64,000 nucleotides of DNA from an uncultured bacterium (lineage in GTDB: Bacteria > Armatimonadota > Abditibacteriia > Abditibacteriales > Abditibacteriaceae): contig CAWJLW010000006.1 of NCBI GenBank assembly GCA_963843795.1, positions 248,001 to 312,000 of the forward strand, given 5' to 3'. The position numbers and the translations under genes were made by a program. Of this stretch, positions 1-64,000 are shown piece by piece. The notes under the pieces are model-generated. The model was not told the origin of the DNA. It made no database searches and worked only from the letters and a program-made list of their open reading frames with translations. Each line of letters opens with the position of its first letter. Within the stretch, counting starts at the first letter, position 1.

Positions 1-1236
1 CGCACCTCTGGCTTAGGATTTATCTTCGTGTTACTGCTCATCGATGTGATGGGCATCGGCCTGTTGATTCCAATTTTGCCCGGATTTATCGCCCAGTTAT
101 CGCACCAAACGCTGAGCGCGGCGGCGCGCGATTACGGCTGGCTGCTGGCGTTGTATGGCGCGATGCAGTTTTTGTTTTCGCCGCTTATTGGCACACTCAG
201 CGATCAATTCGGGCGTCGTCCGGTATTGCTGGTTTCACTTTTCTGCACCGGCATCGAATACGTTTTGATGGCGCTTGCGCCGAACTTGATCTGGCTTTAC
301 ATTGGGCGCACTCTGTCGGGCATCACCGGCGCCAGCATTACCGCAGCCAACGCTTATATCGCCGATGTGAGCGCGCCTCACGAGCGTGCGCAGAACTTCG
401 GATTGGTGGGCGCGGCGTTTGGTCTGGGCTTCGTCATTGGCCCGGCATTGGGCGGTTTTCTAGGGCAATGGGGACCGCGCGTGCCGTTCTGGGCCGCAGC
501 GGTTTTCTGCTTCGCCAACTTTTTATACGGCTGGCTGATTTTGCCCGAATCGCTCAAGCCAGCAAACCGTCGTCGCGTCGATTTGCGCTTAGCCAATCCT
601 GTGGGTGCTTTGGGCATTCTTAGCCGCTATCCGCTGGTGTGGGGCTTAACCGGTTCTCTTGTGGTGACTAATCTGGCGATGAACTGTATCAACAGCACAT
701 GGGTTTTGTTCACTGAAATGCGCTTTGATTGGAACTCAACGCAAGTCGGGTTTTCGCTTGCCGCTTTTGGCACTGTCGCACTGATTTATCAATTGGGATT
801 GGCGCGCATTTTACTGCCGCTGTGGGGCGAACGCCGCACGATGTTAATTGGTTTGGCCGTTGGCGCGATTGAGTTCGTGGCCTACGCGCTTTCATCGCAG
901 GGCTGGATGATTTATGCGATTATGCTGCTCGGTGGTTTGGGCTTGTTGGCCGGACAAGCGACACAGGGTTTGCTGTCGCGGCAAGTCGGCGAAGATGAGC
1001 AGGGCGCTTTGCAGGGCGCATTGAGCAGTTTGGCGAGCCTGACCGGAATTTTCGGCCCGCTCATTGGCACTTTTCTGTTCGCGCATTACACGCAACGCGG
1101 CGCGCCGATTTTTCTACCCGGCGCACCGTTTCTGCTCGCTGCTGCGCTCAACCTCGTGGGCCTGATTATCGCGGTGCGGTTTCTGGCGCGCTGGCCCGAA
1201 CCGCAAACCACATCAGGCGTCGCGCTGACCGAATGA
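1..1236 (+). CDS. MFS transporter, TetA/DHA1 family (5' end probably just outside the window)
   Basis: About 12 hydrophobic segments; motif A GTLSDQFGRRPVLL; GFVIGPALGG motif C; frame open from base 1. Confidence 0.9.
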   Translation, partial: RTSGLGFIFVLLLIDVMGIGLLIPILPGFIAQLSHQTLSAAARDYGWLLALYGAMQFLFSPLIGTLSDQFGRRPVLLVSLFCTGIEYVLMALAPNLIWLYIGRTLSGITGASITAANAYIADVSAPHERAQNFGLVGAAFGLGFVIGPALGGFLGQWGPRVPFWAAAVFCFANFLYGWLILPESLKPANRRRVDLRLANPVGALGILSRYPLVWGLTGSLVVTNLAMNCINSTWVLFTEMRFDWNSTQVGFSLAAFGTVALIYQLGLARILLPLWGERRTMLIGLAVGAIEFVAYALSSQGWMIYAIMLLGGLGLLAGQATQGLLSRQVGEDEQGALQGALSSLASLTGIFGPLIGTFLFAHYTQRGAPIFLPGAPFLLAAALNLVGLIIAVRFLARWPEPQTTSGVALTE

Positions 1237-1238
1237 CA

Positions 1239-1262
1239 GGTGCTGCAAGTACTTGCAGCACC
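1239..1262. repeat. 24-bp perfect palindrome centred on GCAAGTACTTGC, between convergent genes; putative bidirectional terminator
   Basis: ggtgctgcaagt|acttgcagcacc. Confidence 0.85.
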
Positions 1263-1266
1263 ACTT

Positions 1267-2268
1267 TCAGTGCCAGTCGCGATAAAACACCGCGCGCTGC
1301 CAGTAATTCGCGGTTTTGGCTTCCAGGGCGTTTTGTTCGGCTTCAGTCATCGGCGCGGTTATCGAGCGCGCGGCCTTGACATTTTCTTCCAGCATTTCAA
1401 TTGAATCGCAGGCCACAATTGCGCACGCGACATTCTGTTGCGATAGCGAATAATGCAACGCGTGCTGAATGGTGACATCGGCTTTTTTGTCCAGCAAACG
1501 TCCGTAAGCCGGAACTTTCATGGCGACAACGCCGGTTTTGGTTTCCTGCGCGACCGGCAGCAAATTCTGGATAAACGAATCGTCGTGATGTTTATCGACC
1601 GCGTTGATTTGCGCTAGCATCATATCGAATGGATAACGCCGCAGCCAATCGGCCAAAATCGCCGAACGATGATGACCACTGATGCCGACGGTACGCACCA
1701 TTTTCTCATCTTTCGCTTTTTGCAGCGCTTTGACTGCGCCATCATCGGCGAAAAATGGTTTGGTGTCGCGATCTTCCAGCGAAACTGCGTGCATCAGCCA
1801 CGCATCGAGATGATCGGTTTGCAAACGCTTGAGCGAGCCTTCCAACGCGCGCATCGCGCCATCGTAGCCACGCGCATCGCATTTGGACGCGATAATCATT
1901 TCCTTACGCCGATTTTTAGCGACTTCGCCTAATGCGATTTCACTTTTGCCCGGCCCGTAACTATCAGCGGTATCGAAATAATTCACGCCCAGATTCAAAG
2001 CGTGCTCGACGATTTTTACCGCATCTTCGTGAGGACCGTTAGAAAGTGGCGTTTTTGAAGACGCGCCGCCCAACCCGAAAATCGTCACGCGAATTCCGGT
2101 CGCGCCCAGTTCGCGCGTTGGCAACAATTTGCCGCGAAGCAAATTTTCGGCGTTGGTTTCGGCGGGCGCGGCTTGAAGCGATTGGCCGTTTTTGTGTAAA
2201 AGTGCGGTCGCGCCAAGAGCAGCTCCCGCGCCCACACCAATCAGATTGCGACGTGAAATTTTCGACAT
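1267..2268 (-). CDS. Tat-exported aldo/keto reductase
   Basis: MSKISRRNLIG twin-arginine leader; GVNYFDTADSYG, SLKRLQTDHLD and GISGH AKR motifs; ATG 2268 preceded by GAGGA. Confidence 0.9.
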   Translation of the reverse strand: MSKISRRNLIGVGAGAALGATALLHKNGQSLQAAPAETNAENLLRGKLLPTRELGATGIRVTIFGLGGASSKTPLSNGPHEDAVKIVEHALNLGVNYFDTADSYGPGKSEIALGEVAKNRRKEMIIASKCDARGYDGAMRALEGSLKRLQTDHLDAWLMHAVSLEDRDTKPFFADDGAVKALQKAKDEKMVRTVGISGHHRSAILADWLRRYPFDMMLAQINAVDKHHDDSFIQNLLPVAQETKTGVVAMKVPAYGRLLDKKADVTIQHALHYSLSQQNVACAIVACDSIEMLEENVKAARSITAPMTEAEQNALEAKTANYWQRAVFYRDWH

Positions 2269-2451
2269 AAAATTTTCCTCTTTCCCTCTGCAAGTACTTG
2301 CAGTGCGTTTCAAGCGCATCAATCGTGCAACTCAATTGCTTGTAGAAGTGACAGTCAGCGCACAAAATGGTTTTATAAACGAGACAAAATTCGTATCGGT
2401 ATCATCTATCGGTATCATCCAAGCACATTGCAAGTACTTGCAGCGCACTTT

Positions 2452-3006
2452 TCACATTTCTTTGCGCACCACGCGCCGAAATTCGCCGAATAATTTTGCC
2501 AGTTGCGGCGGATGATAATGCGCGTTCAATCCGCTGGGATTGGGCAAAACCCACACGCGCGTTTGTCCGATAATTTCGGGTTGCAAGCCGATAACCGCTT
2601 TGGGTTGCGCGAACGCGGTGCGAAATGCGCCGATGCCCAAAACGCATAGCCAGCGCGGTTTGAATTTTTCCAAACGTGCGCGCAATTGCACGCCGCCTTC
2701 GACCAATTCGTCTTTCGATAGTTCAGCAGCGGCGACAGTCGCGCGTTCGGCAACATTCGTAATGCCGCAACCGAAACTCAGCAGTTCGCGGTCTTCGTGC
2801 GGTTTCAGCAAACGATTGGTGAAGCCACCGGCGAACATCGCGGGCCAGAAACGGTTGCCCGGTCGCGCGAAATGATGGCCGACCACGACCGAATACAAGC
2901 TCGGATTAATGCCGCAAAACATCACGTCTAAATCGGGCGCGATGACATCGGGCACGCGCCCGTCGATGGCGAGGTGCAACTGTTCCGGCGTGGGTTTGAT
3001 TATCAT
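2452..3006 (-). CDS. mug: G/U mismatch-specific uracil-DNA glycosylase
   Basis: CGINP, HFARPGNRFW and LPNPSGLN motifs. Confidence 0.92.
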   Translation of the reverse strand: MIIKPTPEQLHLAIDGRVPDVIAPDLDVMFCGINPSLYSVVVGHHFARPGNRFWPAMFAGGFTNRLLKPHEDRELLSFGCGITNVAERATVAAAELSKDELVEGGVQLRARLEKFKPRWLCVLGIGAFRTAFAQPKAVIGLQPEIIGQTRVWVLPNPSGLNAHYHPPQLAKLFGEFRRVVRKEM

Positions 3007-4565
3007 TGCGCGACAGTTTGCAACGGTTTTTCTGCTATTGTTTGCGCAATTTTCGGCGTTTCATCCAGTGCAAGTACTTGCTGGGTGCGCGCGCGAATAT
3101 CGTGCAGTAATTGCGGATTGTCGTTCAACAGTTGGCCATACGACGGAATCATTTGCTGCAATTTCTGCTGCCATTGTGGTGAATTGAGTTTCTGGCTGAA
3201 GCAGCGTTTGAGCAAATCGAGCATGATGGAAATTGTGGTCGAAGCTCCGGGCGAAGCGCCCAGAAGCGCGGCCAAACTGCCGTCGCTCGCGCTCACGACT
3301 TCCGTGCCGAATTGCAAAACGCCGCCTTTTTCCTTGTCTTTTTTGATAACTTGCACGCGCTGTCCAGCGATTTCTAATTGCCAGTCTTCGTTGCGCGCTT
3401 CGGGATAGTATTCGCGCAGAGCGGCCATGCGATCTTCGGGCGATTGACGTACTTGGTCGATCAGATATTTGGTCAGGGGAATGTTGTCTTTGGCAACCGC
3501 GAGCATCGGGATCATATTGCTCGGTCGAATTGAGAGCGGCAAATCGAGCAGCGAACCTTGCTTGAGAAACTTGGTCGAAAAACCGGCGTACGGGCCGAAC
3601 AAGAGCGATTTTTCTCCATCAATTACGCGCGTATCCAAATGTGGCACCGACATCGGCGGCGCGCCGACCGAAGCTTTGCCGTAAACCTTGGCTTGATGCT
3701 GCTCCACGACTTCGGGATTAGTGCATTTGAGCCATTGACCGCCAACCGGAAAACCACCGAAACCCCGTCCTTCGGGAATGCCCGATTTCAGCAAAAGTGG
3801 CAGCGAACCGCCGCCCGCGCCGATGAAGACGAACTGCGCGCCGACCGAACGTTTTTGGCCGGTCGTTTTGTCTTCGACTTTTACATTCCAGTCATTGGCG
3901 CCAACGCTTTCCAAATCGGTGACATCGTGGTTGAAATGCAAGTTCACGCCCGGCATTTGTTCTAATTGCGCGAACATCGCCCGCGTGAGTGCGCCGAAAT
4001 TCACGTCAGTTCCCAGCGCCATGTAAGTGCCCGCGACCGGTTGATTCGGGTCGCGTCCGTTCATAATCAGTGGCATCCAGCTTTCGAGTTGGGCGTGGTC
4101 GGTCGAGAATTCCATCTCGGCAAACAAGGGACTTTGCGTCATCGCTTCCCAACGCTGGCGCAGAAATTCAACGTTTTCGGCGCCCCACACAAAGCTGATA
4201 TGCGGCACGGGGCGAATCCAGTTTTGCGGCGCATCGAGCAAACCTTGTTCGACTAAAAACGCCCAGAATTGTTTGGAAACTTCAAACGATTCGGCGATTT
4301 TGATGGCTTTGTCGATTTCAACCGTGCCGTCGGCGCGTTCGGGCGTGTAATTGAGTTCACAAAACGCCGAATGTCCGGTGCCCGCGTTGTTCCAAGCGTC
4401 GGAGCTTTCGGCTGCGGCGCTGTCTAAGCGCTCGAAAATTTCAATTTTCAAATCGGGCTGCAACTGCTTGAGCAGCACGCCCAGCGTCGCGCTCATGATG
4501 CCCGCGCCGATCAAAACCACATTCGCACTCAAAACCGGCGCATCCGTCGCTTGGTTGTTTGTCAT
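3003..4565 (-). CDS. mqo: Malate:quinone oxidoreductase
   Basis: IGAGIMSATL, ESSDAWNNAGTGHSAFCELNY, AGQRVQVIK, LLGASPGAST. Confidence 0.96.
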   Translation of the reverse strand: MTNNQATDAPVLSANVVLIGAGIMSATLGVLLKQLQPDLKIEIFERLDSAAAESSDAWNNAGTGHSAFCELNYTPERADGTVEIDKAIKIAESFEVSKQFWAFLVEQGLLDAPQNWIRPVPHISFVWGAENVEFLRQRWEAMTQSPLFAEMEFSTDHAQLESWMPLIMNGRDPNQPVAGTYMALGTDVNFGALTRAMFAQLEQMPGVNLHFNHDVTDLESVGANDWNVKVEDKTTGQKRSVGAQFVFIGAGGGSLPLLLKSGIPEGRGFGGFPVGGQWLKCTNPEVVEQHQAKVYGKASVGAPPMSVPHLDTRVIDGEKSLLFGPYAGFSTKFLKQGSLLDLPLSIRPSNMIPMLAVAKDNIPLTKYLIDQVRQSPEDRMAALREYYPEARNEDWQLEIAGQRVQVIKKDKEKGGVLQFGTEVVSASDGSLAALLGASPGASTTISIMLDLLKRCFSQKLNSPQWQQKLQQMIPSYGQLLNDNPQLLHDIRARTQQVLALDETPKIAQTIAEKPLQTVAQ

Positions 4566-4868
4566 GCCATTTAGTATAAAACACGCGCGCGCCAAAACAG
4601 CGATTTTTTGGCGCGCACATGGTAGATAAAAGCTGACAACTGTTTTACATTTGTCTTTATTACAAATCGCTTAGTTTCCTGCCAGTAAACTCGCGGCTCG
4701 GCCCGTTGGCGCGAGTTCACTCGCAGGAATTATGAAGTTGCCTTTGATTTATCTTTGGCATTGCGCGTGCTATTTGTGAGCGCCCGCCAAAACGCGTGGC
4801 AAGTACTTGCAGCAGTTTTTTAATTGAAGACGTGCGCGAAAAACGCGCCGCAGAAAGGAAACCGAATT

Positions 4869-5717
4869 ATGAAATGGCAAAATAGTCGGCAAAGCAGCAA
4901 CGTGGAAGACCGGCGCGGCATGGGCGGCGGCGCTATCGCCGGTGGCGGTTTGGGCACTTTGATTTTGGGCCTCGCGTATTTCTTTTTGACCGGCGACCCG
5001 ACACCCGTCATTCAGCAAGCGACGCGACCGCAAACTTCGACGCAAACTCAAGCTCAGCGCGACCCCAACGCGCCGCCCGACCAAGCCAAGCAGTTCGTGT
5101 CTTCGGTTTTGGGCAGCACGGAAGACGTATGGAGCAAAATTTTCCAGAGTCGTGGTTTGCGTTATAAAGCGCCGAAACTGGTGTTGTTCACCGACCGCGT
5201 GCAATCGGCGTGCGGCATCGCCGGTTCATCGTCGGGCCCGTTTTATTGTCCCGGCGACCAGAAATTGTACATCGACCTGGCGTTTTACAAAGAACTGCGC
5301 GACCAATACAACGCGCCCGGCGATTTCGCGCAAGCCTATGTCATTGCGCACGAAGTCGGTCATCATGTGCAGAATTTGCTGGGTACAATGGATAAAGTCG
5401 ATGCGCTCAGTGCGCGCCTGAATAAGACCCAGCGCAACGCGCTTTCGGTGCGCACCGAACTTCAAGCCGATTATTACGCTGGCGTGTGGGGCCACTACGC
5501 GCAGGAAAATGGACTGCTCGAAGCGGGCGATATTGACGAAGCCCTCACCGCCGCCAGTGCTATCGGCGACGACAAATTGCAAGAACAAAGTCGCGGCTAC
5601 GCCGTGCCCGATTCGTTCACGCACGGCACCTCGCAACAACGCATCACCTGGTTTAAACGTGGTTTTCAAAGCGGCGATTTGAAAGGTGGCGACACCTACA
5701 ACGCCTCGAATCTATAA
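4869..5717 (+). CDS. Neutral zinc metallopeptidase (YpfJ family)
   Basis: SSNVEDRRG N-terminus, GPFYCP, AHEVGHHVQ (HExxH), ELQAD, SFTHGTS. Confidence 0.92.
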   Translation: MKWQNSRQSSNVEDRRGMGGGAIAGGGLGTLILGLAYFFLTGDPTPVIQQATRPQTSTQTQAQRDPNAPPDQAKQFVSSVLGSTEDVWSKIFQSRGLRYKAPKLVLFTDRVQSACGIAGSSSGPFYCPGDQKLYIDLAFYKELRDQYNAPGDFAQAYVIAHEVGHHVQNLLGTMDKVDALSARLNKTQRNALSVRTELQADYYAGVWGHYAQENGLLEAGDIDEALTAASAIGDDKLQEQSRGYAVPDSFTHGTSQQRITWFKRGFQSGDLKGGDTYNASNL

Positions 5718-5721
5718 AGCT

Positions 5722-5776
5722 TTGAAAACCAAAAACGTCCGCTGCAAATATTGCAGCGGACGTTTTTGGTTTTCAA
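5722..5776. terminator. 26-bp-stem hairpin with degenerate motif apex (GCAA-ATA-TTGC)
   Basis: ttgaaaaccaaaaacgtccgctgcaa ata ttgcagcggacgtttttggttttcaa, directly after a stop codon. Confidence 0.8.
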
Positions 5777-5930
5777 GCAAAGTATAAGGCCGCGGCGCTA
5801 ACTTGAGGCGTTGGTGTGGGTCGCAGGTGTTACGTAAACTGCGCGCGTAAAAACATAGGAGCAACGAAAATTCTCAGCCTCTTGTCGAACGGTCAATCTC
5901 GTCTCCATCTTATTTTGTCAAGGTTGTTAA

Positions 5931-6776
5931 ATGCTATCTTCTGTGCGTCGTTCAGCTTTTTGTCTTGCAAGTCTCGCGCTGCTGACTTGCGTTTGCGGCG
6001 CGAACAATCGAATGTGGGCACAGAATGGTTCTTCCCAACTTCCTGAGTCAGCCAAGCCACCTAATGCTACGGACGCTTCCGCTACAGTTCAGCCCGATGT
6101 CGCGCCCATAGCGTCCGAGATTCCGCCCACTTACAGCGGATTTTACCAAACCACTTTTAACGTTTCTTTGCTCGGCAAGCCGCGACCTTCGTTGGGCCAT
6201 CGTTTGAACTTGTCTTACGTACCGAAATTCGGTGGTTCGTTTGATGCGCGCTTCGAGTATTTTGTCGATGGTTCCTACAACGCCGATCCCGTCGGAGTTC
6301 TCCGCAACAATATCAACGAACCCAAATTTGAAGCGCAACTGATGTATAACCGACCTTTAAATGAGCGATTTGGAATCACCGGCGGCGCGCTTCATCACCA
6401 CAATTTTCGTTTTCCTGATAATTACGTGTTAGCAGTTGGTGGATTGACTGCTGAAGCGCCGATTGGCAAAAATGTGACCTTTTCGGGCGCAGCGCTGCTG
6501 GAAAAGAAAAGTAGTGTGCGAGTTTTCTATAATCTTTCCGGCACTTTGGAATATCGCTTTGCGCCCAAGTGGAATACCCAATTCAGTTACGCGCGCCTCG
6601 AAAACGTCGGCCAGTTCGACCTGAAACCCACGCAGGTGGAAGAATACGAAATCGGCGTTAATCGGGAACTGAACCGCCAGCAATCGGTCGGCATTTCTTT
6701 CTTTCGCCACATCCAATTCAACGCGCCCAATGACCAATTCTCGTTTCTAAAATTCAAATACGGCGTCGGATTTTAA
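5931..6776 (+). CDS. Secreted protein, probable outer-membrane beta-barrel
   Basis: Signal-like N-terminus, amphipathic aromatic-rich strands, C-terminal Phe (KFKYGVGF). Confidence 0.6.
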   Translation: MLSSVRRSAFCLASLALLTCVCGANNRMWAQNGSSQLPESAKPPNATDASATVQPDVAPIASEIPPTYSGFYQTTFNVSLLGKPRPSLGHRLNLSYVPKFGGSFDARFEYFVDGSYNADPVGVLRNNINEPKFEAQLMYNRPLNERFGITGGALHHHNFRFPDNYVLAVGGLTAEAPIGKNVTFSGAALLEKKSSVRVFYNLSGTLEYRFAPKWNTQFSYARLENVGQFDLKPTQVEEYEIGVNRELNRQQSVGISFFRHIQFNAPNDQFSFLKFKYGVGF

Positions 6777-6807
6777 AACTAAATAAGCCAAGCTCGTTTA
6801 ATAGAAG

Positions 6808-6860
6808 AAAACAAAATAGAGGTGGCGCTTCTTTGAGAAGCGCCACCTCTATTTTGTTTT
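6808..6860. terminator. Bidirectional intrinsic terminator between convergent genes
   Basis: 25-bp stem aaaacaaaatagaggtggcgcttct-ttg-agaagcgccacctctattttgtttt. Confidence 0.85.
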
Positions 6861-9800
6861 TAACCGCAACCACTCGTCGTACCGCAATCGGGGCATTTGT
6901 AGCAAGCACCGGCGCGGATCATCATCGAGCCGCAATCGCTGCATGGCGGGGCGTCGCTTTGCACTTGCATCAATTGTTTCATCAGGTCGCCCGCGTGTTC
7001 GCCTTTGGCGGCGCGTTCGGGGGCGTGGTGGCCGTTTGTGGCGTGGCCATTGGTGCTGTGTCCATTGGCGCTGCCGTTGGAACTGGGGTTGGCTTTCGCC
7101 TGAAGCAGGCCGCGCGCGTGCGCGGTGACGACTTCAGGCGTCAGGCTTTTTTTGCTTCGCCACCTTTATCATCGTCTTTGGCATCCAAAAGCGATGGCTC
7201 GTGGGCGGGCGCGTTGTCGTCGCCGTTGGGCTGGAATTTGAGGTCGAACCAGCGGAAGATGTAATCCATCAAGCTCTTGGCAATCGGGATTTCGCGGTTG
7301 GTCGTGTAGCCGCTGGGTTCAAAGCGCGTGTGCATGAACTTATTGACCAGCACTTTCAAGGGCACGCCGTATTGCAGCGCCATCGAAATCGCGACCGCGA
7401 ACGAATCCATCAAGCCCGAAATCGTGCTGCCTTCCTTGTTCATCTTGATGAAAATTTCGCCCGGCGCGCCATCTTCAAACAAGCCGACGGTGAAATAACC
7501 TTCCTGACCGGCAATCGAAAACTTGTGCGTGATGGCCGCGCGCTCGTCCGGCAACTTGCGACGCAAAACGTGCGCGGCGGCTTTGGCGTCTGCCGCGTTT
7601 TGCGCTTTGGTCGCATCACTTGCCGTCGAAAGCGGCTGCGTGCGCTTGCTACCATCGCGGTAAATCGCGACCGCTTTCAAGCACTGTTTCCAACTTTCCA
7701 AATACGCGTCGAACACGTCTTGCACGCTGCAATCGGCGGGCAGGTTGACGGTTTTGGAAATCGCGCCCGAAAGGAACGGTTGCGCCGCGCCCATCATTTT
7801 GATGTGTCCCATATAATGAATCGAGCGCGTGCCGTTCATCGCTTTGAACGCGCAATCGAAAATCGACAAATCTTCGTCGCGCAAATGCGGCGCGCCTTCG
7901 ATGGTGTCGTTCTTGTCGATATAATCAACGATTTCTTGCGTCTGCTCGCCGCTGTAACCGATTTTTTGCAGAGCGGCGGGCACGGTCTGATTGACGATTT
8001 TCAGCAAGCCACCACCGACCAATTTCTTGTATTTCACCAGCGCGATGTCCGGTTCGATACCGGTCGTGTCGCAATCCATCATGAACGCGATGGTTCCAGT
8101 CGGAGCCAAAACTGTGGCCTGCGCATTCCGATAACCGTGCTTTTCGCCCAGCACCAGAGCTTCGTCCCACACGCGTTGAGCCGCTGCAAGTACTTGCGGC
8201 GGCACTTGCGAGCCACGAATATCGCCGACTGCATCGCGATGTTTGCGAATCACGCGCAGCATCGGTTCGCGGTTGGTTTCATAACCGTTGAATGGCCCGA
8301 TGTTCGCTGCGATACGCGCCGATTGCGCATAGGCCGCGCCAGTCATAATCGCGGTAATCGCGCCCGCGAGGCTGCGCCCTTCGTCCGAATCATACGCCGT
8401 TCCCTGCGCCATCAAAAGCGCGCCCAGGTTCGCGTAGCCCAAGCCCAGAGGACGATAATCTTCGCTGTTAATGGCGATTTTTTCGGTCGGGTAGCTGGCG
8501 TTGGAAACCAGAATTTCCTGCGCGGTGATGAAAGTTTCGCTGGCGTGTGTGAACGCTTCGGCGTCAAAGATGCCGTCGGCGTCGCGGTATTTCATCAAGT
8601 TCAAACTCGCCAGGTTGCAAGCGGTGTCGTCCAGAAAAACGAATTCCGAACACGGGTTGCTAGCGTAGATGCGATCGGTGTTGGCGCAGGTGTGCCAATC
8701 GTTGATCGTGGTGTCGTATTGCAAACCCGGGTCGCCGCAAATGTGCGTGCATTCGGCAATTTGCATCAGCAAATCTTTGGCGTTTTTGGTTTCAATCGGC
8801 TCGCCGGTCATCACGGCGCGCGTCGACCACGGCATGTTGTTTTCCGCCGCGCGCATAAACGCGTCGGTCACGCGCACGCTGTGGTTTGCGTTCTGAAAAT
8901 CGACCGAATCATACGCACCGCCGGGCACGTTAAAGCCACCGTTGTAACCGGCTTCGATTAACGCCCACGCTTTTTTTTCTTCATCGGCTTTGCACACGAT
9001 GAATTCGCTGATGTCGGGATGGTCGGCGTTCAAAATTACCATCTTGGCCGCGCGACGCGTCGTGCCGCCCGATTTAATTGCCCCTGCGAAAGCGTCCCAG
9101 CCACGCATGAACGAAACCGGGCCACTTGCGATGCCGCCTCCCGACAAATGTTCGCGGCTCGAACGAATGCGCCACAGGTTGGAACCCGCGCCGCTGCCGC
9201 CTTTAAACAAGCGCGCTTCGGTCGCCGCCAGTTCCATAATCGATTCCATGTCGTCGTAAACCGAGTTGATGAAGCACGCGCTGGCCTGTTGTTTCGCGCC
9301 TTTGACACCGATATTGAACCAAACCGGCGAATTGAAGCTGCCATATTGATGCAACAGCAAATATGCCAATTCATCGCGAAACGCTTTGGCGTCTTCTTCG
9401 GATGCGAAATAGCCGCCTTCAACGCCCCAACCCCAAATCGTATCGGCGACGCGGCCAATCACTTGACGTACGCTGTGTTCGCGTTGCGGCGAATCGAGCG
9501 GGCCGCGAAAGTATTTGCTGACCACAACGTTGGTGGCCAATTGGCTCCATGTCTTGGGAATTTCGCAGTTGGTCTGCTCGAAAACGGCTTTGCCATCTTC
9601 GCCCGAAATCGTTGCGGTGCGCGTTTCCCATTCGACGGTATCGAAAACGTCCTGATCGGCAGAAGTGAAGCGGCGCGGGAATTTGAGCGCCGTGCCTTTT
9701 TTGCGGCGCGTCGTGGCACGCGGCGTGTAGGACTTTAGCGCGCCTGCGCTGGCTTCGACGCGCACTTCGGAAATGGCGGCTTTGTCGGAAGCGAGAGCAT

Positions 9801-9864
9801 CGAGAATGGTTTCATCTGCGGTCTCGACAGTGGATGCGGCAGTGTCTGGTGCGTTCTGGCTCAT
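6860..9864 (-). CDS. nrdJ: Class II (adenosylcobalamin-dependent) ribonucleotide reductase; 0-frame stop at 7141, C-terminal zinc-ribbon domain in -1 frame to 6860
   Basis: FNSPVWFN, ASACFI, GGTTRRAAKM, ASNPCSE, CNLASLNL, LAPTGTI, GAISKTVN, TSCPD-like domain; -1 frame ends DAPPCSDCGSMMIRAGACYKCPDCGTTSGCG; ATG 9864 after AGGAG. Confidence 0.93.
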
Positions 9865-9915
9865 AATACGGTTCTCCTGAAATACGGACGGGACGAGGCG
9901 GATATTAAAGGTAAA

Positions 9916-9962
9916 GCACAAAATGTTGTGGTTAAGGTTGCGCGATGCTACAAGATTTTGCG
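9916..9962. promoter_or_regulatory. Tandem NrdR boxes upstream of nrdJ
   Basis: gcacaaaatgttgtgg (9916-9931) and gctacaagattttgcg (9947-9962) resemble the acaCwAtATaTwGtg consensus, starts 31 bp apart. Confidence 0.7.
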
Positions 9963-10113
9963 TTTTGCTGCGCGGTAGTTTTAAGTCAGGACGCCACCAA
10001 TTGCAAGATGTGAAGCGCGAAATTTCGGAGAAAATTTTCGTGGCAGAAGAAAAATGTGGCGGGCGGGCAGAGTTTTCCCCGATATGGAAAAAGTTGTCCC
10101 TGCGAAAACGAAA

Positions 10114-10150
10114 AAGCCGCAGCCGAAAGTTTGAATTTCGGCTGCGGCTT
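10114..10150 (-). terminator. Intrinsic terminator after the tRNA pair
   Basis: aagccgcagccgaaa...tttcggctgcggctt, U-run on the minus strand. Confidence 0.75.
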
Positions 10151-10156
10151 AATTTT

Positions 10157-10231
10157 TGGCTGGGGAACTAGGACTCGAACCTAGAATCGTCTGAACCAGA
10201 ATCAGATGCCTTACCATTTGGCCATTCCCCA
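10157..10231 (-). tRNA. tRNA-Gln(CTG)
   Basis: Minus strand TGGGGAATGGCCAAATGGTAAGGCATCTGATT-CTG-GTTCAGACGATTCTAGGTTCGAGTCCTAGTTCCCCAGCCA; cloverleaf, encoded CCA. Confidence 0.95.
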
Positions 10232-10278
10232 AAATCGTCCAACGCTTTTTAATTATAAAAAACGTCCGACAAATTACA

Positions 10279-10349
10279 AGGCCACGACCGGATTTGAACC
10301 GATGTACACGGTTTTGCAGACCGCTGCCTAACCACTCGGCCACGCGGCC
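10279..10349 (-). tRNA. tRNA-Cys(GCA), CCA not encoded
   Basis: Minus strand GGCCGCGTGGCCGAGTGGTTAGGCAGCGGTCT-GCA-AAACCGTGTACATCGGTTCAAATCCGGTCGTGGCCT. Confidence 0.95.
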
Positions 10350-10592
10350 ATTCTCACTCAATAACATGAAAAGGCTTTTCTATTTTATCGCTTTCACGCC
10401 CTCGCGTCAAGCTCAAATTTCGCGCAGCGAACACAGAGCAGAGATTTTTTCGAATTTGTATTCTGCAAGTACTTGCAAAACAAAGTTCTGTTTTATTTTT
10501 ATGAGTTATCGGTGTGTTCTCTGCACAAAACTCACAATCTGCTGGCACGAAAAGCGAAGCGATTATCGAAAATTTGCACAAAAAGGTGAGAA

Positions 10593-11090
10593 ATGATGAA
10601 TGAAAAACGAGCTTTGACGCGCGCCCTTGGTTTGGGCGCTATTGCTGGAATGCGTTCCATCGCCGCGCCTGCTTTACTCAGTCGCTACGCCGCGCGCGAC
10701 AATGCGTGGCCCAACGGTTTGGATATGGCGCAAACGCCGTTTTCGGTGCTCAGTTCCAGCGTCGCGCCTCCAGTTCTGGGCGTGCTCGCAGCGGGCGAAA
10801 TGAGCGGTGATAAAATGCCCGCCGCGCCCGACCGCACCTCACCGTTAGCTCTCGCCGCACGCGCCGGTTCGGGCGCGCTTGTCGGCGGTGCGATTTTCGC
10901 CGCAGAAGATGAAAAGCCACTTAAAGGCGCGCTCATTGGCGCAGGTGTCGCGGTCGCGGCGGCGTTTTTGTCGCTGGCAATTCGTAAAAGTTTGCACAAC
11001 AACGCCCACATTCCCGATAAATTTCTGGGGTTGGGTGAAGATTTGTTAGTCGGCGTTGTCGGTGCGATGCTGTTGAAATCGTCGGATTAA
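10593..11090 (+). CDS. Membrane protein, DUF4126-like
   Basis: GAIAGMRS, GEMSGDKMP..PDR, GLGEDLL motifs; hydrophobic. Confidence 0.7.
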   Translation: MMNEKRALTRALGLGAIAGMRSIAAPALLSRYAARDNAWPNGLDMAQTPFSVLSSSVAPPVLGVLAAGEMSGDKMPAAPDRTSPLALAARAGSGALVGGAIFAAEDEKPLKGALIGAGVAVAAAFLSLAIRKSLHNNAHIPDKFLGLGEDLLVGVVGAMLLKSSD

Positions 11091-11098
11091 TCGACATC

Positions 11099-11148
11099 AA
11101 AGGCTAAAACGCGCGCTGCAAGTACTTGCAGCGCGCGTTTTAGCCTTT
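11099..11148. repeat. 50-bp perfect palindrome centred on GCAAGTACTTGC; putative bidirectional terminator
   Basis: aaaggctaaaacgcgcgctgcaagt|acttgcagcgcgcgttttagccttt between convergent genes. Confidence 0.9.
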
Positions 11149-11155
11149 ACACGAT

Positions 11156-12325
11156 TCAAGCGAACGGATCGAGCACAACTTTAATGCAATCGTCTTTCTT
11201 GTTCTTGAAAATTTCGTAACCCTTCGGCGCTTCGCTCAGCGGCAAACGATGCGTAATCAGGAAGCTGGGATCAATATCGCCATCTTCGATATGTTTGAGC
11301 AATCTGGGAAGATAGCGATGGACGTGGGTTTGTCCCATTTTGAAGTTCAAACCTTTGCCAAACGCGATGCCTAAGGGCATTTTATCCACCAGACCAAAAT
11401 ACACGCCCGCAATCGAAACATGGCCACCTTTGCGACACGCGACAATCATTTGGCGCACCGCGTTGGCGCGGTCGACCGTGAGGCGCATTCCTTGCTTGGC
11501 CCAGTCGTATAACATTCCGGGTGCGGTGCCGTGCGCTTCCATGCCAACGGCATCTAAACAACTGTCTGGCCCCATGCCGCCGGTCATTTCTTCCAGGGCG
11601 CCCAAAATTTCAACTTCATCGAAATTCAAAGTTTCTGCGCCACCGTCTCGCGCTAACTTCAAACGTTCGGGAATGTTATCAATCGCAATTACTCGCTCGG
11701 CGCCCAGCAAAAATGCGCTGCGAATCGCGAACTGTCCGACCGGGCCGCAGCCCCAAATCGCAACGGTATCGCCCGCTTCGATGCCGCAATTTTCCGCTGC
11801 TTGATAGCCAGTCGGGAAAATATCGGTCAGAAACAAAACTTGTTCATCGGTCAAATGGTCGGGAATTTTAAACGGCCCGACGTCGCCATAAGGCACGCGC
11901 GCGTACTGTGCCTGCCCACCCGCGTATCCGCCCAACAAGTGAGAATAACCGAACAGGCCCGAAGGCGAATGACCAAAAACTTTATCGGCCATCGCGGCAT
12001 TGGGATTGGAATTGTCGCACAGCGAAGTCAGATGTTTTTTGCAGAAAAAACATTCACCGCACGCGATGGTGAAAGGAATAATCACGCGCTGTCCGTGTTC
12101 CAAATCGCAACCTTTGCCGGTTTCGACGACTTCGCCCATAAACTCGTGACCAATAATATCGCCCGCTTGCATCGTCGGCACTAAGCCGTCGTAAAGATGC
12201 AAATCACTGCCGCAAATCGCCGTTGTGGTGATTTTGATCACGGCATCGCGGTCGTTGGTGATTTTTGGATCGGGCACTTCTTCAACGCGAACATCGTGCT
12301 TGCCATTCCAACAGAGGGCTTTCAT
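11156..12325 (-). CDS. Zinc-dependent alcohol/formaldehyde dehydrogenase-like (MDR family)
   Basis: ICGSDLH, GHEFMG, CGECFFC, DIFPTG, GCGPVG. Confidence 0.93.
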
Positions 12326-12343
12326 AATTGTTGTCCTTTGAAA

Positions 12344-13387
12344 TTATTTTTTGAGAAAATTTAGCAGCGCCGCGCGAAATTGTGTGGGCGCTTCGAGATG
12401 CGGAATGTGGCCTACATTCGGCAATTCCACCAGTTCACTGCCCGGAATATCGCGCTGCGCCGCGCGTCCCAGTTGCGGATATTGCCCCATCGTTTTCGCT
12501 ACGTCATCGGCCACCAAATTCTTGCCGACAGCGGTGCGATCCTCCTGTCCGATAATCAGCAAAGTCGGCACTTTGAGCAATGAAAATTCGTGGCGCACCG
12601 GCTGTTGCAGAATCATCTGATAAGTCAGCGCCGAGGCTTTGGCCCAGCGCGAAAATTCGCCGCTACGTGTCACAGCAATGCGTGGTAGGGCCAAAGCGTC
12701 CCAACGCGGATTTGGTTTGGCGAAATAACGCTGATAAAACGCGGTGATTTTCGCGGGTTCGTTGCCCTCCCATTCGCTTTGAGTGAGTTGCGCGGTCGTC
12801 TGCGGCGGCACTTTGAAACGATAATCTTCCAAACCAATCGGATTATCCAGCACCAATTTTTCGGTTCGCTGCGGGTAATTGCGCGCAAAACGCACCGCCA
12901 TCATTCCGCCCATCGAATGACCGACAATCGCCGCGCGTTGGATTTTCAATTCATCCAACAATTGCGCGGTGTTTTGCGCCAGCAAATCGAACGAATAGGC
13001 GAGGTCGGGCTTGCTAGAACGCCCGAAACCAATCTGGTCGGGTACAATCACGCGATAACCTTGCGCCGCCAAAAACTTCGCCGTATCGCCCCAATAATCA
13101 CCGTAGAAATTCTTTCCGTGCAACAAAACCACACTGCGATTATTGGCGTTTGCGGTGGGCGTGACATCCATAAACGCCATGCGCACTTCTTGGTTTTCGT
13201 TGGTCAAATTCAGAAAACGCAGTGGAAACGGCGGTACAAACGCTTCATTGGCGATGCCACTGACTTGCGGTGGCGCTGCAAGTACTTGCGCGGGCGTCAC
13301 GACGGAATTTTCGATATTCTGCGCATGCGCTCCGAAATTCGACAGCGCAAATGCAGAGGCGGCGATGAGAATGGAACGTGAAATCAT
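12344..13387 (-). CDS. Secreted alpha/beta hydrolase
   Basis: Signal peptide; LLHG, PDQIGFGRS, GHSMGG, GHIPHLE. Confidence 0.9.
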   Translation of the reverse strand: MISRSILIAASAFALSNFGAHAQNIENSVVTPAQVLAAPPQVSGIANEAFVPPFPLRFLNLTNENQEVRMAFMDVTPTANANNRSVVLLHGKNFYGDYWGDTAKFLAAQGYRVIVPDQIGFGRSSKPDLAYSFDLLAQNTAQLLDELKIQRAAIVGHSMGGMMAVRFARNYPQRTEKLVLDNPIGLEDYRFKVPPQTTAQLTQSEWEGNEPAKITAFYQRYFAKPNPRWDALALPRIAVTRSGEFSRWAKASALTYQMILQQPVRHEFSLLKVPTLLIIGQEDRTAVGKNLVADDVAKTMGQYPQLGRAAQRDIPGSELVELPNVGHIPHLEAPTQFRAALLNFLKK

Positions 13388-13422
13388 AGGAATTAGGGCA
13401 CTGCAAGGACTTGCAGCGCGTG

Positions 13423-14187
13423 TTATTCGCTTTCCTGGCCTGAAGGCTGTCCTTTGGTGGTGGGAATTTCGCCGGCTTCCATCAGGCTTTTGAACCGGCG
13501 CAAATCTTCGTCGATTTGCAGTTGTGGCTCCTCGCCCATTAATTTGGCAACCGTTGCGCCCAGAGCGCCGCCGGGAACTTTGTATTCCAGAGTGACTTTG
13601 ATTTGTGTGCCGCGCCCACCAACGGCGGGCACGAAGCGCACGCTGCCCGAATTAGGCACGCTGGCATCGGGCGCGCTGCGCCATGCGATGAGTTGATTCG
13701 GATTGTCGCGTTCGATGTGCGCTTGCCAGGAAACGGTTTGTCCCAATGGCGCTTTGGCAGTCCATTTGGAATGCGTGTCGTCGATGATTTCGACGCTTTC
13801 CAGATGTTGCATTACGGTTGGCAAGCGGGAAAAATCGCGCCAAAACTCGTAAAGTTTTTCGGCGGGCGCATCAATGGTCACGCTTTTGGTGACCAAAATT
13901 CCGCCGTGTCCGGGCGCAGCTTCTTTAATCGGCGCGCGCGATGAAACGCCATCGGGCAGGGCAGTTTTTTTGGCTTCGATGTTCTCATCTTTGATGTTCT
14001 CATCTTTTTGCGTCGCAGCGCGCACCGGACAATGGCCGGTCAAGCCCCGCGCAATAAGTCCGCTGCCAGCCGCTGAAATCGCTATGCCACTGCGTGAACG
14101 CAGCGCAAGGCCATACGCTGTCAAAGCACCGCCGGTAACAATCGAGGCCACGCGCTCGGCTTTGCCGACATTTTTGGTCAAGTCCAT
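13423..14187 (-). CDS. SRPBCC/cyclase family protein with N-terminal DUF2892-like membrane domain
   Basis: NVGKAER...GHCP N-terminus; YEFWRDFSRLP, DLRRFKSLMEAGEIPT. Confidence 0.88.
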   Translation of the reverse strand: MDLTKNVGKAERVASIVTGGALTAYGLALRSRSGIAISAAGSGLIARGLTGHCPVRAATQKDENIKDENIEAKKTALPDGVSSRAPIKEAAPGHGGILVTKSVTIDAPAEKLYEFWRDFSRLPTVMQHLESVEIIDDTHSKWTAKAPLGQTVSWQAHIERDNPNQLIAWRSAPDASVPNSGSVRFVPAVGGRGTQIKVTLEYKVPGGALGATVAKLMGEEPQLQIDEDLRRFKSLMEAGEIPTTKGQPSGQESE

Positions 14188-14244
14188 AATGTTTCCGCTC
14201 CTTTTGCTTCAATTGTCGACACGGTTTGCAAAAATGAAACCGAT

Positions 14245-14294
14245 AACAACAAGAAATGGCCCTGCAAGTACTTGCAGGGCCATTTCTTGTTGTT
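14245..14294. repeat. 50-bp perfect palindrome centred on GCAAGTACTTGC, downstream of htrA-like gene
   Basis: aacaacaagaaatggccctgcaagt|acttgcagggccatttcttgttgtt. Confidence 0.9.
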
Positions 14295-14338
14295 TTATTC
14301 GATTGTTATAAACCGATCTCAAAGTTCATTTTTCATCG

Positions 14339-15520
14339 TCACACACCCTGCACTTGTGGCGGGCGACGACTGGCTTGCAGCGTGAATGTTTGTGTGCGTC
14401 CATTTTGCCATACGTCCAACGTCACGGTGTCGCCGGGCTTTACGTCCGAAGCCAAATTGCGCAATTGTCCGGGTGAATCAATGGTTTGCCCATTCACCTT
14501 CAAAATCACGTCACCGCCCGTGCGCGACCATGGCAAACGACTGGCGGGGCCATTGGTATAAAGGCCGGTCACGTTCACACCGCGCGCGCTGTCCAGTCCC
14601 AGAACTTTGGCTTCGTCTTCGGTTATAGGTTGCACGACCATACCCAGCCAACCCCGCGAAACTCGTCCGCTGTTCGCCAGTTGGCTGGCAATTTTGCGCG
14701 ATAAATTCGACGGAATCGCCAGGCCAATGCCCTGATTGCCACCGCTTTCGCTGAGAATCGCGGTATTGATGCCAATTAAGTTGCCGTCGATATCAACTAA
14801 AGCACCGCCCGAATTGCCGGGATTGATCGCGGCGTCGGTTTGCAAAAAATCTTCGTAGGAAGAAATTCCCAGATCGCGCCGTCCTTTGCCCGAGAGAATT
14901 CCCTGCGTCACGGTCGAACTGAGATTGAAGGGGCTGCCGATAGCGAGCACGATTTCGCCGACCTGCAATTGGTCGGAGTTGGCCCACTTCAATGTCGGCA
15001 ATTTTTGGGCGTCGATTTTCAAAACTGCGACATCGGTATCGGGGTCAGTTCCCAGCAGACGCGCGGGAAAACGCCGTTTGTCCGATAGCGTGACCGTGAT
15101 TTTGCTGGCGCCTTTGATGACGTGATTATTGGTGACAATGAGGCCGCTGGTGTCAACGATAACGCCCGAACCCAGACTTTGCTCTTTGCGGTCGGGTTCG
15201 CGCATCATGCCGCCGCCACCGCCGAAGAAATCGGCGAAAGGATCGCGGAAAACGCGGCCCGGAATTGTGGTTTCCGATTGAATATTCACCACAGCAGGCG
15301 TCACTTTTTCGGCGATGTCGGCGAAAGTTGTCGAAAGTTTGGCCAGTTCATCGGCGTGGCGAATGGTGTTGCCCGCAACCGGGGTCTGCGCTTGCGCGGC
15401 GGAAAGCGGCGTTTGTTGGGCAGGCAGGTTTTGACGCACGCAGGCTCCGGCCACAAAAGCGACCGTTGCCACGCCAATCATCGGCTTCCACCAGCGCGTG
15501 GGAGAAAATTCAGTTTTCAT
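14339..15520 (-). CDS. HtrA/DegQ-family serine protease with one PDZ domain (possible lipoprotein)
   Basis: GSGVI, TNNHVI, QTDAAINPGNSGG; VAGAC lipobox-like; start uncertain. Confidence 0.92.
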   Translation of the reverse strand: MKTEFSPTRWWKPMIGVATVAFVAGACVRQNLPAQQTPLSAAQAQTPVAGNTIRHADELAKLSTTFADIAEKVTPAVVNIQSETTIPGRVFRDPFADFFGGGGGMMREPDRKEQSLGSGVIVDTSGLIVTNNHVIKGASKITVTLSDKRRFPARLLGTDPDTDVAVLKIDAQKLPTLKWANSDQLQVGEIVLAIGSPFNLSSTVTQGILSGKGRRDLGISSYEDFLQTDAAINPGNSGGALVDIDGNLIGINTAILSESGGNQGIGLAIPSNLSRKIASQLANSGRVSRGWLGMVVQPITEDEAKVLGLDSARGVNVTGLYTNGPASRLPWSRTGGDVILKVNGQTIDSPGQLRNLASDVKPGDTVTLDVWQNGRTQTFTLQASRRPPQVQGV

Positions 15521-15723
15521 AGTTTTTAGAAGTTTCCTTTGAATTTGATTGAATTTATCGAATTGCGGAACGAAATTTGAGCGGAAAGGTTGCGCTTCCG
15601 TCATCTATTACCAAACTTAAACGATGACAAACTCGTCCGCAACGTTCTGAGTGCAAAATAACTGTCAACTCTAACGCGAACGTTTCGGACGACAATTTTC
15701 AACTGAAGCGAGGAGACATTTTT

Positions 15724-16335
15724 ATGGCCCACGAACTTCCGCCGCTGCCGTATCCGTATGACGCCTTGGACAAAGCAATTGACGAACAAACTATGCAGCT
15801 GCATCACGACAAACATCACGCCGCGTATGTCAATAATCTCAACGCGGCCATCGAAAAACATCCCGAGCTGGCCAGCAAAACCGTCGAAGAACTGCTCAGC
15901 GATCTCAGCGCCGTGCCCGAAGATATTCGCGCAGCAGTCCGCAACAACGGTGGCGGCCACATGAATCACACCATGTTCTGGCAAATCATGGGGCCAAACG
16001 GCGGCGGCGCACCTTCAGGCGCTCTGGCTGAAGCCATCGACAGCGCGTTTGGCTCGTTTGACGACTTCAAAAAACAGTTTCAGGAAGCTGGTGCCAAGCA
16101 GTTTGGTAGCGGCTGGGCCTGGCTGGTTTTGAAAGGCGGCGCGCTACAAATTTCCAGCACGCCCAATCAAGATAATCCGATTAGCGAAGGCGGCAAGGCC
16201 ATTCTGGGCAACGATGTCTGGGAACACGCTTACTATCTGCGCTACCAGAATCAGCGGCCCAAATATCTAGAAACATGGTGGGATGTTGTGAATTGGGACG
16301 AAGTTTCCAAACGCTACGAAGCCGCAAATGGCTAA
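15724..16335 (+). CDS. sodA: Superoxide dismutase (Mn/Fe)
   Basis: [35 protein letters not shown]. Confidence 0.95.
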
Positions 16336-16387
16336 AGCTCTTGAAAGCTAAAGCTCTTGAAAGCTAAAGCTCTTGAAAGCTAAAGCT
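16331..16387 (+). repeat. Tandem repeat, about 3.5 x 16 bp (GCTAAAGCTCTTGAAA)
   Basis: Three exact copies plus a partial copy, starting at the sodA stop codon. Confidence 0.9.
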
Positions 16388-16577
16388 TGGAAGTCGCACC
16401 TTTTGTTGGCCGTTGGCAGTAACATGGTATAAACGTGGTGTAAGTGCTTGTGGGTTTCAGCAAGTACTTGCACCACGTTTTGTTTTTTTGTTTTATACGT
16501 GGCTACTCCCACATCATAAATTTTGAGTGTGCTTTCTATCAAAAGACTTAAACCACAGCTTTTATCTGAGGACAAAA

Positions 16578-18158
16578 ATGTTATCTCCCGCATCCGATCA
16601 TTCAGAAATGGCGACTTCTGAACATCCTGCTCAGCACAATCAGCCAGCTCCTGTGGAATTGCTGCGTGCTCTTGAAGATGTGCATTCGCATTTATCGGCT
16701 TGGCAGGTTGAAACAGCGACGCGACACGAGCAGCTTGAAGCTGAAGCCGCTCAAGCACGCGCCCAGCATCAAAGCGTGCGCAGCGAGTTGGAAAAAACGC
16801 AGAACGAGATCAACCAATTGCGCGATGATAACGTGCGCTTGGAAAACCAGTATCGTGCACAGCGTGGTGATTTGTTGGCCCAGATTGAACAGCGCGACGA
16901 CGAACTGGCGAAGCATCGCGCCGCTATCGAAAAACATCGCGAAGCGCTCAATGAACATAAAGCGCAACTCAACGTTCTCGCCGAACAATTGCAACGGCGT
17001 GAAGAGGAGATTAAACAGCGCGATGACGAAATTCAAGAGCGCAATGCAGAAATCGCCAAACGCGACCGGGAATTGCAGCAGCGCAACGAAGAAGTGCGCG
17101 ACCGCAATGATAAATTGCGTTATCAGATCGAGCGTAACCATGAATTGCACGATCAACTTTTGAAATTATATGAAGACTTGACCGCAGCCGATTTGCCAAC
17201 TCTCATTCTGCGTGTGTGCGTTAATCTGACGCACAGCGAACACGGCTTGTTTGTCGAGGCCGATGGCGATGGCACACTTTCGGAAATCGGTCTGAAAGAA
17301 ATGCCCGAAGCAATTTCCAGTTCACTGTATAATTTCACGCGCCGCGTCGCACAAAACAACGAGCCATTAATTGAAAACAACAGCAGCAAACTTCCCGATG
17401 GCTCGAATTTGGTCAATTTGGCCGCGATGCCGGTGACGTTGCACTCGGCGCTCAAAGGTGTGATTTTGGTCGCCAATAAGCGCGATGCCAATTATACAGA
17501 CGAAGACACCGAATTACTGTTAGCCATTGGCCGTCATGCGGGTTTGGCGATGGAAAACCGGCGTTTGCACTGCGAACTGGGAGCGGCGTTTGAATCGACG
17601 ATTTCGGTTCTGGCTGATGCTATTGAAGCCAAAGACGCTTATACGCGTGGCCATTGCGAAAGTGTGGCGCGTTTGGCGGTCGATGTGGCGCGACGATTGG
17701 GTTTGCCGGAAAAAACCGTCGATCAAGTGCGCTACGCGGCCTTGTTGCACGACATCGGAAAAATCGGTGTGCCAGATGGCGTGCTGTTGAAACCGGGCAA
17801 ATTATCGCCGGAAGAATTTCTGATGATACAACGCCACTCGATGATTGGTCGCGACCTGATTTCGCGCGTGCCTTCGCTCAGCAAAATCGCGCCCATTGTG
17901 CTTCATCATCACGAGCGCATTGATGGCAGCGGTTATCCCGATGGTTTGAGCGGCGAGAATATTGATCTCACCGCGCGCATTATCTGCGTGGTCGATGCGT
18001 TTGATGCGATGACGACGCCGCGCCCGTATCGCGAGCCGGTTTCGCCCGCCGAAGCGCTGGCCGAATTGAAACGTTGCCAGAACACTCACTTCGATGAAGG
18101 CGTGGTGGAAGCCATCAGCGCAATTTTGCAAGAGCGCAGCACGCCAGTGCGCGCTTAA
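16578..18158 (+). CDS. Coiled-coil + GAF + HD-GYP phosphodiesterase
   Basis: Long E/Q/R heptad region; GAF (VILVANKRDANYT..D); YTRGH, LHDIGKIG, HHERIDGSGYP. Confidence 0.92.
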   Translation: MLSPASDHSEMATSEHPAQHNQPAPVELLRALEDVHSHLSAWQVETATRHEQLEAEAAQARAQHQSVRSELEKTQNEINQLRDDNVRLENQYRAQRGDLLAQIEQRDDELAKHRAAIEKHREALNEHKAQLNVLAEQLQRREEEIKQRDDEIQERNAEIAKRDRELQQRNEEVRDRNDKLRYQIERNHELHDQLLKLYEDLTAADLPTLILRVCVNLTHSEHGLFVEADGDGTLSEIGLKEMPEAISSSLYNFTRRVAQNNEPLIENNSSKLPDGSNLVNLAAMPVTLHSALKGVILVANKRDANYTDEDTELLLAIGRHAGLAMENRRLHCELGAAFESTISVLADAIEAKDAYTRGHCESVARLAVDVARRLGLPEKTVDQVRYAALLHDIGKIGVPDGVLLKPGKLSPEEFLMIQRHSMIGRDLISRVPSLSKIAPIVLHHHERIDGSGYPDGLSGENIDLTARIICVVDAFDAMTTPRPYREPVSPAEALAELKRCQNTHFDEGVVEAISAILQERSTPVRA

Positions 18159-18296
18159 GCGCCGGTGCACACTCAAAATCGAGCGAGCAGATCAAATTTC
18201 CACTCGCCACTTCCTGAACTTGCCCCTGACCAAAACCGCCCGTGCCCAATCGTGATAAGAATTTATTTTGTTGATTTGGTTTTGGATTGAAAAATT

Positions 18297-19226
18297 ATGC
18301 CTCAATGGACTTTGTTCCGCTTGGAAACTCCGCTTGTTCAAGCTGAAATTGCCGCGCAAATTCTGCACGATTCCGGTTGCACGGGCACGCAGATCGACGA
18401 CCGCCAGATCGTGCTCGACGATAGCGAAGACGCCACTTTTGTCCCGCGCGAACTCGCCATCGTTTCCGGTTATCTCGACCCCGCCAGTAGCGCGGCTCAT
18501 GCACGCGAACAAATCGAAACCGCGTGCGAAACGCAAGGCATCGGTGCTGCTCTACATAGTGAACCGATTGACGACAGCGATTGGGCGACCAGTTGGCGCG
18601 AAAATTTTCCGCCGCTTTCGATTGGCCGCTTTCAGATTTTGCCCTCGTGGGAAGAATCGACGCCCGCTGCGAACTTGATTCCGCTGCGCCTCGATCCTGG
18701 TTTGGCTTTTGGCACTGGCCAGCATCCGACTACGCATTTGTGTTTGGAGCTTATTGGCGAATATGTGCCGAAAATTATCGAGAAACACGCTGCAAGTACC
18801 TGCAGGGCATTTGATGTGGGCTGTGGCAGCGGCATTTTGTCGATTGCTTTGGCGAAACTGGGCGCGCAAGTACTTGCCAGCGATTTGGACGAATGGTGTG
18901 TGCAGGCCAGCGAAGAAAACGCGCACGAGAACGATGTGGCAATTGAAGTCGTGCAAGCGACCGGCGCGAATTGGACGGATGAAAAATTTGATGTCGTGGT
19001 TGCCAATTTAATGAGCGACTTGCTCATTTCTCTCGCTGCGCAATTACGCGCGCGCTGCAAGCCCGCAGGTACGTGCATTCTGTCCGGCATTTCCAGCCAG
19101 CGCGTGGAAGACGTGAAAGCCGCGCTGCTGGACGCGGGCTTCCAGCTAATCGAAGCCCGCGAGCGCGCGGGCGATACGCGCGGCGACTATACCGAACACT
19201 GGTGCGCGCTGGTATTGAGCGCGTAA
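18297..19226 (+). CDS. prmA: Ribosomal protein L11 methyltransferase
   Basis: DWATSW, LDPGLAFGTGQHPTT, DVGCGSGILSI, ILSGI. Confidence 0.95.
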   Translation: MPQWTLFRLETPLVQAEIAAQILHDSGCTGTQIDDRQIVLDDSEDATFVPRELAIVSGYLDPASSAAHAREQIETACETQGIGAALHSEPIDDSDWATSWRENFPPLSIGRFQILPSWEESTPAANLIPLRLDPGLAFGTGQHPTTHLCLELIGEYVPKIIEKHAASTCRAFDVGCGSGILSIALAKLGAQVLASDLDEWCVQASEENAHENDVAIEVVQATGANWTDEKFDVVVANLMSDLLISLAAQLRARCKPAGTCILSGISSQRVEDVKAALLDAGFQLIEARERAGDTRGDYTEHWCALVLSA

Positions 19227-19338
19227 ACTTCGGAAGTTGATGTGGAAGGTGAACTTTGCCCTGCAAGTACTTGCAGGGCAACCGAAGCCTTTAATTTCAA
19301 GTTCTCACCTTACACTTTTCAAATTCTACTTTCTGCTT

Positions 19339-20151
19339 ATGACTCGCTTACTATTGTCACCATCACTGATTGAACTGGGTTTAAGCGGTCAGGAGTTCAA
19401 TTTAGATTTCGAGACCGCCAAGAAATTGACACGCGTTTTGCGTCTCACGCCGGGCGAAATGTTTGTCGCTTTCGATGGCAGCGGGCGCGAATGGGAATGT
19501 GTTTTGACGGCCACGCAAAGCGAAGATCCCAGTGGGCGGAAAAGCATCACGGCGCGCGCAGCGATTTTGAACGAGCGTGAAAACTCGGTTGTGCAGCGCG
19601 TGAAAATCGCCGTGGCTCAGGCCATTCCCAAAGGCGACAAGATGGATTTGGTGTTGCAGAAAGGGACTGAACTGGGCGTGACCGAGTTTTATCCTTTTGA
19701 AGCCGAGCGTTCGGTTTCGCGCGTGCTGTCGGTCGATGATGGCGACCGCGCGACTCTGCGCGCTGAACGCTGGCGCAAAATTGTCGCACAGGCCGCGATG
19801 CAATGCGGGCGCACCGATGTGCCGTATCTTCATGCCATCGCCGAATTTGCTACAGTGGCCGGTCAGGGAACCGCACAAGGGCGCTGTTTTTTACTGGACG
19901 AAAATCAAGGCGAAGAAGATAATTCGTTGCGCGCCGTTCTCAAGCGTGCGCCGCTTGAATTCGATGATGATGCGCCGCCGCAGGTGATGTTACTGGTTGG
20001 CCCCGAAGGCGGCTGGAGTGCGCGGGAACGCGAAGCGGCTGAGCGTTACGGTGTGGAAAGTATCGGATTGGGGGCGCGTATTTTGCGCACCGAAACCGCC
20101 GCGCTGGCCGTTGCGTCGATTTTGCAGTGGGAAGCGGGCACTTTGGGTTAA
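19339..20151 (+). CDS. rsmE: 16S rRNA m3U1498 methyltransferase
   Basis: RVLRL, KGTELGV, AAMQCGR, VGPEGG, LGARILRTETA. Confidence 0.95.
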   Translation: MTRLLLSPSLIELGLSGQEFNLDFETAKKLTRVLRLTPGEMFVAFDGSGREWECVLTATQSEDPSGRKSITARAAILNERENSVVQRVKIAVAQAIPKGDKMDLVLQKGTELGVTEFYPFEAERSVSRVLSVDDGDRATLRAERWRKIVAQAAMQCGRTDVPYLHAIAEFATVAGQGTAQGRCFLLDENQGEEDNSLRAVLKRAPLEFDDDAPPQVMLLVGPEGGWSAREREAAERYGVESIGLGARILRTETAALAVASILQWEAGTLG

Positions 20152-20357
20152 AATGGCGCAGAGCTTGAACCAAAGCGCGGAAAGCGCGAACCGGTTTGAC
20201 ACAGAGCCGGTTGAGACTTAAAATGAGTGGTCAATCCAATGCCATCAGCACCAGCCAAGCACAGGCAAACGAAGCGACGGGCAGATTGTGATAGCCGCCG
20301 TAATAAACGAAACAAGTCGCAAGAAATACAAATAGATTGTAGTTGGGGAGGCGTGTC

Positions 20358-20729
20358 GTGAAAGAATTGAAAATCGAGCAAGCAACTGCGCCGGTCGATG
20401 GCCATGACGTGCAGATTTTGCGTTTGGAAGGCTATGTGGACGCGCATACATTCACTTATTTTGAAGAAGAACTGACCAAATTAGTCGAAAGCGAACATTA
20501 TTATCTGTTGCTTGATTTGGAAAAGTTGACTTATATCAACTCGACCGGTTTGGGCTTGCTCATGGCAACGTTTCGTCAGGTGCGCCAGCATCAGGGTGAT
20601 CTGGTGATCGCGCGCATGAGCGACAAAATTACCAATATTTTCAATTTATTGGGCTTTTCGCGACTTATCCATACCTATCCAACCGAAGAAGACGCTTTGC
20701 AAAAGTTCGCGACTTCAACGGGAGAGTAA
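20358..20729 (+). CDS. STAS-domain anti-sigma factor antagonist (RsbV/SpoIIAA-like)
   Basis: LEGYVD, LLDLEKLTYINSTGLG; GGAGG SD before GTG. Confidence 0.88.
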   Translation: MKELKIEQATAPVDGHDVQILRLEGYVDAHTFTYFEEELTKLVESEHYYLLLDLEKLTYINSTGLGLLMATFRQVRQHQGDLVIARMSDKITNIFNLLGFSRLIHTYPTEEDALQKFATSTGE

Positions 20730-20867
20730 TTCGCTGGCACTAAATCGATTTGCACAAATTCATCTTAAGCGAAATCGATGGGCGAGAAGTTGGTTTGCGA
20801 GCAAGAGTTGGTTAGCGGCTGTAGCAGATGCGAGATGAGATTTTTATGAGGTGAAATTCCGGCGCGT

Positions 20868-21413
20868 TTGATGGCGGGTGAAATTATGTCCAGAGTTCCT
20901 TCCGATTTTCACGGTAACGGGCCAGAACAAACGCCACCACGCGCCTCCTCGCCAGCTTCCGACCACGTTACTGTGCATTCTTCTACGGAAGGCACGCTGC
21001 AGCGGCTCGAACTGCCAGGCACGCCCGAATCCATGCCGATTATTCGCCAGACTGTGGTTGAAGCCGCGCAACGCTGTGGTTTCTGCGACGAAGACGTAGC
21101 CAAAGTCGAAATGGCGGTCGGCGAAGCGTGTACTAACATCATCGAGCACGCTTATCGCACACAGCCTCTGAAAATGCAAATCGAAATTGAAGTGCTGGAA
21201 ACCCACGACCGTTTGGAAGTGCTAATCTGCGATTATTCAACGATCAATTTTCCCATAGATGATGCTTCCGGAATTTCTCTCGACGATTACATTGCCACCG
21301 GACGACAGCGAGGGTTGGGCTTGTATATCATTCGCTCGTTTGTCGATCGGCTCGAACATCGTTTCGTCTGCGGGCGCGGCAACGAATTAAGGCTAGTGAA
21401 ATTTTTCGCTTGA
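20868..21413 (+). CDS. Anti-sigma factor Ser/Thr kinase (RsbW-like HATPase)
   Basis: AVGEACTNIIEHAY, RGLGLYII; start uncertain. Confidence 0.88.
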   Translation: MMAGEIMSRVPSDFHGNGPEQTPPRASSPASDHVTVHSSTEGTLQRLELPGTPESMPIIRQTVVEAAQRCGFCDEDVAKVEMAVGEACTNIIEHAYRTQPLKMQIEIEVLETHDRLEVLICDYSTINFPIDDASGISLDDYIATGRQRGLGLYIIRSFVDRLEHRFVCGRGNELRLVKFFA

Positions 21414-21476
21414 TTTATGAAACATTAAAAGCGTGTGGCAAGTACTTGCGCAAGTACTTATCACACGCTTTTTACG

Positions 21477-21506
21477 TTGACAGCACAAGCGAGTTGTCCC
21501 TATAAT
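21477..21506 (+). promoter_or_regulatory. Consensus sigma70/SigA promoter of the ilv leader
   Basis: TTGACA (21477-21482), 18-bp spacer, TATAAT (21501-21506). Confidence 0.85.
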
Positions 21507-21524
21507 GAAAAGGACAACTCAATA

Positions 21525-21868
21525 AAGACCGTGAAGAGGAAGAGTAAGCGGACAGTTCGTTGAAGAGAACCGATTGAAGTGCTGAGAAATCGGTAGCGCG
21601 CCCCGCCCAAAGTCACCTCGGAGTCGCTTTCCCGAACCCAAAACCACGCTATGCATACAATGCAAGTACTTGCAACGCGTTAGGCATTAAGGAAAGACGG
21701 GTACGCCCGTGAAAGCGTTTAATGAAGTGCCCATTTTTCGGATGAAATCATCGGAGATTGGGAATGGCGGGTGGTACCGCGAGAGAAAATTATCTTCTCC
21801 CGTCCCGCGTTTTGGCATCAGGCTTGACGCTCAAGCAAGGTGCGAAACGCGAGACGGGTTTTTTTTTG
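21525..21868 (+). ncRNA. T-box riboswitch leader (probable Val GUC specifier) with transcription terminator
   Basis: Stem I AGGAAGAGTA...AGAGAA...GCTGAGA; specifier loop AAA-GTC-A (21612-21614); antiterminator GCGGG-TGGTACC-GCG...CGTCCCGC; terminator ending GAGACGGG plus T-run; precedes ilvB. Confidence 0.88.
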
Positions 21869-21899
21869 CCATATTGAGGATTGGAGAGACGGAGGAAAT

Positions 21900-23666
21900 A
21901 TGAACGGAGCCGAAGCACTGCTGGAAAGTATGAAACGCGAAGGTGTCGATGTGATGTTCGGCATTTCGGGTGGCGCAGTTTTGCCGATTTACGATGCATT
22001 GAGCAAACAACAGGACATTTGGAGCATCCTGACGCGCCACGAACAGGGCGCAGGTCACATGGCGCAAGGATATGCGCGCGCGACCGGAAAAGTCGGCGTT
22101 GCGCTAGGCACATCGGGGCCGGGCGCGACCAACTTGGTCACGGCGATTACCGATGCGTATATGGATTCGACGCCGACGGTTTTTCTGACCGGCCAGGTTG
22201 CCAGCGCCAACTTGGGCAAAGATGCGTTTCAGGAAGCCGATTTGTTCGGCATCACTATGCCGATTGTCAAGCACAATTACATGGTGAAGCGCACGGTTGA
22301 TATTCCGCGTATCGTCAAAGAAGCCTTTTATATCGCGCGCACCGGTCGCCCCGGCCCGGTCGTTATCGACATTCCCAAAGATATGGGCGAAGGCGAAATC
22401 GGCGAGTTTAATTACCCCGATGCCGTGCGTTTGCGCGGTTATAATCCCGAATTACCTGCCGCTGATGAAGCTATCAAAGCCGCTGCCGAACTCATCGCGC
22501 AGGCCAAACGACCGGTGATTTACGCTGGCAACGGCGTCAACGCTGCCGATGCCGCCGACGATCTAGCCGCTTTCGCCGAGAAAATCGGCTGCCCGGTAAC
22601 GACAACCTTGCTAGGTCGCGGCGCTTTTCCCGGTGGTCACGAATTGTCCCTCGATATGCTGGGAATGCATGGCACCGCTTATGCCAACTGGGCGGTTCAC
22701 GAATGTGACCTCTTAATTGCTCTGGGTGCGCGTTTCGATGATCGTGTGACCGGAAACCCGAAAAGCTGGGCGCCGGACGCCAAAGTCATTCACGTCGATA
22801 TCGATCAGGCCGAACTGGGCAAAATTCGCAAGCCGCAAGTGGCCATTTTGGGCGACGTAAAAACTGTCATCGCGCAATTGATTCAAGCAGTTCAGCCCAA
22901 AAAACACGACGAATGGAACGCTCGCGTGGCCAAATGGAAGCAAGACGCGCCGCTGACTTACGAAAAAACCGGCAAGCTAAAGCCGCAATTCGTGATTCAG
23001 GAAATGCAAAAAGCGACCCAGGGCGAAGCGATTATCACTACCGATGTTGGCCAGCACCAGATGTGGGCCGCGCAATACTATAATCCCAAGCGCACGCGCA
23101 GCTTCATCACGTCTGGCGGTTTGGGCACAATGGGCTACGGCTATCCCGCCGCAATTGGTGCCAAAGTGGGCTGCATCGACCGCGAAGTGTGGTGCATCAC
23201 CGGCGATGGCAGCTTTCAAATGAATATTCAAGAACTCGCGACCGGCGTGTTATACGATATTCCGGTGAAAATTGCGGTCTTGAACAATTCCAGTTTGGGC
23301 ATGGTACGTCAGTGGCAGAAAATGTTCTACGAGCGTCGCTGGAGCGGCATCGATTTGAGCAAATGTCCCGATTTCGCCAAAGTCGCCGAAGCCTATTCGG
23401 CAACCGGAATCACCGTGACCGAAGCCGACGAAGTGGCGGACGCAATTCGAGAAGCGCAAAAGAATCCCGGTACAGTGCTGCTGAACTTCATGACCGACAA
23501 CGAAGAAGACGTATTCCCGATGATTCCGGGCGGCAAAACCATTCACGACATGGTCTTAAATTCCAGCCACAAAGCCGTGCCGGTTCCCGGAACGGATGAA
23601 ACGATGGATTTGAGCAACACCTCGGAATGGACGGACGACATCGAAGCCGGAAAAATCAAAGCGTAA
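21900..23666 (+). CDS. ilvB: Acetolactate synthase large subunit
   Basis: RHEQGAGHMA, TSGPGATN, DAFQEAD, MLGMHG, GDGSFQMN, LGMVRQWQ. Confidence 0.96.
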   Translation: MNGAEALLESMKREGVDVMFGISGGAVLPIYDALSKQQDIWSILTRHEQGAGHMAQGYARATGKVGVALGTSGPGATNLVTAITDAYMDSTPTVFLTGQVASANLGKDAFQEADLFGITMPIVKHNYMVKRTVDIPRIVKEAFYIARTGRPGPVVIDIPKDMGEGEIGEFNYPDAVRLRGYNPELPAADEAIKAAAELIAQAKRPVIYAGNGVNAADAADDLAAFAEKIGCPVTTTLLGRGAFPGGHELSLDMLGMHGTAYANWAVHECDLLIALGARFDDRVTGNPKSWAPDAKVIHVDIDQAELGKIRKPQVAILGDVKTVIAQLIQAVQPKKHDEWNARVAKWKQDAPLTYEKTGKLKPQFVIQEMQKATQGEAIITTDVGQHQMWAAQYYNPKRTRSFITSGGLGTMGYGYPAAIGAKVGCIDREVWCITGDGSFQMNIQELATGVLYDIPVKIAVLNNSSLGMVRQWQKMFYERRWSGIDLSKCPDFAKVAEAYSATGITVTEADEVADAIREAQKNPGTVLLNFMTDNEEDVFPMIPGGKTIHDMVLNSSHKAVPVPGTDETMDLSNTSEWTDDIEAGKIKA

Positions 23667-23779
23667 ATCAGAAGGTACAGATAAGAGGAAACAGGGAAAA
23701 ATTCCGCTTCGCAAGTACTTGCAGGGCAGATCAGAGGTGACATTTTCTCCTGTTTTCCTCCCGTCTTTCAAAAGGAAAA

Positions 23780-24412
23780 GTGATGGAAGAAACCACGACC
23801 AACGCTCCGGCTCCCGCGCCGGATATGATGACGAAAAATGGCTTGCCGACGATGATCGCGCAATCGCCCGCGCCCAACGCGCCTGTGGAATTGCAGGCGG
23901 GCGTAAATGTGGTCACCAGCCGCGAAAGTTTGCACACGATTTCGGTTTTAACCGAAAACACGCCCGGAATTTTGGCGCGTGTCGCGCACGTTTTCGCGCG
24001 TCGCGGCTACAATATCGATTCGCTCGCGGTTTCGCGCACTGAAGACCCGACGGTTTCGCGCATGACAATTACCGTCGCGGGCGACGATGAAACTTTTTTG
24101 CAGATGGGCAAGCAGTTGTTCAAGTTGATCGACGTCATTAAAGTCATCGACCATACGCGCGACGATCTGGTTGGGCGCGAGCTTTCGCTCATCAAAGTCC
24201 GCGTCGATTCGACCCAGCGCGCCGAAGTAATGCAAATTGCCGATGCGTTTCGCGCGCAAATCGTTGACATCAGCGAAGATACATTAATGCTCGAAGTGAC
24301 CGGCAAAAGTGGCAAACTGGACGCAATGCAGCGTATGCTGAGCAAGTTCGAAATTTTGGAACTGGTGCGCACCGGCGTGATTGTCCTCGTGCGCGGCGAT
24401 AAACAAACCTGA
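23780..24412 (+). CDS. ilvN: Acetolactate synthase small (regulatory) subunit with N-terminal extension
   Basis: HTISVLTENTPGILARV, RRGYNIDSL, ELVRTG. Confidence 0.95.
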   Translation: MMEETTTNAPAPAPDMMTKNGLPTMIAQSPAPNAPVELQAGVNVVTSRESLHTISVLTENTPGILARVAHVFARRGYNIDSLAVSRTEDPTVSRMTITVAGDDETFLQMGKQLFKLIDVIKVIDHTRDDLVGRELSLIKVRVDSTQRAEVMQIADAFRAQIVDISEDTLMLEVTGKSGKLDAMQRMLSKFEILELVRTGVIVLVRGDKQT

Positions 24413-24417
24413 GACAA

Positions 24418-24453
24418 AATAAAGGCGCTGCAAGTACTTGCAGCGCCTTTATT
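24418..24453. repeat. 36-bp perfect palindrome centred on GCAAGTACTTGC
   Basis: aataaaggcgctgcaagt|acttgcagcgcctttatt. Confidence 0.9.
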
Positions 24454-24461
24454 CAAATTCT

Positions 24462-25277
24462 ATGAGCGTATTGGAATTCAAAGAAACTTCGATTCGATTT
24501 GGCGGCCTCACCGCCGTTGCGCCCCTCTCGTTCACGATTCCGCGTGGTCAGATGGCGGCGATTATCGGGCCGAATGGTGCGGGCAAAACCACGGTTTTTA
24601 ATCTCATCACTGGCGTTTATTCGCCCAGCGAAGGCGAAATCTGGTTCGATGAACAGCGCGTTGCCAGCACCGATCAATCGCTCAAGCCGCATCAGCTCAC
24701 GCGGCGTGGTATCGCGCGCACTTTCCAAAACATCCGCTTATTCGGTGATCTCAGCGTACAGGACAACGTGCGCGCTGCCTTCGCCTCGCGCGCCGAATAC
24801 GGCCTGAGCGCGACTCTTTTGCGCACCGCCAAACGCGCGCATCGCGAAAACGAAATTGCCGCACAAACCGACCAATTGCTGAAAATTTTCGATTTAGGGC
24901 CGCGCGCGCAAACGCTCGCTTGCAACCTGCCCTATGGCGATCAGCGCCGTCTGGAAATCGCGCGCGCGCTGGCGACGAATCCGAAACTATTGTTGTTAGA
25001 CGAGCCGACTTCGGGCATGAATCCTTCGGAAACTCAGGATTTGACACAGGTAATTTCGCGCATCCGCGAACAATTCGACCTGACGGTTTTGCTGATCGAA
25101 CATCACATGAGTTTGGTTATGGGCATTTGCGAGCGCGTGATTGTGCTTGATGGCGGCGTGAAAATCGCCGACGATGTGCCGACCAAAGTGCAAAACGATC
25201 CGCACGTTATCGCGGCTTATCTGGGCGAACCCGATCCCACCGTTGACCACGCCATCGAAGAAGCTCAAATGCACTGA
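24462..25277 (+). CDS. livG: Branched-chain amino acid ABC transporter ATPase (LivG-like)
   Basis: FGGLTA, GPNGAGKTT, RTFQNIRLF, LPYGDQRRLEIARAL, AAYLG. Confidence 0.88.
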   Translation: MSVLEFKETSIRFGGLTAVAPLSFTIPRGQMAAIIGPNGAGKTTVFNLITGVYSPSEGEIWFDEQRVASTDQSLKPHQLTRRGIARTFQNIRLFGDLSVQDNVRAAFASRAEYGLSATLLRTAKRAHRENEIAAQTDQLLKIFDLGPRAQTLACNLPYGDQRRLEIARALATNPKLLLLDEPTSGMNPSETQDLTQVISRIREQFDLTVLLIEHHMSLVMGICERVIVLDGGVKIADDVPTKVQNDPHVIAAYLGEPDPTVDHAIEEAQMH

Positions 25278-25311
25278 TAAAATGCGCGGCAAGTACTTGC
25301 AGGATGCAATT

Positions 25312-26061
25312 ATGAAACTCGAATTTCTTGGCACGGCGGGTTATCATCCCACGCCCACGCGCGAAACCAGTTGCGTGTTGGTTTCGGATGTCGCGCCGGA
25401 TGCAGCGTTTGTGCTGGATGCGGGCAGCGGCTTTCATCGTTTGATCGGGCGCGTTTTGCCACCGCGCTTGCACATTTTTCTCAGCCACGCGCATCTCGAT
25501 CACATTTGCGGCCTGACCTATTATCTCGATGTGCTGCATCGCCAAAACACCCAAATCAAACTTTATGGCGACTGTGCAACGCTGAATGCGGTGCAAAATA
25601 CGTTGTTCAATTCGCCGCTGTTTCCGCTGCTATGGCCTCATCCCACACAGCAGGTCTGTGCCGGGCACAGCTATGAAATCGAAGGAATCAACGTCGCGAC
25701 GCATGCGCTTGCGCATCCAGGCGGAAGTCTGGCTTATCGATTCGATTGGCCCCAAAAAACGCTGGCTTACGTCACCGACACTGTGGGCGACGGCGCTTAT
25801 TTAAATTTCGTGAGTGGCGCTGATGTAATGATTCACGAGCGCAATTTCAAAGACGGTCACGAAGATTTGGCGCACAAATCTGGTCATTGCACTTCTGCTC
25901 AAGCTGCTGAAATCGGCGCGGCAAGTACTTGCGGAAAGCTTGTCTTGACGCATTTTAATCCGTTGGACCATGACGATGATTTGTGGGACGAACCGTTGCG
26001 CGCGTTGGAAAAACAAGTGCCGGTAAGTTTGGCGTGCGATGGCATGACGGTTGAGTTTTGA
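25312..26061 (+). CDS. Metallo-beta-lactamase-fold hydrolase (RNase Z-like)
   Basis: FLGTAG, SHAHLDH, YVTDT, GHCT, LTHF. Confidence 0.85.
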   Translation: MKLEFLGTAGYHPTPTRETSCVLVSDVAPDAAFVLDAGSGFHRLIGRVLPPRLHIFLSHAHLDHICGLTYYLDVLHRQNTQIKLYGDCATLNAVQNTLFNSPLFPLLWPHPTQQVCAGHSYEIEGINVATHALAHPGGSLAYRFDWPQKTLAYVTDTVGDGAYLNFVSGADVMIHERNFKDGHEDLAHKSGHCTSAQAAEIGAASTCGKLVLTHFNPLDHDDDLWDEPLRALEKQVPVSLACDGMTVEF

Positions 26062-26076
26062 GGGTCGGGCTTTGAT

Positions 26077-26565
26077 ATGAGAATTGCGATTTATCCGGGC
26101 ACCTTCGATCCGGTAACAAATGGCCATCTGGATATTTTTGAAGAAGCGTCGCAATTGTTCGATCAAGTCGTGGGCGCGGTCGGCATTAATCCGGGCAAGA
26201 TGCCGGTATTTTCGCATCAAGAGCGTTTGCAAATGTTGCGCTCTTCAATCGAAGAACGTGGCTGGAACAACGTTTCGTGCGTGGCATTTGATGGTTTAAC
26301 TGTGGATTGCGCGCGCGAAAACGACGCGCGTTTCATTGTGCGCGGGTTGCGCGCCGTGACCGATTTCGAGCACGAACTGGCTTTGTTTTTGGCGAACGAG
26401 CAATTGGACGGCGAAATCAAAACCGTTTTCGTGATGCCAACGCACAAGTACTTGTATCTCAGTTCAAGCGTGGTGCGACAGGCTGCAGAAATCGGCCAGC
26501 GCATCATTCCGGGTAGTGTGCCGGATGCGGTCGAAACCCAACTGCGTGCAAAATTTAAATTTTAG
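26077..26565 (+). CDS. coaD: Pantetheine-phosphate adenylyltransferase
   Basis: YPGTFDPVTNGH, VRGLRAVTDFE, SSSVVR. Confidence 0.96.
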   Translation: MRIAIYPGTFDPVTNGHLDIFEEASQLFDQVVGAVGINPGKMPVFSHQERLQMLRSSIEERGWNNVSCVAFDGLTVDCARENDARFIVRGLRAVTDFEHELALFLANEQLDGEIKTVFVMPTHKYLYLSSSVVRQAAEIGQRIIPGSVPDAVETQLRAKFKF

Positions 26566-26602
26566 TTTCGCGCCCACCCGCAGGGCGCGAAACCGAATTC
26601 TT

Positions 26603-27307
26603 ATGCTTCAAATTGAAAATCTCAATGTGCATTATGGCGTGATTCATGCGCTACACGATGTTTCACTCCACGTCGAGCAGAACGAAATTGTCACGTTAAT
26701 CGGCTCCAATGGCGCGGGCAAGTCGACGACGCTTTTGGCTTTGTCGGGCTTGCTAACACCGACTTCGGGCACGATGCGTTTCGACGACGAAGATTTGCTG
26801 GCGCTTCCCGCCCATCAGCGCGTGATGAACGGTTTGGTGCAGGTGCCCGAAGGTCGGCGCGTGTTTCCCGAAATGACGGTTGCGGAAAATTTGGAAATTG
26901 GGGCGCACACACGGCGTGACAAGGTGCAAGTCGCGCAGGATTTGAACGAAGTGTTCGGCATTTTTCCGCGCTTGGCCGAGCGCAAAAATCAAGCAGCGGG
27001 CACGATGAGTGGAGGCGAACAACAAATGCTTGCTGTCGGTCGCGCGCTGATGAGTCGTCCGCGTTTGCTGCTTTTAGATGAGCCAAGTCTAGGATTGGCA
27101 CCGTTGTTGGTGAAAGAAATTTTTAACGTCATCCAAATGATTCGCGACCGTGGTGTCACGGTTTTGCTGGTTGAACAGAACGCGCATTTGTCGCTGGAAA
27201 TCGCCGACCGCGCCTATGTGCTGGAAACTGGCCGCATCGTGATGGAAGGCGTCGCCAAAGAAATCGCGCGCGACCCGCGCGTCAAAGCTGCTTATCTCGG
27301 AACTTAA
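26603..27307 (+). CDS. livF: Branched-chain amino acid ABC transporter ATPase (LivF-like)
   Basis: GSNGAGKST, VPEGRRVF, MSGGEQQMLA, DEPSLGLAP. Confidence 0.9.
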   Translation: MLQIENLNVHYGVIHALHDVSLHVEQNEIVTLIGSNGAGKSTTLLALSGLLTPTSGTMRFDDEDLLALPAHQRVMNGLVQVPEGRRVFPEMTVAENLEIGAHTRRDKVQVAQDLNEVFGIFPRLAERKNQAAGTMSGGEQQMLAVGRALMSRPRLLLLDEPSLGLAPLLVKEIFNVIQMIRDRGVTVLLVEQNAHLSLEIADRAYVLETGRIVMEGVAKEIARDPRVKAAYLGT

Positions 27308-27355
27308 AAAGAGAAGGTAAAAGCTTTTTGCATTGACCTTCTTCTCTCTTGCTTT

Positions 27356-28177
27356 ATGGAAATTCAAGTTGCCAATTATCGCGTTGGGCCGAAACAACCG
27401 TTGCTTTTAATCGCCGGGCCGTGCGTCATTGAAAACGCTGAACTGTGTCACCAAATCGCCGCGCAGCTTGTGCCGTTGTGCGCCGAGCGTGGCATTAATT
27501 ACGTTTTCAAGGCTTCGTTCGATAAAGCCAATCGCACTTCGCTGCATTCCCAACGCGGCGCGGGCATGGAGAGTGGGCTGCAAGTACTTGCGGGCATCAA
27601 AAGCGAGTTTGGCGTGCCGGTCACCACCGATATTCACGAGCGCGAGCAGTGTGCGCCAGTCGCCGAAATTTGCGATATTTTGCAGATTCCGGCTTTTTTA
27701 TGCCGCCAGACCGACTTGATTATCGAGGCCAGCCGTGCGGCTCAGCAAAATGGCGGCGCGCTGAACATCAAAAAAGGCCAATTCTTAGCACCCGAAGATA
27801 CGCGCAACATTGTCGTGAAAGCGCGTGAAAGCGGCTGCGAAAACGTGATGTTATGCGAGCGCGGCACGACGTTTGGCTATGGCAATTTAGTGGTCGATTT
27901 TCGCGGTTTGGAAATTATGCGCGAATGGGCACCGGTGTGCTTTGATGCCACGCATTCGGTGCAAAAGCCGGGCGGTGGCGGCGATAAAACGCTTGGAGAT
28001 CGGCGATTCGTGCCGACTTTAACGCGCGCTGCAATGGCGGTGGGTGTCGATGCGTTGTTTGTCGAAACTCATCCCGATCCCGATATCGCGTGGAGCGATG
28101 GGCCGAACATGGTGCCGCTGCACGAAATGGCCGCGTTACTGGACAGTGCGATTGCGCTGCGCAAGATGAAGACTTGA
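27356..28177 (+). CDS. kdsA: 3-deoxy-D-manno-octulosonate-8-phosphate synthase
   Basis: AGPCVIE, KASFDKANRTS, QIPAFLCRQTD, DATHSVQ. Confidence 0.96.
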   Translation: MEIQVANYRVGPKQPLLLIAGPCVIENAELCHQIAAQLVPLCAERGINYVFKASFDKANRTSLHSQRGAGMESGLQVLAGIKSEFGVPVTTDIHEREQCAPVAEICDILQIPAFLCRQTDLIIEASRAAQQNGGALNIKKGQFLAPEDTRNIVVKARESGCENVMLCERGTTFGYGNLVVDFRGLEIMREWAPVCFDATHSVQKPGGGGDKTLGDRRFVPTLTRAAMAVGVDALFVETHPDPDIAWSDGPNMVPLHEMAALLDSAIALRKMKT

Positions 28178-28360
28178 AGATAGCGCGGTTTACAGTGACA
28201 AGTAATTGCTGCAAGTACTTGCGAGGCATCGGAAACTTAATCGAGTTTGACGTCGTCCTCATGCTCAGTTACAATGCAGAAAGTAAGACTGATGTAAGTC
28301 TGTAGAACGATTCGCACAGTTCCCAACCGGATAGTTTTCTATCGCGCCGTTTGTCTATCT

Positions 28361-29785
28361 ATGAACAAAAAGTCTAAAGCCACGAAAATTCTACCGCCCG
28401 ACAATATATCAGACGTTGCGCCAGATATTACGAGAGCGACTGCCGAAGTTGCGCCGCGTTTTGCGGCTTCAGTCGAAGCCAAATCAGCTGCAAATGCAAA
28501 AGCTGCGTTGACGGCGGCTCGAGCCAAAACGGCAGCACCCACGTTTGTCACGGCTCCGGCGCAGGTGGCTTCGTCGCGCGTGCCGCGCTGGGCAATGACG
28601 ACTGGAATTAGTGCGTTGGTTTTGATGATCGCGGTGGGTGGCGTGGCTTATGGCACTTACACGAGCTGGGTAGGCAACGGACTGATTGCACGTGGTGTAT
28701 GGATTCAGGGTGTCGAGGTCGGCGGTCTAACGCAGGCCGAAGCCAAGGTGCGCTTGCAAAGGAAATTCGGGCGCGAAAGTGTAACTTTTCACACTGATAA
28801 GCGCGATTTTCAATTGAAATTGGATCAATTGGGTGGACAATTGCAGTTCGATCAAGCAGTGAAAAATGCTTATTGGTTCGGTCGTTCGGGTGCAGTGACT
28901 GGCAACGTGATGGAAATTTACGACGCGCGCTCGCGTCAGAAGCGCTTGAGTTTGCCAGTAAAATGGGATAAAACGAGGATGCGGCGCACCATGTACTCCG
29001 TCGCTGCGCAATTCCACGAAGACGCTAAAGACGCGCGACTAATTATGGGCGCGAGCGGTTTGGAAACCGTGCCCGAAGTTGCCGGACGTGCCATCAACAA
29101 CGGCGCAACGCTGTCGGCTTTGCAAAAGAATTATTACGCGGGTTACCACAAGCCGATTGACGCGACGATTAAAAGCGTCGAGCCGCGTGTTGTCTCGGCC
29201 GATCTGGAAGGCCGCAGCGTAATGTTAGGGAAATTCACCACGAGCTTCAACGATGGCGAGTGGGGCCGCACGCGCAATCTTCATGTGGCTTCGGAAGCCA
29301 TTGATGGTCAGGTTTTAATGCCTGGGGAAACTTTTTCTTTCAACCGAACAACCGGCGAGCGTACCTGGGATAAGGGTTATCGTATGGGCCATATTTTCGA
29401 GCGCAAGCCGGGAGCGGAAAAATCGGAAGTGGTTGATGGTTTGGCAGGCGGCGTTTGTCAAGTTTCGACGACCCTTTACAACGCGGTGCGCAGGGCGAAT
29501 AGAGCGCTTCCTAGCGGCGTCAATATCGGCATTGTCGAACGTAATTTTCATTCGCTGCCGGTCAGCTACGTGAGTTCTGGCATGGACGCGACCGTCGCGT
29601 GGCCCCACAAAGATTTGCGTTTTCGCAACACGCTGGAGTATCCGATTTTTCTGCGCGCCAGTATCGGCGGCTCGCGCCTGACCGTCAATGTGTGGGGTTA
29701 TGTGCCGCATAATAAACCGGCGCCGGTCAAAACCGTCGAAACAGACCAAACAGAAAAAGCATCGCGTCGGGCGTTTAACTTTTGA
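28361..29785 (+). CDS. Membrane-anchored VanW-family protein (YoaR-like)
   Basis: TM segment; RTRN, PGETFSFN, GGVCQVSTTLYNA, DLRFRN. Confidence 0.88.
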   Translation: MNKKSKATKILPPDNISDVAPDITRATAEVAPRFAASVEAKSAANAKAALTAARAKTAAPTFVTAPAQVASSRVPRWAMTTGISALVLMIAVGGVAYGTYTSWVGNGLIARGVWIQGVEVGGLTQAEAKVRLQRKFGRESVTFHTDKRDFQLKLDQLGGQLQFDQAVKNAYWFGRSGAVTGNVMEIYDARSRQKRLSLPVKWDKTRMRRTMYSVAAQFHEDAKDARLIMGASGLETVPEVAGRAINNGATLSALQKNYYAGYHKPIDATIKSVEPRVVSADLEGRSVMLGKFTTSFNDGEWGRTRNLHVASEAIDGQVLMPGETFSFNRTTGERTWDKGYRMGHIFERKPGAEKSEVVDGLAGGVCQVSTTLYNAVRRANRALPSGVNIGIVERNFHSLPVSYVSSGMDATVAWPHKDLRFRNTLEYPIFLRASIGGSRLTVNVWGYVPHNKPAPVKTVETDQTEKASRRAFNF

Positions 29786-29849
29786 AAGCACCGTTTGCCT
29801 GTGTTTGGCAACCCGAAATTTCGCAACCCGAAATGCTGCGGCCTTTCCA

Positions 29850-29885
29850 AAAAGACGCGCTGCAAGTACTTGCAGCGCGTCTTTT
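29850..29885. repeat. 36-bp perfect palindrome centred on GCAAGTACTTGC
   Basis: aaaagacgcgctgcaagt|acttgcagcgcgtctttt. Confidence 0.9.
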
Positions 29886-29941
29886 GTCATCTTTTGTCAT
29901 TTTTCTTTGCATCACATCCGAGCCAAATAAGAGAGCTAATT

Positions 29942-31087
29942 ATGAAAAAATCTTCTTCCACTTCGCTCAAAAATCGCGCGTTTCCGGCGATCACACTTTC
30001 CGTGTTGTCACTTTGGGCGCCAGCATTGTGTGCGCAGCCTTTGCCGTCGCGAGCACCGACAGTGATGGCGCAAACAGGGTGGAGTTTGGCGCCGATTATG
30101 GGCGATCCGCTGCAATGCGTGAGTGGTCAATGCGAAGCGGCGATTATGCAGGAAAAATTTATGGGGCGCACCGCGTTTCGGCTTTCCGATACGGCCAGCG
30201 AGGCGATTGTAGTGCCGGAACTGGGGCGCGTGATGAGCTACGGTTTGGTGGGTGGCCCGAACCTGCTTTATGTCGATCCCAAGATGACGCCCAAAGATGA
30301 TCAGTGGGCTAATTTCGGCGGCGACAAGATGTGGCCGGCTCCGCAAAGTCAGTGGGGCGTTTGGCAGAAAAGTGGTGGTTGGCCGCCGCCGCACGAAATC
30401 GACGGCGGCGCGCATGAATACGAAGTGCTGAGCGGTGGCAAATTGAAAACGATGAGCGCGGTTCATCCCGGAACTGGTCTACGCGCGGTGCGCGTTTACA
30501 GTTTCAACGAAAAAGGCGAGTTTGTTATCGAACAAACGTTGGAAAAGTGGCGAGGCAGCGCAGCGCGGTATTCTATTTGGAGCATCACGCAAATCGCCAC
30601 GCCGGACGCGATGTTTCTGCCCACCGATCCCAACAGTGCTTATCGCGATAGCTTCCTGTATATCGATGCCAAACGGAAAAATCTGACCGAAACTGTTAAT
30701 CTGTCGCCGACTTTGCTGCGCGCCGCGCCTTCGGACAAAAGCTCGTTCAAAATCGGCGTCGATGCGCCGCGCAATGTTATCGCCAGCGTCAAAGATGGCG
30801 TGGCGTTTGTGCAAAAAGCTGGACATCCCGAAGGCGATTATCCCGACGGCGCAGCGGGTGCGGGCTTTGGTGTCGAAATTTACAACAACGTCGCGCCAGC
30901 TTATAATGAGCTGGAATTGCTTTCACCATTACGGGTTTATCACGCCGCCGATGATAACGATAAAGGTCAAAAAGTTGGCAGTAGCTTCACCTACACCGTG
31001 CGCTGGAGCTTGTATCGATTGCCTTCAAAAGACATTAACGATGCGCGATTGGTCAAGGTCATTGAAGACATTTTCGCCGCCGACTGA
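29942..31087 (+). CDS. Secreted protein, DUF4380/mutarotase-like
   Basis: Signal peptide; VPELGRVM, NFGGDKMWPAPQ, ELELLSP. Confidence 0.7.
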   Translation: MKKSSSTSLKNRAFPAITLSVLSLWAPALCAQPLPSRAPTVMAQTGWSLAPIMGDPLQCVSGQCEAAIMQEKFMGRTAFRLSDTASEAIVVPELGRVMSYGLVGGPNLLYVDPKMTPKDDQWANFGGDKMWPAPQSQWGVWQKSGGWPPPHEIDGGAHEYEVLSGGKLKTMSAVHPGTGLRAVRVYSFNEKGEFVIEQTLEKWRGSAARYSIWSITQIATPDAMFLPTDPNSAYRDSFLYIDAKRKNLTETVNLSPTLLRAAPSDKSSFKIGVDAPRNVIASVKDGVAFVQKAGHPEGDYPDGAAGAGFGVEIYNNVAPAYNELELLSPLRVYHAADDNDKGQKVGSSFTYTVRWSLYRLPSKDINDARLVKVIEDIFAAD

Positions 31088-31105
31088 ATCTGGTTCTGGT
31101 ATTAA

Positions 31106-31137
31106 AAAAGCGCCTGCAAGTACTTGCAGGCGCTTTT
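31106..31137. repeat. 32-bp perfect palindrome centred on GCAAGTACTTGC, between convergent genes
   Basis: aaaagcgcctgcaagt|acttgcaggcgctttt. Confidence 0.9.
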
Positions 31138-31150
31138 CGCTTTGAAATTC

Positions 31151-31423
31151 TCAGCTTGTGTTACGGATGCGAAAAGTTTCGCTATCTCCTCTGAGCGCTT
31201 CGTCATTAACAATCTGACATTCGCAGGTAGCGCGAAATAAGCCCAGCAGCCGGTCAATGAAATCTTCGACGGTTTCTTGTTCGCCGCGCAAAACGATTTC
31301 CACCCGTCCATCGTGATGATTGCGTGCCCAGCCGCCCATGCCCAAGTCGCGTGCGGTGTCGGCAGCAGTGGCGCGAAAGCCCACGCCTTGCACATCGCCG
31401 GAAAACCATAATTGAAAAGCCAT
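31151..31423 (-). CDS. acyP: Acylphosphatase
   Basis: GDVQGVGFR, GWARN..DGRVE; GGAGGAGG SD. Confidence 0.92.
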   Translation of the reverse strand: MAFQLWFSGDVQGVGFRATAADTARDLGMGGWARNHHDGRVEIVLRGEQETVEDFIDRLLGLFRATCECQIVNDEALRGDSETFRIRNTS

Positions 31424-31519
31424 AGCCTCCTCCTTCGGGCAAAATGAGCCAAATTTACGCCAAATGTCGCGCTTTGGGCAGGCAAGTACTTGCGGTAGGA
31501 AATCACGTTGGCTTTGTGA

Positions 31520-32308
31520 TTATTTTTTCACGATGAGCACATAATGATCTTGTTGCAGTTCGTAATTCGTGACTTTGGTAAAACCCGCGATTTTGGCTTC
31601 GCGCTCGACAATCGGCAGCGCCAAACGATGATCGTCGGTCAAGGGATCGTCATCGTTTCGTTCATCGACGCGGCGCTTGGGCTGGCCGGTCGCGGCGATA
31701 GCAGCGCTCGCTTCACTGCGCAATTGTTCGTCGTCGCGCTCGATAAAAGCCATACGCGCACCGGGCTTCATCGCTGCTCGAATGCTTTTTAGCATCGTCA
31801 ATGGATCGCCAAATTCGTGATACGCGTTCAAAATTAAGACTGCGTCCAGCGTTTTGGCGGGCAGTTTGGGGTCGGTCACCGTGCCCAGAATCGTGCGCAC
31901 ATTTTTCAGTCCGGCTTTTTGGGCGCGCTGGGCGATGAAATCGGTGAATTTGGGCAGAATATCTTCGGCATAAACGCGCCCTTGGGGCCCGACGCGTTGC
32001 GCCGCGAGCATTGTGAACCAGCCGCCGCCCGCGCCAATATCGCCTACGAACGAACCGCGCTTGATGCCCATATCGGTCATCACTTGGTCGATTTTTAGTT
32101 CGCGCGCTCGCTCGGCGCTTTCAAAACCATTGTTTGGGCCATAAGGCGAACCCGTCCACGGGCGTGCAGTTTTGCGCACGACTTTAGTTTCGGGCGCGGA
32201 CTTTTCCCGTGGTGTTTCTTGAGCGTGCGCGGCGACCCAGAACGCTCCTACGGCCAAGCCCACAGCGCCCACAGATTTGGCAACGACCGAAATCGGTTTC
32301 TTTCGCAT
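31520..32308 (-). CDS. Secreted class I SAM-dependent methyltransferase
   Basis: Signal-like N-terminus; DIGAGGG, VYAEDI, NAYHE. Confidence 0.85.
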   Translation of the reverse strand: MRKKPISVVAKSVGAVGLAVGAFWVAAHAQETPREKSAPETKVVRKTARPWTGSPYGPNNGFESAERARELKIDQVMTDMGIKRGSFVGDIGAGGGWFTMLAAQRVGPQGRVYAEDILPKFTDFIAQRAQKAGLKNVRTILGTVTDPKLPAKTLDAVLILNAYHEFGDPLTMLKSIRAAMKPGARMAFIERDDEQLRSEASAAIAATGQPKRRVDERNDDDPLTDDHRLALPIVEREAKIAGFTKVTNYELQQDHYVLIVKK

Positions 32309-32389
32309 GTTTATCCCCTTCAATTTTGTGGCGACCAAGACGAAGCGCGCGCACGGCGGTTGCTGTTGTCGCCCTAAATTACAACGCTA

Positions 32390-33190
32390 TTACAACGCTA
32401 CACGCCGACCCTGACCAATCGCGATGGCCTCAATCATCTGCGCGCGCAGCCAAATTTTGGCGTTTTCAATCGACTGCGCCAAAGCCGCGCCGCGCGCGCG
32501 TTGGGCTGCAATCGCCGCCGCGAGCAAACAACCGGTCCCACGCACTTCCCCCCTTTCGATGCGCGGCAGCGAAAATGGGTGCAAATGCGAATCGTGCCAC
32601 CAGTAATCGACCGAATGCGCGGAATCGAACTCGGCAAAATGACCGCCTTTTATCAGCACCGATTGAGCACCGTATCGCGCGCAAATTTCCTGCGCCGCGC
32701 GGTGCAACGAAACTTTATCTATAATCGAGATTTCGCTCAGAATGTGAGCTTCACCGATATTGGGTGTCAAGAGTTCGCAGTTCGCGCGTGCAAGTACTTG
32801 CACAATGGCGCGCGCGTTTTCGGCATCGACAAACGGCGCGCCGCCCGAAGGCGCGAACACCGGATCGTAAATCAAAGGCACGCTCGGCAAGTACTTGCAG
32901 CGTTGCGCGATGATCTCTGCGGCTTCAACGCTGGGAATCAAGCCGATTTTCAGAGCGCGAATTTCAATGTCATCCAGCACACAATCGAGTTGAGCGGTCA
33001 AAATTTCCGGCGCGACGGGATGGTTCATCCGCACACCTCGCGTGTTTTGCGCCACGACCGCAGTCACGATGGCACAAGCGTGCGCGCCGAAAGCGCGACA
33101 GGCGCGTGCATCGGCGGGCAAACCGGCACCACCCGATGGGTCGGTGCCGCCAATAGTGAGCACGCAAGTACTTGCAGGAAGATTTTTCAT
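32390..33190 (-). CDS. thiD: Hydroxymethylpyrimidine/phosphomethylpyrimidine kinase
   Basis: IGGTDPSGGAG, AQNT, LLTPN..EA, IKGGH, RGTGC. Confidence 0.92.
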   Translation of the reverse strand: MKNLPASTCVLTIGGTDPSGGAGLPADARACRAFGAHACAIVTAVVAQNTRGVRMNHPVAPEILTAQLDCVLDDIEIRALKIGLIPSVEAAEIIAQRCKYLPSVPLIYDPVFAPSGGAPFVDAENARAIVQVLARANCELLTPNIGEAHILSEISIIDKVSLHRAAQEICARYGAQSVLIKGGHFAEFDSAHSVDYWWHDSHLHPFSLPRIERGEVRGTGCLLAAAIAAQRARGAALAQSIENAKIWLRAQMIEAIAIGQGRRVAL

Positions 33191-33253
33191 GAAAACGGGC
33201 ATTACGCTTGCAACTTTTAACGTCTTATCCAAACCAAAACGGAGGAAAACCAG

Positions 33254-34126
33254 ATGGCTTTATCTTATTCGACCACGCGCTCTGGCGCTCTGGCGCACAG
33301 CAATGACAAGGTGCGTCGCAGCGTTCTTGTGACTGGGGCAGCGGGCAATATTGGCTCATATTTCGCCGAAAATTCGCACCAGAAGTATGATTTGACTTTG
33401 CTCGATCACGAAGGCGGCGACACCAAAAAATTGCAAGGCTACGGCAAAATTATCGTCGGCGACATCACGAATTTAGACGAGATAAAAACGCAGTTTGCCG
33501 GTATCGATACCATCGTGCATCTGGCCGCCACGCCCGATCCGAGCGCGACGTGGACCACGATTCGCGACCTCAACATCGAAGGCACTTACAACGTGATGGT
33601 GGCCGCCAAAAGTGCGGGTTGCCGTCGCGTCATATATGCCAGCTCTATTCACGCGGTTTCGGGTTATCCAAGCGATATTCAAGTCAAAACCAGCGAACCG
33701 GTCAATCCGGGCGATTTATATGGCGTTTCCAAATGTTTTGGCGAAGCGATGGGCCGTTACATGGCAGAGCAGGAAGGCTTGTCGGTCATCGCGTTGCGCA
33801 TCGGCGGCTTTCAGCCACCTAGCAGCGTCGACGGTGCCGACGAACTGGGCTTGCTCGACGCGTGGGTTTCGGAGCGCGATCTCAATCAATTGATAGAGCG
33901 GTGTATTGATGTTGAAAACTTGCAATATGCGGTTTTTCACGGTCTGAGCGACAATCGTTTCAAGCGTTTGGATATATCCGATGCTCGCGAACTTGTCGGT
34001 TACGCACCTCAGGACGACGCTACACGGGAAAATGAAGCCACGCGCGAACTTCATCTCGACGAAGCGCTGAACACACATTCGCGCCAAGACGGTCAGAAAT
34101 CGGGGATTCGCGAAGAATTGAATTGA
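33254..34126 (+). CDS. NAD-dependent epimerase/dehydratase (uronate dehydrogenase-like)
   Basis: TGAAGNIG, ASSIHAV, YGVSK, LRIG. Confidence 0.88.
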   Translation: MALSYSTTRSGALAHSNDKVRRSVLVTGAAGNIGSYFAENSHQKYDLTLLDHEGGDTKKLQGYGKIIVGDITNLDEIKTQFAGIDTIVHLAATPDPSATWTTIRDLNIEGTYNVMVAAKSAGCRRVIYASSIHAVSGYPSDIQVKTSEPVNPGDLYGVSKCFGEAMGRYMAEQEGLSVIALRIGGFQPPSSVDGADELGLLDAWVSERDLNQLIERCIDVENLQYAVFHGLSDNRFKRLDISDARELVGYAPQDDATRENEATRELHLDEALNTHSRQDGQKSGIREELN

Positions 34127-34217
34127 AGCGATTGTCAGGAAAAAAGATAACGACACTGGCATTACGGCATCGCAATTGCAACTTTTAACTTCATTCCAAA
34201 ACTTTTCGGAGGTAATT

Positions 34218-34736
34218 ATGCAAAATAGAGTAACAGCCGTTTTTGGTGACAGAACACAGGCAGAACAAGCTTTGCAAGCGTTACGCTCTTTGGGTGTGCG
34301 CGAGGATCACATGTCGTTGATTTCACAGCACAATGATGATGTCGTTGGTGCCAATCACGTAGGTGATAATGACGATGCAGGGAGCGGTGCTCTCACCGGT
34401 TTAGCTGCAGGTGCAAGCGTAGGTGCGTTATTTGGCTTGGGCGCGGCCTTGATTCCGGGTGTTGGGCCGTTTATTACAGCGGGCACCTTGTTGTATTCGG
34501 CTCTCGGTGCGGCAGGAGGCGGTGCAGCAGCGGGCGCGATTGTTGGTGGCACCACAGGTGCCGTAGCGGGCGCATTGGCGCGCGCTGGTTACGATGAACA
34601 CGAAGCCAAATATTATGGCGAGCGCATCGAGAGCGGTGACGTTTTTCTAGCCGTTGATGCTGGTGACGCGGTTTCTCTCGATCAGATTCGCGCCACGATG
34701 GTGCAATATGGCGGACGTTCGGCACAAATTTCGTAA
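34218..34736 (+). CDS. General stress protein-like membrane protein
   Basis: AVF..R..AE.A, IPGVGPFITAG, Gly/Ala zipper, EAKYY. Confidence 0.8.
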   Translation: MQNRVTAVFGDRTQAEQALQALRSLGVREDHMSLISQHNDDVVGANHVGDNDDAGSGALTGLAAGASVGALFGLGAALIPGVGPFITAGTLLYSALGAAGGGAAAGAIVGGTTGAVAGALARAGYDEHEAKYYGERIESGDVFLAVDAGDAVSLDQIRATMVQYGGRSAQIS

Positions 34737-34768
34737 AGCTGGGCCCGCATCAATTTTCGGCGAAATTT

Positions 34769-34808
34769 AAATAAAAGCCCGCGCAAGTACTTGCGCGGGC
34801 TTTTATTT
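34769..34808. repeat. 40-bp perfect palindrome centred on GCAAGTACTTGC, between convergent genes
   Basis: aaataaaagcccgcgcaagt|acttgcgcgggcttttattt. Confidence 0.9.
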
Positions 34809-35606
34809 TTTTAGGGGCGTAAAAGTAAATTTGCTGATGATAATTTCAGAGTTCTGTGCATTTTGTGGCGCTTTCCCCTGAAATAGCCAAAAGTTGATAT
34901 GCAGCGGCAGCGGATGCTGTGGAATGTATTCTTCCGGAGCTTTAGGCGCGTATTTCCAGTGTGCTATGGTATTTTTGTCATCGTCGCGATGGCCACCGAG
35001 CAACCAAAATTCGATGTAATTAGGCGACCAGTCGAAGCGTGCAGTGGTGTAATCACCATCGAGCTTGAAATCGAACGTATGGGTCTGAGTTTTCAGCGTT
35101 TCTCCCTCACTTTCTTTCAATGCGGGCCACACTGAAAAGTTGCCGTTGGGTATTTCGGCTTTGCCCCAGCGCGCGAATTCGATATCAATTTCATTGGTGC
35201 CGTCTGGTCCTATCTCGGGCACGGTATAGGGGAACAAACCGAACACGATTTGTGGATCGAAGCGGTCGGGACGCCCGACAATTTGCCATTGATAACGTCC
35301 GAATCCCAAGCGCTCCTTGGTAAAAAGTTCGGCGCACTGCCATTGGCCATTGCGCTGCGAAATTTTCAAATGCAAATGGCCCGCTTCGTCGAGCCACACG
35401 TTGTTTTCGTCCCATGAATTTGGCCCTGGCCCCATTTGGGGAGCCGTTTTAATTGTCCACTCATAACCGCCAAATCGCAGAGTTTTTTCGGTAGGCTTCT
35501 TTTCGGCGTCAGCAGCGCGGACACAGGAAATATTTTGCGCGAAAAGCGTAACGAACAATGCAGCCAGCGTTTTTGATGCGTGGAAAAAAGAAGGTGTGAA
35601 AATCAT
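34803..35606 (-). CDS. Secreted glycoside hydrolase family 16-like protein
   Basis: EIDIE catalytic motif, GPGPN, signal peptide; start uncertain. Confidence 0.8.
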   Translation of the reverse strand: MIFTPSFFHASKTLAALFVTLFAQNISCVRAADAEKKPTEKTLRFGGYEWTIKTAPQMGPGPNSWDENNVWLDEAGHLHLKISQRNGQWQCAELFTKERLGFGRYQWQIVGRPDRFDPQIVFGLFPYTVPEIGPDGTNEIDIEFARWGKAEIPNGNFSVWPALKESEGETLKTQTHTFDFKLDGDYTTARFDWSPNYIEFWLLGGHRDDDKNTIAHWKYAPKAPEEYIPQHPLPLHINFWLFQGKAPQNAQNSEIIISKFTFTPLKK

Positions 35607-35754
35607 CGGTAACTCTGCAAAGCGGGGAAATGGTGTTCTTTGAGGCCATGTAGCAATCAACGGTTGCAAAAATGGTGCAACCACTACTCACCACGCGCTT
35701 TGGCACTGCTTTGGCTCATGAGTCAGGCACCCGTAATTTCAAGGAGTGTTTGAC

Positions 35755-36240
35755 ATGGTTGACGATAACGTGCAGCATGGAATCGATGACGATCCCAACA
35801 ATGATGCAGAAAAAGGCGCGGCTGTCGGTGGACTGGGCGGCGCAGCTGTTGGAGCGGCAGCCGGAGCTGCTGTTGGTCCGGTCGGTGCAGTCGTCGGCGC
35901 GGTCGTCGGTGGCTTAACTGGAGCTGGAGCCAGCGGATTGGCAGTCGGTGCGGTCGATGCCGTCGATAACGATAATACGATTTCTGGCGTCGGCAGCGGC
36001 GCAACTGCCGATGTGAATCGCGATGTCAATGACACCACTTTGCGTGGCTCTGATATTGTCGATCCCGATAGACCGACACGCACCGATGTCGCAGATTCTG
36101 GAACCAATGCGGTTTATGGAACGACCGGCACAACGGTCACGCACACCGCCGATGTTTCGGACATGAACATCGACGACGGCGTAGCTACTGTGCCCAATGT
36201 GCGCAGCGATGTCGATTTAACGCCTGACAAAACTGTGTAA
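35755..36240 (+). CDS. Acidic glycine-zipper protein
   Basis: GAAVG repeats; AAGGAG SD upstream. Confidence 0.7.
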   Translation: MVDDNVQHGIDDDPNNDAEKGAAVGGLGGAAVGAAAGAAVGPVGAVVGAVVGGLTGAGASGLAVGAVDAVDNDNTISGVGSGATADVNRDVNDTTLRGSDIVDPDRPTRTDVADSGTNAVYGTTGTTVTHTADVSDMNIDDGVATVPNVRSDVDLTPDKTV

Positions 36241-36264
36241 TAGGCTCCACAGTTTTACGATTAG

Positions 36265-36296
36265 AAAGCTCGCTGCAAGTACTTGCAGCGAGCTTT
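36265..36296. repeat. 32-bp perfect palindrome centred on GCAAGTACTTGC; putative terminator
   Basis: aaagctcgctgcaagt|acttgcagcgagcttt followed by T-rich tail. Confidence 0.88.
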
Positions 36297-36692
36297 ATTT
36301 TGCTTGGCCTTATGTATCCTGTGCAGAACTAATGTTGTTGCCAAATTGATATTCGCAGCTGCCAATGTCGCCACTTTCCATCGATCCCGGAGGCATTCTT
36401 AAATTTTCATCCCAGAAAGTTCGTCACGCGTTTTGCAGGATTTGCGGCCTAAGGCGCAGTTTGTTTCGGTCAGGTTTCGAAAATTGCGCCATTGCTCGGT
36501 TCGCGCCATATTTAAATAAGCGCTTTTTCAACGCGTGTCTGGGAAACCTAAGCGCACAGCAACTGCGCTGCAAGTACTTGCTGTGCGCTTGAGCCAGCAG
36601 GATTTGCCCCTTTGCCGCTTAGTGACGCCTTTTATTCGGTAAAACCTTGTTGCAGAGACTTGTAGGACAGCTTCAACTTTTAATGTATCTAT

Positions 36693-39600
36693 ATGACTTC
36701 TAAAACCGGTCTTGTTCTAGGCTTTTTTCGTGATGACGCGACCGCAGCGAGTGCGCTCAAGAAACTGCGGCGCGCTGGATTTACGCGTTTGGCTTCGATT
36801 CAAAAAAATCGTGATGCGCAAGTCGATATTCGCGCGATGCGCATCTCTGATAATCTCGGCACGTTGCTGGGCGGCGCGAGCGGGCTTTCTCTCGCCGCGC
36901 TGAGCGCCTGGCCTTTAGGACGCTTGCCCTTGTCCAATGCGAATCTGATTCGCGGATTGACGATTGGCGCGGGAGGTGTGCTGGGCGCGGCGAGCGGACG
37001 TTTGCTGGCGCGTCATTTTAACGCGGGCGTATCGCCTGAAACGGTGCAGCTATACAGTCGCTGGGTCGTGACTGGTGAAACATTGATTATCGTGCGCGCT
37101 GCGACCGATGGCATTGAAGATGTGCTGCGAATTTTGCGCGCCGATAAAGAAAACTTACCGGTTTCATTCGTCGTGCGCCCGCACCTGCGCGATGAAAACG
37201 CTTTGCTACAGAAAATTTTGCGCACCGATAAAGCGCTCAATCAAACTAAAAACGGCACGGCGCGTTTGGCTTTGACCGCGCGCGATGAACGTCCGCATCC
37301 ACTGGTTGGCGATGCCCTGCGTGAACACGCGACGGCTACCGCCACACGCCACGCGCCTCTAGTTGGTAAAGGACGCGCGCGCACATTGCTGCGTCGTTTG
37401 CGCAGCAGCGAGCGCATTATTAATGGTGTGTGTCGCGGGCTGGCCGAAGCGGCTCGTCTTGAACAGCCAGTTTCGCTTTCGGCGGAATGGTTGCTCGATA
37501 ATGCTTATATCATCGCGCGTCAGATCGCCGATGTGCGGCGCAACCTGACCGGTGCGTTCTACGCGGAACTGCCGGTTTTGGTGCCTAAAAGAGCGCAACA
37601 GGAAAGCACGACTTTTATTCCTTTGGGTTTCGCGCATGAAGTGCGTGGGGTGACGCGTGCTTACTCCATCGCGCGCGACTTGGTGAATCATGTCGATGGG
37701 CGTTTGGACGAACACAATATCCGCGAGTATGTCAGCGCTTACCAAAGCGTTTTGCCGCTCACGATGGGTGAGTTGTGGGCGCTGCCGTTGATGCTGCGCT
37801 TAGCGCTGATTGAAAATTTGCGTCGCCTGACGATGCAAACCGATTTGCGCCAGCGCGACCGCGAACGCGCGGATTTCTGGGCCAATCGTCTGCTCGCCGC
37901 CTCGCGCTCGGAAGACGAATTGATGCTGACTTTGTTGGCCGATTTAACCAAAGAACAGCCGCAATTGGGCGCACATTTCGCCGACCGCTTAATTTCGGGT
38001 TTGTATGATGAAGAAACCGCGCTCGTACTGGTGCGCGGCTGGGTCGAGCGCAAATTGAACGCGTCGCTGGGCGACATTGTCGCGCGCGAAGGCCGGCGTC
38101 AGGCTGCTGACCAGATTTCTGTGGCCAATACTATCGGCAGTCTACGTGCGCTGGGCGAAATGGATTGGCGCGAAAGTTTTGAAGCGCTTTCTCTCGTGCA
38201 CGATGTGCTGTGCAACGATTTGACGGGCACTTATCCCAAAATGGATTTCGCCACGCGCGACCGCTACCGCCACCAGGTCGAGCGCATCGCGCGCGGCACA
38301 CAACGCCAGGGCGCGCCATCCGATCTCGCACCAGTTGAAATCAACGTCGCCAGGCGCACGCTCGCTGCCGCGCGCAACTTCCTGCCCGCTGAACTCAAAA
38401 TCGCTCCCGATGTTGAAACTTCTTCAATCCCTTCAACCAGTCTTTCCCTCGTGAATGCTGAGGCTGCGCCGACCGCTTTGCAAATCGCGCCCAAGACGTG
38501 GGCAATTGAAGACGGGGAGATACCACGCGGGCACATTGGTTTTCATTTGTTAGAAGAAGGCGTGCGCGATTTAGAGCGTTCGGTTGATTATAGGCCCAGT
38601 GTACGATTTGCGCTGCGTCGCTGGATTACCGACAATGCTGGCGCGACGTATTTCGGCGCGCTGGGCATTGGCACTCTCAGTGCGAGCGCGCTGGCCTTGT
38701 TTATCGCGCGTCGTGGCGCGCAAAATCTGGGACGCGGAAGTTGGGGTTTTGGTGCGTTAGCTCTGGCTCCGGCGAGCGAACTGGCGGTTCAAGGCTTGCA
38801 TTTCGCTTTGACCAAAATATTGGAACCGGTCACGCTGCCCAAAATGTCGTTCGAAGACAGCGGTGTGCCAGATGAATGGCGCACGCTGGTCGTTGTGCCG
38901 ATGATGCTTTCGAGTGAAGAAGCGATTCGATTAGACGCCGAGCGTTTGGAAGTACGTTATCTGGCCAACAGCGACACCAATTTGCGCTTCGCTTTGCTAA
39001 GTGATTTCAGCGACGCTCCGCAACGCGTGATGCCCGAAGACGCCGCAAAATTGCAAGTGGCGCAAAACGCCATTGTGCAACTCAATCGGCGCTATGGCCC
39101 TGTGCAGTGGAACGCAGCTGATGGTTCCTATCAAGAAGGCGCGCGCTTTTTGTTGTTCGGGCGCGAACGGCGTTGGAGTGAAACCGAGCAAAAATGGATG
39201 GGCTGGGAGCGCAAACGCGGCAAGTTGGAAGAACTGAACGAATTGCTATGCGGACGTGGCAGTGGCGCGACCGATGCGCTGCACGTCATGGAAGGCGAAC
39301 CTAATTCGCTTGAAGGCGTGCGCTTTGTCATCACACTGGACGCCGATACGCAATTGCCGCGCGATTCAGCGCGCCGCATGATCGAAACGCTCGCTCATCC
39401 GCTCAATCGTCCGGTCATTGGCCAATCGGCCAGCAATGCGCGGCCCACTGTGCAACGCGGGTATACAGTTATTCAGCCACGCGTTTCCACTGCTTTGCCT
39501 TCGGCAACCGCAACGCATTTTTCGCGCTTGTTCACCGATGCGACCGGCAGCGATCCATATACGCACGCGATTTCTGACGTTTATCAAGACACGTTCGGCG

Positions 39601-42600
39601 AAGGCTCATATCACGGCAAAGGCATTTACGATGTGCAGGCATTTCAGCAAGTACTTGCCGAGCGTTTTCCGCCCGCGACTTTGCTTTCGCACGACCTGCT
39701 CGAAGGCGCTCATGTGCGTGTCGGGCTGGCTTCGGACATCGAACTGTTCGACGAATTTCCGCCAACTTATTTGGCCTACGCGCGCCGCAATCATCGCTGG
39801 CTGCGCGGCGACTGGCAAATTTTGGATTGGGTGCGCAGCAAAGTTCCCGCGCCCGAAGGTCGCGTTCCCAATGCGTTGTCGGTGCTCAACAAATGGAAAG
39901 TGGGCGATAATCTGCGCCGTTCGGTTCTACCGGTCGCTTCGTGCGGATTACTTAGCGTGTCGTGGCTCATCGGGCCAGGCGCGGCCCTGGCAGCGGGCAT
40001 TTTAGTGGGTGCCGATTTATTGGTGCCTTCTTTAACGCAGTTCGTGACCTGGCTACCTTCGCGCACTGGAGGCGTGCCTGTAATCGCGCGCGAACTGGGA
40101 ACTGGCTTCGTGCGCGCCGGAATGCGCATGGCGGTCGTGCCTTATGAAGCGTATCTTTCGCTCGATGCGATATTGCGCACGCTGTATCGGCGCAATGTTT
40201 CCCATCAGCAATTGCTGGAATGGCAGACTGCGCAGGCCAATTATCGCGACGCCACAACGCGCGAGCGCGATTTCCAGATTCAGATGGGCGCGGTTTCGTT
40301 GTGGGCGGGCGTTAATGCTCTGGCCGTCGCAATTTTTCAAAGCGCGAGTTTGCCGGTTGCAACGCCATTTCTACTGAGCTGGCTGGCCGCCCCGCTCGCG
40401 GTGCGCTGGCTCAGTGGTGGACGTGAACGCGCGGCAGGCAGCGAATTAAATGGCGAACAAAAATTGTTGCTGCGCCGTGTGGCTCGTCAAACGTGGCGCT
40501 ATTTCGATGACTTCGTCGGCCCGCAAACTCACTGGCTGCCGCCGGATAATTATCAGGAAGCACTCCGCGTGGAAATTGCTCAGCGCACCAGCCCAACCAA
40601 TATCGGTTTGTGGCTGCTGTCGCTTTTGGCCGCGCACGATTTCGGTTATCTGCCGCTCGATGAAGTGGTTTTGCGCTCGGAAGAAACACTCGATACTCTG
40701 GACACAATGGAGCGTTTTCGCGGTCATTTTTACAACTGGTATGATGTGCAAAACGTCGAGCCATTACGCCCGCGTTATGTTTCAGCAGTTGACAGTGGCA
40801 ACTTCTTGGGTTCGCTATGGACGCATGAACAAGGCTTGCGCGGTTTGCAAGTTCGCCCCTTAATTGGCGCGGCCGCGCTCAATGGAATGTTGGATGTGTT
40901 AGGTTTGCTGCGCGAAAGTTTGGGCGAAGCCTGTTCGCCCGAAGTTCGCGATTTGGCGACTCAGTTGGAACATTTGCTGAGCGACCCGATTGAAAAGCCG
41001 AATGAAGTCATTGCCCGCGTACGCAGTTGCGAACCGCTTGTGCTGCGTTTGATTGCAGCCGTCGCTTTGGCACATCGAGCGCCTTCGATGCGTCCGCGCG
41101 ATCAGGCTAACATGGAATCTTCCACCAGCGATCCGCGTTTCGCGACCGATTCCGCCGCTTATTGGGCGGGCCAATTGGGAACGCAAATCGAGTTGTGGTT
41201 GGGGCAAATCGAGCGCTATTTGGCATGGGTCGAACTGTTGCAAAATCTGCCGGATGAAAACAGTTACCGACACGACGACGAAATTATTCGTCGCCGCAAC
41301 GATGCTTTGAAAAGGCTGCCGTCGCTGGAAGATTTGGCGGTCGGACGTGCCGATGCGATGACCGCGTTGCTGGAATTGCGCGCGCGCACTTATCTTTCGC
41401 GCGAAGCTCGCGAATGGCTGGAACGGCTTTCGATTGAATTCGGGCGCGCGCGCTGGTTTGCCGGCGAAATGAACGCGAGTGCTGAGCGTGCCATTGAAAG
41501 GATGCAAGTACTTGCACGCGAAACCGATATGCGTTTTCTGTTTGATGAAGAACGCGAGCTCTTCACAATCGGCTTCAACGTCGAAGATTTGCGCCGTGAT
41601 AATTCGTTCTACGACTTAATGGCTTCGGAATGTCGTTTGGCCTCGTTTGTTTGCGTGGCGCGTGGCGAAGTGCCACTGGAACATTGGGTCGCTTTAGGTC
41701 GCCGTTACGGTTTGGCTTATCGCCGCGCCGCGCTGCAATCGTGGAGCGGCACGATGTTCGAGTATCTGATGCCGATTCTGCTAATGAAGCCGTTTCAGAA
41801 CTCGATGCTGGAAGACGCTTGTCGCACTGCGGTTCTGGTGCAGGCCGATTATGGACGCGAGCGCAACATCCCCTGGGGCATTTCCGAAGCCGCTCACTCG
41901 GCCCTTGATACCAACAAAACTTATCAATATCACGCGTTCGGCGTGCCCGGCCTGGGTCTCAAGCGTGGCTTGCAAGACGATTTAGTGGTCGCGCCTTACG
42001 CGACGGTTTTGGCCCTGATGTTGGAACCACAGCGCGCGGTGAAAAATTTGAAACGGTTGGAAGAAATCGGGATGCGCGGAGATTACGGTTTCTACGAGTC
42101 GATTGATTATTCGCGCCAACGGATGCGCGATGCCGATCCTGATACTAACGATACCAGCGGACGTGGCGCAATTGTGCGTTGTTTTATGGCGCATCATCAA
42201 GGCATGTCACTTTTGTCTTTGGATAACGTGCTGCACGATGGCGCGATGCAGAACCGTTTTCACGCCGATCCGCGCGTGCAATCTGCCGAGCCGTTGTTGC
42301 AAGAGCGCATTCCAATCGCGCCGCCGGTTTTGCGCGAAATTTTGCCCGAACGTCCGCCGGCCCGTTTGAACGCCGATTCGATGAGCGAAAGTTCGACAGT
42401 CGACCGTTTGACGACGCCCGACACGCCGCTCCCGCGCGTACAATTGTTGTCCAATGGCCACTATTCGCTGATGGTGACGGGCGCGGGCGGCGGTTACAGT
42501 CGGCGCGATAAAATTGAAATTACACGCTGGCGGGCCGATTCAACGCGCGATAGTTGGGGACAATGGATTTATCTGCGCGACGAAGACAACAACGCGACCT

Positions 42601-45600
42601 GGTCGGCGGCTCATCAGCCGCTGCAACGCGCGCCGCGCAGTGCCAGCGTTTTGTTTACCAACGACAAAGCCGAATTCACGCGGCGCGATGGCGACATCGA
42701 AACTGTTACCGAAATCATTGTTTCGCCCGACGAAGACGCAGAAATTCGTCGCGTCACACTTGTCAATCATTCCAGCCGCGAACGATTCATTCAAGTTACG
42801 ACCTTTGCCGAAATTGCCCTGGCGCCGCACGAGGCCGACCGCGCGCATCCGGCGTTCGCCAAATTGTTCGTGCAAACCGATTACGATCCGAATTTGCAAG
42901 CCATTCTGGCGTGGCGTCGCCCGCGTTCATCGAAAGAAAGCGTGATTTGGGCTGGGCACGCCTTGATTGCCGACCCGCAAGTACTTGCAACTGGAGATAC
43001 GCAGTTTGAAACCGACCGCGCCCAATTTCTGGGCCGCGACCGCGGCGCCGATGATCCACAAGCCCTGTGGCAGCCGCTTTCGGGCACAACAGGCGCGGTT
43101 CTCGATCCGTGTTTTGCTCTCCGTCAGCGCGTTCGCGTGGCTCCGGGTGGTCGCGTGAATTTGTCGTTTGTCACGACGTGCGGCGATACGCGCGAGCAAG
43201 TACTTGCCAACATCGAAAAGTTGCGAGATGGCGACGGAGTGCGCCGCGCTTTTGAAGCGGCGTGGACTTATGCCCAATTGGAACTTCATCAATTGCGCGT
43301 TCAGCCCGAAGAAGCGCAGCGTTTTCAGCAACTGGCCGCACACATGTTGTTTCCTTATTTCGCTCTCCGCGCTCCGGCCAAGCGCATTCGCGACAATCAT
43401 TTGGGCCAAAAAGCTTTGTGGGCGTATGGCATTTCGGGCGATTTGCCAATTATCGTTGTGACTATTGACGACCGGCGCGACATCAATGCGGTGCGTCAAG
43501 CCTTAGCCGCTCACACTTTCTGGCGATTGCGCGGCTTTCAAACCGATTTGGTTATTTTGAACGAGCAAGCTGGTGGCTACAATCAAGACCTCACAGAGCA
43601 ATTGTCGAATCTGGCGCTTTCGATGTCTCACCATGTGGGTTTGAATCAGCCTGGCGGCATTTTTCTGCGTACGGCGGATAGCTTGCCCAAAGACGATTTG
43701 AACCTGCTGTTTGCCGTAGCGCGTGTGGTGCTGGTTTCGGCGCGCGGCGGGCTGGCGCGTCAACTGTTGAACCTTGCAACGCCACCGGATTTGCCGCCTC
43801 GCTTGAAGCCGACTGGCAATTACAGCGAAGAACCTTCGCCCGATTTATCGTTTATGACGCTGCCTTATTTCAACGGCAAAGGCGGCTTCACCGAAGATGG
43901 GCGCGAATACGCGATTTATCTCGAACGCGGCAGCGATCAAGGTATCGCGACTACGCCCGCGCCGTGGAGCAATGTCATCGCCAATCCCGATTTCGGAATG
44001 CTGGTTTCAGAAGCCGGACAAGGCTTTGCGTGGAGTGGTAACAGTCAATCAAATCGTTTGACTCCCTGGAGCAACGATCCGGTGAGCGATGTTTCGGGCG
44101 ATGCAATTTACATTCGCGACGAAGACACCGGCACGTTCTGGACGCCGACGCCGCTTCCGATTCGCGAAAATGATGCTTACCGCACGCGTCATGGGCAGGG
44201 ATACAGCGTTTTTGAGCACAACTCGCATGCCATTGAACAAGAACTCACGTTCTGGGTGCCGACCGGCATCGAAGCCGAGGATTCGATGCCACCGTGTCGC
44301 GTGCAAACTTTGAAACTGCGCAACCGCTCGAGTCGTCGCCGCCGCTTGAGCGTGACTTGCTATGTCGAGTGGATTTTGGGCACGACGCGCGAAGAAACGC
44401 AATCGCAAATCGTGACGCAGTGGGACACGGACGCCGGAATTTTGCTCGCCCACAACAAATATCATCCCGACTTTGGTGATCGCGTGGCGTGGCTGTCGAG
44501 CGTCACGCACGCCGATAGTTTCACTGCCGACCGCACCGCATTTTTAGGCCGCAACGGCGGTCCCAGTTCGCCTGATGCGCTGCGCAGAAAAGGCTTGTCC
44601 GAGCGCACCGGTGCCGGTTTGGATGCGTGCGGCGCGCTGCAAGTACTTGCCACACTCGAACCGGGCGAAGAACGCGAAATCACGTTCATTTTGGGCGAAA
44701 GCGATAACATCGAAGACGTTCACAAACTGGTTGCGCAGATGCGCGCGCCCGAAGCGGGTCGCAAGTACTTGCAGCAGACGCGCGACTACTGGGACGACAT
44801 TCTGGGCGCTTTGCAAGTGCAAACGCCAGTTTTGTCAGTTGATTTACTGCTCAATCGCTGGCTGGTTTATCAAACTTTGGCCTGTCGTTTGTGGGGCCGC
44901 TCGGCGTTCTACCAAAGCGGGGGAGCTTACGGTTTCCGCGACCAGTTGCAAGACGTAATGGCCTTGGTTTATAGCGCGCCGCGATATGCGCGCGAACAAA
45001 TTTTGCGCGCCGCCGCTCATCAATTCCCTGAAGGCGATGTGCAACATTGGTGGCATCCGCCCGGCGATGCCGGTGTGCGCACTTTAATCACCGACGATTT
45101 GCTGTTTTTGCCTTACGTCACCGCGCATTACATTCGCACGACTGGCGATAATTCGGTTCTGGATGAAATCGCGCCCTTCTTGGGCGGCGAACCGCTCAAA
45201 GAAGGCGAACACGAAACTTACTTGGCGCCCAGCCCATCGACTGAAAGCGCGACGATTTTCGAGCATTGCCGTCGCGCGATCGAAAAGGGCTGCACCAAAG
45301 GCCCACACGATTTGCCGCTTATCGGCGCTGGCGATTGGAACGACGGCATGAATCGCGTCGGCATTGAAGGTAAGGGCGAAAGCGTCTGGCTGGCGTGGTT
45401 TGCAATTCAAGTGCTAAACGATTTCGCCGAAGTTTGTGCTGCACGCGAAGAAAATTCGCTGGCGCGTCAATATCGCGCACAAGCCAAAGCTTATGCGCGT
45501 GCGGTCGAAAAATCGGCGTGGGACGGAGAATGGTATTTGCGCGCTTTCTTCGATGATGGAACGCCCTTGGGTTCGCATCTCAGCGATGAAGCCAAAATTG

Positions 45601-46316
45601 ATGCGCTGCCGCAATCGTGGAGCGTTTTGAGTGGCGCAGGCGACCCCGAACGTTCAGCTCAAGCCTTGAAGTCGTTGGAAGAAAAGCTGGTTCTGCGCGA
45701 CGAAGGCATGATTTTGTTGTTTACGCCCGCGTATGACCAATCCACTACCGATCCTGGCTACATCAAGGGTTATTTGCCCGGTGTGCGCGAAAACGGCGGA
45801 CAATATACGCACGCAGCAGTGTGGAGCGCGATGAGCTTTGCGCGCGCCGGTCAGGGCACCAAAGCTGTCGAACTGCTCACGATGTTGAATCCCGTCGAGC
45901 ACGCGCGCACGCCCGAAGATGTTGATATTTACAAAGTCGAGCCTTATGTGGTGTGCGCCGATGTGTACAACTTGCCCGGCCACGTCGGTCGCGGCGGCTG
46001 GACTTGGTATACCGGCAGCGCCAGTTGGATGTATCGCGCCTGGATCGAAGAAGTTCTCGGCTTCCAACTGCGCGCCGATAGCCTACAAATCAATCCCACA
46101 GTTCCAACCGATTGGACGGAGTTCGGCATGAACTATCGTTATAAGAATGCGCATTACCAAATCAGCGTGCAAAACCCCGATGGCGTAGAAAATGGCGTGT
46201 TGTGGGTCGAAGTTGATGGTAAGCGCATCCGCACCAAAGCGATTCCGCTCGTCGATGACGGTGAAACGCATCGCGTAACGGTGCGCATGGGCGAGAAGAA
46301 ACGGTCCGAGAAATGA
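36693..46316 (+). CDS. Cyclic beta-1,2-glucan synthase-like giant protein (Cgs/NdvB type: GT84, glucoamylase-like cyclisation domain, GH94) with extra N-terminal domain
   Basis: EWLLDN, GWERKRGK, TLDADT, SHDLLEG, RWLRGDWQ, PPDNYQE, RTSPTNIG, SWSGTMFEY, YQSGGAYGFRDQLQD, GDWNDG, RENGGQY. Confidence 0.92.
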   Translation: MTSKTGLVLGFFRDDATAASALKKLRRAGFTRLASIQKNRDAQVDIRAMRISDNLGTLLGGASGLSLAALSAWPLGRLPLSNANLIRGLTIGAGGVLGAASGRLLARHFNAGVSPETVQLYSRWVVTGETLIIVRAATDGIEDVLRILRADKENLPVSFVVRPHLRDENALLQKILRTDKALNQTKNGTARLALTARDERPHPLVGDALREHATATATRHAPLVGKGRARTLLRRLRSSERIINGVCRGLAEAARLEQPVSLSAEWLLDNAYIIARQIADVRRNLTGAFYAELPVLVPKRAQQESTTFIPLGFAHEVRGVTRAYSIARDLVNHVDGRLDEHNIREYVSAYQSVLPLTMGELWALPLMLRLALIENLRRLTMQTDLRQRDRERADFWANRLLAASRSEDELMLTLLADLTKEQPQLGAHFADRLISGLYDEETALVLVRGWVERKLNASLGDIVAREGRRQAADQISVANTIGSLRALGEMDWRESFEALSLVHDVLCNDLTGTYPKMDFATRDRYRHQVERIARGTQRQGAPSDLAPVEINVARRTLAAARNFLPAELKIAPDVETSSIPSTSLSLVNAEAAPTALQIAPKTWAIEDGEIPRGHIGFHLLEEGVRDLERSVDYRPSVRFALRRWITDNAGATYFGALGIGTLSASALALFIARRGAQNLGRGSWGFGALALAPASELAVQGLHFALTKILEPVTLPKMSFEDSGVPDEWRTLVVVPMMLSSEEAIRLDAERLEVRYLANSDTNLRFALLSDFSDAPQRVMPEDAAKLQVAQNAIVQLNRRYGPVQWNAADGSYQEGARFLLFGRERRWSETEQKWMGWERKRGKLEELNELLCGRGSGATDALHVMEGEPNSLEGVRFVITLDADTQLPRDSARRMIETLAHPLNRPVIGQSASNARPTVQRGYTVIQPRVSTALPSATATHFSRLFTDATGSDPYTHAISDVYQDTFGEGSYHGKGIYDVQAFQQVLAERFPPATLLSHDLLEGAHVRVGLASDIELFDEFPPTYLAYARRNHRWLRGDWQILDWVRSKVPAPEGRVPNALSVLNKWKVGDNLRRSVLPVASCGLLSVSWLIGPGAALAAGILVGADLLVPSLTQFVTWLPSRTGGVPVIARELGTGFVRAGMRMAVVPYEAYLSLDAILRTLYRRNVSHQQLLEWQTAQANYRDATTRERDFQIQMGAVSLWAGVNALAVAIFQSASLPVATPFLLSWLAAPLAVRWLSGGRERAAGSELNGEQKLLLRRVARQTWRYFDDFVGPQTHWLPPDNYQEALRVEIAQRTSPTNIGLWLLSLLAAHDFGYLPLDEVVLRSEETLDTLDTMERFRGHFYNWYDVQNVEPLRPRYVSAVDSGNFLGSLWTHEQGLRGLQVRPLIGAAALNGMLDVLGLLRESLGEACSPEVRDLATQLEHLLSDPIEKPNEVIARVRSCEPLVLRLIAAVALAHRAPSMRPRDQANMESSTSDPRFATDSAAYWAGQLGTQIELWLGQIERYLAWVELLQNLPDENSYRHDDEIIRRRNDALKRLPSLEDLAVGRADAMTALLELRARTYLSREAREWLERLSIEFGRARWFAGEMNASAERAIERMQVLARETDMRFLFDEERELFTIGFNVEDLRRDNSFYDLMASECRLASFVCVARGEVPLEHWVALGRRYGLAYRRAALQSWSGTMFEYLMPILLMKPFQNSMLEDACRTAVLVQADYGRERNIPWGISEAAHSALDTNKTYQYHAFGVPGLGLKRGLQDDLVVAPYATVLALMLEPQRAVKNLKRLEEIGMRGDYGFYESIDYSRQRMRDADPDTNDTSGRGAIVRCFMAHHQGMSLLSLDNVLHDGAMQNRFHADPRVQSAEPLLQERIPIAPPVLREILPERPPARLNADSMSESSTVDRLTTPDTPLPRVQLLSNGHYSLMVTGAGGGYSRRDKIEITRWRADSTRDSWGQWIYLRDEDNNATWSAAHQPLQRAPRSASVLFTNDKAEFTRRDGDIETVTEIIVSPDEDAEIRRVTLVNHSSRERFIQVTTFAEIALAPHEADRAHPAFAKLFVQTDYDPNLQAILAWRRPRSSKESVIWAGHALIADPQVLATGDTQFETDRAQFLGRDRGADDPQALWQPLSGTTGAVLDPCFALRQRVRVAPGGRVNLSFVTTCGDTREQVLANIEKLRDGDGVRRAFEAAWTYAQLELHQLRVQPEEAQRFQQLAAHMLFPYFALRAPAKRIRDNHLGQKALWAYGISGDLPIIVVTIDDRRDINAVRQALAAHTFWRLRGFQTDLVILNEQAGGYNQDLTEQLSNLALSMSHHVGLNQPGGIFLRTADSLPKDDLNLLFAVARVVLVSARGGLARQLLNLATPPDLPPRLKPTGNYSEEPSPDLSFMTLPYFNGKGGFTEDGREYAIYLERGSDQGIATTPAPWSNVIANPDFGMLVSEAGQGFAWSGNSQSNRLTPWSNDPVSDVSGDAIYIRDEDTGTFWTPTPLPIRENDAYRTRHGQGYSVFEHNSHAIEQELTFWVPTGIEAEDSMPPCRVQTLKLRNRSSRRRRLSVTCYVEWILGTTREETQSQIVTQWDTDAGILLAHNKYHPDFGDRVAWLSSVTHADSFTADRTAFLGRNGGPSSPDALRRKGLSERTGAGLDACGALQVLATLEPGEEREITFILGESDNIEDVHKLVAQMRAPEAGRKYLQQTRDYWDDILGALQVQTPVLSVDLLLNRWLVYQTLACRLWGRSAFYQSGGAYGFRDQLQDVMALVYSAPRYAREQILRAAAHQFPEGDVQHWWHPPGDAGVRTLITDDLLFLPYVTAHYIRTTGDNSVLDEIAPFLGGEPLKEGEHETYLAPSPSTESATIFEHCRRAIEKGCTKGPHDLPLIGAGDWNDGMNRVGIEGKGESVWLAWFAIQVLNDFAEVCAAREENSLARQYRAQAKAYARAVEKSAWDGEWYLRAFFDDGTPLGSHLSDEAKIDALPQSWSVLSGAGDPERSAQALKSLEEKLVLRDEGMILLFTPAYDQSTTDPGYIKGYLPGVRENGGQYTHAAVWSAMSFARAGQGTKAVELLTMLNPVEHARTPEDVDIYKVEPYVVCADVYNLPGHVGRGGWTWYTGSASWMYRAWIEEVLGFQLRADSLQINPTVPTDWTEFGMNYRYKNAHYQISVQNPDGVENGVLWVEVDGKRIRTKAIPLVDDGETHRVTVRMGEKKRSEK

Positions 46317-46348
46317 GGCTGCAAGTACTTGCGGAATCAGTTGGTGTG

Positions 46349-46382
46349 AAACGGGCGCTGCAAGTACTTGCAGCGCCCGTTT
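46349..46382. repeat. 34-bp perfect palindrome centred on GCAAGTACTTGC (second bare copy at 46321-46332)
   Basis: aaacgggcgctgcaagt|acttgcagcgcccgttt. Confidence 0.9.
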
Positions 46383-46511
46383 GCTTCAAAAAAATTCTGT
46401 TTCAGCGGCATCTTCCAAACAACCCTAATTTTTGTGCAATCGCGCTTTGTGGTGTATCATGGGAGTTAGCATCGATTGACCTAATACACCGCAAATTGAG
46501 GAGAGCAGGTA

Positions 46512-47012
46512 ATGAGCGATTTAACGCAGGACATTAGCGAACTAACCGACCGTGAGGCGATTCAATCCGCGAATTATGTGGCCGAATGGATGCAGCGAAA
46601 GCTCGCGGAAGAACAAAGCTTGCCGGCAGAATTGGAGGGCACGGTTACAGACGATCAAGCGGTCACAATTTTAAGTGAAGAATTTCCCGATCTTTCCGCT
46701 TCAATCCAAAACGCCGCTCTCGATATCGATGACGCTCAGCGAGGACAAATCGCGCGCAATCTGCTGCAATTTCTGTCTGAAGATGATCAATACGCGCCGG
46801 TCGTCCAGGAAGCGTTAGATCAACTTATTTTCAAATTCGATCCAGTTACGGTAATGGCGGTCGGCGCCGGCATCGTTTTTCTATTGTCGCTCAAATTTGA
46901 ATTCGAAGACGAAATTGTTGATGGTAAGCACACGCGCCGCTGGAAAGTGTCGCGCGAGGCCACGCCTACCGAAGTGTTGCAGAAGATTCTCAGTTTTGGC
47001 GCTACTGGCTAA
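46512..47012 (+). CDS. Hypothetical acidic protein with one hydrophobic segment
   Basis: GAGGAG SD; 166-aa ORF; PVTVMAVGAGIVFLLSL. Confidence 0.7.
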   Translation: MSDLTQDISELTDREAIQSANYVAEWMQRKLAEEQSLPAELEGTVTDDQAVTILSEEFPDLSASIQNAALDIDDAQRGQIARNLLQFLSEDDQYAPVVQEALDQLIFKFDPVTVMAVGAGIVFLLSLKFEFEDEIVDGKHTRRWKVSREATPTEVLQKILSFGATG

Positions 47013-47036
47013 CTGCCGAAACTCCTCAAAAATATC

Positions 47037-48205
47037 ATGGCTGCGCATTCCAGTCGCGGCATCGTGCTGACTTACGATGCCCAACAAACCGATATTCGAG
47101 CGTTTTCTGCTCAACCGTGGCAGGATGTAACGACGTTTCGTAGTTTTCCTGTTGTGGCCTTGCGTTGCGCCGAGCCAACTCTTGAAATTATCAAAGCCAT
47201 GAACGGAATTCTGTGCGTTCATGTGCCTCGTAGCGCGCATTTCGCTTCCTATCTCAAAATTTTGGCGGCGCTCGATCAACTGTGCCTGCTGCAAGAGCAG
47301 GGAAAAAACATCCGCGTCGTGAATCTCAGTTCCTCCCATGGCCCGCGCCCCTTTCGCGCCGACGAGCCGATGAACGTGGCGACGCGCATCGCGGCTGAAA
47401 AAGGCTTGGTCGTCGTCGTGGCCGCTGACAATTTAGGGCCGACCGAAAACAGTTTGAATCCGTGGTCCGTGGCTCCGTGGGTCATTGGCGTGGGTGCCGC
47501 CGACCGCGTGGGCAAAACTTTGTGGGAGCACTCTTCGGTCGGTGTGCCCGACGATAAACTTTACCACCCGACTGTGGTTGCGCCGGGCAAGATGTGCCGG
47601 TTCTCGTGGTACCCGCCTCACAACGCAAATTAAGTCATGGCACCTCGGTGGCGGGTGTGGCGATGGGGGCGACGGAATCGCAGGGCGAGTTTTTTGAATC
47701 CGGTACTAGCCTCGCAGCACCTCTGGTTTCGCGCTTGTGCTGGTATGTGATAAGTTTCGTCAGCTGGCTGTATGCGATAGACAATCTGGTAGAAAGCATT
47801 CGCCAGAGCGGAGCGATTGATTTGACGCAGGCGATGCAGCTGTCGCAAGCCGAACCGCTTCCGGAATTCTTACAGCAGATCAAAAAACAAGAATTGCAAT
47901 ATCAACTGTCCGCTTCGCCATCTCATGTTAAGCGCATGATCGAAGCGATGGCTCAACCGATGCAAGGTTATGCCGCTTACCAAGTTGGCGCTGGTTTTGT
48001 GGATGAAACTGTTACTGAAGATTATTTGGTCAATTTTTCGCCACGCGATTTTCTCCAACTTTTCCAGTCTGATGCCGTTGACGAGGCTTTAATAAAACGA
48101 TTCGAGCAAAAATTCCCTGCACTTTTGCCCGCAGAATTCGTTCGGACGCAAATTATCACACCATTGCGCCAACAACTTAAAGCCGTCGATTATCCAATTC
48201 TCTGA
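47037..48205 (+). pseudogene. Subtilase (S8)-like gene split by a -1 frameshift near 47597
   Basis: ORF1: RVVNLS, VVVVAADN, PWVIGVGA, VVAPG; ORF2: HGTSVAGV, SGTSLAAP, QVGAGFV; one extra base at GGC-AAG-ATG would join them. Confidence 0.7.
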
Positions 48206-48455
48206 TACAGCCCACTGCAAGTACTTGCAGAGCACTACGCGCTAGACGCACTGCGCTGCAGCGAGTGAAAACGCAACGTTTCTCGACTTGCACGATCTTA
48301 TTTGCAACCTCTACGATGCGATGGGCGAAGCCGCTCTTGAACCGCTTTCTCCCATGAATACACGCAAACCGATGTTCCCGATTTGAAAGTGCTGACCGAT
48401 GGCAGGCTATGTGCGTATCTGAAAAATTAAATTCGAGAACGTTAAAGGAATTTGA

Positions 48456-50336
48456 ATGTCTGTGCGATTATTATGGAAATCCCGTATTATCGGGTTATGC
48501 GCGTTGTGTATCGGTTCGATGAATTTTGCAAATGCCGATGCACCTGTGGCATCCGCTACCAACGCGGGCGCGTTGGAATTCGGTGCGCCGTGGCCCAAAA
48601 TTGTGGCTCGCACTACGCGCGATTGGCCGCAAGTTGGTAATGATGCAGGCCACACGCGCTTTTCACCACTCAAGCAGATCAACAAAACCAACGTCGCGAA
48701 ATTGCAAGCGGCGTGGACGTTTCACAGTTTGGATGCTGGTGGTGGCAGTACAATCGAATGCACGCCGATTGTGGTCGGCGGCGTGATGTATCTCACGACC
48801 GCGCGCTTGCGCATCGTGGCTTTGGACGCAATGACGGGCCATACAATCTGGACGCACGATCCGAAAACCTTTGGCGTCAATCGCGGCTTGGCGTACTGGA
48901 CAGATGGAAAAACTAGTCGAATTTTGGCCGGATTGCCCGATGGACGTTTGCTGTCACTGAACGCGCGTGATGGAATTCCCGACGCGCAATTCGGCAAAAA
49001 CGGCACCGTTCAGCTGCGCGATGGCTACAATCGCGATTTATCGAGCGTGACTTACGGTTGTACTTCGGCACCAGCAGTTTTTCAAAATTTGGTTGTGGTG
49101 CCGATTTGGAACTCGGAAGCGCAGCCCGGTGCGCCCGGCGATATTCGCGCTTTCGATGTACGCAGCGGGCGCGAAGTTTGGCGTTTTCATACAGTGCCGC
49201 AGCCCGATGAATTCGGTCACGAAAGTTGGGAGGGCGAAAGTTGGAAAGAGCGTTCTGGTGTTAATGCGTGGTCGGGCTATACCGTCGATACGCAAAACGG
49301 CATTATTTTCGCTGCGACAGGTTCGCCCTCATCCGATTTTTATGGTGGTGACCGCAAGGGCGATAATTTGTTCGCTAACTGCATCATAGCGCTCGATGCG
49401 CGCACCGGTAAGCGTCTATGGCACTTTCAAACTGTCCATCACGATTTGTGGGACAGCGATAATCCTTGTCCGCCAGTGTTGTGCAACGTGAAAGGCAAAG
49501 CGGCTGTTGCATTGCCAACTAAAACTGGCTTCATTTACATTTTTGACCGCAAAACTGGCGTTTCGCTGTTTCCTATCGTCGAAAAGCCAGCCCGCGCTTC
49601 GACAATTCCCGGCGAATCAGCCGCTGCCACGCAGCCGATGCCGCTGGCCCCGCCGCCCTTAGCGCGGCAAGTACTTGCGATGGACGATTTGACTCAGCGC
49701 ACGCCCGAAGCCGCGGCAGAAATTCGCGAGCGCGTGCAAAACGAAAATTTGCAAATGGGTCAGTGGCGCTTGCCGCCCAGCGAGCAGGGCACAATTGTCA
49801 CGCCCGGCTATCATGGCGGCGCGACGTGGTCGGGCGCGGCTTACGATCCCACTTCCAATCTGCTTTTCGTCAATACCAACGATGCCCCAAGTATTATTCG
49901 TGTCACGCCCAACAATGGGAACAACGATTTCGCGGGCTATCTGTGGTTTCGCGATAAAGATGGTTATCCGGCCATTAAACCACCGTGGGGCAGCTTGACT
50001 GCTGTGAACTTGAATACTGGCACTTTCGCGTGGCGCATTCCGCTGGGCACTTATCCAGAACTGGCCGATAAAACAACGGGCAGCGAAAATTTTGGAGGCG
50101 CGATTGTGACGGCGGGCGGGCTGGTTTTTATCGGATCAACGCGCGACGAAATGTTTCGCGCCTTCGATAGCAAAACCGGGAAATTGCTGGGCGAATGGCA
50201 ACTTCCTGCAGGTGGCTACGCGTGTCCGGCGACTTATCAGGTCAATGGCAAACAATACGTAGTGATTGCGGCAGGAGGCGGCGGCAAAATTGGCACGCGC
50301 AGTGGCGATAGCTATGTCGCTTTTGCATTGCCTTGA
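48456..50336 (+). CDS. PQQ-dependent (quinoprotein glucose) dehydrogenase-like protein
   Basis: RFSPLKQIN, ECTPIVV, NRG, WHFQTVHHDLWD, KPPWG, PATY..NGKQYV. Confidence 0.9.
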   Translation: MSVRLLWKSRIIGLCALCIGSMNFANADAPVASATNAGALEFGAPWPKIVARTTRDWPQVGNDAGHTRFSPLKQINKTNVAKLQAAWTFHSLDAGGGSTIECTPIVVGGVMYLTTARLRIVALDAMTGHTIWTHDPKTFGVNRGLAYWTDGKTSRILAGLPDGRLLSLNARDGIPDAQFGKNGTVQLRDGYNRDLSSVTYGCTSAPAVFQNLVVVPIWNSEAQPGAPGDIRAFDVRSGREVWRFHTVPQPDEFGHESWEGESWKERSGVNAWSGYTVDTQNGIIFAATGSPSSDFYGGDRKGDNLFANCIIALDARTGKRLWHFQTVHHDLWDSDNPCPPVLCNVKGKAAVALPTKTGFIYIFDRKTGVSLFPIVEKPARASTIPGESAAATQPMPLAPPPLARQVLAMDDLTQRTPEAAAEIRERVQNENLQMGQWRLPPSEQGTIVTPGYHGGATWSGAAYDPTSNLLFVNTNDAPSIIRVTPNNGNNDFAGYLWFRDKDGYPAIKPPWGSLTAVNLNTGTFAWRIPLGTYPELADKTTGSENFGGAIVTAGGLVFIGSTRDEMFRAFDSKTGKLLGEWQLPAGGYACPATYQVNGKQYVVIAAGGGGKIGTRSGDSYVAFALP

Positions 50337-50367
50337 AAATCTTTAATGCCTTTTGACACGAATTTTC

Positions 50368-50409
50368 AAAGCCAGACGTGCTGCAAGTACTTGCAGCACG
50401 TCTGGCTTT
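50368..50409. repeat. 42-bp perfect palindrome centred on GCAAGTACTTGC
   Basis: aaagccagacgtgctgcaagt|acttgcagcacgtctggcttt. Confidence 0.9.
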
Positions 50410-50458
50410 TGTCATGATTTCGTATAATTTATTTGTTAATTATCATCACAAAATTATT

Positions 50459-52912
50459 ATGAAAAAATTTTCCTCTACAACAAACTTTGCTGTTCTATCG
50501 GGTTTATTGTTGATTTCAATCAATGCACACAGCCGTGCAGCGGATGCGCCATTGCATTTGATGATTCAAGCCGATAAACCCGGCGTTGCAGTCAGTCCGA
50601 TGCAGCACGGTGTGTTTTTTGAAGACATCAACTATGGTGCCGATGGCGGTTTATACGCCGAACTGGTGCAGAATCGTTCGTTTGAACACAAAGACAATCT
50701 TTACGCGTGGACAAAGGTCGGCAATGGCAAAGTTGACATCTCGACAGAAAACGCCATGAACGCCAACAATCCGCATTATCTGCGCTTGAATGCGACTGGC
50801 GCAGGCTTCGGTATCGCCAATAGCGGTTTCGGCGGCGTGCCGGTGAAAGCGGGCGAGAAATATCGCTTTGCTGTGCGTGCTCGTGCGGGTGCCAATTATC
50901 GTGGTGCGCTGCGGGCCACGCTTCAAGACGAAAGCGGCAAAACGCTGGGCGAAATTCGTTTGCCTAAGTTGAACGCGCAGTGGCGGGAGTTAAAAGGTGT
51001 CCTCACCAGCAACGCGACATCCGCAAACGCACGTCTGGTCGTGATGACAACAACTGCGGGACAGGTCGATTTGGATGTGGTTTCGCTGTTTCCGCAAAAC
51101 ACCTACAAACAGCGCCCGAACGGTTTGCGCGCCGACATGGTGAAAATGCTTGCCGATATGAAAACCGGCTTTGTGCGCTTTCCCGGCGGCTGCATCGTTG
51201 AAGGCCGCGATTTGGAAAACGCGTATCGCTGGAAAGAAACTATTGGCGACATCGCCACGCGCAAGCAGAACTGGAATCGCTGGCAGGAGTGGAACGCGCC
51301 GCATTATTACCAGAGTTACGGGCTGGGCTTTTTCGAGTATTTTCAACTGTGCGAAGACATCGGTGCCGAGGCGGTGCCAATTGTGAACGTTGGCATGGCG
51401 TGCCAGTTTCAGAGCGGCCAATTGGTGCCGATGGACGAACTCGGCCCGTGGGTTCAAGACGCTTTGGATTTGGTCGAGTTTGCCAATGGCCCGGCCACAA
51501 GTACTTGGGGAGCCAAGCGCGCCGCAATGGGTCATCCCGCACCGTTCAACATGAAATATTTGGGTGTCGGAAACGAGCAGTGGGGCGAAGAATATTTCAA
51601 ACGTTACAAAGTTTTCTACGATGCGCTTAAAGCCAAATATCCCGAAATTACGCTCGTCACAACTTCGGGGCCCGGCGTCGATGATGACAATTGGAAACTG
51701 GCGTGGAACAAGTTTGCTCAGGGCACGCCCGCGCAAATCGTCGATGAGCATTACTATCGTTCGCCGCAATGGTTTCTGGAGAACAGCGAACGCTACGATT
51801 CCTACAATCGCAACGGCCCCAAAGTGTTCGCCGGTGAATTTGCCGCGCACGATGCAGACAAGGAGAATACCTTGCGCGCTGCTTTGGCCGAAGCCGCGTT
51901 TATGACCGGTTTGGAGCGCAACGCCGATGTCGTGAAGATGGCTTCCTATGCACCGCTGTTCGCCAAAATCGGCTCGACGCAGTGGACGCCGGATTTAATC
52001 TGGCTCGACAACACGCGTATTTACGGCTCGCCTTCGTTTCATGTACAGGCGATGTATGGCCGCAATCGTCCCGATGTCACGCTGCCGGTTGCGCTCGAAG
52101 GTGCGGCGAATACGTCGCAATTCGCCGGACGCGTGGGTCTGAGCACTTGGAATACGCAGGCCGAATTCAAAGATATTCAGGTCACCAAAAATGGTCAGGC
52201 GCTGTTCAGCAGCGATTTCGCGCAGGGATTGAATGGTTGGGACGCAAAACGCGGCAGTTGGAAAATTGTTGACGGTGCGCTGCGCCAAAGCGAGGAGATC
52301 GCTGACACGCGCATTCTGGTCGGTGATGCGAGTTGGTCGGATTATACGTTCAGCCTCAAGGCACGCAAAGTTAGCGGCAAAGAAGGCTTTCTGATCGTTT
52401 TTCAAGCCGCGCCCGATGGCAGCGCGTCCGTGTGGAATCTGGGCGGTTGGAACAACACGCAGCACGGTTTGGATGTGTCGGGCGCAGAGCCGCAGCGCAT
52501 CGCGGGCAGTATTGAAACCGGACGCTGGTATGATGTGCGCGTAGAAGTTCAAGGTGCGCAAATCAAATGTTATCTTGATGGCAAATTAGTGCAGCAGGCG
52601 ACGCGAAAAGCGCTGCCTGCATTATACGCGACTGCGGGAGTTGATAAACGAAGCGGCGACACCATTCTCAAAGTCGTCAATCCGTTCGCTCAGTCGGCGC
52701 TGACCACCATCGATTTACGCGGAGTGAAAGCAGTCGCCAATGTGGCCCAAGTCAGCGTGCTCACTGGCAAAAATCCGAGTGCGGTCAATACACTGCAAAA
52801 TCCACGTAATATCGCGCCTCGCGAAGGAAAAATCAATGTTCCTGCCCCAGAATTTCAATACAATTTTCCTGCGAACTCGTTCACAATTTTGCGCTTGAAG
52901 ACCCTGGAATAA
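50459..52912 (+). CDS. Secreted alpha-L-arabinofuranosidase (GH51) with inserted beta-sandwich domain
   Basis: FFEDINYGADGGLYAELVQNRSFE, RFPGGC, GNEQWG, DEHYY, GEFA, ERNADVV, YAPLF. Confidence 0.93.
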   Translation: MKKFSSTTNFAVLSGLLLISINAHSRAADAPLHLMIQADKPGVAVSPMQHGVFFEDINYGADGGLYAELVQNRSFEHKDNLYAWTKVGNGKVDISTENAMNANNPHYLRLNATGAGFGIANSGFGGVPVKAGEKYRFAVRARAGANYRGALRATLQDESGKTLGEIRLPKLNAQWRELKGVLTSNATSANARLVVMTTTAGQVDLDVVSLFPQNTYKQRPNGLRADMVKMLADMKTGFVRFPGGCIVEGRDLENAYRWKETIGDIATRKQNWNRWQEWNAPHYYQSYGLGFFEYFQLCEDIGAEAVPIVNVGMACQFQSGQLVPMDELGPWVQDALDLVEFANGPATSTWGAKRAAMGHPAPFNMKYLGVGNEQWGEEYFKRYKVFYDALKAKYPEITLVTTSGPGVDDDNWKLAWNKFAQGTPAQIVDEHYYRSPQWFLENSERYDSYNRNGPKVFAGEFAAHDADKENTLRAALAEAAFMTGLERNADVVKMASYAPLFAKIGSTQWTPDLIWLDNTRIYGSPSFHVQAMYGRNRPDVTLPVALEGAANTSQFAGRVGLSTWNTQAEFKDIQVTKNGQALFSSDFAQGLNGWDAKRGSWKIVDGALRQSEEIADTRILVGDASWSDYTFSLKARKVSGKEGFLIVFQAAPDGSASVWNLGGWNNTQHGLDVSGAEPQRIAGSIETGRWYDVRVEVQGAQIKCYLDGKLVQQATRKALPALYATAGVDKRSGDTILKVVNPFAQSALTTIDLRGVKAVANVAQVSVLTGKNPSAVNTLQNPRNIAPREGKINVPAPEFQYNFPANSFTILRLKTLE

Positions 52913-52924
52913 TGGTTCACGATC

Positions 52925-52976
52925 TTTTTTCCGAAAAGCGTAGTGCAAGTACTTGCACTACGCTTTTCGGAAAAAA
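52925..52976. repeat. 52-bp perfect palindrome centred on GCAAGTACTTGC (longest in the window)
   Basis: ttttttccgaaaagcgtagtgcaagt|acttgcactacgcttttcggaaaaaa. Confidence 0.9.
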
Positions 52977-53004
52977 TCACGTTTTTTGACCAATGTGTTA
53001 AATC

Positions 53005-53033
53005 TTGACAGTGAAAGTAAATTTTAGTAATAT
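53005..53033 (+). promoter_or_regulatory. Probable sigma70 promoter
   Basis: TTGACA, 17-bp spacer, TAATAT. Confidence 0.55.
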
Positions 53034-53093
53034 GCTTGCTATTATCTCGCCCGTTGTAAGCATTTAAAAGTTCGGAAAATTAGGATTACGCTC

Positions 53094-53798
53094 ATGAAAT
53101 GTTTCTCGTCAAAAACTTCTCGCGCACGATTCAGATCAACTGCTAAGGCGTTCACTCTTATCGAACTTTTGGTTGTCATCGCTATTATTGCCATTTTGGC
53201 GGCCATTTTGTTTCCGGTTTTTGCACGGGCGCGTGAAAATGCGCGGCGCGCCAGTTGTTCGAGTAATCAGAAGCAGATCGGTTTAGGCTTTATGCAATAC
53301 ACGCAGGATTACGACGAAACTTTTCCGGTTGCGATCAGCGGCACCGAGGAAACCAACTGGGCGTTGACGTTGCAGCCTTATTTGAAAAGCGCGCAGATTT
53401 TTCAATGCCCGAGCGAATCGAACGGTCCTGGCCTGAGTTATGGCTATTGGGGTTATAACGATTACTATGTCAACCGCTATATTTGTGGTTGGATTTATAA
53501 CGGCAGCACAGAAAAAGGTATTAAATTGGCTGCCATTGGTTCATCGGCTTTGGTAGTATTAATGGCAGATGGTGCCAAGATCGACGCCAACCCGGCTTGT
53601 GGTGACACGGGACGGCCTGGTTACAATTGCTATGATAGCCTGAAAACCAATATTCAAAGCAACGACCATCCGGAAAACCGTCATCTGGAAGGCGCCAATT
53701 ATACCTTCACCGATGGCCACGTTAAGTGGTTCAAGCCAGGCAAAATCACTGGCCCAACTGTTGCCACCGGCTTCAGTTTCAGTCCCAACACGCAGTAA
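53094..53798 (+). CDS. Prepilin-type N-terminal cleavage/methylation protein, DUF1559 with H-X9-DG motif
   Basis: [60 protein letters not shown]. Confidence 0.93.
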
Positions 53799-53838
53799 AA
53801 TTTAGCCGGTAATTACACAAAAGGACAACAAACCCTAC

Positions 53839-54030
53839 ATGAAGTCAACCCTGTTAAAAATCGCAGTCGGCATTTCGGCCATTGCAACCATCGCCCTGTT
53901 GCCGGGTTGCGGCGGCAGCGAAGACACAACTGCGACCGACACCAATACTGCAGTTGCGCCTTCTGGAGGCGATGCGGCAGCCGCGCCTTCACAGCAAAGC
54001 GCTCCGCCACCATTGCCCCCCGCAAAGTAA
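53839..54030 (+). CDS. Small low-complexity lipoprotein
   Basis: MK leader, hydrophobic core, LPGC lipobox, AAGGA SD. Confidence 0.7.
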   Translation: MKSTLLKIAVGISAIATIALLPGCGGSEDTTATDTNTAVAPSGGDAAAAPSQQSAPPPLPPAK

Positions 54031-54102
54031 AAAGCAGCGGAAAATCAATCGATTATTTACTGACCATAAATTGCTTCTGCAAGTACTTGCAGGGCAAAAA
54101 TG

Positions 54103-54132
54103 AAAAGCCACACGCTTTTGCGTGTGGCTTTT
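54103..54132 (+). terminator. Intrinsic terminator
   Basis: aaaagccacacgc-tttt-gcgtgtggctttt plus T-run. Confidence 0.8.
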
Positions 54133-54268
54133 TTGTATTTGGCTTTTCACTTTAATGCGAATTATTGAAGCGAAAAGCGCGAAGAGAAACAAAAATTCTG
54201 ACAGTCACATGACAGAATGAAAATCGGGCATAATAAGAGTAATTTCAAAATAGCAATTTATAGAGAAG

Positions 54269-54841
54269 GTGTCGAGAATGGGTTTGGGTAAGTTTTTGCG
54301 GACATTGTGCTTGTGGATACTGGCACTGTCATGGATTGGCGGTATGGGTAGAATTGGTTATCAAATCGTAGAGAACGAACGTGCCTTAAATCGACAAGAG
54401 AAAGTCTCGCCGTGGCAAATCAGTTCTGTAGAAATAACGGAAGATACCCATTCCTCTGAACTTTTGCAAGTTGCCATTCCCCAGCAAATAGGCCCAGGCG
54501 CAGGACTTGAGCCAGTCGAATGGTCGCGCCCAAGCGTTGAGCCATCGCGCACCGAAAACATAGATAGAGAGAATTACAATCGCAAGTCATTTCGACAAAA
54601 CGGTGTGGACGGTATTTATCAATCCGATGATGGTCAGGTTCTGTTTTACAATTCCCTTCACAATCGTTGGTTCATCGGGCCGGATACTCAGCCGGCTCAC
54701 GCGTTTTATAAACATTCGGCAGCATCGACCACCGTACCTCCCCAAACCGAATGGGAAGTTACATCGATAGGCAAAGCGCCTGCGCCCGTTCTTTTGTGTT
54801 TCAGTGCGCCAAAGGTCAAAAACAAAGCCGCGCGAGACTAA
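54269..54841 (+). CDS. Hypothetical membrane-anchored protein
   Basis: 190-aa ORF with N-terminal hydrophobic segment. Confidence 0.55.
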   Translation: MSRMGLGKFLRTLCLWILALSWIGGMGRIGYQIVENERALNRQEKVSPWQISSVEITEDTHSSELLQVAIPQQIGPGAGLEPVEWSRPSVEPSRTENIDRENYNRKSFRQNGVDGIYQSDDGQVLFYNSLHNRWFIGPDTQPAHAFYKHSAASTTVPPQTEWEVTSIGKAPAPVLLCFSAPKVKNKAARD

Positions 54842-54852
54842 AACTGCATCAT

Positions 54853-56715
54853 TCAAATAGATTCAGTCATGGGTTCGATTGAGCCATCGAACAACTCAGC
54901 TTTATTTTCAGCAAATTGCGAAGCATACAGGCGCGCATATGCGCCATCTTGCGCGATGAGCTCGCTGTGCGTGCCGCGTTCGATGATGCGGCCTTGTTTC
55001 ATTACCAGAATTTGATCGGCAGCTAGAACTGTCGATAAACGGTGCGCGATGGCGAATGTAGTGCGACCCTGAGCCAAACGCGCCAGAGCGTCTTGAATCA
55101 AGCGCTCGCTTTGCGTGTCGAGTGCACTGGTCGCTTCGTCCAAAATCAAAATGCGTGGGTTTTTCAAGATGGCGCGCGCAATCGCGATGCGCTGCTTCTG
55201 GCCGCCGCTGAGCTTGTAGCCGCGCTCGCCTACAACCGTGTCATAACCTTCGGGCAGTGACGCGATATGATCGTGAATTGCAGCGGCGCGCGCGGCTGCA
55301 ATCAATTCTTCGTCGGTAGCGTCAGAACGTCCATAACGCAAGTTTTCACGAATCGTATCATGCAACAAGTAGCTTTCCTGCGTCACTACGCCAACGATTT
55401 GGCCCAGCGAATCTAACGAGATGTTTTTCACGTCGTGTCCGTCGATAGTTACGCGCCCACTGTCGGCGTCGTACAATCGTGGAATTAGATACGTCATCGT
55501 GGTTTTGCCTGCACCTGAATGGCCGACTAGAGCGAACTGTTGGCCGGGGCGTGCACGGAGCGTGATATCGCTGAGCGTCGGATTATCCTGATCGTCGTCG
55601 TAGCAAAACGCGACATTCTCGAAAGAAACTTCGCCACGAATCTCTGTGGGTTTGAGCGTGATTGCGTCGGGCGCATCTTTGATTTCCTGTGGCAAATCGA
55701 GATATTCGAAAATGCGGTCGAAAAGAGCCAGCGCACTTGTAACTTCAACTTGCACGTTTAATAGGCTGGTGAGCGGAAAAAACAGGCGCGACTGCAAAGC
55801 GGTGAAAGCCACGATAGTGCCCAGTTGCAGCGTTGTGTCGCCACGCTCGATGATGAGCCAACCCGCCAGCCAATAAACCAGCACGGGAGTCAGGCTGAAT
55901 GTAAGGCCGATAAGGTTGAAGAAGACGCGCATCACCATCGCGAGGCGAATCTGGGTCGAAGTCAGCGCATCGTTTTCGCGCGCGAAATGAGCGACCGCCA
56001 GTGCACGCCGTCCGCTCGTTTTGGTCAATAATACGCCCGAAACCGAAAGCGTTTCCTGCATTGTGGCGTTCAAATCGGCCAATTGTTCCTGTGAGGTGTT
56101 GCGCAAACCGCGCGAAAATTCGCCGACGCGCGCTGCGATGAAAGCGAAAAACGGTAGCATTCCGACACTTAGCAAAGTCAGGCGCCAATCCATATAAATC
56201 ATGGCGACTAAAGTTGATAAAACGGTGGCAACATTCGATAAAACATCGGCGACTGTGTTGGCGAGAACGTTTTGCACGCCACCGACATCGTTGACCAGTC
56301 GGCTTTGAATTTCGCCCGTCCGCGTGCGCGTGAAGAAACGCAGCGACATTCCCTGCAAATGTTCGTTCAAACGATTGCGCAAATCGCGCATAATTTGCTG
56401 ACCGACCCACAGCGACAAAAAGCCAAAGCCCAGCCCTAAAATCGTCGCGCCCAAAGTCGCAGCCAGCGTGAGAAGCGAATAATGGGTGATGATGCCGAAA
56501 TTTTGCTTCAGCAAGCCTTCATCGATTAGCGTGCGCAGATAAAATGGCGACAGCAGGCCCAGACCCGCCGAAGCCAGCACCAAAATCAAAATCCCCATCA
56601 GGTGCGGGCGATAATCGCTGAAGGTGACAAACACGCGCTTTAAAGTGGCGCGGGCGGGCGGTTTTTTAGCAGATTTTTCTTCAGATGCGGCTGCGTTGCG
56701 TGCCTTCAAAGCCAT
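54853..56715 (-). CDS. ABC exporter, fused permease/ATPase (MsbA-like family)
   Basis: TM domain; GHSGAGKTT, LSGGQKQR, ILDEATSALD, IAHRLST. Confidence 0.93.
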   Translation of the reverse strand: MALKARNAAASEEKSAKKPPARATLKRVFVTFSDYRPHLMGILILVLASAGLGLLSPFYLRTLIDEGLLKQNFGIITHYSLLTLAATLGATILGLGFGFLSLWVGQQIMRDLRNRLNEHLQGMSLRFFTRTRTGEIQSRLVNDVGGVQNVLANTVADVLSNVATVLSTLVAMIYMDWRLTLLSVGMLPFFAFIAARVGEFSRGLRNTSQEQLADLNATMQETLSVSGVLLTKTSGRRALAVAHFARENDALTSTQIRLAMVMRVFFNLIGLTFSLTPVLVYWLAGWLIIERGDTTLQLGTIVAFTALQSRLFFPLTSLLNVQVEVTSALALFDRIFEYLDLPQEIKDAPDAITLKPTEIRGEVSFENVAFCYDDDQDNPTLSDITLRARPGQQFALVGHSGAGKTTMTYLIPRLYDADSGRVTIDGHDVKNISLDSLGQIVGVVTQESYLLHDTIRENLRYGRSDATDEELIAAARAAAIHDHIASLPEGYDTVVGERGYKLSGGQKQRIAIARAILKNPRILILDEATSALDTQSERLIQDALARLAQGRTTFAIAHRLSTVLAADQILVMKQGRIIERGTHSELIAQDGAYARLYASQFAENKAELFDGSIEPMTESI

Positions 56716-56759
56716 AAATCGCGTTGTCCTCGAAATGATCTACGGCACAGTGTAAGATG

Positions 56760-56791
56760 AAAACGCCCTGCAAGTACTTGCAGGGCGTTTT
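56760..56791. repeat. 32-bp perfect palindrome centred on GCAAGTACTTGC
   Basis: aaaacgccctgcaagt|acttgcagggcgtttt. Confidence 0.9.
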
Positions 56792-56796
56792 GGCTT

Positions 56797-57369
56797 TCAA
56801 AACGGTGCATCTGGTCCGGCCAAAAATTCGGATTCTTCAGGCGTGTCTTGTCGGCCCAGCGCCTGATTTCGGTTGGGAAAGCGACCGAAGCGTTCGATGA
56901 CCCGCTGATGGCGCTTGGCGAAATCCAGCCCGACTGCATTGGTTTCGTTTGGTTCCAGCGCGCCAAATAACTCGACAGCGCGCCTTTGGTCGCTGAGATT
57001 TTCGCTGTGTTCAAGCGGCAGGTAAAAAAACCAGCGATGGATATCAGAAAAGTGCTGATCGAAACCCTTGCCAATCGCTTCGTGCGCGATTTCGCGCGCC
57101 AGTTCATCGCTTTCAAAAGCGCGCGCCGTTTTCGGAAACAGTAAATTTGGAAACTGGTCAAGCAGCAAAATTAGCGCGAGCGCACCTTCTGGATTCTGCC
57201 GCCATTCGGACAATTCGCCACGCGCTGCGCGTTCGTAATCGGCTTCAAAACGTTGCGCCGATTGGCGAAAGTCGTCGTCGGGTTGAAACCAGATTTGGCG
57301 GTAGCCACTGGCATTTTCGTTGGCAGAATCGTCGAACCAAAACTCTAAAATTTCTGTTGCCACGGACAT
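56797..57369 (-). CDS. DUF924 family protein
   Basis: ILEFWF, LLLDQFP, FFYLPLEHSE, RFGRFP.RN..LGR. Confidence 0.92.
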   Translation of the reverse strand: MSVATEILEFWFDDSANENASGYRQIWFQPDDDFRQSAQRFEADYERAARGELSEWRQNPEGALALILLLDQFPNLLFPKTARAFESDELAREIAHEAIGKGFDQHFSDIHRWFFYLPLEHSENLSDQRRAVELFGALEPNETNAVGLDFAKRHQRVIERFGRFPNRNQALGRQDTPEESEFLAGPDAPF

Positions 57370-57401
57370 TTTCGCTCCTTGAAAATTGAGATAACCAATC
57401 G

Positions 57402-57433
57402 AAAAACCCGCACTCTTTTGAGCGCGGGTTTTT
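57402..57433 (-). terminator. Intrinsic terminator
   Basis: aaaaacccgcactc...gagcgcgggttttt. Confidence 0.7.
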
Positions 57434-57452
57434 TATAATCGGTAAAACGGTT

Positions 57453-59456
57453 TTAGTTGCGGCGATCAACAACGCTGATGCTGGTGGGTTCGCCGCTTTG
57501 TTCGATGACGAACTGGAATTGCCCGTTATCGCCCGCTTCGACGGTGCGATTGTTAATGGTTACCACTGCGCCTGGCACCATCGCGCCCGAAACTGGTACT
57601 CTGCGATTGGCGTCTTTGTCGATTAAACGCTGCACAATGAGAGCAGCTTCGTCGCGGCGCAAAGACTTATTGGGCAGGAAGAAGTTGGATGGATAGCCCA
57701 CAATTAAACGCCCGCCCGCCGACTTGGCCACCGTCGAGGCCACGTTGACATAACCGGTTGCCCAGTTAGGAATATCCTGGTAATCCAGAAAGCCAACGTC
57801 CTGGCTCATGGCACTTTTCGCCAAATCTTCCAGGCCCAGCGCGCGCACTACCACTGCAGTGGCTTCAACACGGGAAATCGGCTTGTCGGGGCGGAACATT
57901 CCGTTGGGATAACCTTTGGCCAAATCTTGCTTTTCGGCAATCGCCAGGTAACCGGCAAACCAGTCGGAAGCCTTGACATCGGTGAAAGACGGCATACCGG
58001 CGGGCTCGAGCGGAGTCTGCGAGATGATTTGAATGGTGCCGGTGAGCGTTGTGGTTTCACCACGCCCATCTTTGGCGACGCAGACGTAAGAGTAGCGACC
58101 GGCGGGCGCATAGCCGCTGCCCATGCGACCGTCCCATAGCGCGGTGCCTTCACCGGCTTCGAAGCGCTTGTTATCGACCAGTTTGGTGACGACCTGCTTA
58201 TCGGAATTGTAAATCGTCAGATTCACTGTCGAAGCGCGGCCCAGCACAAATTTAATCGCGGTCACATCGCGCAAATCGCGCAGATTCAAACCTTTCAAAG
58301 TCATCACGACGTATTCGGCGCGTTGGGTGGGAACAGTGGGATAATACAAGCCCGACTGTTTGCCCTGCACGACGCCGACTTTCTGCAAACGATCAATCGC
58401 AGCCTGAAATTCCAGACCGCGCACATCGACCAGAACCGGTGCGTTGCGTCCTGCAATGATGCGGTCGGGCAAAGCGAAAACCGTCAATAGCGGCGTGGTC
58501 ACGAACGAGTAGCGCACGTTATTACTGCCCGCCGAAGCTCCGCTGTCTTTGCTTTCCACGGTTGCAATTGAATAAAAGGCTTCGCTGCGCTGGCTCGAAG
58601 GCTCGACCCGGAAACTCAAAGTGCGCGTTGCGCCCGGAGTCGCGCCGTTGATGTCCCACGACAATTCGCGGGCTGCGGCATCATATTTTGGGTCGCCGGT
58701 CGCCGAGTTGGTGACGTAAGAAACCAGTTCGTCCAACGCGTAACGCACCGTCACGTCTTGCGTGGCTTCGCCTTGATTGGTGTAAGAAATTGTGACTAGC
58801 GCTTGCTGGGGATTGTCTTCGACCGGACCAACGCGCAGCGACAGGTTGTGCGGCGAATTGGGCACAGTCGCCGTGCCGGGAGCGGGCGTAATCGGCGCAG
58901 CGGTCGGCACGTCCACGTTGCCTCGGATATCGGTGCCATTGTCGGCTTGCACCGTTGCGGCAATCGGCGTGGCAGTATTAGCGATTTGAGGCGTACCCAC
59001 GTCGATTTTGCCCAACGTGCCGGGTGCGACAACTTCAACAACTACGGTTTGCGAACGGCCATCCATTCCGACGACTTCCAGGCTCGTGGTGCCCAGACTG
59101 ACACCTTCGAGAACGGCGCGGTTGTCGCTGAATGAAGCGCGAGCCACGTCGATGTTCTCCGGTAGCACGCGTGCCACGTTGGGAATCGGCAATGTAGTGC
59201 TCTGGCCGCGTTCAATGCGCACGCGCAAACTGTTCGCAGCCACTGCGCTGGCTTGGGCCTGTGCCGGAATCGGCTGAGCCACAAGGCCACTTGTGACGGC
59301 GACCGCACCCAGAGTTACGCCCAACAGCGCTGGCGAAAGCGCACCCAAACGCTTCGCGCCAGAGCGCTTGACACCAAAAGCTGTGTTAGAAACCGTCGCC
59401 GATTGAATGTGCTGCGTCAGGAACCGGGACGCACCGGAAGTCGAAGTGTTACGCAT
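57453..59456 (-). CDS. Secreted S-layer-homology (SLH) protein with Ig-like/FlgD-like domains
   Basis: FTDVKASDWF, GYPNGMFRPDKPISRVEA, GYPSNFFLPNKSLRRDEA; WDGR...PAGRY FlgD-like Ig; start uncertain. Confidence 0.82.
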   Translation of the reverse strand: MRNTSTSGASRFLTQHIQSATVSNTAFGVKRSGAKRLGALSPALLGVTLGAVAVTSGLVAQPIPAQAQASAVAANSLRVRIERGQSTTLPIPNVARVLPENIDVARASFSDNRAVLEGVSLGTTSLEVVGMDGRSQTVVVEVVAPGTLGKIDVGTPQIANTATPIAATVQADNGTDIRGNVDVPTAAPITPAPGTATVPNSPHNLSLRVGPVEDNPQQALVTISYTNQGEATQDVTVRYALDELVSYVTNSATGDPKYDAAARELSWDINGATPGATRTLSFRVEPSSQRSEAFYSIATVESKDSGASAGSNNVRYSFVTTPLLTVFALPDRIIAGRNAPVLVDVRGLEFQAAIDRLQKVGVVQGKQSGLYYPTVPTQRAEYVVMTLKGLNLRDLRDVTAIKFVLGRASTVNLTIYNSDKQVVTKLVDNKRFEAGEGTALWDGRMGSGYAPAGRYSYVCVAKDGRGETTTLTGTIQIISQTPLEPAGMPSFTDVKASDWFAGYLAIAEKQDLAKGYPNGMFRPDKPISRVEATAVVVRALGLEDLAKSAMSQDVGFLDYQDIPNWATGYVNVASTVAKSAGGRLIVGYPSNFFLPNKSLRRDEAALIVQRLIDKDANRRVPVSGAMVPGAVVTINNRTVEAGDNGQFQFVIEQSGEPTSISVVDRRN

Positions 59457-59752
59457 GAGAAGCCTCGCCGAACTTACTAAATTAATGTTTTGACCGCACC
59501 GCGTCAGGGCACTGCGATTCATATCTAAAACTGTTTTTGCGACTTAAATCATTAGATTACGCATATATTTCTACTACTGCGCAGCCTAATTATGACACAG
59601 CATTTGAGAATGAGCAAACTTAACGCGCTTCCCAAGCGCTGCAAAATGCGCCTAAATCGGATTTTTAAGCAGCTTGACGATTCAAATTAAGTAATATCTC
59701 TTATTGAACCAAAGAAAAAAGAGCGCTCTTTGGTATTCCCGCATTGACGCTT

Positions 59753-59788
59753 TTCGCAACCTGCAAGGCATTCGCAACCTGCAAGGCA
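59753..59788 (+). repeat. Exact 18-bp tandem duplication TTCGCAACCTGCAAGGCA
   Basis: Two adjacent copies in the intergenic region. Confidence 0.85.
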
Positions 59789-59835
59789 AACGCGTTATGG
59801 CGAGTACTTGCCCCATTTGTCGGGCATAATTTTCA

Positions 59836-60492
59836 TCAAATATTTGCAGTAGTGGATTCTTGAGCAATTATTGTTTCCGATTTACTGCCGGGTTTGCGCG
59901 CTGGGCCGCGCGCTTGCAACCAGTCGGGCACGTTATCGGGCGTATAGCTTTCGATATTCAATTCCAGCAAAGCCTCGACCCGGGGCACGCCGTAATCGAC
60001 CTGCCCTCCGCTGCGGTCTACCAACAGGCCGATGCCAACCACTTCGCCTCCGGCTTCCCGCACAGTTTCGACTACTTGTAAAACGCTGCCACCGGTTGTG
60101 ACGATATCTTCGACGACCAAAACGCGCTCGCCCGGAGACAGTTGAAAACCGCGACGCAGCACGAATCCGCGCCCTTCGTCGCCGCGCTCGGCATATACGG
60201 CGCGGCAGTTCAAATGACGAGCCGTTTCAAAAGCCAGAATTATGCCGCCGGTGACTGGCCCGACCACGCATTGAATTTCGGAATCGGCAAAGCGGCGCGC
60301 CAGTTCTGCGCACAGGCGCGAGGTAAGACGTGGCTGTTCGAGCAGGCGGAACTTTTCAACATAGCGCGCCGAATGGCGTCCGCTGGTCAGCAGAAAATGT
60401 CCATCCAAAAGCGCGCCGCTTTCGATTAAGGCCACTTCCACTTCCGAGGGCGACAAGGTCACTTCCATTTCGTTCGAATTTTTTTCTTCCAT
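59836..60492 (-). CDS. pyrE: Orotate phosphoribosyltransferase
   Basis: GHFLLTSGRHS, VVEDIVTTGGS, LVDRSGG. Confidence 0.94.
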   Translation of the reverse strand: MEEKNSNEMEVTLSPSEVEVALIESGALLDGHFLLTSGRHSARYVEKFRLLEQPRLTSRLCAELARRFADSEIQCVVGPVTGGIILAFETARHLNCRAVYAERGDEGRGFVLRRGFQLSPGERVLVVEDIVTTGGSVLQVVETVREAGGEVVGIGLLVDRSGGQVDYGVPRVEALLELNIESYTPDNVPDWLQARGPARKPGSKSETIIAQESTTANI

Positions 60493-60600
60493 TAAGCGGC
60501 TATTTTAGCAACTTGCCGCGCAGTGCGCAGGATAAAAACGACTGCTGCCTCAACAAGCGCTGCAAGTACTTGCAGAGCGCTTCTTGCTTTCTGACAAAGC

Positions 60601-60635
60601 AAAACACCGATCGCTAAGGAAGCGACCGGTGTTTT
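60601..60635 (-). terminator. Intrinsic terminator after the S8 protease gene
   Basis: aaaacaccgatcgct...agcgaccggtgtttt. Confidence 0.7.
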
Positions 60636-60649
60636 GTTGGGCTCAAGTT

Positions 60650-63600
60650 TTACGATTGCGGAGGCGTTGGAACTGTGGAAGGTCGTACGGTGAAGATTGA
60701 AGTCGCTGCAGCTTTGTTTCCGACTTTGTCGGTTGCGGTGACGATCAATCGGTAACGACCACTTTGCAGTGCACCCGCGTTCAAGCGGAAAGCCGAAGAA
60801 ATCGGCAGATTCAATTCAATCGGCGTCGCAGTAGCCACGAAAGTGCGGCCATTGAAATAACCCGGAATCGCACCCGCGCTGTTATCTCGGTAAAGCGTTG
60901 CGGTTAGCGATTGAAGAGCGCCGCTGCTATCAGAAACGCTGCCGCCCAGCGTCGGAGCAGTTCCAGTCACTAGAAACGCGCCGTTTTTCGGGTTGATAAT
61001 GGTGACGACCGGAGCCGTGTTATCAATCGTAAAGTAAAGCACTGCTGACGAAGTTTTGTTGCCCGCTTTATCGACTGCCGTCACGCGCGTTGCGTAACGC
61101 CCATCAGACAAAGCTGGCAAGCGCAGCCCGAAGTTGCCGGTTCCCGAAGCGACGATTTCGCGTTCGCTGTTGGGCGTGCTGGTGCTGAACTCGCCGCTGG
61201 AATTCAAGAATCCGGCGCTCGTGGTACGGGTAGCGAAACGGTAAACCTGCGCCGTGACTTTCAGGATGCCACTGCCGCCCGCATTATCGGCTGCCGTGCC
61301 GCTGATGCCCGCTAGTGAGCGCACGACTTGATTGGCTTCGGGCGTTTTTACAACCAGCGTCGGAGCCGTGACATCGCGTAGGCCAACTGTGAAATTGACA
61401 TTGGAAATGTTGGCTGTCGTCACTGTGAAAGTGCGCGACGAGGGCACAAAGACCGTGCCCGACAGGCTGGGCGTTACAGTGTAAACACCTGAAGCCACTG
61501 CGCTACCGAATGTATATTCGCCGCGCGCATTGGTGCGTGTCGTTTGCACCGCGGTTCCCGTGTTGCCAACGCTTAAAGTCAACACAACATTGCCCTGCGG
61601 CGTGCCGTCGGCTTTCACCACTTTGCCGCCCAAAACGTAGGTCGGGTTGCTGATGCCAGAGATGGAAATGTTGGTGTTGGTGTCGCTGAAAGTGCGGCCC
61701 AATGTGCTCAGTGCCGTAGCGCGCACTTGATATTGACCAGAAGGCAATTTGGAAACATCGAAGGGTAAAGTCCAGGGAGTGCCGTCAGTGTGATCGCTGC
61801 TTTGAATGGTGCCTATGGTCTTGTATTCGCCAGTGAGTTCGATTCCGAAGTTCAGAATCTTGCCTGTATCTTCCTGTACATCATCCAACACGCGCAGTTT
61901 GTAGGTGCCGCTCAATGGACGGTTGGCGAGGGGAAGCGTGACGTTCAAATCGAGGAACTTGTCGTCGCCGTTAGTGTGGTCGTAGATAATTTCTTCGCTG
62001 CCGTTGGGGCTGATGAGCACAACGCGCAGATCGCCAACAAAAGTGTGCTGAATCTGTACGGAAACCGTAGCCGTAGCGGGCAAACTGCGCGCTTCACCGG
62101 CGACCGCAAGCTCGGTCGTCACGCCATCGGTATTGAAGTCGGGAATCGCCAGATTGAGATTTTCTTTGCGCGCGCTTCCATACAAGCGACGGTAATCGAA
62201 AGTCAGGCTTTCGACTTGACTGTCGTTGAGCGTGGTGGCGACCACTTTGGTCGTGCCACTGAGCGAAGCGCCATCAGCGGGAGTGACCAGCGTGGTTTTA
62301 GGTGGATTGCCCAGCAAGGCCGCATAAGCGTTGACGCGGCCATAGCCGAAGAAATCGCTGTGACCGTTGCTATCGTATTTGCCTGTAGCCGGACTGATTT
62401 TGTCGGCGCTATCTTCCAAACGCTGTTGCACTTGCACATTAGTCAAAGTCGGTTCGACCGACAAAATCAGCGCTGCTACACCAGCGGCCAATGGCGTCGC
62501 CGAGGAAGTGCCACCGAATGTGTTGGTGTAATTCGCCGTCGCATTGTAACCCTTGTCGCCAGTGCGGTCGGTCGTGGTGATTGCCAGGTTGCCGCCGTTT
62601 GAAGGTGCACAAATATCAACGGTCGATCCAAAATCTGAATAAGGAGCTTTGGTGTCGAAGTCGGTCGAAGCTGCCACGCTGATGACGCGGAAATAAGAAG
62701 CCAAACCATCGAAATCAGAGTTTTCGTTGCCGTTACCCGCAGCGAATAAAATTACGCTCCCTTTGCCTGCGCGGCCACGCAGCGCCGCGTAATCGAGGCC
62801 TGCTTTGATAGTGTCGGATATGGGCTGGGGAGTGTTAAAACCGTCGGGTGGGCCAAAACTGTCGGAAAGCACATCGGCGCCGTTATCAGTGGCAAAGCGA
62901 AACGCATCGGACAGACTCGCATCGGAAATGAAACCTCCCAGCACTCGAATCGGCATAATCAAACAGTCGGGAGCCGAACCGCTCACGCCGATGCCGTTGT
63001 CGCCCTGCGCCGCTGCCACACCCGCGCACGCCGTGCCGTGATTGTCTTCATCTGTTCCCGGACTGGGATCGGTATCGTTATCAACGAAGTCATAGCCCGG
63101 AACAAGTTTGCCCGCGAAATCTTCGTGTGCCAGATCAACACCATCGTCCAAAATGGCGATGACAATGCTCGGATCACCTTTGGTGATGTCCCACGCCTTG
63201 AAAGCGCTGATGTCAGCACCCGGAGTGCCGCCTCCCTGACCGGTGTTATTTAAATGCCACTGTCGGGGCAATAGGGGATCGTTGAGTTCGGCTCGTGCTT
63301 TTAAGGAACCGCTTTGCGCTCTAACGCTTTTGGCGGCACTTTTGGCTGTTTTCGCCATCGCGCTGGCCGGAATCACGTCACGCTTTTGCCATTGGCGCAG
63401 AAAGTTGGGCTGCGCGAAAACTGCCGCACCCGATTCATATAAGCCGTTGGCTACGGCGATGGCCGAATACTTTTCTCCCACGCGCACCACATAACCGTTG
63501 GAAACCAAACCGCCCAACGGACGCACGATGCTGGCTCCGTAAGCGCCCAGCAATTGCTGAAGTTCGGTGCTTTGCACGCCCGTTTTGAAGCGCACATTAA

Positions 63601-64000
63601 TTTCGCCACTATCGACGACGGGCGCACTGCCTTGGCCGAAAGTGCGCACGGCTTTTTCGACGTTGGGCGAGCTTTCGAGACGCGCGCGCAGAGCGTTTTG
63701 CTGTGCATTGCTGGCGTTGGGATCGACCGGCACAAATAGAAAATGATTTGGTCCGTAACGCAACGTCCCGCGCGAACCGTCCAGCGCTTTTTCGCTGGTC
63801 AAACCGTTCAAAATCGCGGTTGAACTGTTGGGTTTTACCTGCACGCCAAGCCACGACGAACTACCCAAAGGCACGCGCTGACCATCGACCCAGTAATAAT
63901 TGTCGCCGCCCAGACGCGGAGCATTTTGTGCGTGGGCAGCTTGCACTCCCAAAGCACCGCCCAGCGCAAAGGCACCCAACGCTACACCCATCCACTTTTT
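60650..64000 (-). CDS. Large secreted S8 subtilisin/kexin-like protease with P-domain and Ig-like repeats (start at or beyond the window edge)
   Basis: AILDDG, HGTACAG, FAAGNG, GGTSSATP in canonical order; HTFVGDL...LISPNG P-domain; D.TAP Ig repeats. Confidence 0.92.
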   Translation of the reverse strand, partial: KKWMGVALGAFALGGALGVQAAHAQNAPRLGGDNYYWVDGQRVPLGSSSWLGVQVKPNSSTAILNGLTSEKALDGSRGTLRYGPNHFLFVPVDPNASNAQQNALRARLESSPNVEKAVRTFGQGSAPVVDSGEINVRFKTGVQSTELQQLLGAYGASIVRPLGGLVSNGYVVRVGEKYSAIAVANGLYESGAAVFAQPNFLRQWQKRDVIPASAMAKTAKSAAKSVRAQSGSLKARAELNDPLLPRQWHLNNTGQGGGTPGADISAFKAWDITKGDPSIVIAILDDGVDLAHEDFAGKLVPGYDFVDNDTDPSPGTDEDNHGTACAGVAAAQGDNGIGVSGSAPDCLIMPIRVLGGFISDASLSDAFRFATDNGADVLSDSFGPPDGFNTPQPISDTIKAGLDYAALRGRAGKGSVILFAAGNGNENSDFDGLASYFRVISVAASTDFDTKAPYSDFGSTVDICAPSNGGNLAITTTDRTGDKGYNATANYTNTFGGTSSATPLAAGVAALILSVEPTLTNVQVQQRLEDSADKISPATGKYDSNGHSDFFGYGRVNAYAALLGNPPKTTLVTPADGASLSGTTKVVATTLNDSQVESLTFDYRRLYGSARKENLNLAIPDFNTDGVTTELAVAGEARSLPATATVSVQIQHTFVGDLRVVLISPNGSEEIIYDHTNGDDKFLDLNVTLPLANRPLSGTYKLRVLDDVQEDTGKILNFGIELTGEYKTIGTIQSSDHTDGTPWTLPFDVSKLPSGQYQVRATALSTLGRTFSDTNTNISISGISNPTYVLGGKVVKADGTPQGNVVLTLSVGNTGTAVQTTRTNARGEYTFGSAVASGVYTVTPSLSGTVFVPSSRTFTVTTANISNVNFTVGLRDVTAPTLVVKTPEANQVVRSLAGISGTAADNAGGSGILKVTAQVYRFATRTTSAGFLNSSGEFSTSTPNSEREIVASGTGNFGLRLPALSDGRYATRVTAVDKAGNKTSSAVLYFTIDNTAPVVTIINPKNGAFLVTGTAPTLGGSVSDSSGALQSLTATLYRDNSAGAIPGYFNGRTFVATATPIELNLPISSAFRLNAGALQSGRYRLIVTATDKVGNKAAATSIFTVRPSTVPTPPQS

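Follow-up and report, generated by a model that had tools for sequence, protein, structure and literature searches.

The window, 64,000 nucleotides from an uncultured member of the Abditibacteriaceae (assembly GCA_963843795.1, contig CAWJLW010000006.1, positions 248,001 to 312,000; the genome is G000 below), carries genes that include prmA, ilvB, ilvN, kdsA and thiD; an Rfam search of it returned two tRNAs and nothing else. Dispersed among the genes are 45 copies of a 12-bp palindrome with an AGTACT centre. Every start given in the earlier note is an exact match, and none of 100 dinucleotide shuffles of the window holds a single copy. That note had counted 29 intergenic and 16 coding copies; new gene calls give 30 and 15, with site 33164 at a called gene edge. 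The sites are as follows, with no strand assigned.

1245..1256, between convergent genes; palindrome 6 bp longer on either side
2290..2301, intergenic
2430..2441, intergenic
3070..3081, coding, malate:quinone oxidoreductase gene
4799..4810, between divergent genes
8186..8197, coding; collinear orthologue in same-genus G001 without site
10465..10476, intergenic
11099..11148 (site 11118), 50-bp perfect palindrome, convergent genes; terminator-like hairpin, GTAC loop, z -9.3
13278..13289, coding, alpha/beta hydrolase gene
14245..14294 (site 14264), 50-bp perfect palindrome, intergenic
16460..16471, intergenic
18866..18877, coding, prmA
19263..19274, intergenic; palindrome 7 bp longer on either side
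21438..21449, intergenic; partial second copy directly after
21662..21673, intergenic
23711..23722, intergenic, ilvB/ilvN gap
24418..24453 (site 24430), 36-bp perfect palindrome; terminator-like, z -7.5
25289..25300, intergenic
25921..25932, coding, RNase Z-like gene, ASTC frame
27580..27591, coding, kdsA, QVLA frame; orthologues in G009, G003 and G012 collinear, with other residues
28211..28222, intergenic
29850..29885 (site 29862), 36-bp perfect palindrome; best terminator-like hit in scan
31106..31137 (site 31116), 32-bp perfect palindrome, convergent genes
31482..31493, intergenic
32790..32801, coding, thiD
32887..32898, coding, thiD
33164..33175, called thiD start; coding or intergenic by start codon choice
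34769..34808 (site 34783), 40-bp perfect palindrome, convergent genes, T-rich both sides, z -6.4
36265..36296 (site 36275), 32-bp perfect palindrome; terminator-like
36570..36581, intergenic
39647..39658, coding, 3,207-aa ORF 36693-46316
41504..41515, coding, same ORF
42977..42988, coding, same ORF
43196..43207, coding, same ORF
44639..44650, coding, same ORF
44761..44772, coding, same ORF
46321..46332, intergenic; next site 39 bp away
46349..46382 (site 46360), 34-bp perfect palindrome
48217..48228, intergenic
49667..49678, coding, PQQ dehydrogenase gene
50368..50409 (site 50383), 42-bp perfect palindrome
52925..52976 (site 52945), 52-bp perfect palindrome
54079..54090, intergenic
56760..56791 (site 56770), 32-bp perfect palindrome
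60562..60573, intergenic

Abundance and placement of the palindrome

The palindrome is the top-ranked 12-mer of the 4.30-Mb genome: 2,567 copies (0.6 per kb) lie on 11 of 11 contigs, which rules out enrichment limited to one contig, and a fifth-order Markov model fitted to the genome after masking predicts 7.4. Extension to a 16-mer, called frequent in the earlier note, holds for 879 of the 2,567. One-off variants number 506 and are above rather than below background; both arms of the palindrome are required. Outside the motif, 3,811 GTAC sites remain unconverted. An adapter or assembly artefact is unlikely given that relatives carry variants and that contigs from two public runs match the window without differences across sites (at 23533-23945, 27480-27814, 25218-25388 and 32740-32941, among others), both runs being from one study and possibly from the source sample of the assembly itself. 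A scan of 15 of 64 parts of the GTDB genomes for the exact 16-mer gave, among the matches listed (36 stretches), only single chance-type hits; we reused these loci as composition controls. A literature search found no paper with the palindrome, and a palindromic tag of this kind is apparently new to Armatimonadota.

Inside genes there are 754 copies, compared with 2-11 after synonymous codon shuffling, divided among the frames as 494/144/116. The peptide QVLA occurs 564 times in the proteome, 494 of them encoded by the motif, with a permutation mean of 43. At 45 sites amino-acid identity to orthologues is 0.26, compared to 0.53 in the flanks, and 44 of 56 orthologue alignments are gap-free at the site (12 of 56, a raw count, have a gap at or beside it). 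Coding sites arise mostly by in-place residue replacement, reshaping proteins. Where orthologues were found collinear, as for 8186 and 27580, they lack the site or have other residues there. A proteome imprint is also known for uptake sequences, according to the available text of one study (PMC2817400).

Copies are 14-fold denser between genes than within them and 70% are non-coding; density per kb is 6.0 in convergent, 4.0 in tandem and 2.3 in divergent gaps. At 402 non-coding sites the palindrome extends into long near-perfect hairpins with T-rich, terminator-like tails, and these roughly 400 copies probably serve as terminators, a secondary role. A terminator scan gave 28 hits, the level of shuffled sequence (28.6); the two longest stems are nonetheless motif hairpins. 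A repeat of REP/MITE type, mobilised by a transposase and retained as terminators, would account for the non-coding share and the hairpins, and paired sites in one relative (G006) resemble REP doublets. We regard this origin as very improbable. Flanks differ between copies (6 of 5,126 25-mer flanks are duplicated), coding copies are mostly collinear substitutions, hairpins extend 3 of 684 coding sites, and the sole Y1-transposase-like gene found in G000 by motif scan is flanked by its own, distinct GTAG-type REP. Membership of a known MITE or REP family, for which the earlier note had allowed, is contradicted by these unique flanks and by collinear empty orthologous sites of equal length, and the repeat reading is largely refuted.

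Spacing, flanks and the search for a binding protein

Inter-site spacing is even (CV 0.68, compared to 0.94 and 0.75 in two nulls), and coding sites become denser, 0.10 rising to 0.45 per kb, the farther away the nearest non-coding site lies; inside single genes, spacing is no different from uniform. Mapped between origin and terminus, density shows only a mild dip in the terminus region (0.60 per kb, compared to 0.68-0.71 elsewhere). The longest site-free stretches are acquired islands (IS-rich, restriction-modification, T4SS and phage-tail-like), but a phage-like contig still has 24 sites per 100 kb. Site clusters, 12 with at least three 8-mers, adjoin ordinary genes.

The flanks past 16-18 bp, described earlier as unrelated, are indeed unrelated in sequence but not featureless. 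In addition to the hairpins there is a 10.5-bp A/T oscillation reaching ~50 bp from the site centre, with peaks 15, 25, 36 and 46-48 bp off centre that are still seen in 684 coding sites. Close pairs lie in helical phase (145 pairs, period 10.5, Rayleigh p about 1e-8). The bound state of the site is probably bent or wrapped.

This phasing fits DNA uptake no better than it fits a protein that wraps DNA inside the cell. An abundant dimer would bind the 12-bp dyad and bend or wrap ~100 bp of DNA, with selection holding one site per 1-2 kb on any resident replicon, for chromosome organisation, topoisomerase recruitment or a self-licence against a defence or silencing system. In favour are the importance of all 12 positions, the perfect dyads of most related dialects, the even spacing, the order of densities from convergent to divergent gaps, and host dialects on phage and mobile-looking contigs; a structural role has been proposed for HIP1 from periodicity, in the part of that source available (PMC5861425). 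However, directional dialects fit a homodimer poorly, the terminus dip is only mild, and close relatives manage without any such site. Nor did a candidate emerge: a histone fold was found in 0 of 5 genomes tested, TetR_N had no match in G000 (92% complete) or G006, and G000 has no small single-domain GIY-YIG protein, only two long frames of 672 and 450 aa. We consider such a dimer possible but doubtful.

Other searches for a reader were also negative. The net charge of a large PilX-like protein followed no consistent pattern, and ranking genes by codon bias brought out no obvious nucleoid protein among the matches listed. MutL is present; regex motifs for MutS, RecA, HU, Vsr, NucS and ComM matched nothing, the patterns being unreliable and the genes not thereby absent.

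As the earlier note had said, the motif is not HIP1, DUS, USS, REP or Chi. It is neither GCGATCGC nor a described alternate, and its host, judged by how homologues are named, belongs to the Abditibacteriaceae, not the cyanobacteria. Chi is strand-polarised and non-palindromic, while the G000 site is palindromic and single sites in G006 run 17 forward and 14 reverse on one contig, with no strand bias. An Ssn/NTS site, which goes with a small GIY-YIG gene flanked by the repeat, was rejected on the GIY-YIG result. The E. coli SlmA site GTGAGTACTCAC is likewise a 12-bp palindrome with an AGTACT centre, and its form GAGTACTC matches dialects of G009 and G012; SlmA sites depend on a TetR protein and are excluded from the terminus (PMC3020112). 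We rejected a nucleoid-occlusion site of this type on the TetR_N result in G000 and the terminus density.

Dialects, methyltransferase and nuclease in the family

We compared 28 genomes of the order, 27 of them from the family (G000 and 26 relatives). The exact 12-mer is private to the G000 species, but 6 of the 26 family relatives and ~20 metagenome contigs have other AGTAC-centred dialects, palindromic or directional: CAAAGTACTTTG in G001, TCGAGTACTCGA in G009, G015 and G019, GAGTACTC in G012, and, on the contigs, AAAAGTACTTTT, GGAGTACTCC, CAAGTACTTG and further ones. Most are perfect dyads. The directional dialect of G006, RAGTACGGTCGAW, occurs as 31 singles and 50 inverted pairs in 180 kb. 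An unrelated second directional tag, CGTGGCTG, reaches 2,676-3,503 copies in each of 3 of the 28 genomes, G016 included. Samples of G017, G003 and G004 (44-140 kb) held no remnant tag, and ComEC and IlvB trees, where tag-free G017 falls within g6, do not settle whether the tag genomes form a single clade. In a complete phage of 58 kb the G006 dialect appears 29 times, and the mobile-looking contigs L392, L414 and L430 carry 8-9 AGTAC half-sites per kb in mixed dialects; a viral scan with the G009-type 14-mer found 0 of 119 loci with at least three 8-mer cores.

The earlier note had linked the GTAC core to methylation. An orphan methyltransferase does exist in G000, outside the window (C6:2517365-2518135). 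Every one of the 7 tag genomes has an intact copy, as have 13 of 20 tag-free relatives, so it is not sufficient for tags. Its probable target is GTAC, because, of 80 metagenome loci with a homologue, 6 have it directly 3' of an R.PabI-family gene, and GTAC is depleted there (7 seen, 111 expected); the target of R.PabI is GTAC (PMC4615327). The pairing with R.PabI-family genes and the avoidance of GTAC recall PabI/HpyAXII (PMC4615327), but our enzyme is beta-type where described M.PabI homologues are gamma-type, and the family has a PD-(D/E)XK-fold nuclease instead of R.PabI; the specificity is therefore a prediction. C5-class enzymes had no match in G000 or G001, D12-class enzymes none in G000, G001 or G009, and G016 had no methyltransferase match.

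Thirteen relatives encode the restriction-fold nuclease, 11 of the 13 copies with a signal-peptide-like N-terminus. GTAC-core words are almost purged from 11 of these 13 relatives, and 11 of 13 GTAC-purged genomes have the nuclease. None of the 7 tag genomes has it, compared with 13 of 20 others (Fisher p 0.006, a contrast overstated because kinship is ignored); an HMM search found no homologue in G000. Given that a signal-peptide nuclease is found in purged and not in tag genomes, sister lineages may check for GTAC outside the cytoplasm. Metagenome contig L372 has a cytoplasmic-type nuclease together with sites. The cultured Abditibacterium utsteinense encodes the methyltransferase along with a nuclease homologue of 215 aa. 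The fold resembles MutH, among others, with all matches at Z < 8, which does not fix the activity. Two of the top four matches, NhoI and DpnI, are methylation-dependent enzymes. An R.PabI-like protein was found in 0 of the 28 genomes, a set with no positive-control genome.

For HIP1, Elhai proposed a methylation-coupled repair ratchet, as far as the available text goes (PMC4390886). Mismatches next to hemimethylated GTAC would be resolved with bias until most DNA had a site no farther off than ~1 kb; the sites would then be a by-product or a mismatch-repair strand signal. The methyltransferase in all seven tag genomes, MutL, the MutH-like fold of the family nuclease and densities of 0.4-1.2 per kb, near the model's saturation value in that same text, agree with a ratchet, which would also act on phages and plasmids. 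Yet a 4-bp methylase cannot set lineage-specific 8-12-bp dialects, thousands of GTAC sites are unconverted, one-off variants exceed background and the HMM search found no nuclease homologue in G000; phased flanks and the CGTGGCTG tag of G016, which had no methyltransferase match, are left unexplained. We rate the ratchet as improbable.

A possible tag for self DNA

Competence genes are widespread: comEC is present in 28 of 28 genomes, and G000 has comEA, dprA and a type IV pilus locus. Some of its pilus genes look frameshifted in the assembly. Tag-free relatives have the competence genes equally, and the gene set of the pilus locus is identical in tag and other genomes (21 loci), with no tag-genome-restricted pilin and only N-methyl motifs in Pfam. 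Among the genes searched for, the methyltransferase is present in every tag genome, and no tag-specific pilin or DNA-binding candidate emerged. The earlier note saw no cognate gene in the window; we found no reader there, nor elsewhere with the queries used. A common pilin with altered specificity may be the reader.

Our tentative preference, held at somewhat short of an even chance, is that the palindrome is a self-DNA tag, likely methylated at its GTAC core and raised by biased transformation, between HIP1 and DUS/USS. It marks this species genome-wide, within a set of AGTAC dialects that differ by lineage; the orphan enzyme would methylate the core, a probably dimeric reader would favour tagged DNA in natural transformation, and biased uptake with recombination would keep making new sites in place. 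The dialects with a conserved core, the directional DUS-like forms and the proteome imprint support an uptake tag, as do gap filling, the island-poor distribution, the competence genes, the orphan methyltransferase and the nuclease pattern. Against it stand the missing receptor and the identity of competence and pilus genes where tags are absent, the phage and mixed-dialect contigs, and also nuclease with sites on L372, uniform within-gene spacing and the gapped alignments. The earlier proposal holds in part: the signature is of HIP or uptake type, genome-wide and protein-shaping.

Precedents for methylated tags also support uptake. Methylated HIP1 increases transformation in Synechococcus 7002 (bioRxiv 2024.09.10.611283), and C. 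jejuni, in the text available, takes in DNA only if it bears palindromic RAATTY in methylated form (PMC10046745). Both RAATTY/CtsM and our site are palindromic targets of an orphan methyltransferase (predicted here), admitting self DNA in C. jejuni; RAATTY is a degenerate 6-mer, whereas ours is a species-specific 12-bp site enriched several hundred-fold. HIP1 and its alternates share with our motif, as far as these sources go, a palindrome at ~1 per kb, genic and intergenic copies, origin by substitution and even spacing (PMC4390886, PMC5861425, PMC13756078, bioRxiv 2024.09.10.611283). Both would contain an orphan methyltransferase target, no reader is known for either, and tag loss beside a cognate-looking restriction enzyme parallels Elhai's Calothrix account, from partial text. 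HIP1 differs in its GATC/CGATCG core; here we find GTAC, 12 bp, another phylum, 14-fold intergenic bias, many dialects per family, some directional, phased A/T flanks, and sister lineages that purge the core.

Neisseriaceae DUS and Pasteurellaceae USS, in the available portions of the sources, likewise number in the thousands, vary as dialects about a constant core and favour the core genome (PMC12616744, PMC2817400, PMC1939737, PMC7811141, PMC3630211); they too form terminator hairpins, have A/T-rich flanking sequence at helical intervals and mark the proteome with a peptide imprint. Their anatomy of non-palindromic core and inverted pairs fits the G006 dialect, which closely resembles extended Hin-USS (PMC12616744, in part), and the G016 tag. 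It does not fit G000, where the site is a perfect palindrome with a methylatable core and both arms are needed, which argues against uptake. Nor was a ComP/ComN-like receptor identified here.

A wider version, which we think unlikely, is a family-wide self/non-self code at DNA entry. It would have grown out of a single domesticated GTAC restriction-modification system and would run in two regimes, each the mirror image of the other. Lineages exporting the nuclease would drive GTAC from their own genomes until the methylase may decay, as in G013 and G022; where the nuclease was lost, the methylase would be retained and methylated GTAC would grow into passwords of 8-12 bp, particular to each species and copied in turn by resident phages and mobile elements.

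To our knowledge, sequence-specific uptake dialects have been described in two proteobacterial families, and we know of no reader for HIP1 after 30 years. Here a single family holds palindromic and directional dialects, a second tag, and tag-free and core-purged members, with a methylase/nuclease pattern that parallels tag status; such a natural series lends itself to comparative searches for the reader and to tests of drive against selection. The tags can serve as markers for binning and for phage-host assignment, phage G403 pointing to a G006-type host. The two-regime code, if true, would bring the bacterial families with uptake dialects to three, this being the first whose dialects are palindromic and methylated, and would provide a direct model of HIP1 function. 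If uptake is involved, the tags would act as barriers between species and offer a practical rule for the transformation of these soil bacteria.

Abundance and placement of the palindrome

The earlier note had listed 45 copies of the palindrome GCAAGTACTTGC in the window and proposed a genome-wide signature. Every coordinate was confirmed, and 100 shuffles gave no copies. The window corresponds to positions 248001-312000 of contig C6 in the 4.30-Mb assembly of the genome (G000), where GCAAGTACTTGC is the commonest 12-mer, with 2,567 copies spread over all 11 contigs; the expectation under an order-5 Markov model of the masked sequence is 7.4, and synonymous codon shuffling leaves 2-11 coding copies versus 754 observed. 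One-off variants (506 in total) are distributed over all positions, indicating that both arms and the GTAC center are needed. Contigs from two public runs of one study are identical to the window over stretches that span several sites; they may derive from the source sample of G000, and their identity speaks against an assembly artefact. The signature is real and genome-wide and apparently undescribed so far, in a host that named homologues place in the Abditibacteriaceae (Armatimonadota).

With genes called by our own hexamer model (3,422 genes), 2,563 sites could be classified. Non-coding sites number 1,809, at 2.9 per kb, and coding sites 754, at 0.20 per kb; by frame, the coding copies read QVL (494), KYL (144) or ASTC (116). 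At 402 non-coding sites, versus 3 of 684 interior coding sites, the palindrome extends into a long hairpin with GTAC in its loop and T-rich tails; these 402 are terminator-like, but the majority of sites are not. Spacing is more even than in two nulls (CV 0.68 versus 0.94 and 0.75; gaps over 4 kb, 69 versus 210 and 112), and coding sites become denser the farther away the nearest non-coding site lies. Counting against an even-spacing pattern, spacing inside single genes shows no departure from a uniform null. The A/T content around sites peaks 15, 25, 36 and 46-48 bp from the center, with a period of 10.5, also in coding sites alone, and 145 pairs of sites at distances of 16-110 bp keep helical phase. 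This 100-bp phasing and the dyad symmetry of the site would suit an intracellular DNA-wrapping protein just as well as the uptake tag discussed below; we consider the wrapping reading rather doubtful.

Mapped from origin to terminus, density is nearly flat (0.68-0.71 per kb near the origin, 0.60 close to the inferred terminus). IS-rich, restriction, T4SS and phage-tail-like regions make up both gaps over 20 kb, as well as contig C3 and the GC-rich end of a contig. Individual regions and genes of G000 are as follows.

G000:C6:3599000-3623414: contig end, GC about 0.67, T4SS genes, 0 sites; a foreign island or a chimeric join
Contig C3: phage-tail-like cluster; 3 sites in 40 kb
Contig C4 (100 kb): phage-like appearance; 24 sites
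G000:C6 near 751900: Y1-transposase-like gene between GTAG-type REP palindromes, which are unrelated to the tag
Window 36693-46316: ORF of 3,207 aa with six sites inside and no NCBIfam match
Window 53094-53798: gene of prepilin type, belonging to a set of about 45 almost identical DUF1559-type pilin-like genes in G000; not taken as a receptor candidate

Dialects in relatives and phages, and the turnover of sites

In relatives, the exact 12-mer is nearly missing (0-3 copies in each of 40, 0 in the same-genus G001); what recurs is a set of lineage-specific dialects around AGTAC. Of 401 genomes of the phylum, six have 2,695-4,371 copies of RAGTACTY; all six are Abditibacteriaceae, and the highest count elsewhere is 481. 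The dialect is CAAAGTACTTTG in G001, TCGAGTACTCGA in G009, G015 and G019, and GAGTACTC in G012; that of G006, RAGTACGGTCGAW, is directional, single within genes and in overlapping inverted pairs between genes. Of 80 metagenome loci fetched through an orphan methyltransferase (MTase), 19 passed a density filter, which missed the paired dialect of L379 and L382; consensus dialects on MTase-bearing loci include AAAAGTACTTTT, GGAGTACTCC, CAAGTACTTG and AAAAGTACGCC. A second directional tag, CGTGGCTG (GGACGTGGCTGGTGTC in G016), is unrelated to the AGTAC dialects. Each member of one three-genome clade has 2,676-3,503 copies of it, as singles and as inverted pairs of variable loop, with no obvious strand bias; elsewhere it stays at background.

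CGTGGCTG-type tag, examples: L073, L074, L335, L497, L067, L111 (G016, G007, G018)

A complete 58-kb phage (G403; L663, L664; GC 0.56 in the sampled part) carries 29 copies of the G006 dialect, as singles and pairs; a phage carrying the host dialect would fit a wrapping protein just as well as an uptake tag. USS may also occur in temperate Pasteurellaceae phages, a point absent from the papers searched for it, and this would weaken a phage-based argument against an uptake tag. Two related AT-rich phages, G043 (L322-L325; GC 0.39) and G044 (L326-L330; GC 0.45), have little similarity to G000 and contain TGCAAG-N-CTTGCA as a repeat. The window's 12-mer is present in G043 in 20 exact copies, mostly at gene borders and with a variable center; its repeats are possibly an independent operator.

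Alignments of G000 DNA to five relatives contain 23 G000 and 42 relative 8-9-mer cores inside aligned blocks, at most four of which coincide by eye, one in a Walker A codon run. About 2 Mb of family DNA supplied orthologues for 45 coding sites; of the 56 resulting alignments, 44 show no gap at the site. Together, these data show that sites turn over and arise mostly by substitution. Amino-acid identity is 0.26 at these coding sites versus 0.53 in their flanks; sites may both prefer variable positions and alter them. The QVLA tetrapeptide occurs 564 times in G000, 494 of them motif-encoded, versus a permutation mean of 43. A REP or MITE origin of GCAAGTACTTGC is largely excluded.

A probable GTAC methyltransferase and a putative nuclease of sister lineages

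Searches for three MTase families gave one match in G000, a solitary beta-type enzyme whose gene has no conserved neighbors. Of the 26 family relatives, 21 have a match to it, and a search of 401 phylum genomes at E 1e-45 gave no others; it is intact in 7/7 tag genomes and 13/20 others. Its target is probably GTAC, as judged from two results. GTAC is the most depleted 4-mer in the 61 loci failing the filter (0.40 of expectation versus 0.81 in 36 control loci), a conservative test given that the 61 include the tag-bearing L379 and L382. In six loci the MTase gene directly follows an R.PabI-like gene (Pfam match checked on one of six), with 7 GTAC seen versus 111 expected. R.PabI cleaves GTAC, and its MTase partners described in PMC4615327 are gamma-type; L405, L410, L412, L420, L422 and L444 pair an R.PabI-family gene with a beta-type MTase. 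Three mobile-looking contigs (L392, L414, L430) have their own MTase copy, with an outer-membrane efflux-family gene on one side and a YdjM-like gene on the other. AGTAC half-sites are present on these contigs at 8-9 per kb and belong to mixed dialects, one exact G006-type site among them. Both the methylase and the site density would fit Elhai's repair ratchet (PMC4390886), which leaves the long dialects and the flanks unexplained and 3,811 GTAC sites of G000 unconverted; we regard it as quite improbable.

A second protein encoded in the neighborhood of the MTase (211 aa, confidently modeled, pLDDT 91) has its best fold matches in NhoI, MutH, PvuII and DpnI, with Z of 6.2-7.1, which is too low to prove kinship. 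This putative nuclease is present in 13 of 26 relatives: in 11/13 genomes with < 10 RAGTACKB per Mb, 2/7 intermediate and 0/7 tag genomes, counts that overstate the contrast because the genomes are 63-97% complete and related to one another. By a hydrophobicity rule, the N-terminus is signal-peptide-like in 11/13 family copies (G020 is without it, G008 not readable) and in 87 of 115 scored homologues, some named from Verrucomicrobia. This exported-type, restriction-like family has no Pfam match.

Signal-peptide-type nuclease: L461-L472 (G017, G003, G011, G005, G024, G013, G041, G042, G014, G018, G022)

GTAC-core words are nearly gone in G013, G005, G008, G011, G022, G042 and others, with no GTAC in 40-kb samples of G013 and of G005; G013 and G022 have kept the nuclease and have a broken MTase. 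Families f11 (0-1 RAGTACTY per genome) and most of f34 are likewise near-void; neither f11 nor f34 gave a match to this MTase or to the nuclease with the cut-offs applied. Some genomes depart from the pattern: on metagenome contig L372, sites coexist with a cytoplasmic-type nuclease; the purged G007 and G016 gave no nuclease match; and G017 and G003 have the nuclease yet are just moderately depleted.

Readings of the tag and known systems

Our best reading, tentatively held, is that GCAAGTACTTGC is a self-DNA tag favored in natural transformation. Such favoring would yield dialects and directional forms with inverted pairs, as well as a proteome imprint, gap filling and core-genome bias; the apparently exported nuclease and purged core of sister lineages would also make sense. 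The presence of comEC, comEA and dprA genes and of a pilus locus fits uptake. Precedents are the methylation-dependent increase of transformation by HIP1 (bioRxiv 2024.09.10.611283) and, in C. jejuni, the methylated RAATTY site (PMC10046745). The main weaknesses of the uptake-tag reading are that no uptake receptor was found, that competence genes do not discriminate, and that the dyad symmetry, the phasing and the phage with the host dialect fit a wrapping protein equally well. Our boldest reading, a two-regime, GTAC-based code for self and non-self at DNA entry, is unlikely.

The earlier note's HIP/uptake-type label holds for kind but not for membership: the tag behaves like HIP1 and DUS/USS and differs from them in sequence, phylum and anatomy, as these are described in PMC5861425 and PMC13756078 (HIP1 and alternate HIP), in PMC12616744, PMC2817400 and PMC3630211 (DUS/USS) and in bioRxiv 2025.10.24.684340. 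The E. coli SlmA site (PMC3020112) has the same center, but the G000 tag is without terminus exclusion and a TetR match is absent in G000. No gene of the Ssn type (PMC11893778) was found in G000. A literature search, with subscription journals mostly outside it, returned nothing on the 12-mer, AGTACT over-representation or Armatimonad uptake sequences, and no such motif appears in the titles and abstract starts of the matches listed for Abditibacterium repeats. The tags of the Abditibacteriaceae form an unusually informative comparative series of the HIP/uptake-sequence kind.

Follow-up and report, generated by a model that had tools for sequence, protein, structure and literature searches.

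A conserved frame break in nrdJ of an Abditibacteriaceae bacterium, and a candidate dnaX-type -1 frameshift cassette at the junction of enzyme core and zinc-ribbon tail

The textbook case of productive -1 frameshifting in a bacterial chromosome is dnaX, in which the SD element lies approximately 10 nt from the slippery heptamer. To our knowledge, few chromosomal, non-mobile bacterial genes use -1 frameshifting productively. A_AAA_AAA is a recognized motif for programmed ribosomal frameshifting (PMC3711429, PMC4066793). In E. coli it shifts less readily than A_AAA_AAG (PMC5009743), and a cassette of 7 A's gave 10% frameshifting (PMC3711429). Stimulators on the 3' side usually lie 5 to 9 nt from the shift site, and where dnaX frameshifts at close to 50% efficiency, a change of one nucleotide reverses the roles (PMC5009743). 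One cluster of insertion sequences has a proven A_AAA_AAA and a stem-loop stimulator (PMC4066793). For class II ribonucleotide reductases (RNRs), some genomes encode two NrdJd proteins of which one lacks the tail domain, and an NrdJ tail can serve to reduce an active site located on a different subunit, inter-subunit electron transfer having been demonstrated (PMC5704485; split and tail-less enzymes are also treated in PMC4520616). We found no published report of frameshifting in nrdJ, the available text of PMC3711429, PMC4066793, and PMC5009743 included, although the supplementary tables of these papers could list one.

The nrdJ locus and its frame break

The window is a 64,000-nucleotide stretch from the genome, called G000 here, of a soil-type bacterium of the Abditibacteriaceae; the assembly comprises 11 contigs, one of 3.6 Mb. 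All features described below lie on the minus strand. The frame-0 ORF of nrdJ (7141..9864; 907 amino acids plus TGA) starts with the ATG at 9864 and ends in ...GGEAKKA. It encodes the core of a class II B12-dependent RNR, matched by PF02867 (E 8e-130), PF08471, and PF12637, and is identical to database protein P0002. This is the only RNR found in the genome, which is 92% complete and gave 1 match to PF02867 and none to PF13597. The slippery heptamer A_AAA_AAA (7147..7153) is in the X_XXY_YYZ phase of frame 0, as GCA AAA AAA at 7155-7147, and the stop codon TGA (7141..7143) stands one codon past it, unchanged in related contigs. The -1 frame (6860..7147) is open for 95 codons up to TAA (6862-6860) and encodes a linker and a zinc-ribbon tail (P0001) ending with the six-cysteine motif DAPPCSDCGSMMIRAGACYKCPDCGTTSGCG (CSDCG...ACYKCPDCGTTSGCG; 6863..6943). 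A Pfam search with the tail alone matched no model. The RNR barrel, the class II N-terminal domain, and TSCPD are all within frame 0, and the six cysteines are in the -1 tail; the split point comes after the TSCPD domain and leaves the part containing it on the core side. An intrinsic terminator with a 20-bp stem and T-run (6812..6856) immediately follows the stop codon of the tail, a position that puts the tail within the transcript of nrdJ. A first-pass annotation of this DNA had described the heptamer, the TGA, the -1 frame, an SD-like element, and a hairpin; all were located as described when the minus strand was re-read, and its predicted products of about 907 and about 1001 amino acids recomputed as 907 (frame 0) and 1001 (906 + 95).

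The same annotation had named a homopolymer error, A8 read as A7, as a way in which the frame break could be false. We examined Logan contigs of relatives (X1, X2, X4, and two of X3; 4 runs from 4 studies) that were approximately 92-95% identical to the window in DNA and all spanned the site. The A-run had neither indel nor substitution in 5 of 5 contigs, and the frame offset was identical. The sole substitution between 7132 and 7167 was 7158 C>G. Net length differences from core to tail were -27 (X2), +9 (X1), -6 (X4), and -12 (X3), all multiples of 3. In a search of public sequencing runs, no listed run contained a share of the sampled words above 0.16, and RNA runs were absent from the list. 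Homopolymers are error-prone, and this genome of 11 contigs holds a 289-nt A run elsewhere; even so, a true A8 hidden by a sequencing or assembly error, or phase variation of the A-run at the DNA level, is exceedingly improbable. A7 with the same offset recurs across the 5 contigs of 4 independent studies, none of the 16 sequences counted shows a run shortened to A6 or lengthened to A8, and the frame flip between relatives (see below) maps to the spacer and not to the A-run. Genome-wide, in-phase A_AAA_AAA occurs at 58 sites, 7 of them at ORF ends; at the 6 besides nrdJ the ORF ends in an ordinary way and no frame runs on (at one of these, xseA and xseB overlap), so there is no sign of systematic A-run errors in this genome. 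The frame break is real and evolutionarily conserved, and is no assembly error.

Substitutions in X2 were then assigned to frames, with 38 of its 59 differences listed. Of the 20 at positions 7168 and above, 16 were synonymous when read in frame 0 and 3 when read in frame -1; of the 18 at positions 7131 and below, the counts were 12 for frame -1 and 3 for frame 0. Synonymous change passes from one frame to the other at the heptamer. Judged from these substitutions, both the frame-0 product and the trans-frame product are under purifying selection. A fixed frameshift mutation, with a decaying gene end, a tail-less enzyme as the only product, and the tail as a relic, would suit the long branch of the G000 NrdJ (0.38 versus a median of 0.047) and would also agree with an in-frame tail in all 26 of the more distant relatives. 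We consider it highly improbable. The tail is intact, with six cysteines and no stops over 95 codons, its changes in relatives sharing the break are mostly synonymous, and the break persists over approximately 5-8% DNA divergence in 4 runs. Moreover, nrdJ is the only RNR found, and the tail domain is reported to be crucial for turnover (PMC5704485).

The tail could instead be translated alone from an internal start and act in trans, as does NrdJb of Pseudomonas aeruginosa. A genetically separate tail domain is known in NrdJa+b (PMC5704485), and in other assemblies gene callers have annotated the tail as an ORF by itself (P0122, P0123). Against such a split gene, the -1 frame contains no ATG, GTG, or TTG from 7165 to 6983 (the upstream stop is TAA at 7168-7166 and the first ATG is at 6982), and the nearest CTG is 16 nt from the SD-like element. 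Even so, 26 of 26 relatives have an in-frame tail that is homologous to the translation of the -1 frame. Of the listed X2 changes at 7010-7055, 10 of 12 were synonymous in the -1 frame; the linker ahead of the first ATG is therefore translated. In addition, in-frame relatives that carry the same cassette retain it where no restart is needed. These findings make a separately started tail very unlikely.

Anatomy of the cassette and a proposed ribosomal slip

The SD-like element AAAGGTGG (7160..7167) lies 6 nt 5' of the heptamer and is unchanged in the 5 related contigs. The 16S rRNA of this genome has the canonical anti-SD at its end, and pairing of that 3' end with the window from -18 to -4 gave -7.1 kcal/mol, within the top 2% of windows in nrdJ. 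Likewise, for 10 of 12 sequences the SD-like window ranked in the top 0-2% of anti-SD affinity within the respective gene; 2 JGI loci were at 8-9.5%. The distance from element to heptamer is 6-10 nt across carriers, and the element doubles as codons of a Glu/Gly-rich linker. AAA is the preferred lysine codon of the genome (72.5%), and both tRNA-Lys(UUU) and tRNA-Lys(CUU) are encoded; this tRNA pair is consistent with an A-site codon that is AAA and not AAG.

On the 3' side, a predicted stem-loop with a 10-bp outer and a 6-bp inner stem (7097..7140) begins 6 nt from the heptamer. A 96-nt segment containing it folded at -35.8 kcal/mol (z -2.47), and 3 of 200 shuffles were equally stable. Minimum free energy folds placed a hairpin 6-8 nt past the heptamer in 12 of 12 carriers, although, tested as 75-nt segments, only 5 of the 12 regions were more stable than their shuffles with at most 3 exceptions in 200 (z -4.9 to +0.06). 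For covariation, sequences were cut to begin at the stem before pairs were counted. In the type-I stem (7 sequences), 90.6% of cells were paired compared to 12-40% in slid controls, 4 of 10 pairs had changed on both sides, and the covariation score was 0.224 versus 0.104 in shuffles, none of 500 reaching the observed score. In X1, X2, and X4, 7131 A>G converts a U-G pair of the stem to C-G. A cmscan search of 6700-10400 against Rfam (E<=1) returned no frameshift element; it gave two tRNAs and sub-threshold matches outside the cassette, mostly on the terminator hairpin (6798-6868), with one that overlaps a tRNA (10159-10230).

These features suggest that the break between core and tail is likely bridged by a programmed -1 ribosomal frameshift of the dnaX type at A_AAA_AAA. 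Two Lys-tRNAs would occupy AAA AAA while the stem-loop 6 nt downstream holds the ribosome, and AAAGGTGG upstream probably assists the slip. Some ribosomes would move back one base into the -1 frame and complete the predicted 1001-amino acid enzyme with its six-cysteine tail. Others would terminate at the TGA one codon on and release the predicted tail-less enzyme of 907 amino acids. In relatives with the tail in frame, the same slip would yield the tail-less form and frame 0 the tail-bearing form, such that the cassette would set the ratio of the two isoforms, its polarity being flipped in the G000 lineage.

The same two proteins could arise if RNA polymerase added an A on the A7 run, with A8 mRNAs encoding the full-length enzyme here and a truncated one in in-frame relatives. 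Homopolymeric A runs are a known substrate for such slippage, and in enterobacteria AAAAAAA is rarer than expected whatever the frame, for which slippage is a possible cause (PMC4066793). However, programmed transcriptional realignment is described for runs longer than 7 (A) or 8 (T) (PMC3711429), and every one of the 16 sequences counted, of both polarities, has a run of exactly 7. The covarying hairpin at 6-8 nt and the upstream anti-SD match are also elements of the kind that stimulate ribosomes. We know of no role for either once polymerase sits on the run. Transcriptional slippage is thus unlikely, and we infer that the slip, if it occurs, is ribosomal.

Relatives and the polarity of the cassette

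The first-pass annotation had regarded the proposal as vulnerable to homologues that were all in frame and lacked a conserved slippery site or hairpin. Most homologues are indeed in frame, yet a defined subset keeps the heptamer, the SD-like element, and the covarying stem-loop. Thirty loci were read, with in-phase A7 in 11 and A6 in 1. Ten in-frame relatives (8 genomes of genus g2 and 2 metagenome loci) have in-phase A_AAA_AAA at the same position of the linker, and the eleventh in-frame carrier has A6. All 11 have a 5' SD-like element, a stem-loop 6-8 nt 3', and a stop in the -1 frame after 1-4 codons. A -1 slip in these carriers would end 1-4 codons on and give a tail-less enzyme, which lends support to the two isoforms that the annotation had predicted. 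The codon preceding Lys-Lys is GCA, CCA, or TCA, for three amino acids, and ends in A in 11 of 12 carriers; Lys-Lys is written AAA AAA in 12 of 12. The cassette is kept in carriers where the linker is not. Part of the conservation of the heptamer could be inheritance, since AAA is preferred for lysine and the carriers are related. The cassette is absent from 14 of 24 readable genomes of the family, among them the sole genome of the same genus (G001), and a metagenome scan with the tail gave L033 and L034 as the nearest loci, both in frame.

A second flipped lineage appears to be represented by P0004, known here from protein alone and 91% identical to its nearest in-frame relative. Cassette polarity has most likely been reversed in G000 and at least one other lineage. 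As a natural experiment, such a reversal implies that frameshifting would be substantially efficient. A more specific scenario, which we offer tentatively and regard as rather doubtful, is that a dnaX-like -1 shift of approximately 50% efficiency is ancestral to nrdJ in part of the Abditibacteriaceae. Tail-bearing and tail-less subunits would then occur at near 1:1 in mixed oligomers, one zinc-ribbon tail re-reducing several active sites, and the near-equal ratio would be the reason why polarity could flip two or more times (G000 clade, P0004 lineage) and do no harm.

If the proposed ribosomal frameshift operates, an essential enzyme of DNA-precursor synthesis would join the genes with productive -1 frameshifting, and the supply of the redox tail would be governed at the level of decoding. 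There would also be a consequence for annotation: on genomes of this kind, pipelines call a "complete" nrdJ of 907 amino acids, and the tail needed for turnover is dropped or called separately. The NrdJ of Abditibacterium utsteinense reads DAKKAS at the site, and a genome 95% identical carries A7 and the hairpin, so this cultured species likely has the cassette too and the idea is open to bench testing.

Comparison with known systems

In the IS3/IS911 cassettes (A_AAA_AAA or A_AAA_AAG), a -1 shift late in the upstream frame yields the fusion protein, with an SD element and a stem-loop as stimulators; the nrdJ site, with its SD-like element and stem-loop, may work in a similar way. Unlike those cassettes, it lies in a chromosomal housekeeping gene with no mobile element and no transposase.

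Compared to NrdJa+NrdJb of P. aeruginosa, the core and the Cys-rich C-terminal part are likewise uncoupled at the gene level. However, nrdJ here is one gene on one mRNA with no second start codon, and only the last 95 residues (linker and zinc ribbon) are detached, the split falling after TSCPD and not before it. With no canonical start before 6982, nrdJ is not accompanied by a second gene that encodes a whole CRD from its own start. Tail-bearing and tail-less cores are predicted to coexist here, as in genomes with two NrdJd proteins, one of them without the CRD.

The dnaX gene of G000 was considered as a positive control; it has a late in-phase A_AAA_AAG with a 20-codon -1 frame, an atypical position that made it uninformative. 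Compared to dnaX as described (tau/gamma), nrdJ encodes a class II RNR instead of a clamp-loader subunit, its heptamer is A_AAA_AAA instead of A_AAA_AAG, its stem sequence is unrelated, and its SD-like element is closer (6-10 nt). The two genes share slippery Lys-Lys codons within the heptamer, an SD-like sequence on the 5' side, and a stem-loop on the 3' side within the 5-9 nt interval. In both, one frame stops right past the shift site; as known for dnaX, this would yield a shorter product and a longer one extended at the C-terminus, and the polarity, which reverses between lineages in dnaX, appears to do so in nrdJ as well.

The nrdJ locus and its cassette

The genome containing nrdJ (G000) comprised 4.30 Mb in 11 contigs, with 53.6% G+C and 92% completeness. 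Judging by the taxon names of its best protein matches, it belongs to the Abditibacteriota, family Abditibacteriaceae. At that completeness nrdJ was the only RNR found (one match to PF02867), and PF13597, for class III RNR, had no match. In the ORF list, the frame-0 ORF ran on the minus strand from ATG at 9864 to TGA at 7143-7141 and encoded 907 aa with an RNR barrel, a class II N-terminal domain, and a TSCPD domain, ending in GAT AAA GGT GGC GAA GCA AAA AAA GCC TGA. The slippery A7 heptamer was in X_XXY_YYZ phase at 7153-7147, preceded by an SD-like element, AAAGGTGG, at 7167-7160. Translation of the -1 frame, which opened at the last A of the A7 run, gave 95 codons to TAA at 6862-6860, encoding a linker rich in His, Asn, and Gly and a six-Cys motif. 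A hairpin began 6 nt 3' of the heptamer, its outer stem 10 bp long and its inner stem 6 bp; two folds put z near -2.5, and 3 of 200 shuffles were equally stable. The first-pass annotation had named the heptamer, SD-like element, hairpin, TGA, and -1 frame as parts of a frameshift cassette, and each was found in its place.

A terminator with a 20-bp stem lay 3' of the tail stop codon, at 6856-6812 on the minus strand; the tail is therefore on the nrdJ transcript. The terminator hairpin was perfect and bidirectional, each strand having a T-run, and was common to nrdJ and a convergent 281-aa ORF (5931-6776, plus strand), and it attracted spurious sub-threshold microRNA matches in Rfam. Two tRNA genes were directly upstream of nrdJ on the minus strand (10160-10231 and 10279-10349; Rfam tRNA, 65 and 61 bits). 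At E<=1, Rfam gave neither a cobalamin riboswitch nor any other element in the interval separating these tRNA genes from nrdJ, and none in Rfam matched the cassette. Many Abditibacteriaceae had one or more nrdJ inteins, with open frames of 1345-2562 aa and Pfam intein/homing-endonuclease domains (L029 in G016, L030/L089 in G007, L017 in G013, and L023 in G022; proteins P0007, P0008, P0025, and others); nrdJ of G000 was without an intein.

Authenticity of the frame break and coding constraint

Forty genomes of relatives were searched, and core end and tail could both be located in 26 loci. The tail was in the frame of the core in all 26, leaving G000 as the sole exception, as would be expected if its frame break were an error or a recent mutation. 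However, contigs of closer relatives from four public sequencing runs of four studies (X1-X4), about 92-95% identical in DNA to the window, had core-to-tail length differences that were every one a multiple of three (net +9 nt in X1, -6 in X4, and -12 in X3). In X2, a single 3,964-nt contig crossed 6857-7594 with gaps totaling 27 nt, all in the linker at 7056-7094. The A-run was without indels in five of five related contigs (alignment over 7098-7205), and 7158 C>G was their sole substitution between 7132 and 7167, an interval spanning the SD-like element, heptamer, TGA, and 5' arm of the stem. Genome-wide, G000 showed no sign of systematic homopolymer error, the six further ORF ends with A7 in phase being ordinary stops. 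In the related contigs, the earlier question of A7 versus A8 was answered in favor of A7, with the frame offset kept in all five. Judged by these contigs, the frame break appears real, and sequencing or assembly error or phase variation of the A-run is extremely unlikely.

We listed 38 of the 59 differences in X2 and classed each in frame 0 and frame -1. Of the 20 located at 7168 or higher, frame 0 reads 16 as synonymous and frame -1 reads 3; of the 18 located at 7131 or lower, frame 0 reads 3 as synonymous and frame -1 reads 12. The heptamer is therefore the point where the coding frame switches. On these substitution patterns the tail is under purifying selection, and a decaying gene end is very improbable. 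Translation of the tail from an internal start is also quite unlikely. The -1 frame had stops at 7171-7169 and 7168-7166, and no ATG, GTG, or TTG followed in that frame before 6982, yet synonymous-type changes reached up to 7055.

The cassette and its stem-loop in relatives

The linker was read in 30 loci (24 of 27 family genomes, 2 JGI metagenome loci, and 4 class- or phylum-level genomes). G000, eight genomes of g2 (a family genus with an in-frame tail), and both JGI loci shared an in-phase A7 at one position in the linker; one more g2 genome had CCC AAA AAA at the site. No such A run was present in 18 of the 30, including three g2 genomes and G001, the one genome that GTDB places in the genus of G000. 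The first-pass annotation had proposed checking relatives for conservation of frame break, heptamer, and hairpin. Beyond the closely related contigs the break was not shared, tails being in frame in 26 of 26 loci, but the heptamer recurred at the same position in 10 of these and the stem-loop was shared.

Lys-Lys was AAA AAA in 12 of 12 carriers, weak evidence alone because 72.5% of the Lys codons in the G000 genome are AAA. The preceding codon, GCA, CCA, or TCA for three amino acids, was A-ending in 11 of 12, which is better evidence; 17% of G000 codons are A-ending. In open frames of at least 250 codons, G000 had 58 in-phase A_AAA_AAA, compared to about 148 expected from a crude independence model (860 AAA-AAA dicodons x 17.2% A-ending codons), which suggests selection against the heptamer. 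The segment at -18 to -4, paired with the 16S 3' end of G000, ranked in the top 0-2% of such segments of its own gene in 10 of 12 sequences; for the two JGI loci the rank was 8-9.5%.

For 12 of 12 carriers, minimum free energy folding put the start of a hairpin 6-8 nt 3' of the heptamer. Only 5 of 12 hairpin regions (75-nt segments) were matched by 3 or fewer of 200 shuffles. Two stem types occupied this place. Type II (five g2 genomes) had invariant, GC-only arms and variable loops. Type I (G000, four g2 genomes, and two JGI loci) was homologous across lineages and covarying. In an alignment of the seven type I sequences, cut to begin at the stem, 90.6% of cells were paired and 4 of 10 pairs had changed on both sides. 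The covariation score was 0.224 compared to 0.104 in shuffles, reached by 0 of 500 (a small set of seven related sequences, with shuffles uncorrected for kinship), and moving the partner strand by 1-3 columns reduced pairing to 12-40%. The 7131 A>G change in X1, X2, and X4 converted a U-G pair to C-G, the X2 hairpin being otherwise identical to that of G000.

A -1 stop followed within 1-4 codons in 11 of 11 in-frame carriers, where a -1 slip would yield a tail-less enzyme. The A-run of G000 has kept its length of 7, and the net one-base difference from in-frame type I relatives sits in the heptamer-stem spacer, thus moving the tail to frame -1 and the same TGA to frame 0. Judged from proteins, there is probably a second flipped lineage: P0004 (JGI, 925 aa) ends in ...GESKKA at the homologous site, without a tail, and over 314 aa shares 91% identity with the protein of the in-frame metagenome locus L033, compared to 81% with G000. 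Two ENA entries, P0122 and P0123, consist of a tail ORF standing alone. From pairwise identities rather than a tree, we infer at least two polarity changes. In a poorly resolved tree of the last 330 aa of the core, G000 stood apart from the other carriers, and its terminal branch was long (0.38 versus a median of 0.047). NrdJ of G001, without the cassette, was 79% identical to that of G000 despite the shared genus.

Candidate mechanism and comparison with known systems

The nrdJ frame break is probably bridged by ribosomal -1 frameshifting, judging from the cassette. Transcriptional slippage on A7, which would produce the same proteins, is unlikely; it has been described for runs longer than 7 (PMC3711429), and it leaves the conserved, covarying downstream stem unexplained. 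Both tRNA-Lys(UUU) and tRNA-Lys(CUU) are among the G000 tRNA genes, and where both are present AAA is the better A-site codon for re-pairing. A_AAA_AAA is a recognized -1 motif, weaker in E. coli than A_AAA_AAG, with 10% for a 7-A cassette (PMC3711429, PMC4066793, PMC5009743).

Elsewhere in G000, dnaX (contig C6, minus strand, near 2,643,100) had an in-phase A_AAA_AAG late in the gene, near codon 562 in an open frame of 672 codons, then a 20-codon -1 frame and predicted structure, a position atypical for tau/gamma frameshifting. The xseA stop/xseB start at C6:2561257 was rejected as a frameshift; it is a plain gene overlap on an A7 run, with the ATG in the +1 register just 5' of the run. Contig C6 also had a 289-nt A run (C6:529518-529806), and contig C3 had A14 and A18 runs near each other (C3:36039-36079); an assembly artefact or an insertion bearing poly-A is the probable source.

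NrdJ is described as having a six-Cys C-terminus that binds zinc and transfers electrons to the active site. This C-terminus is also able to serve the active site of a different subunit and drives the formation of higher oligomers, and some genomes have two NrdJd, one with and one without the Cys-rich domain (PMC5704485). If decoding sets the ratio of tail-bearing to tail-less subunits, such a mixture could come from one gene.

Frameshifting in nrdJ or in another RNR was absent from the literature searched, which included main-text look-ups in three recoding papers (PMC3711429, PMC4066793, and PMC5009743). In dnaX, from which some bacteria make tau by frameshifting, the heptamer has an SD on its 5' side and a stem-loop 5-9 nt away on its 3' side, and a stop codon immediately follows the shift site (PMC5009743). 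The nrdJ cassette has the same layout of heptamer, candidate 5' SD-like element, 3' stem-loop, and adjoining stop, and would represent dnaX-type programmed -1 frameshifting in a new gene family, with a reversal of polarity.
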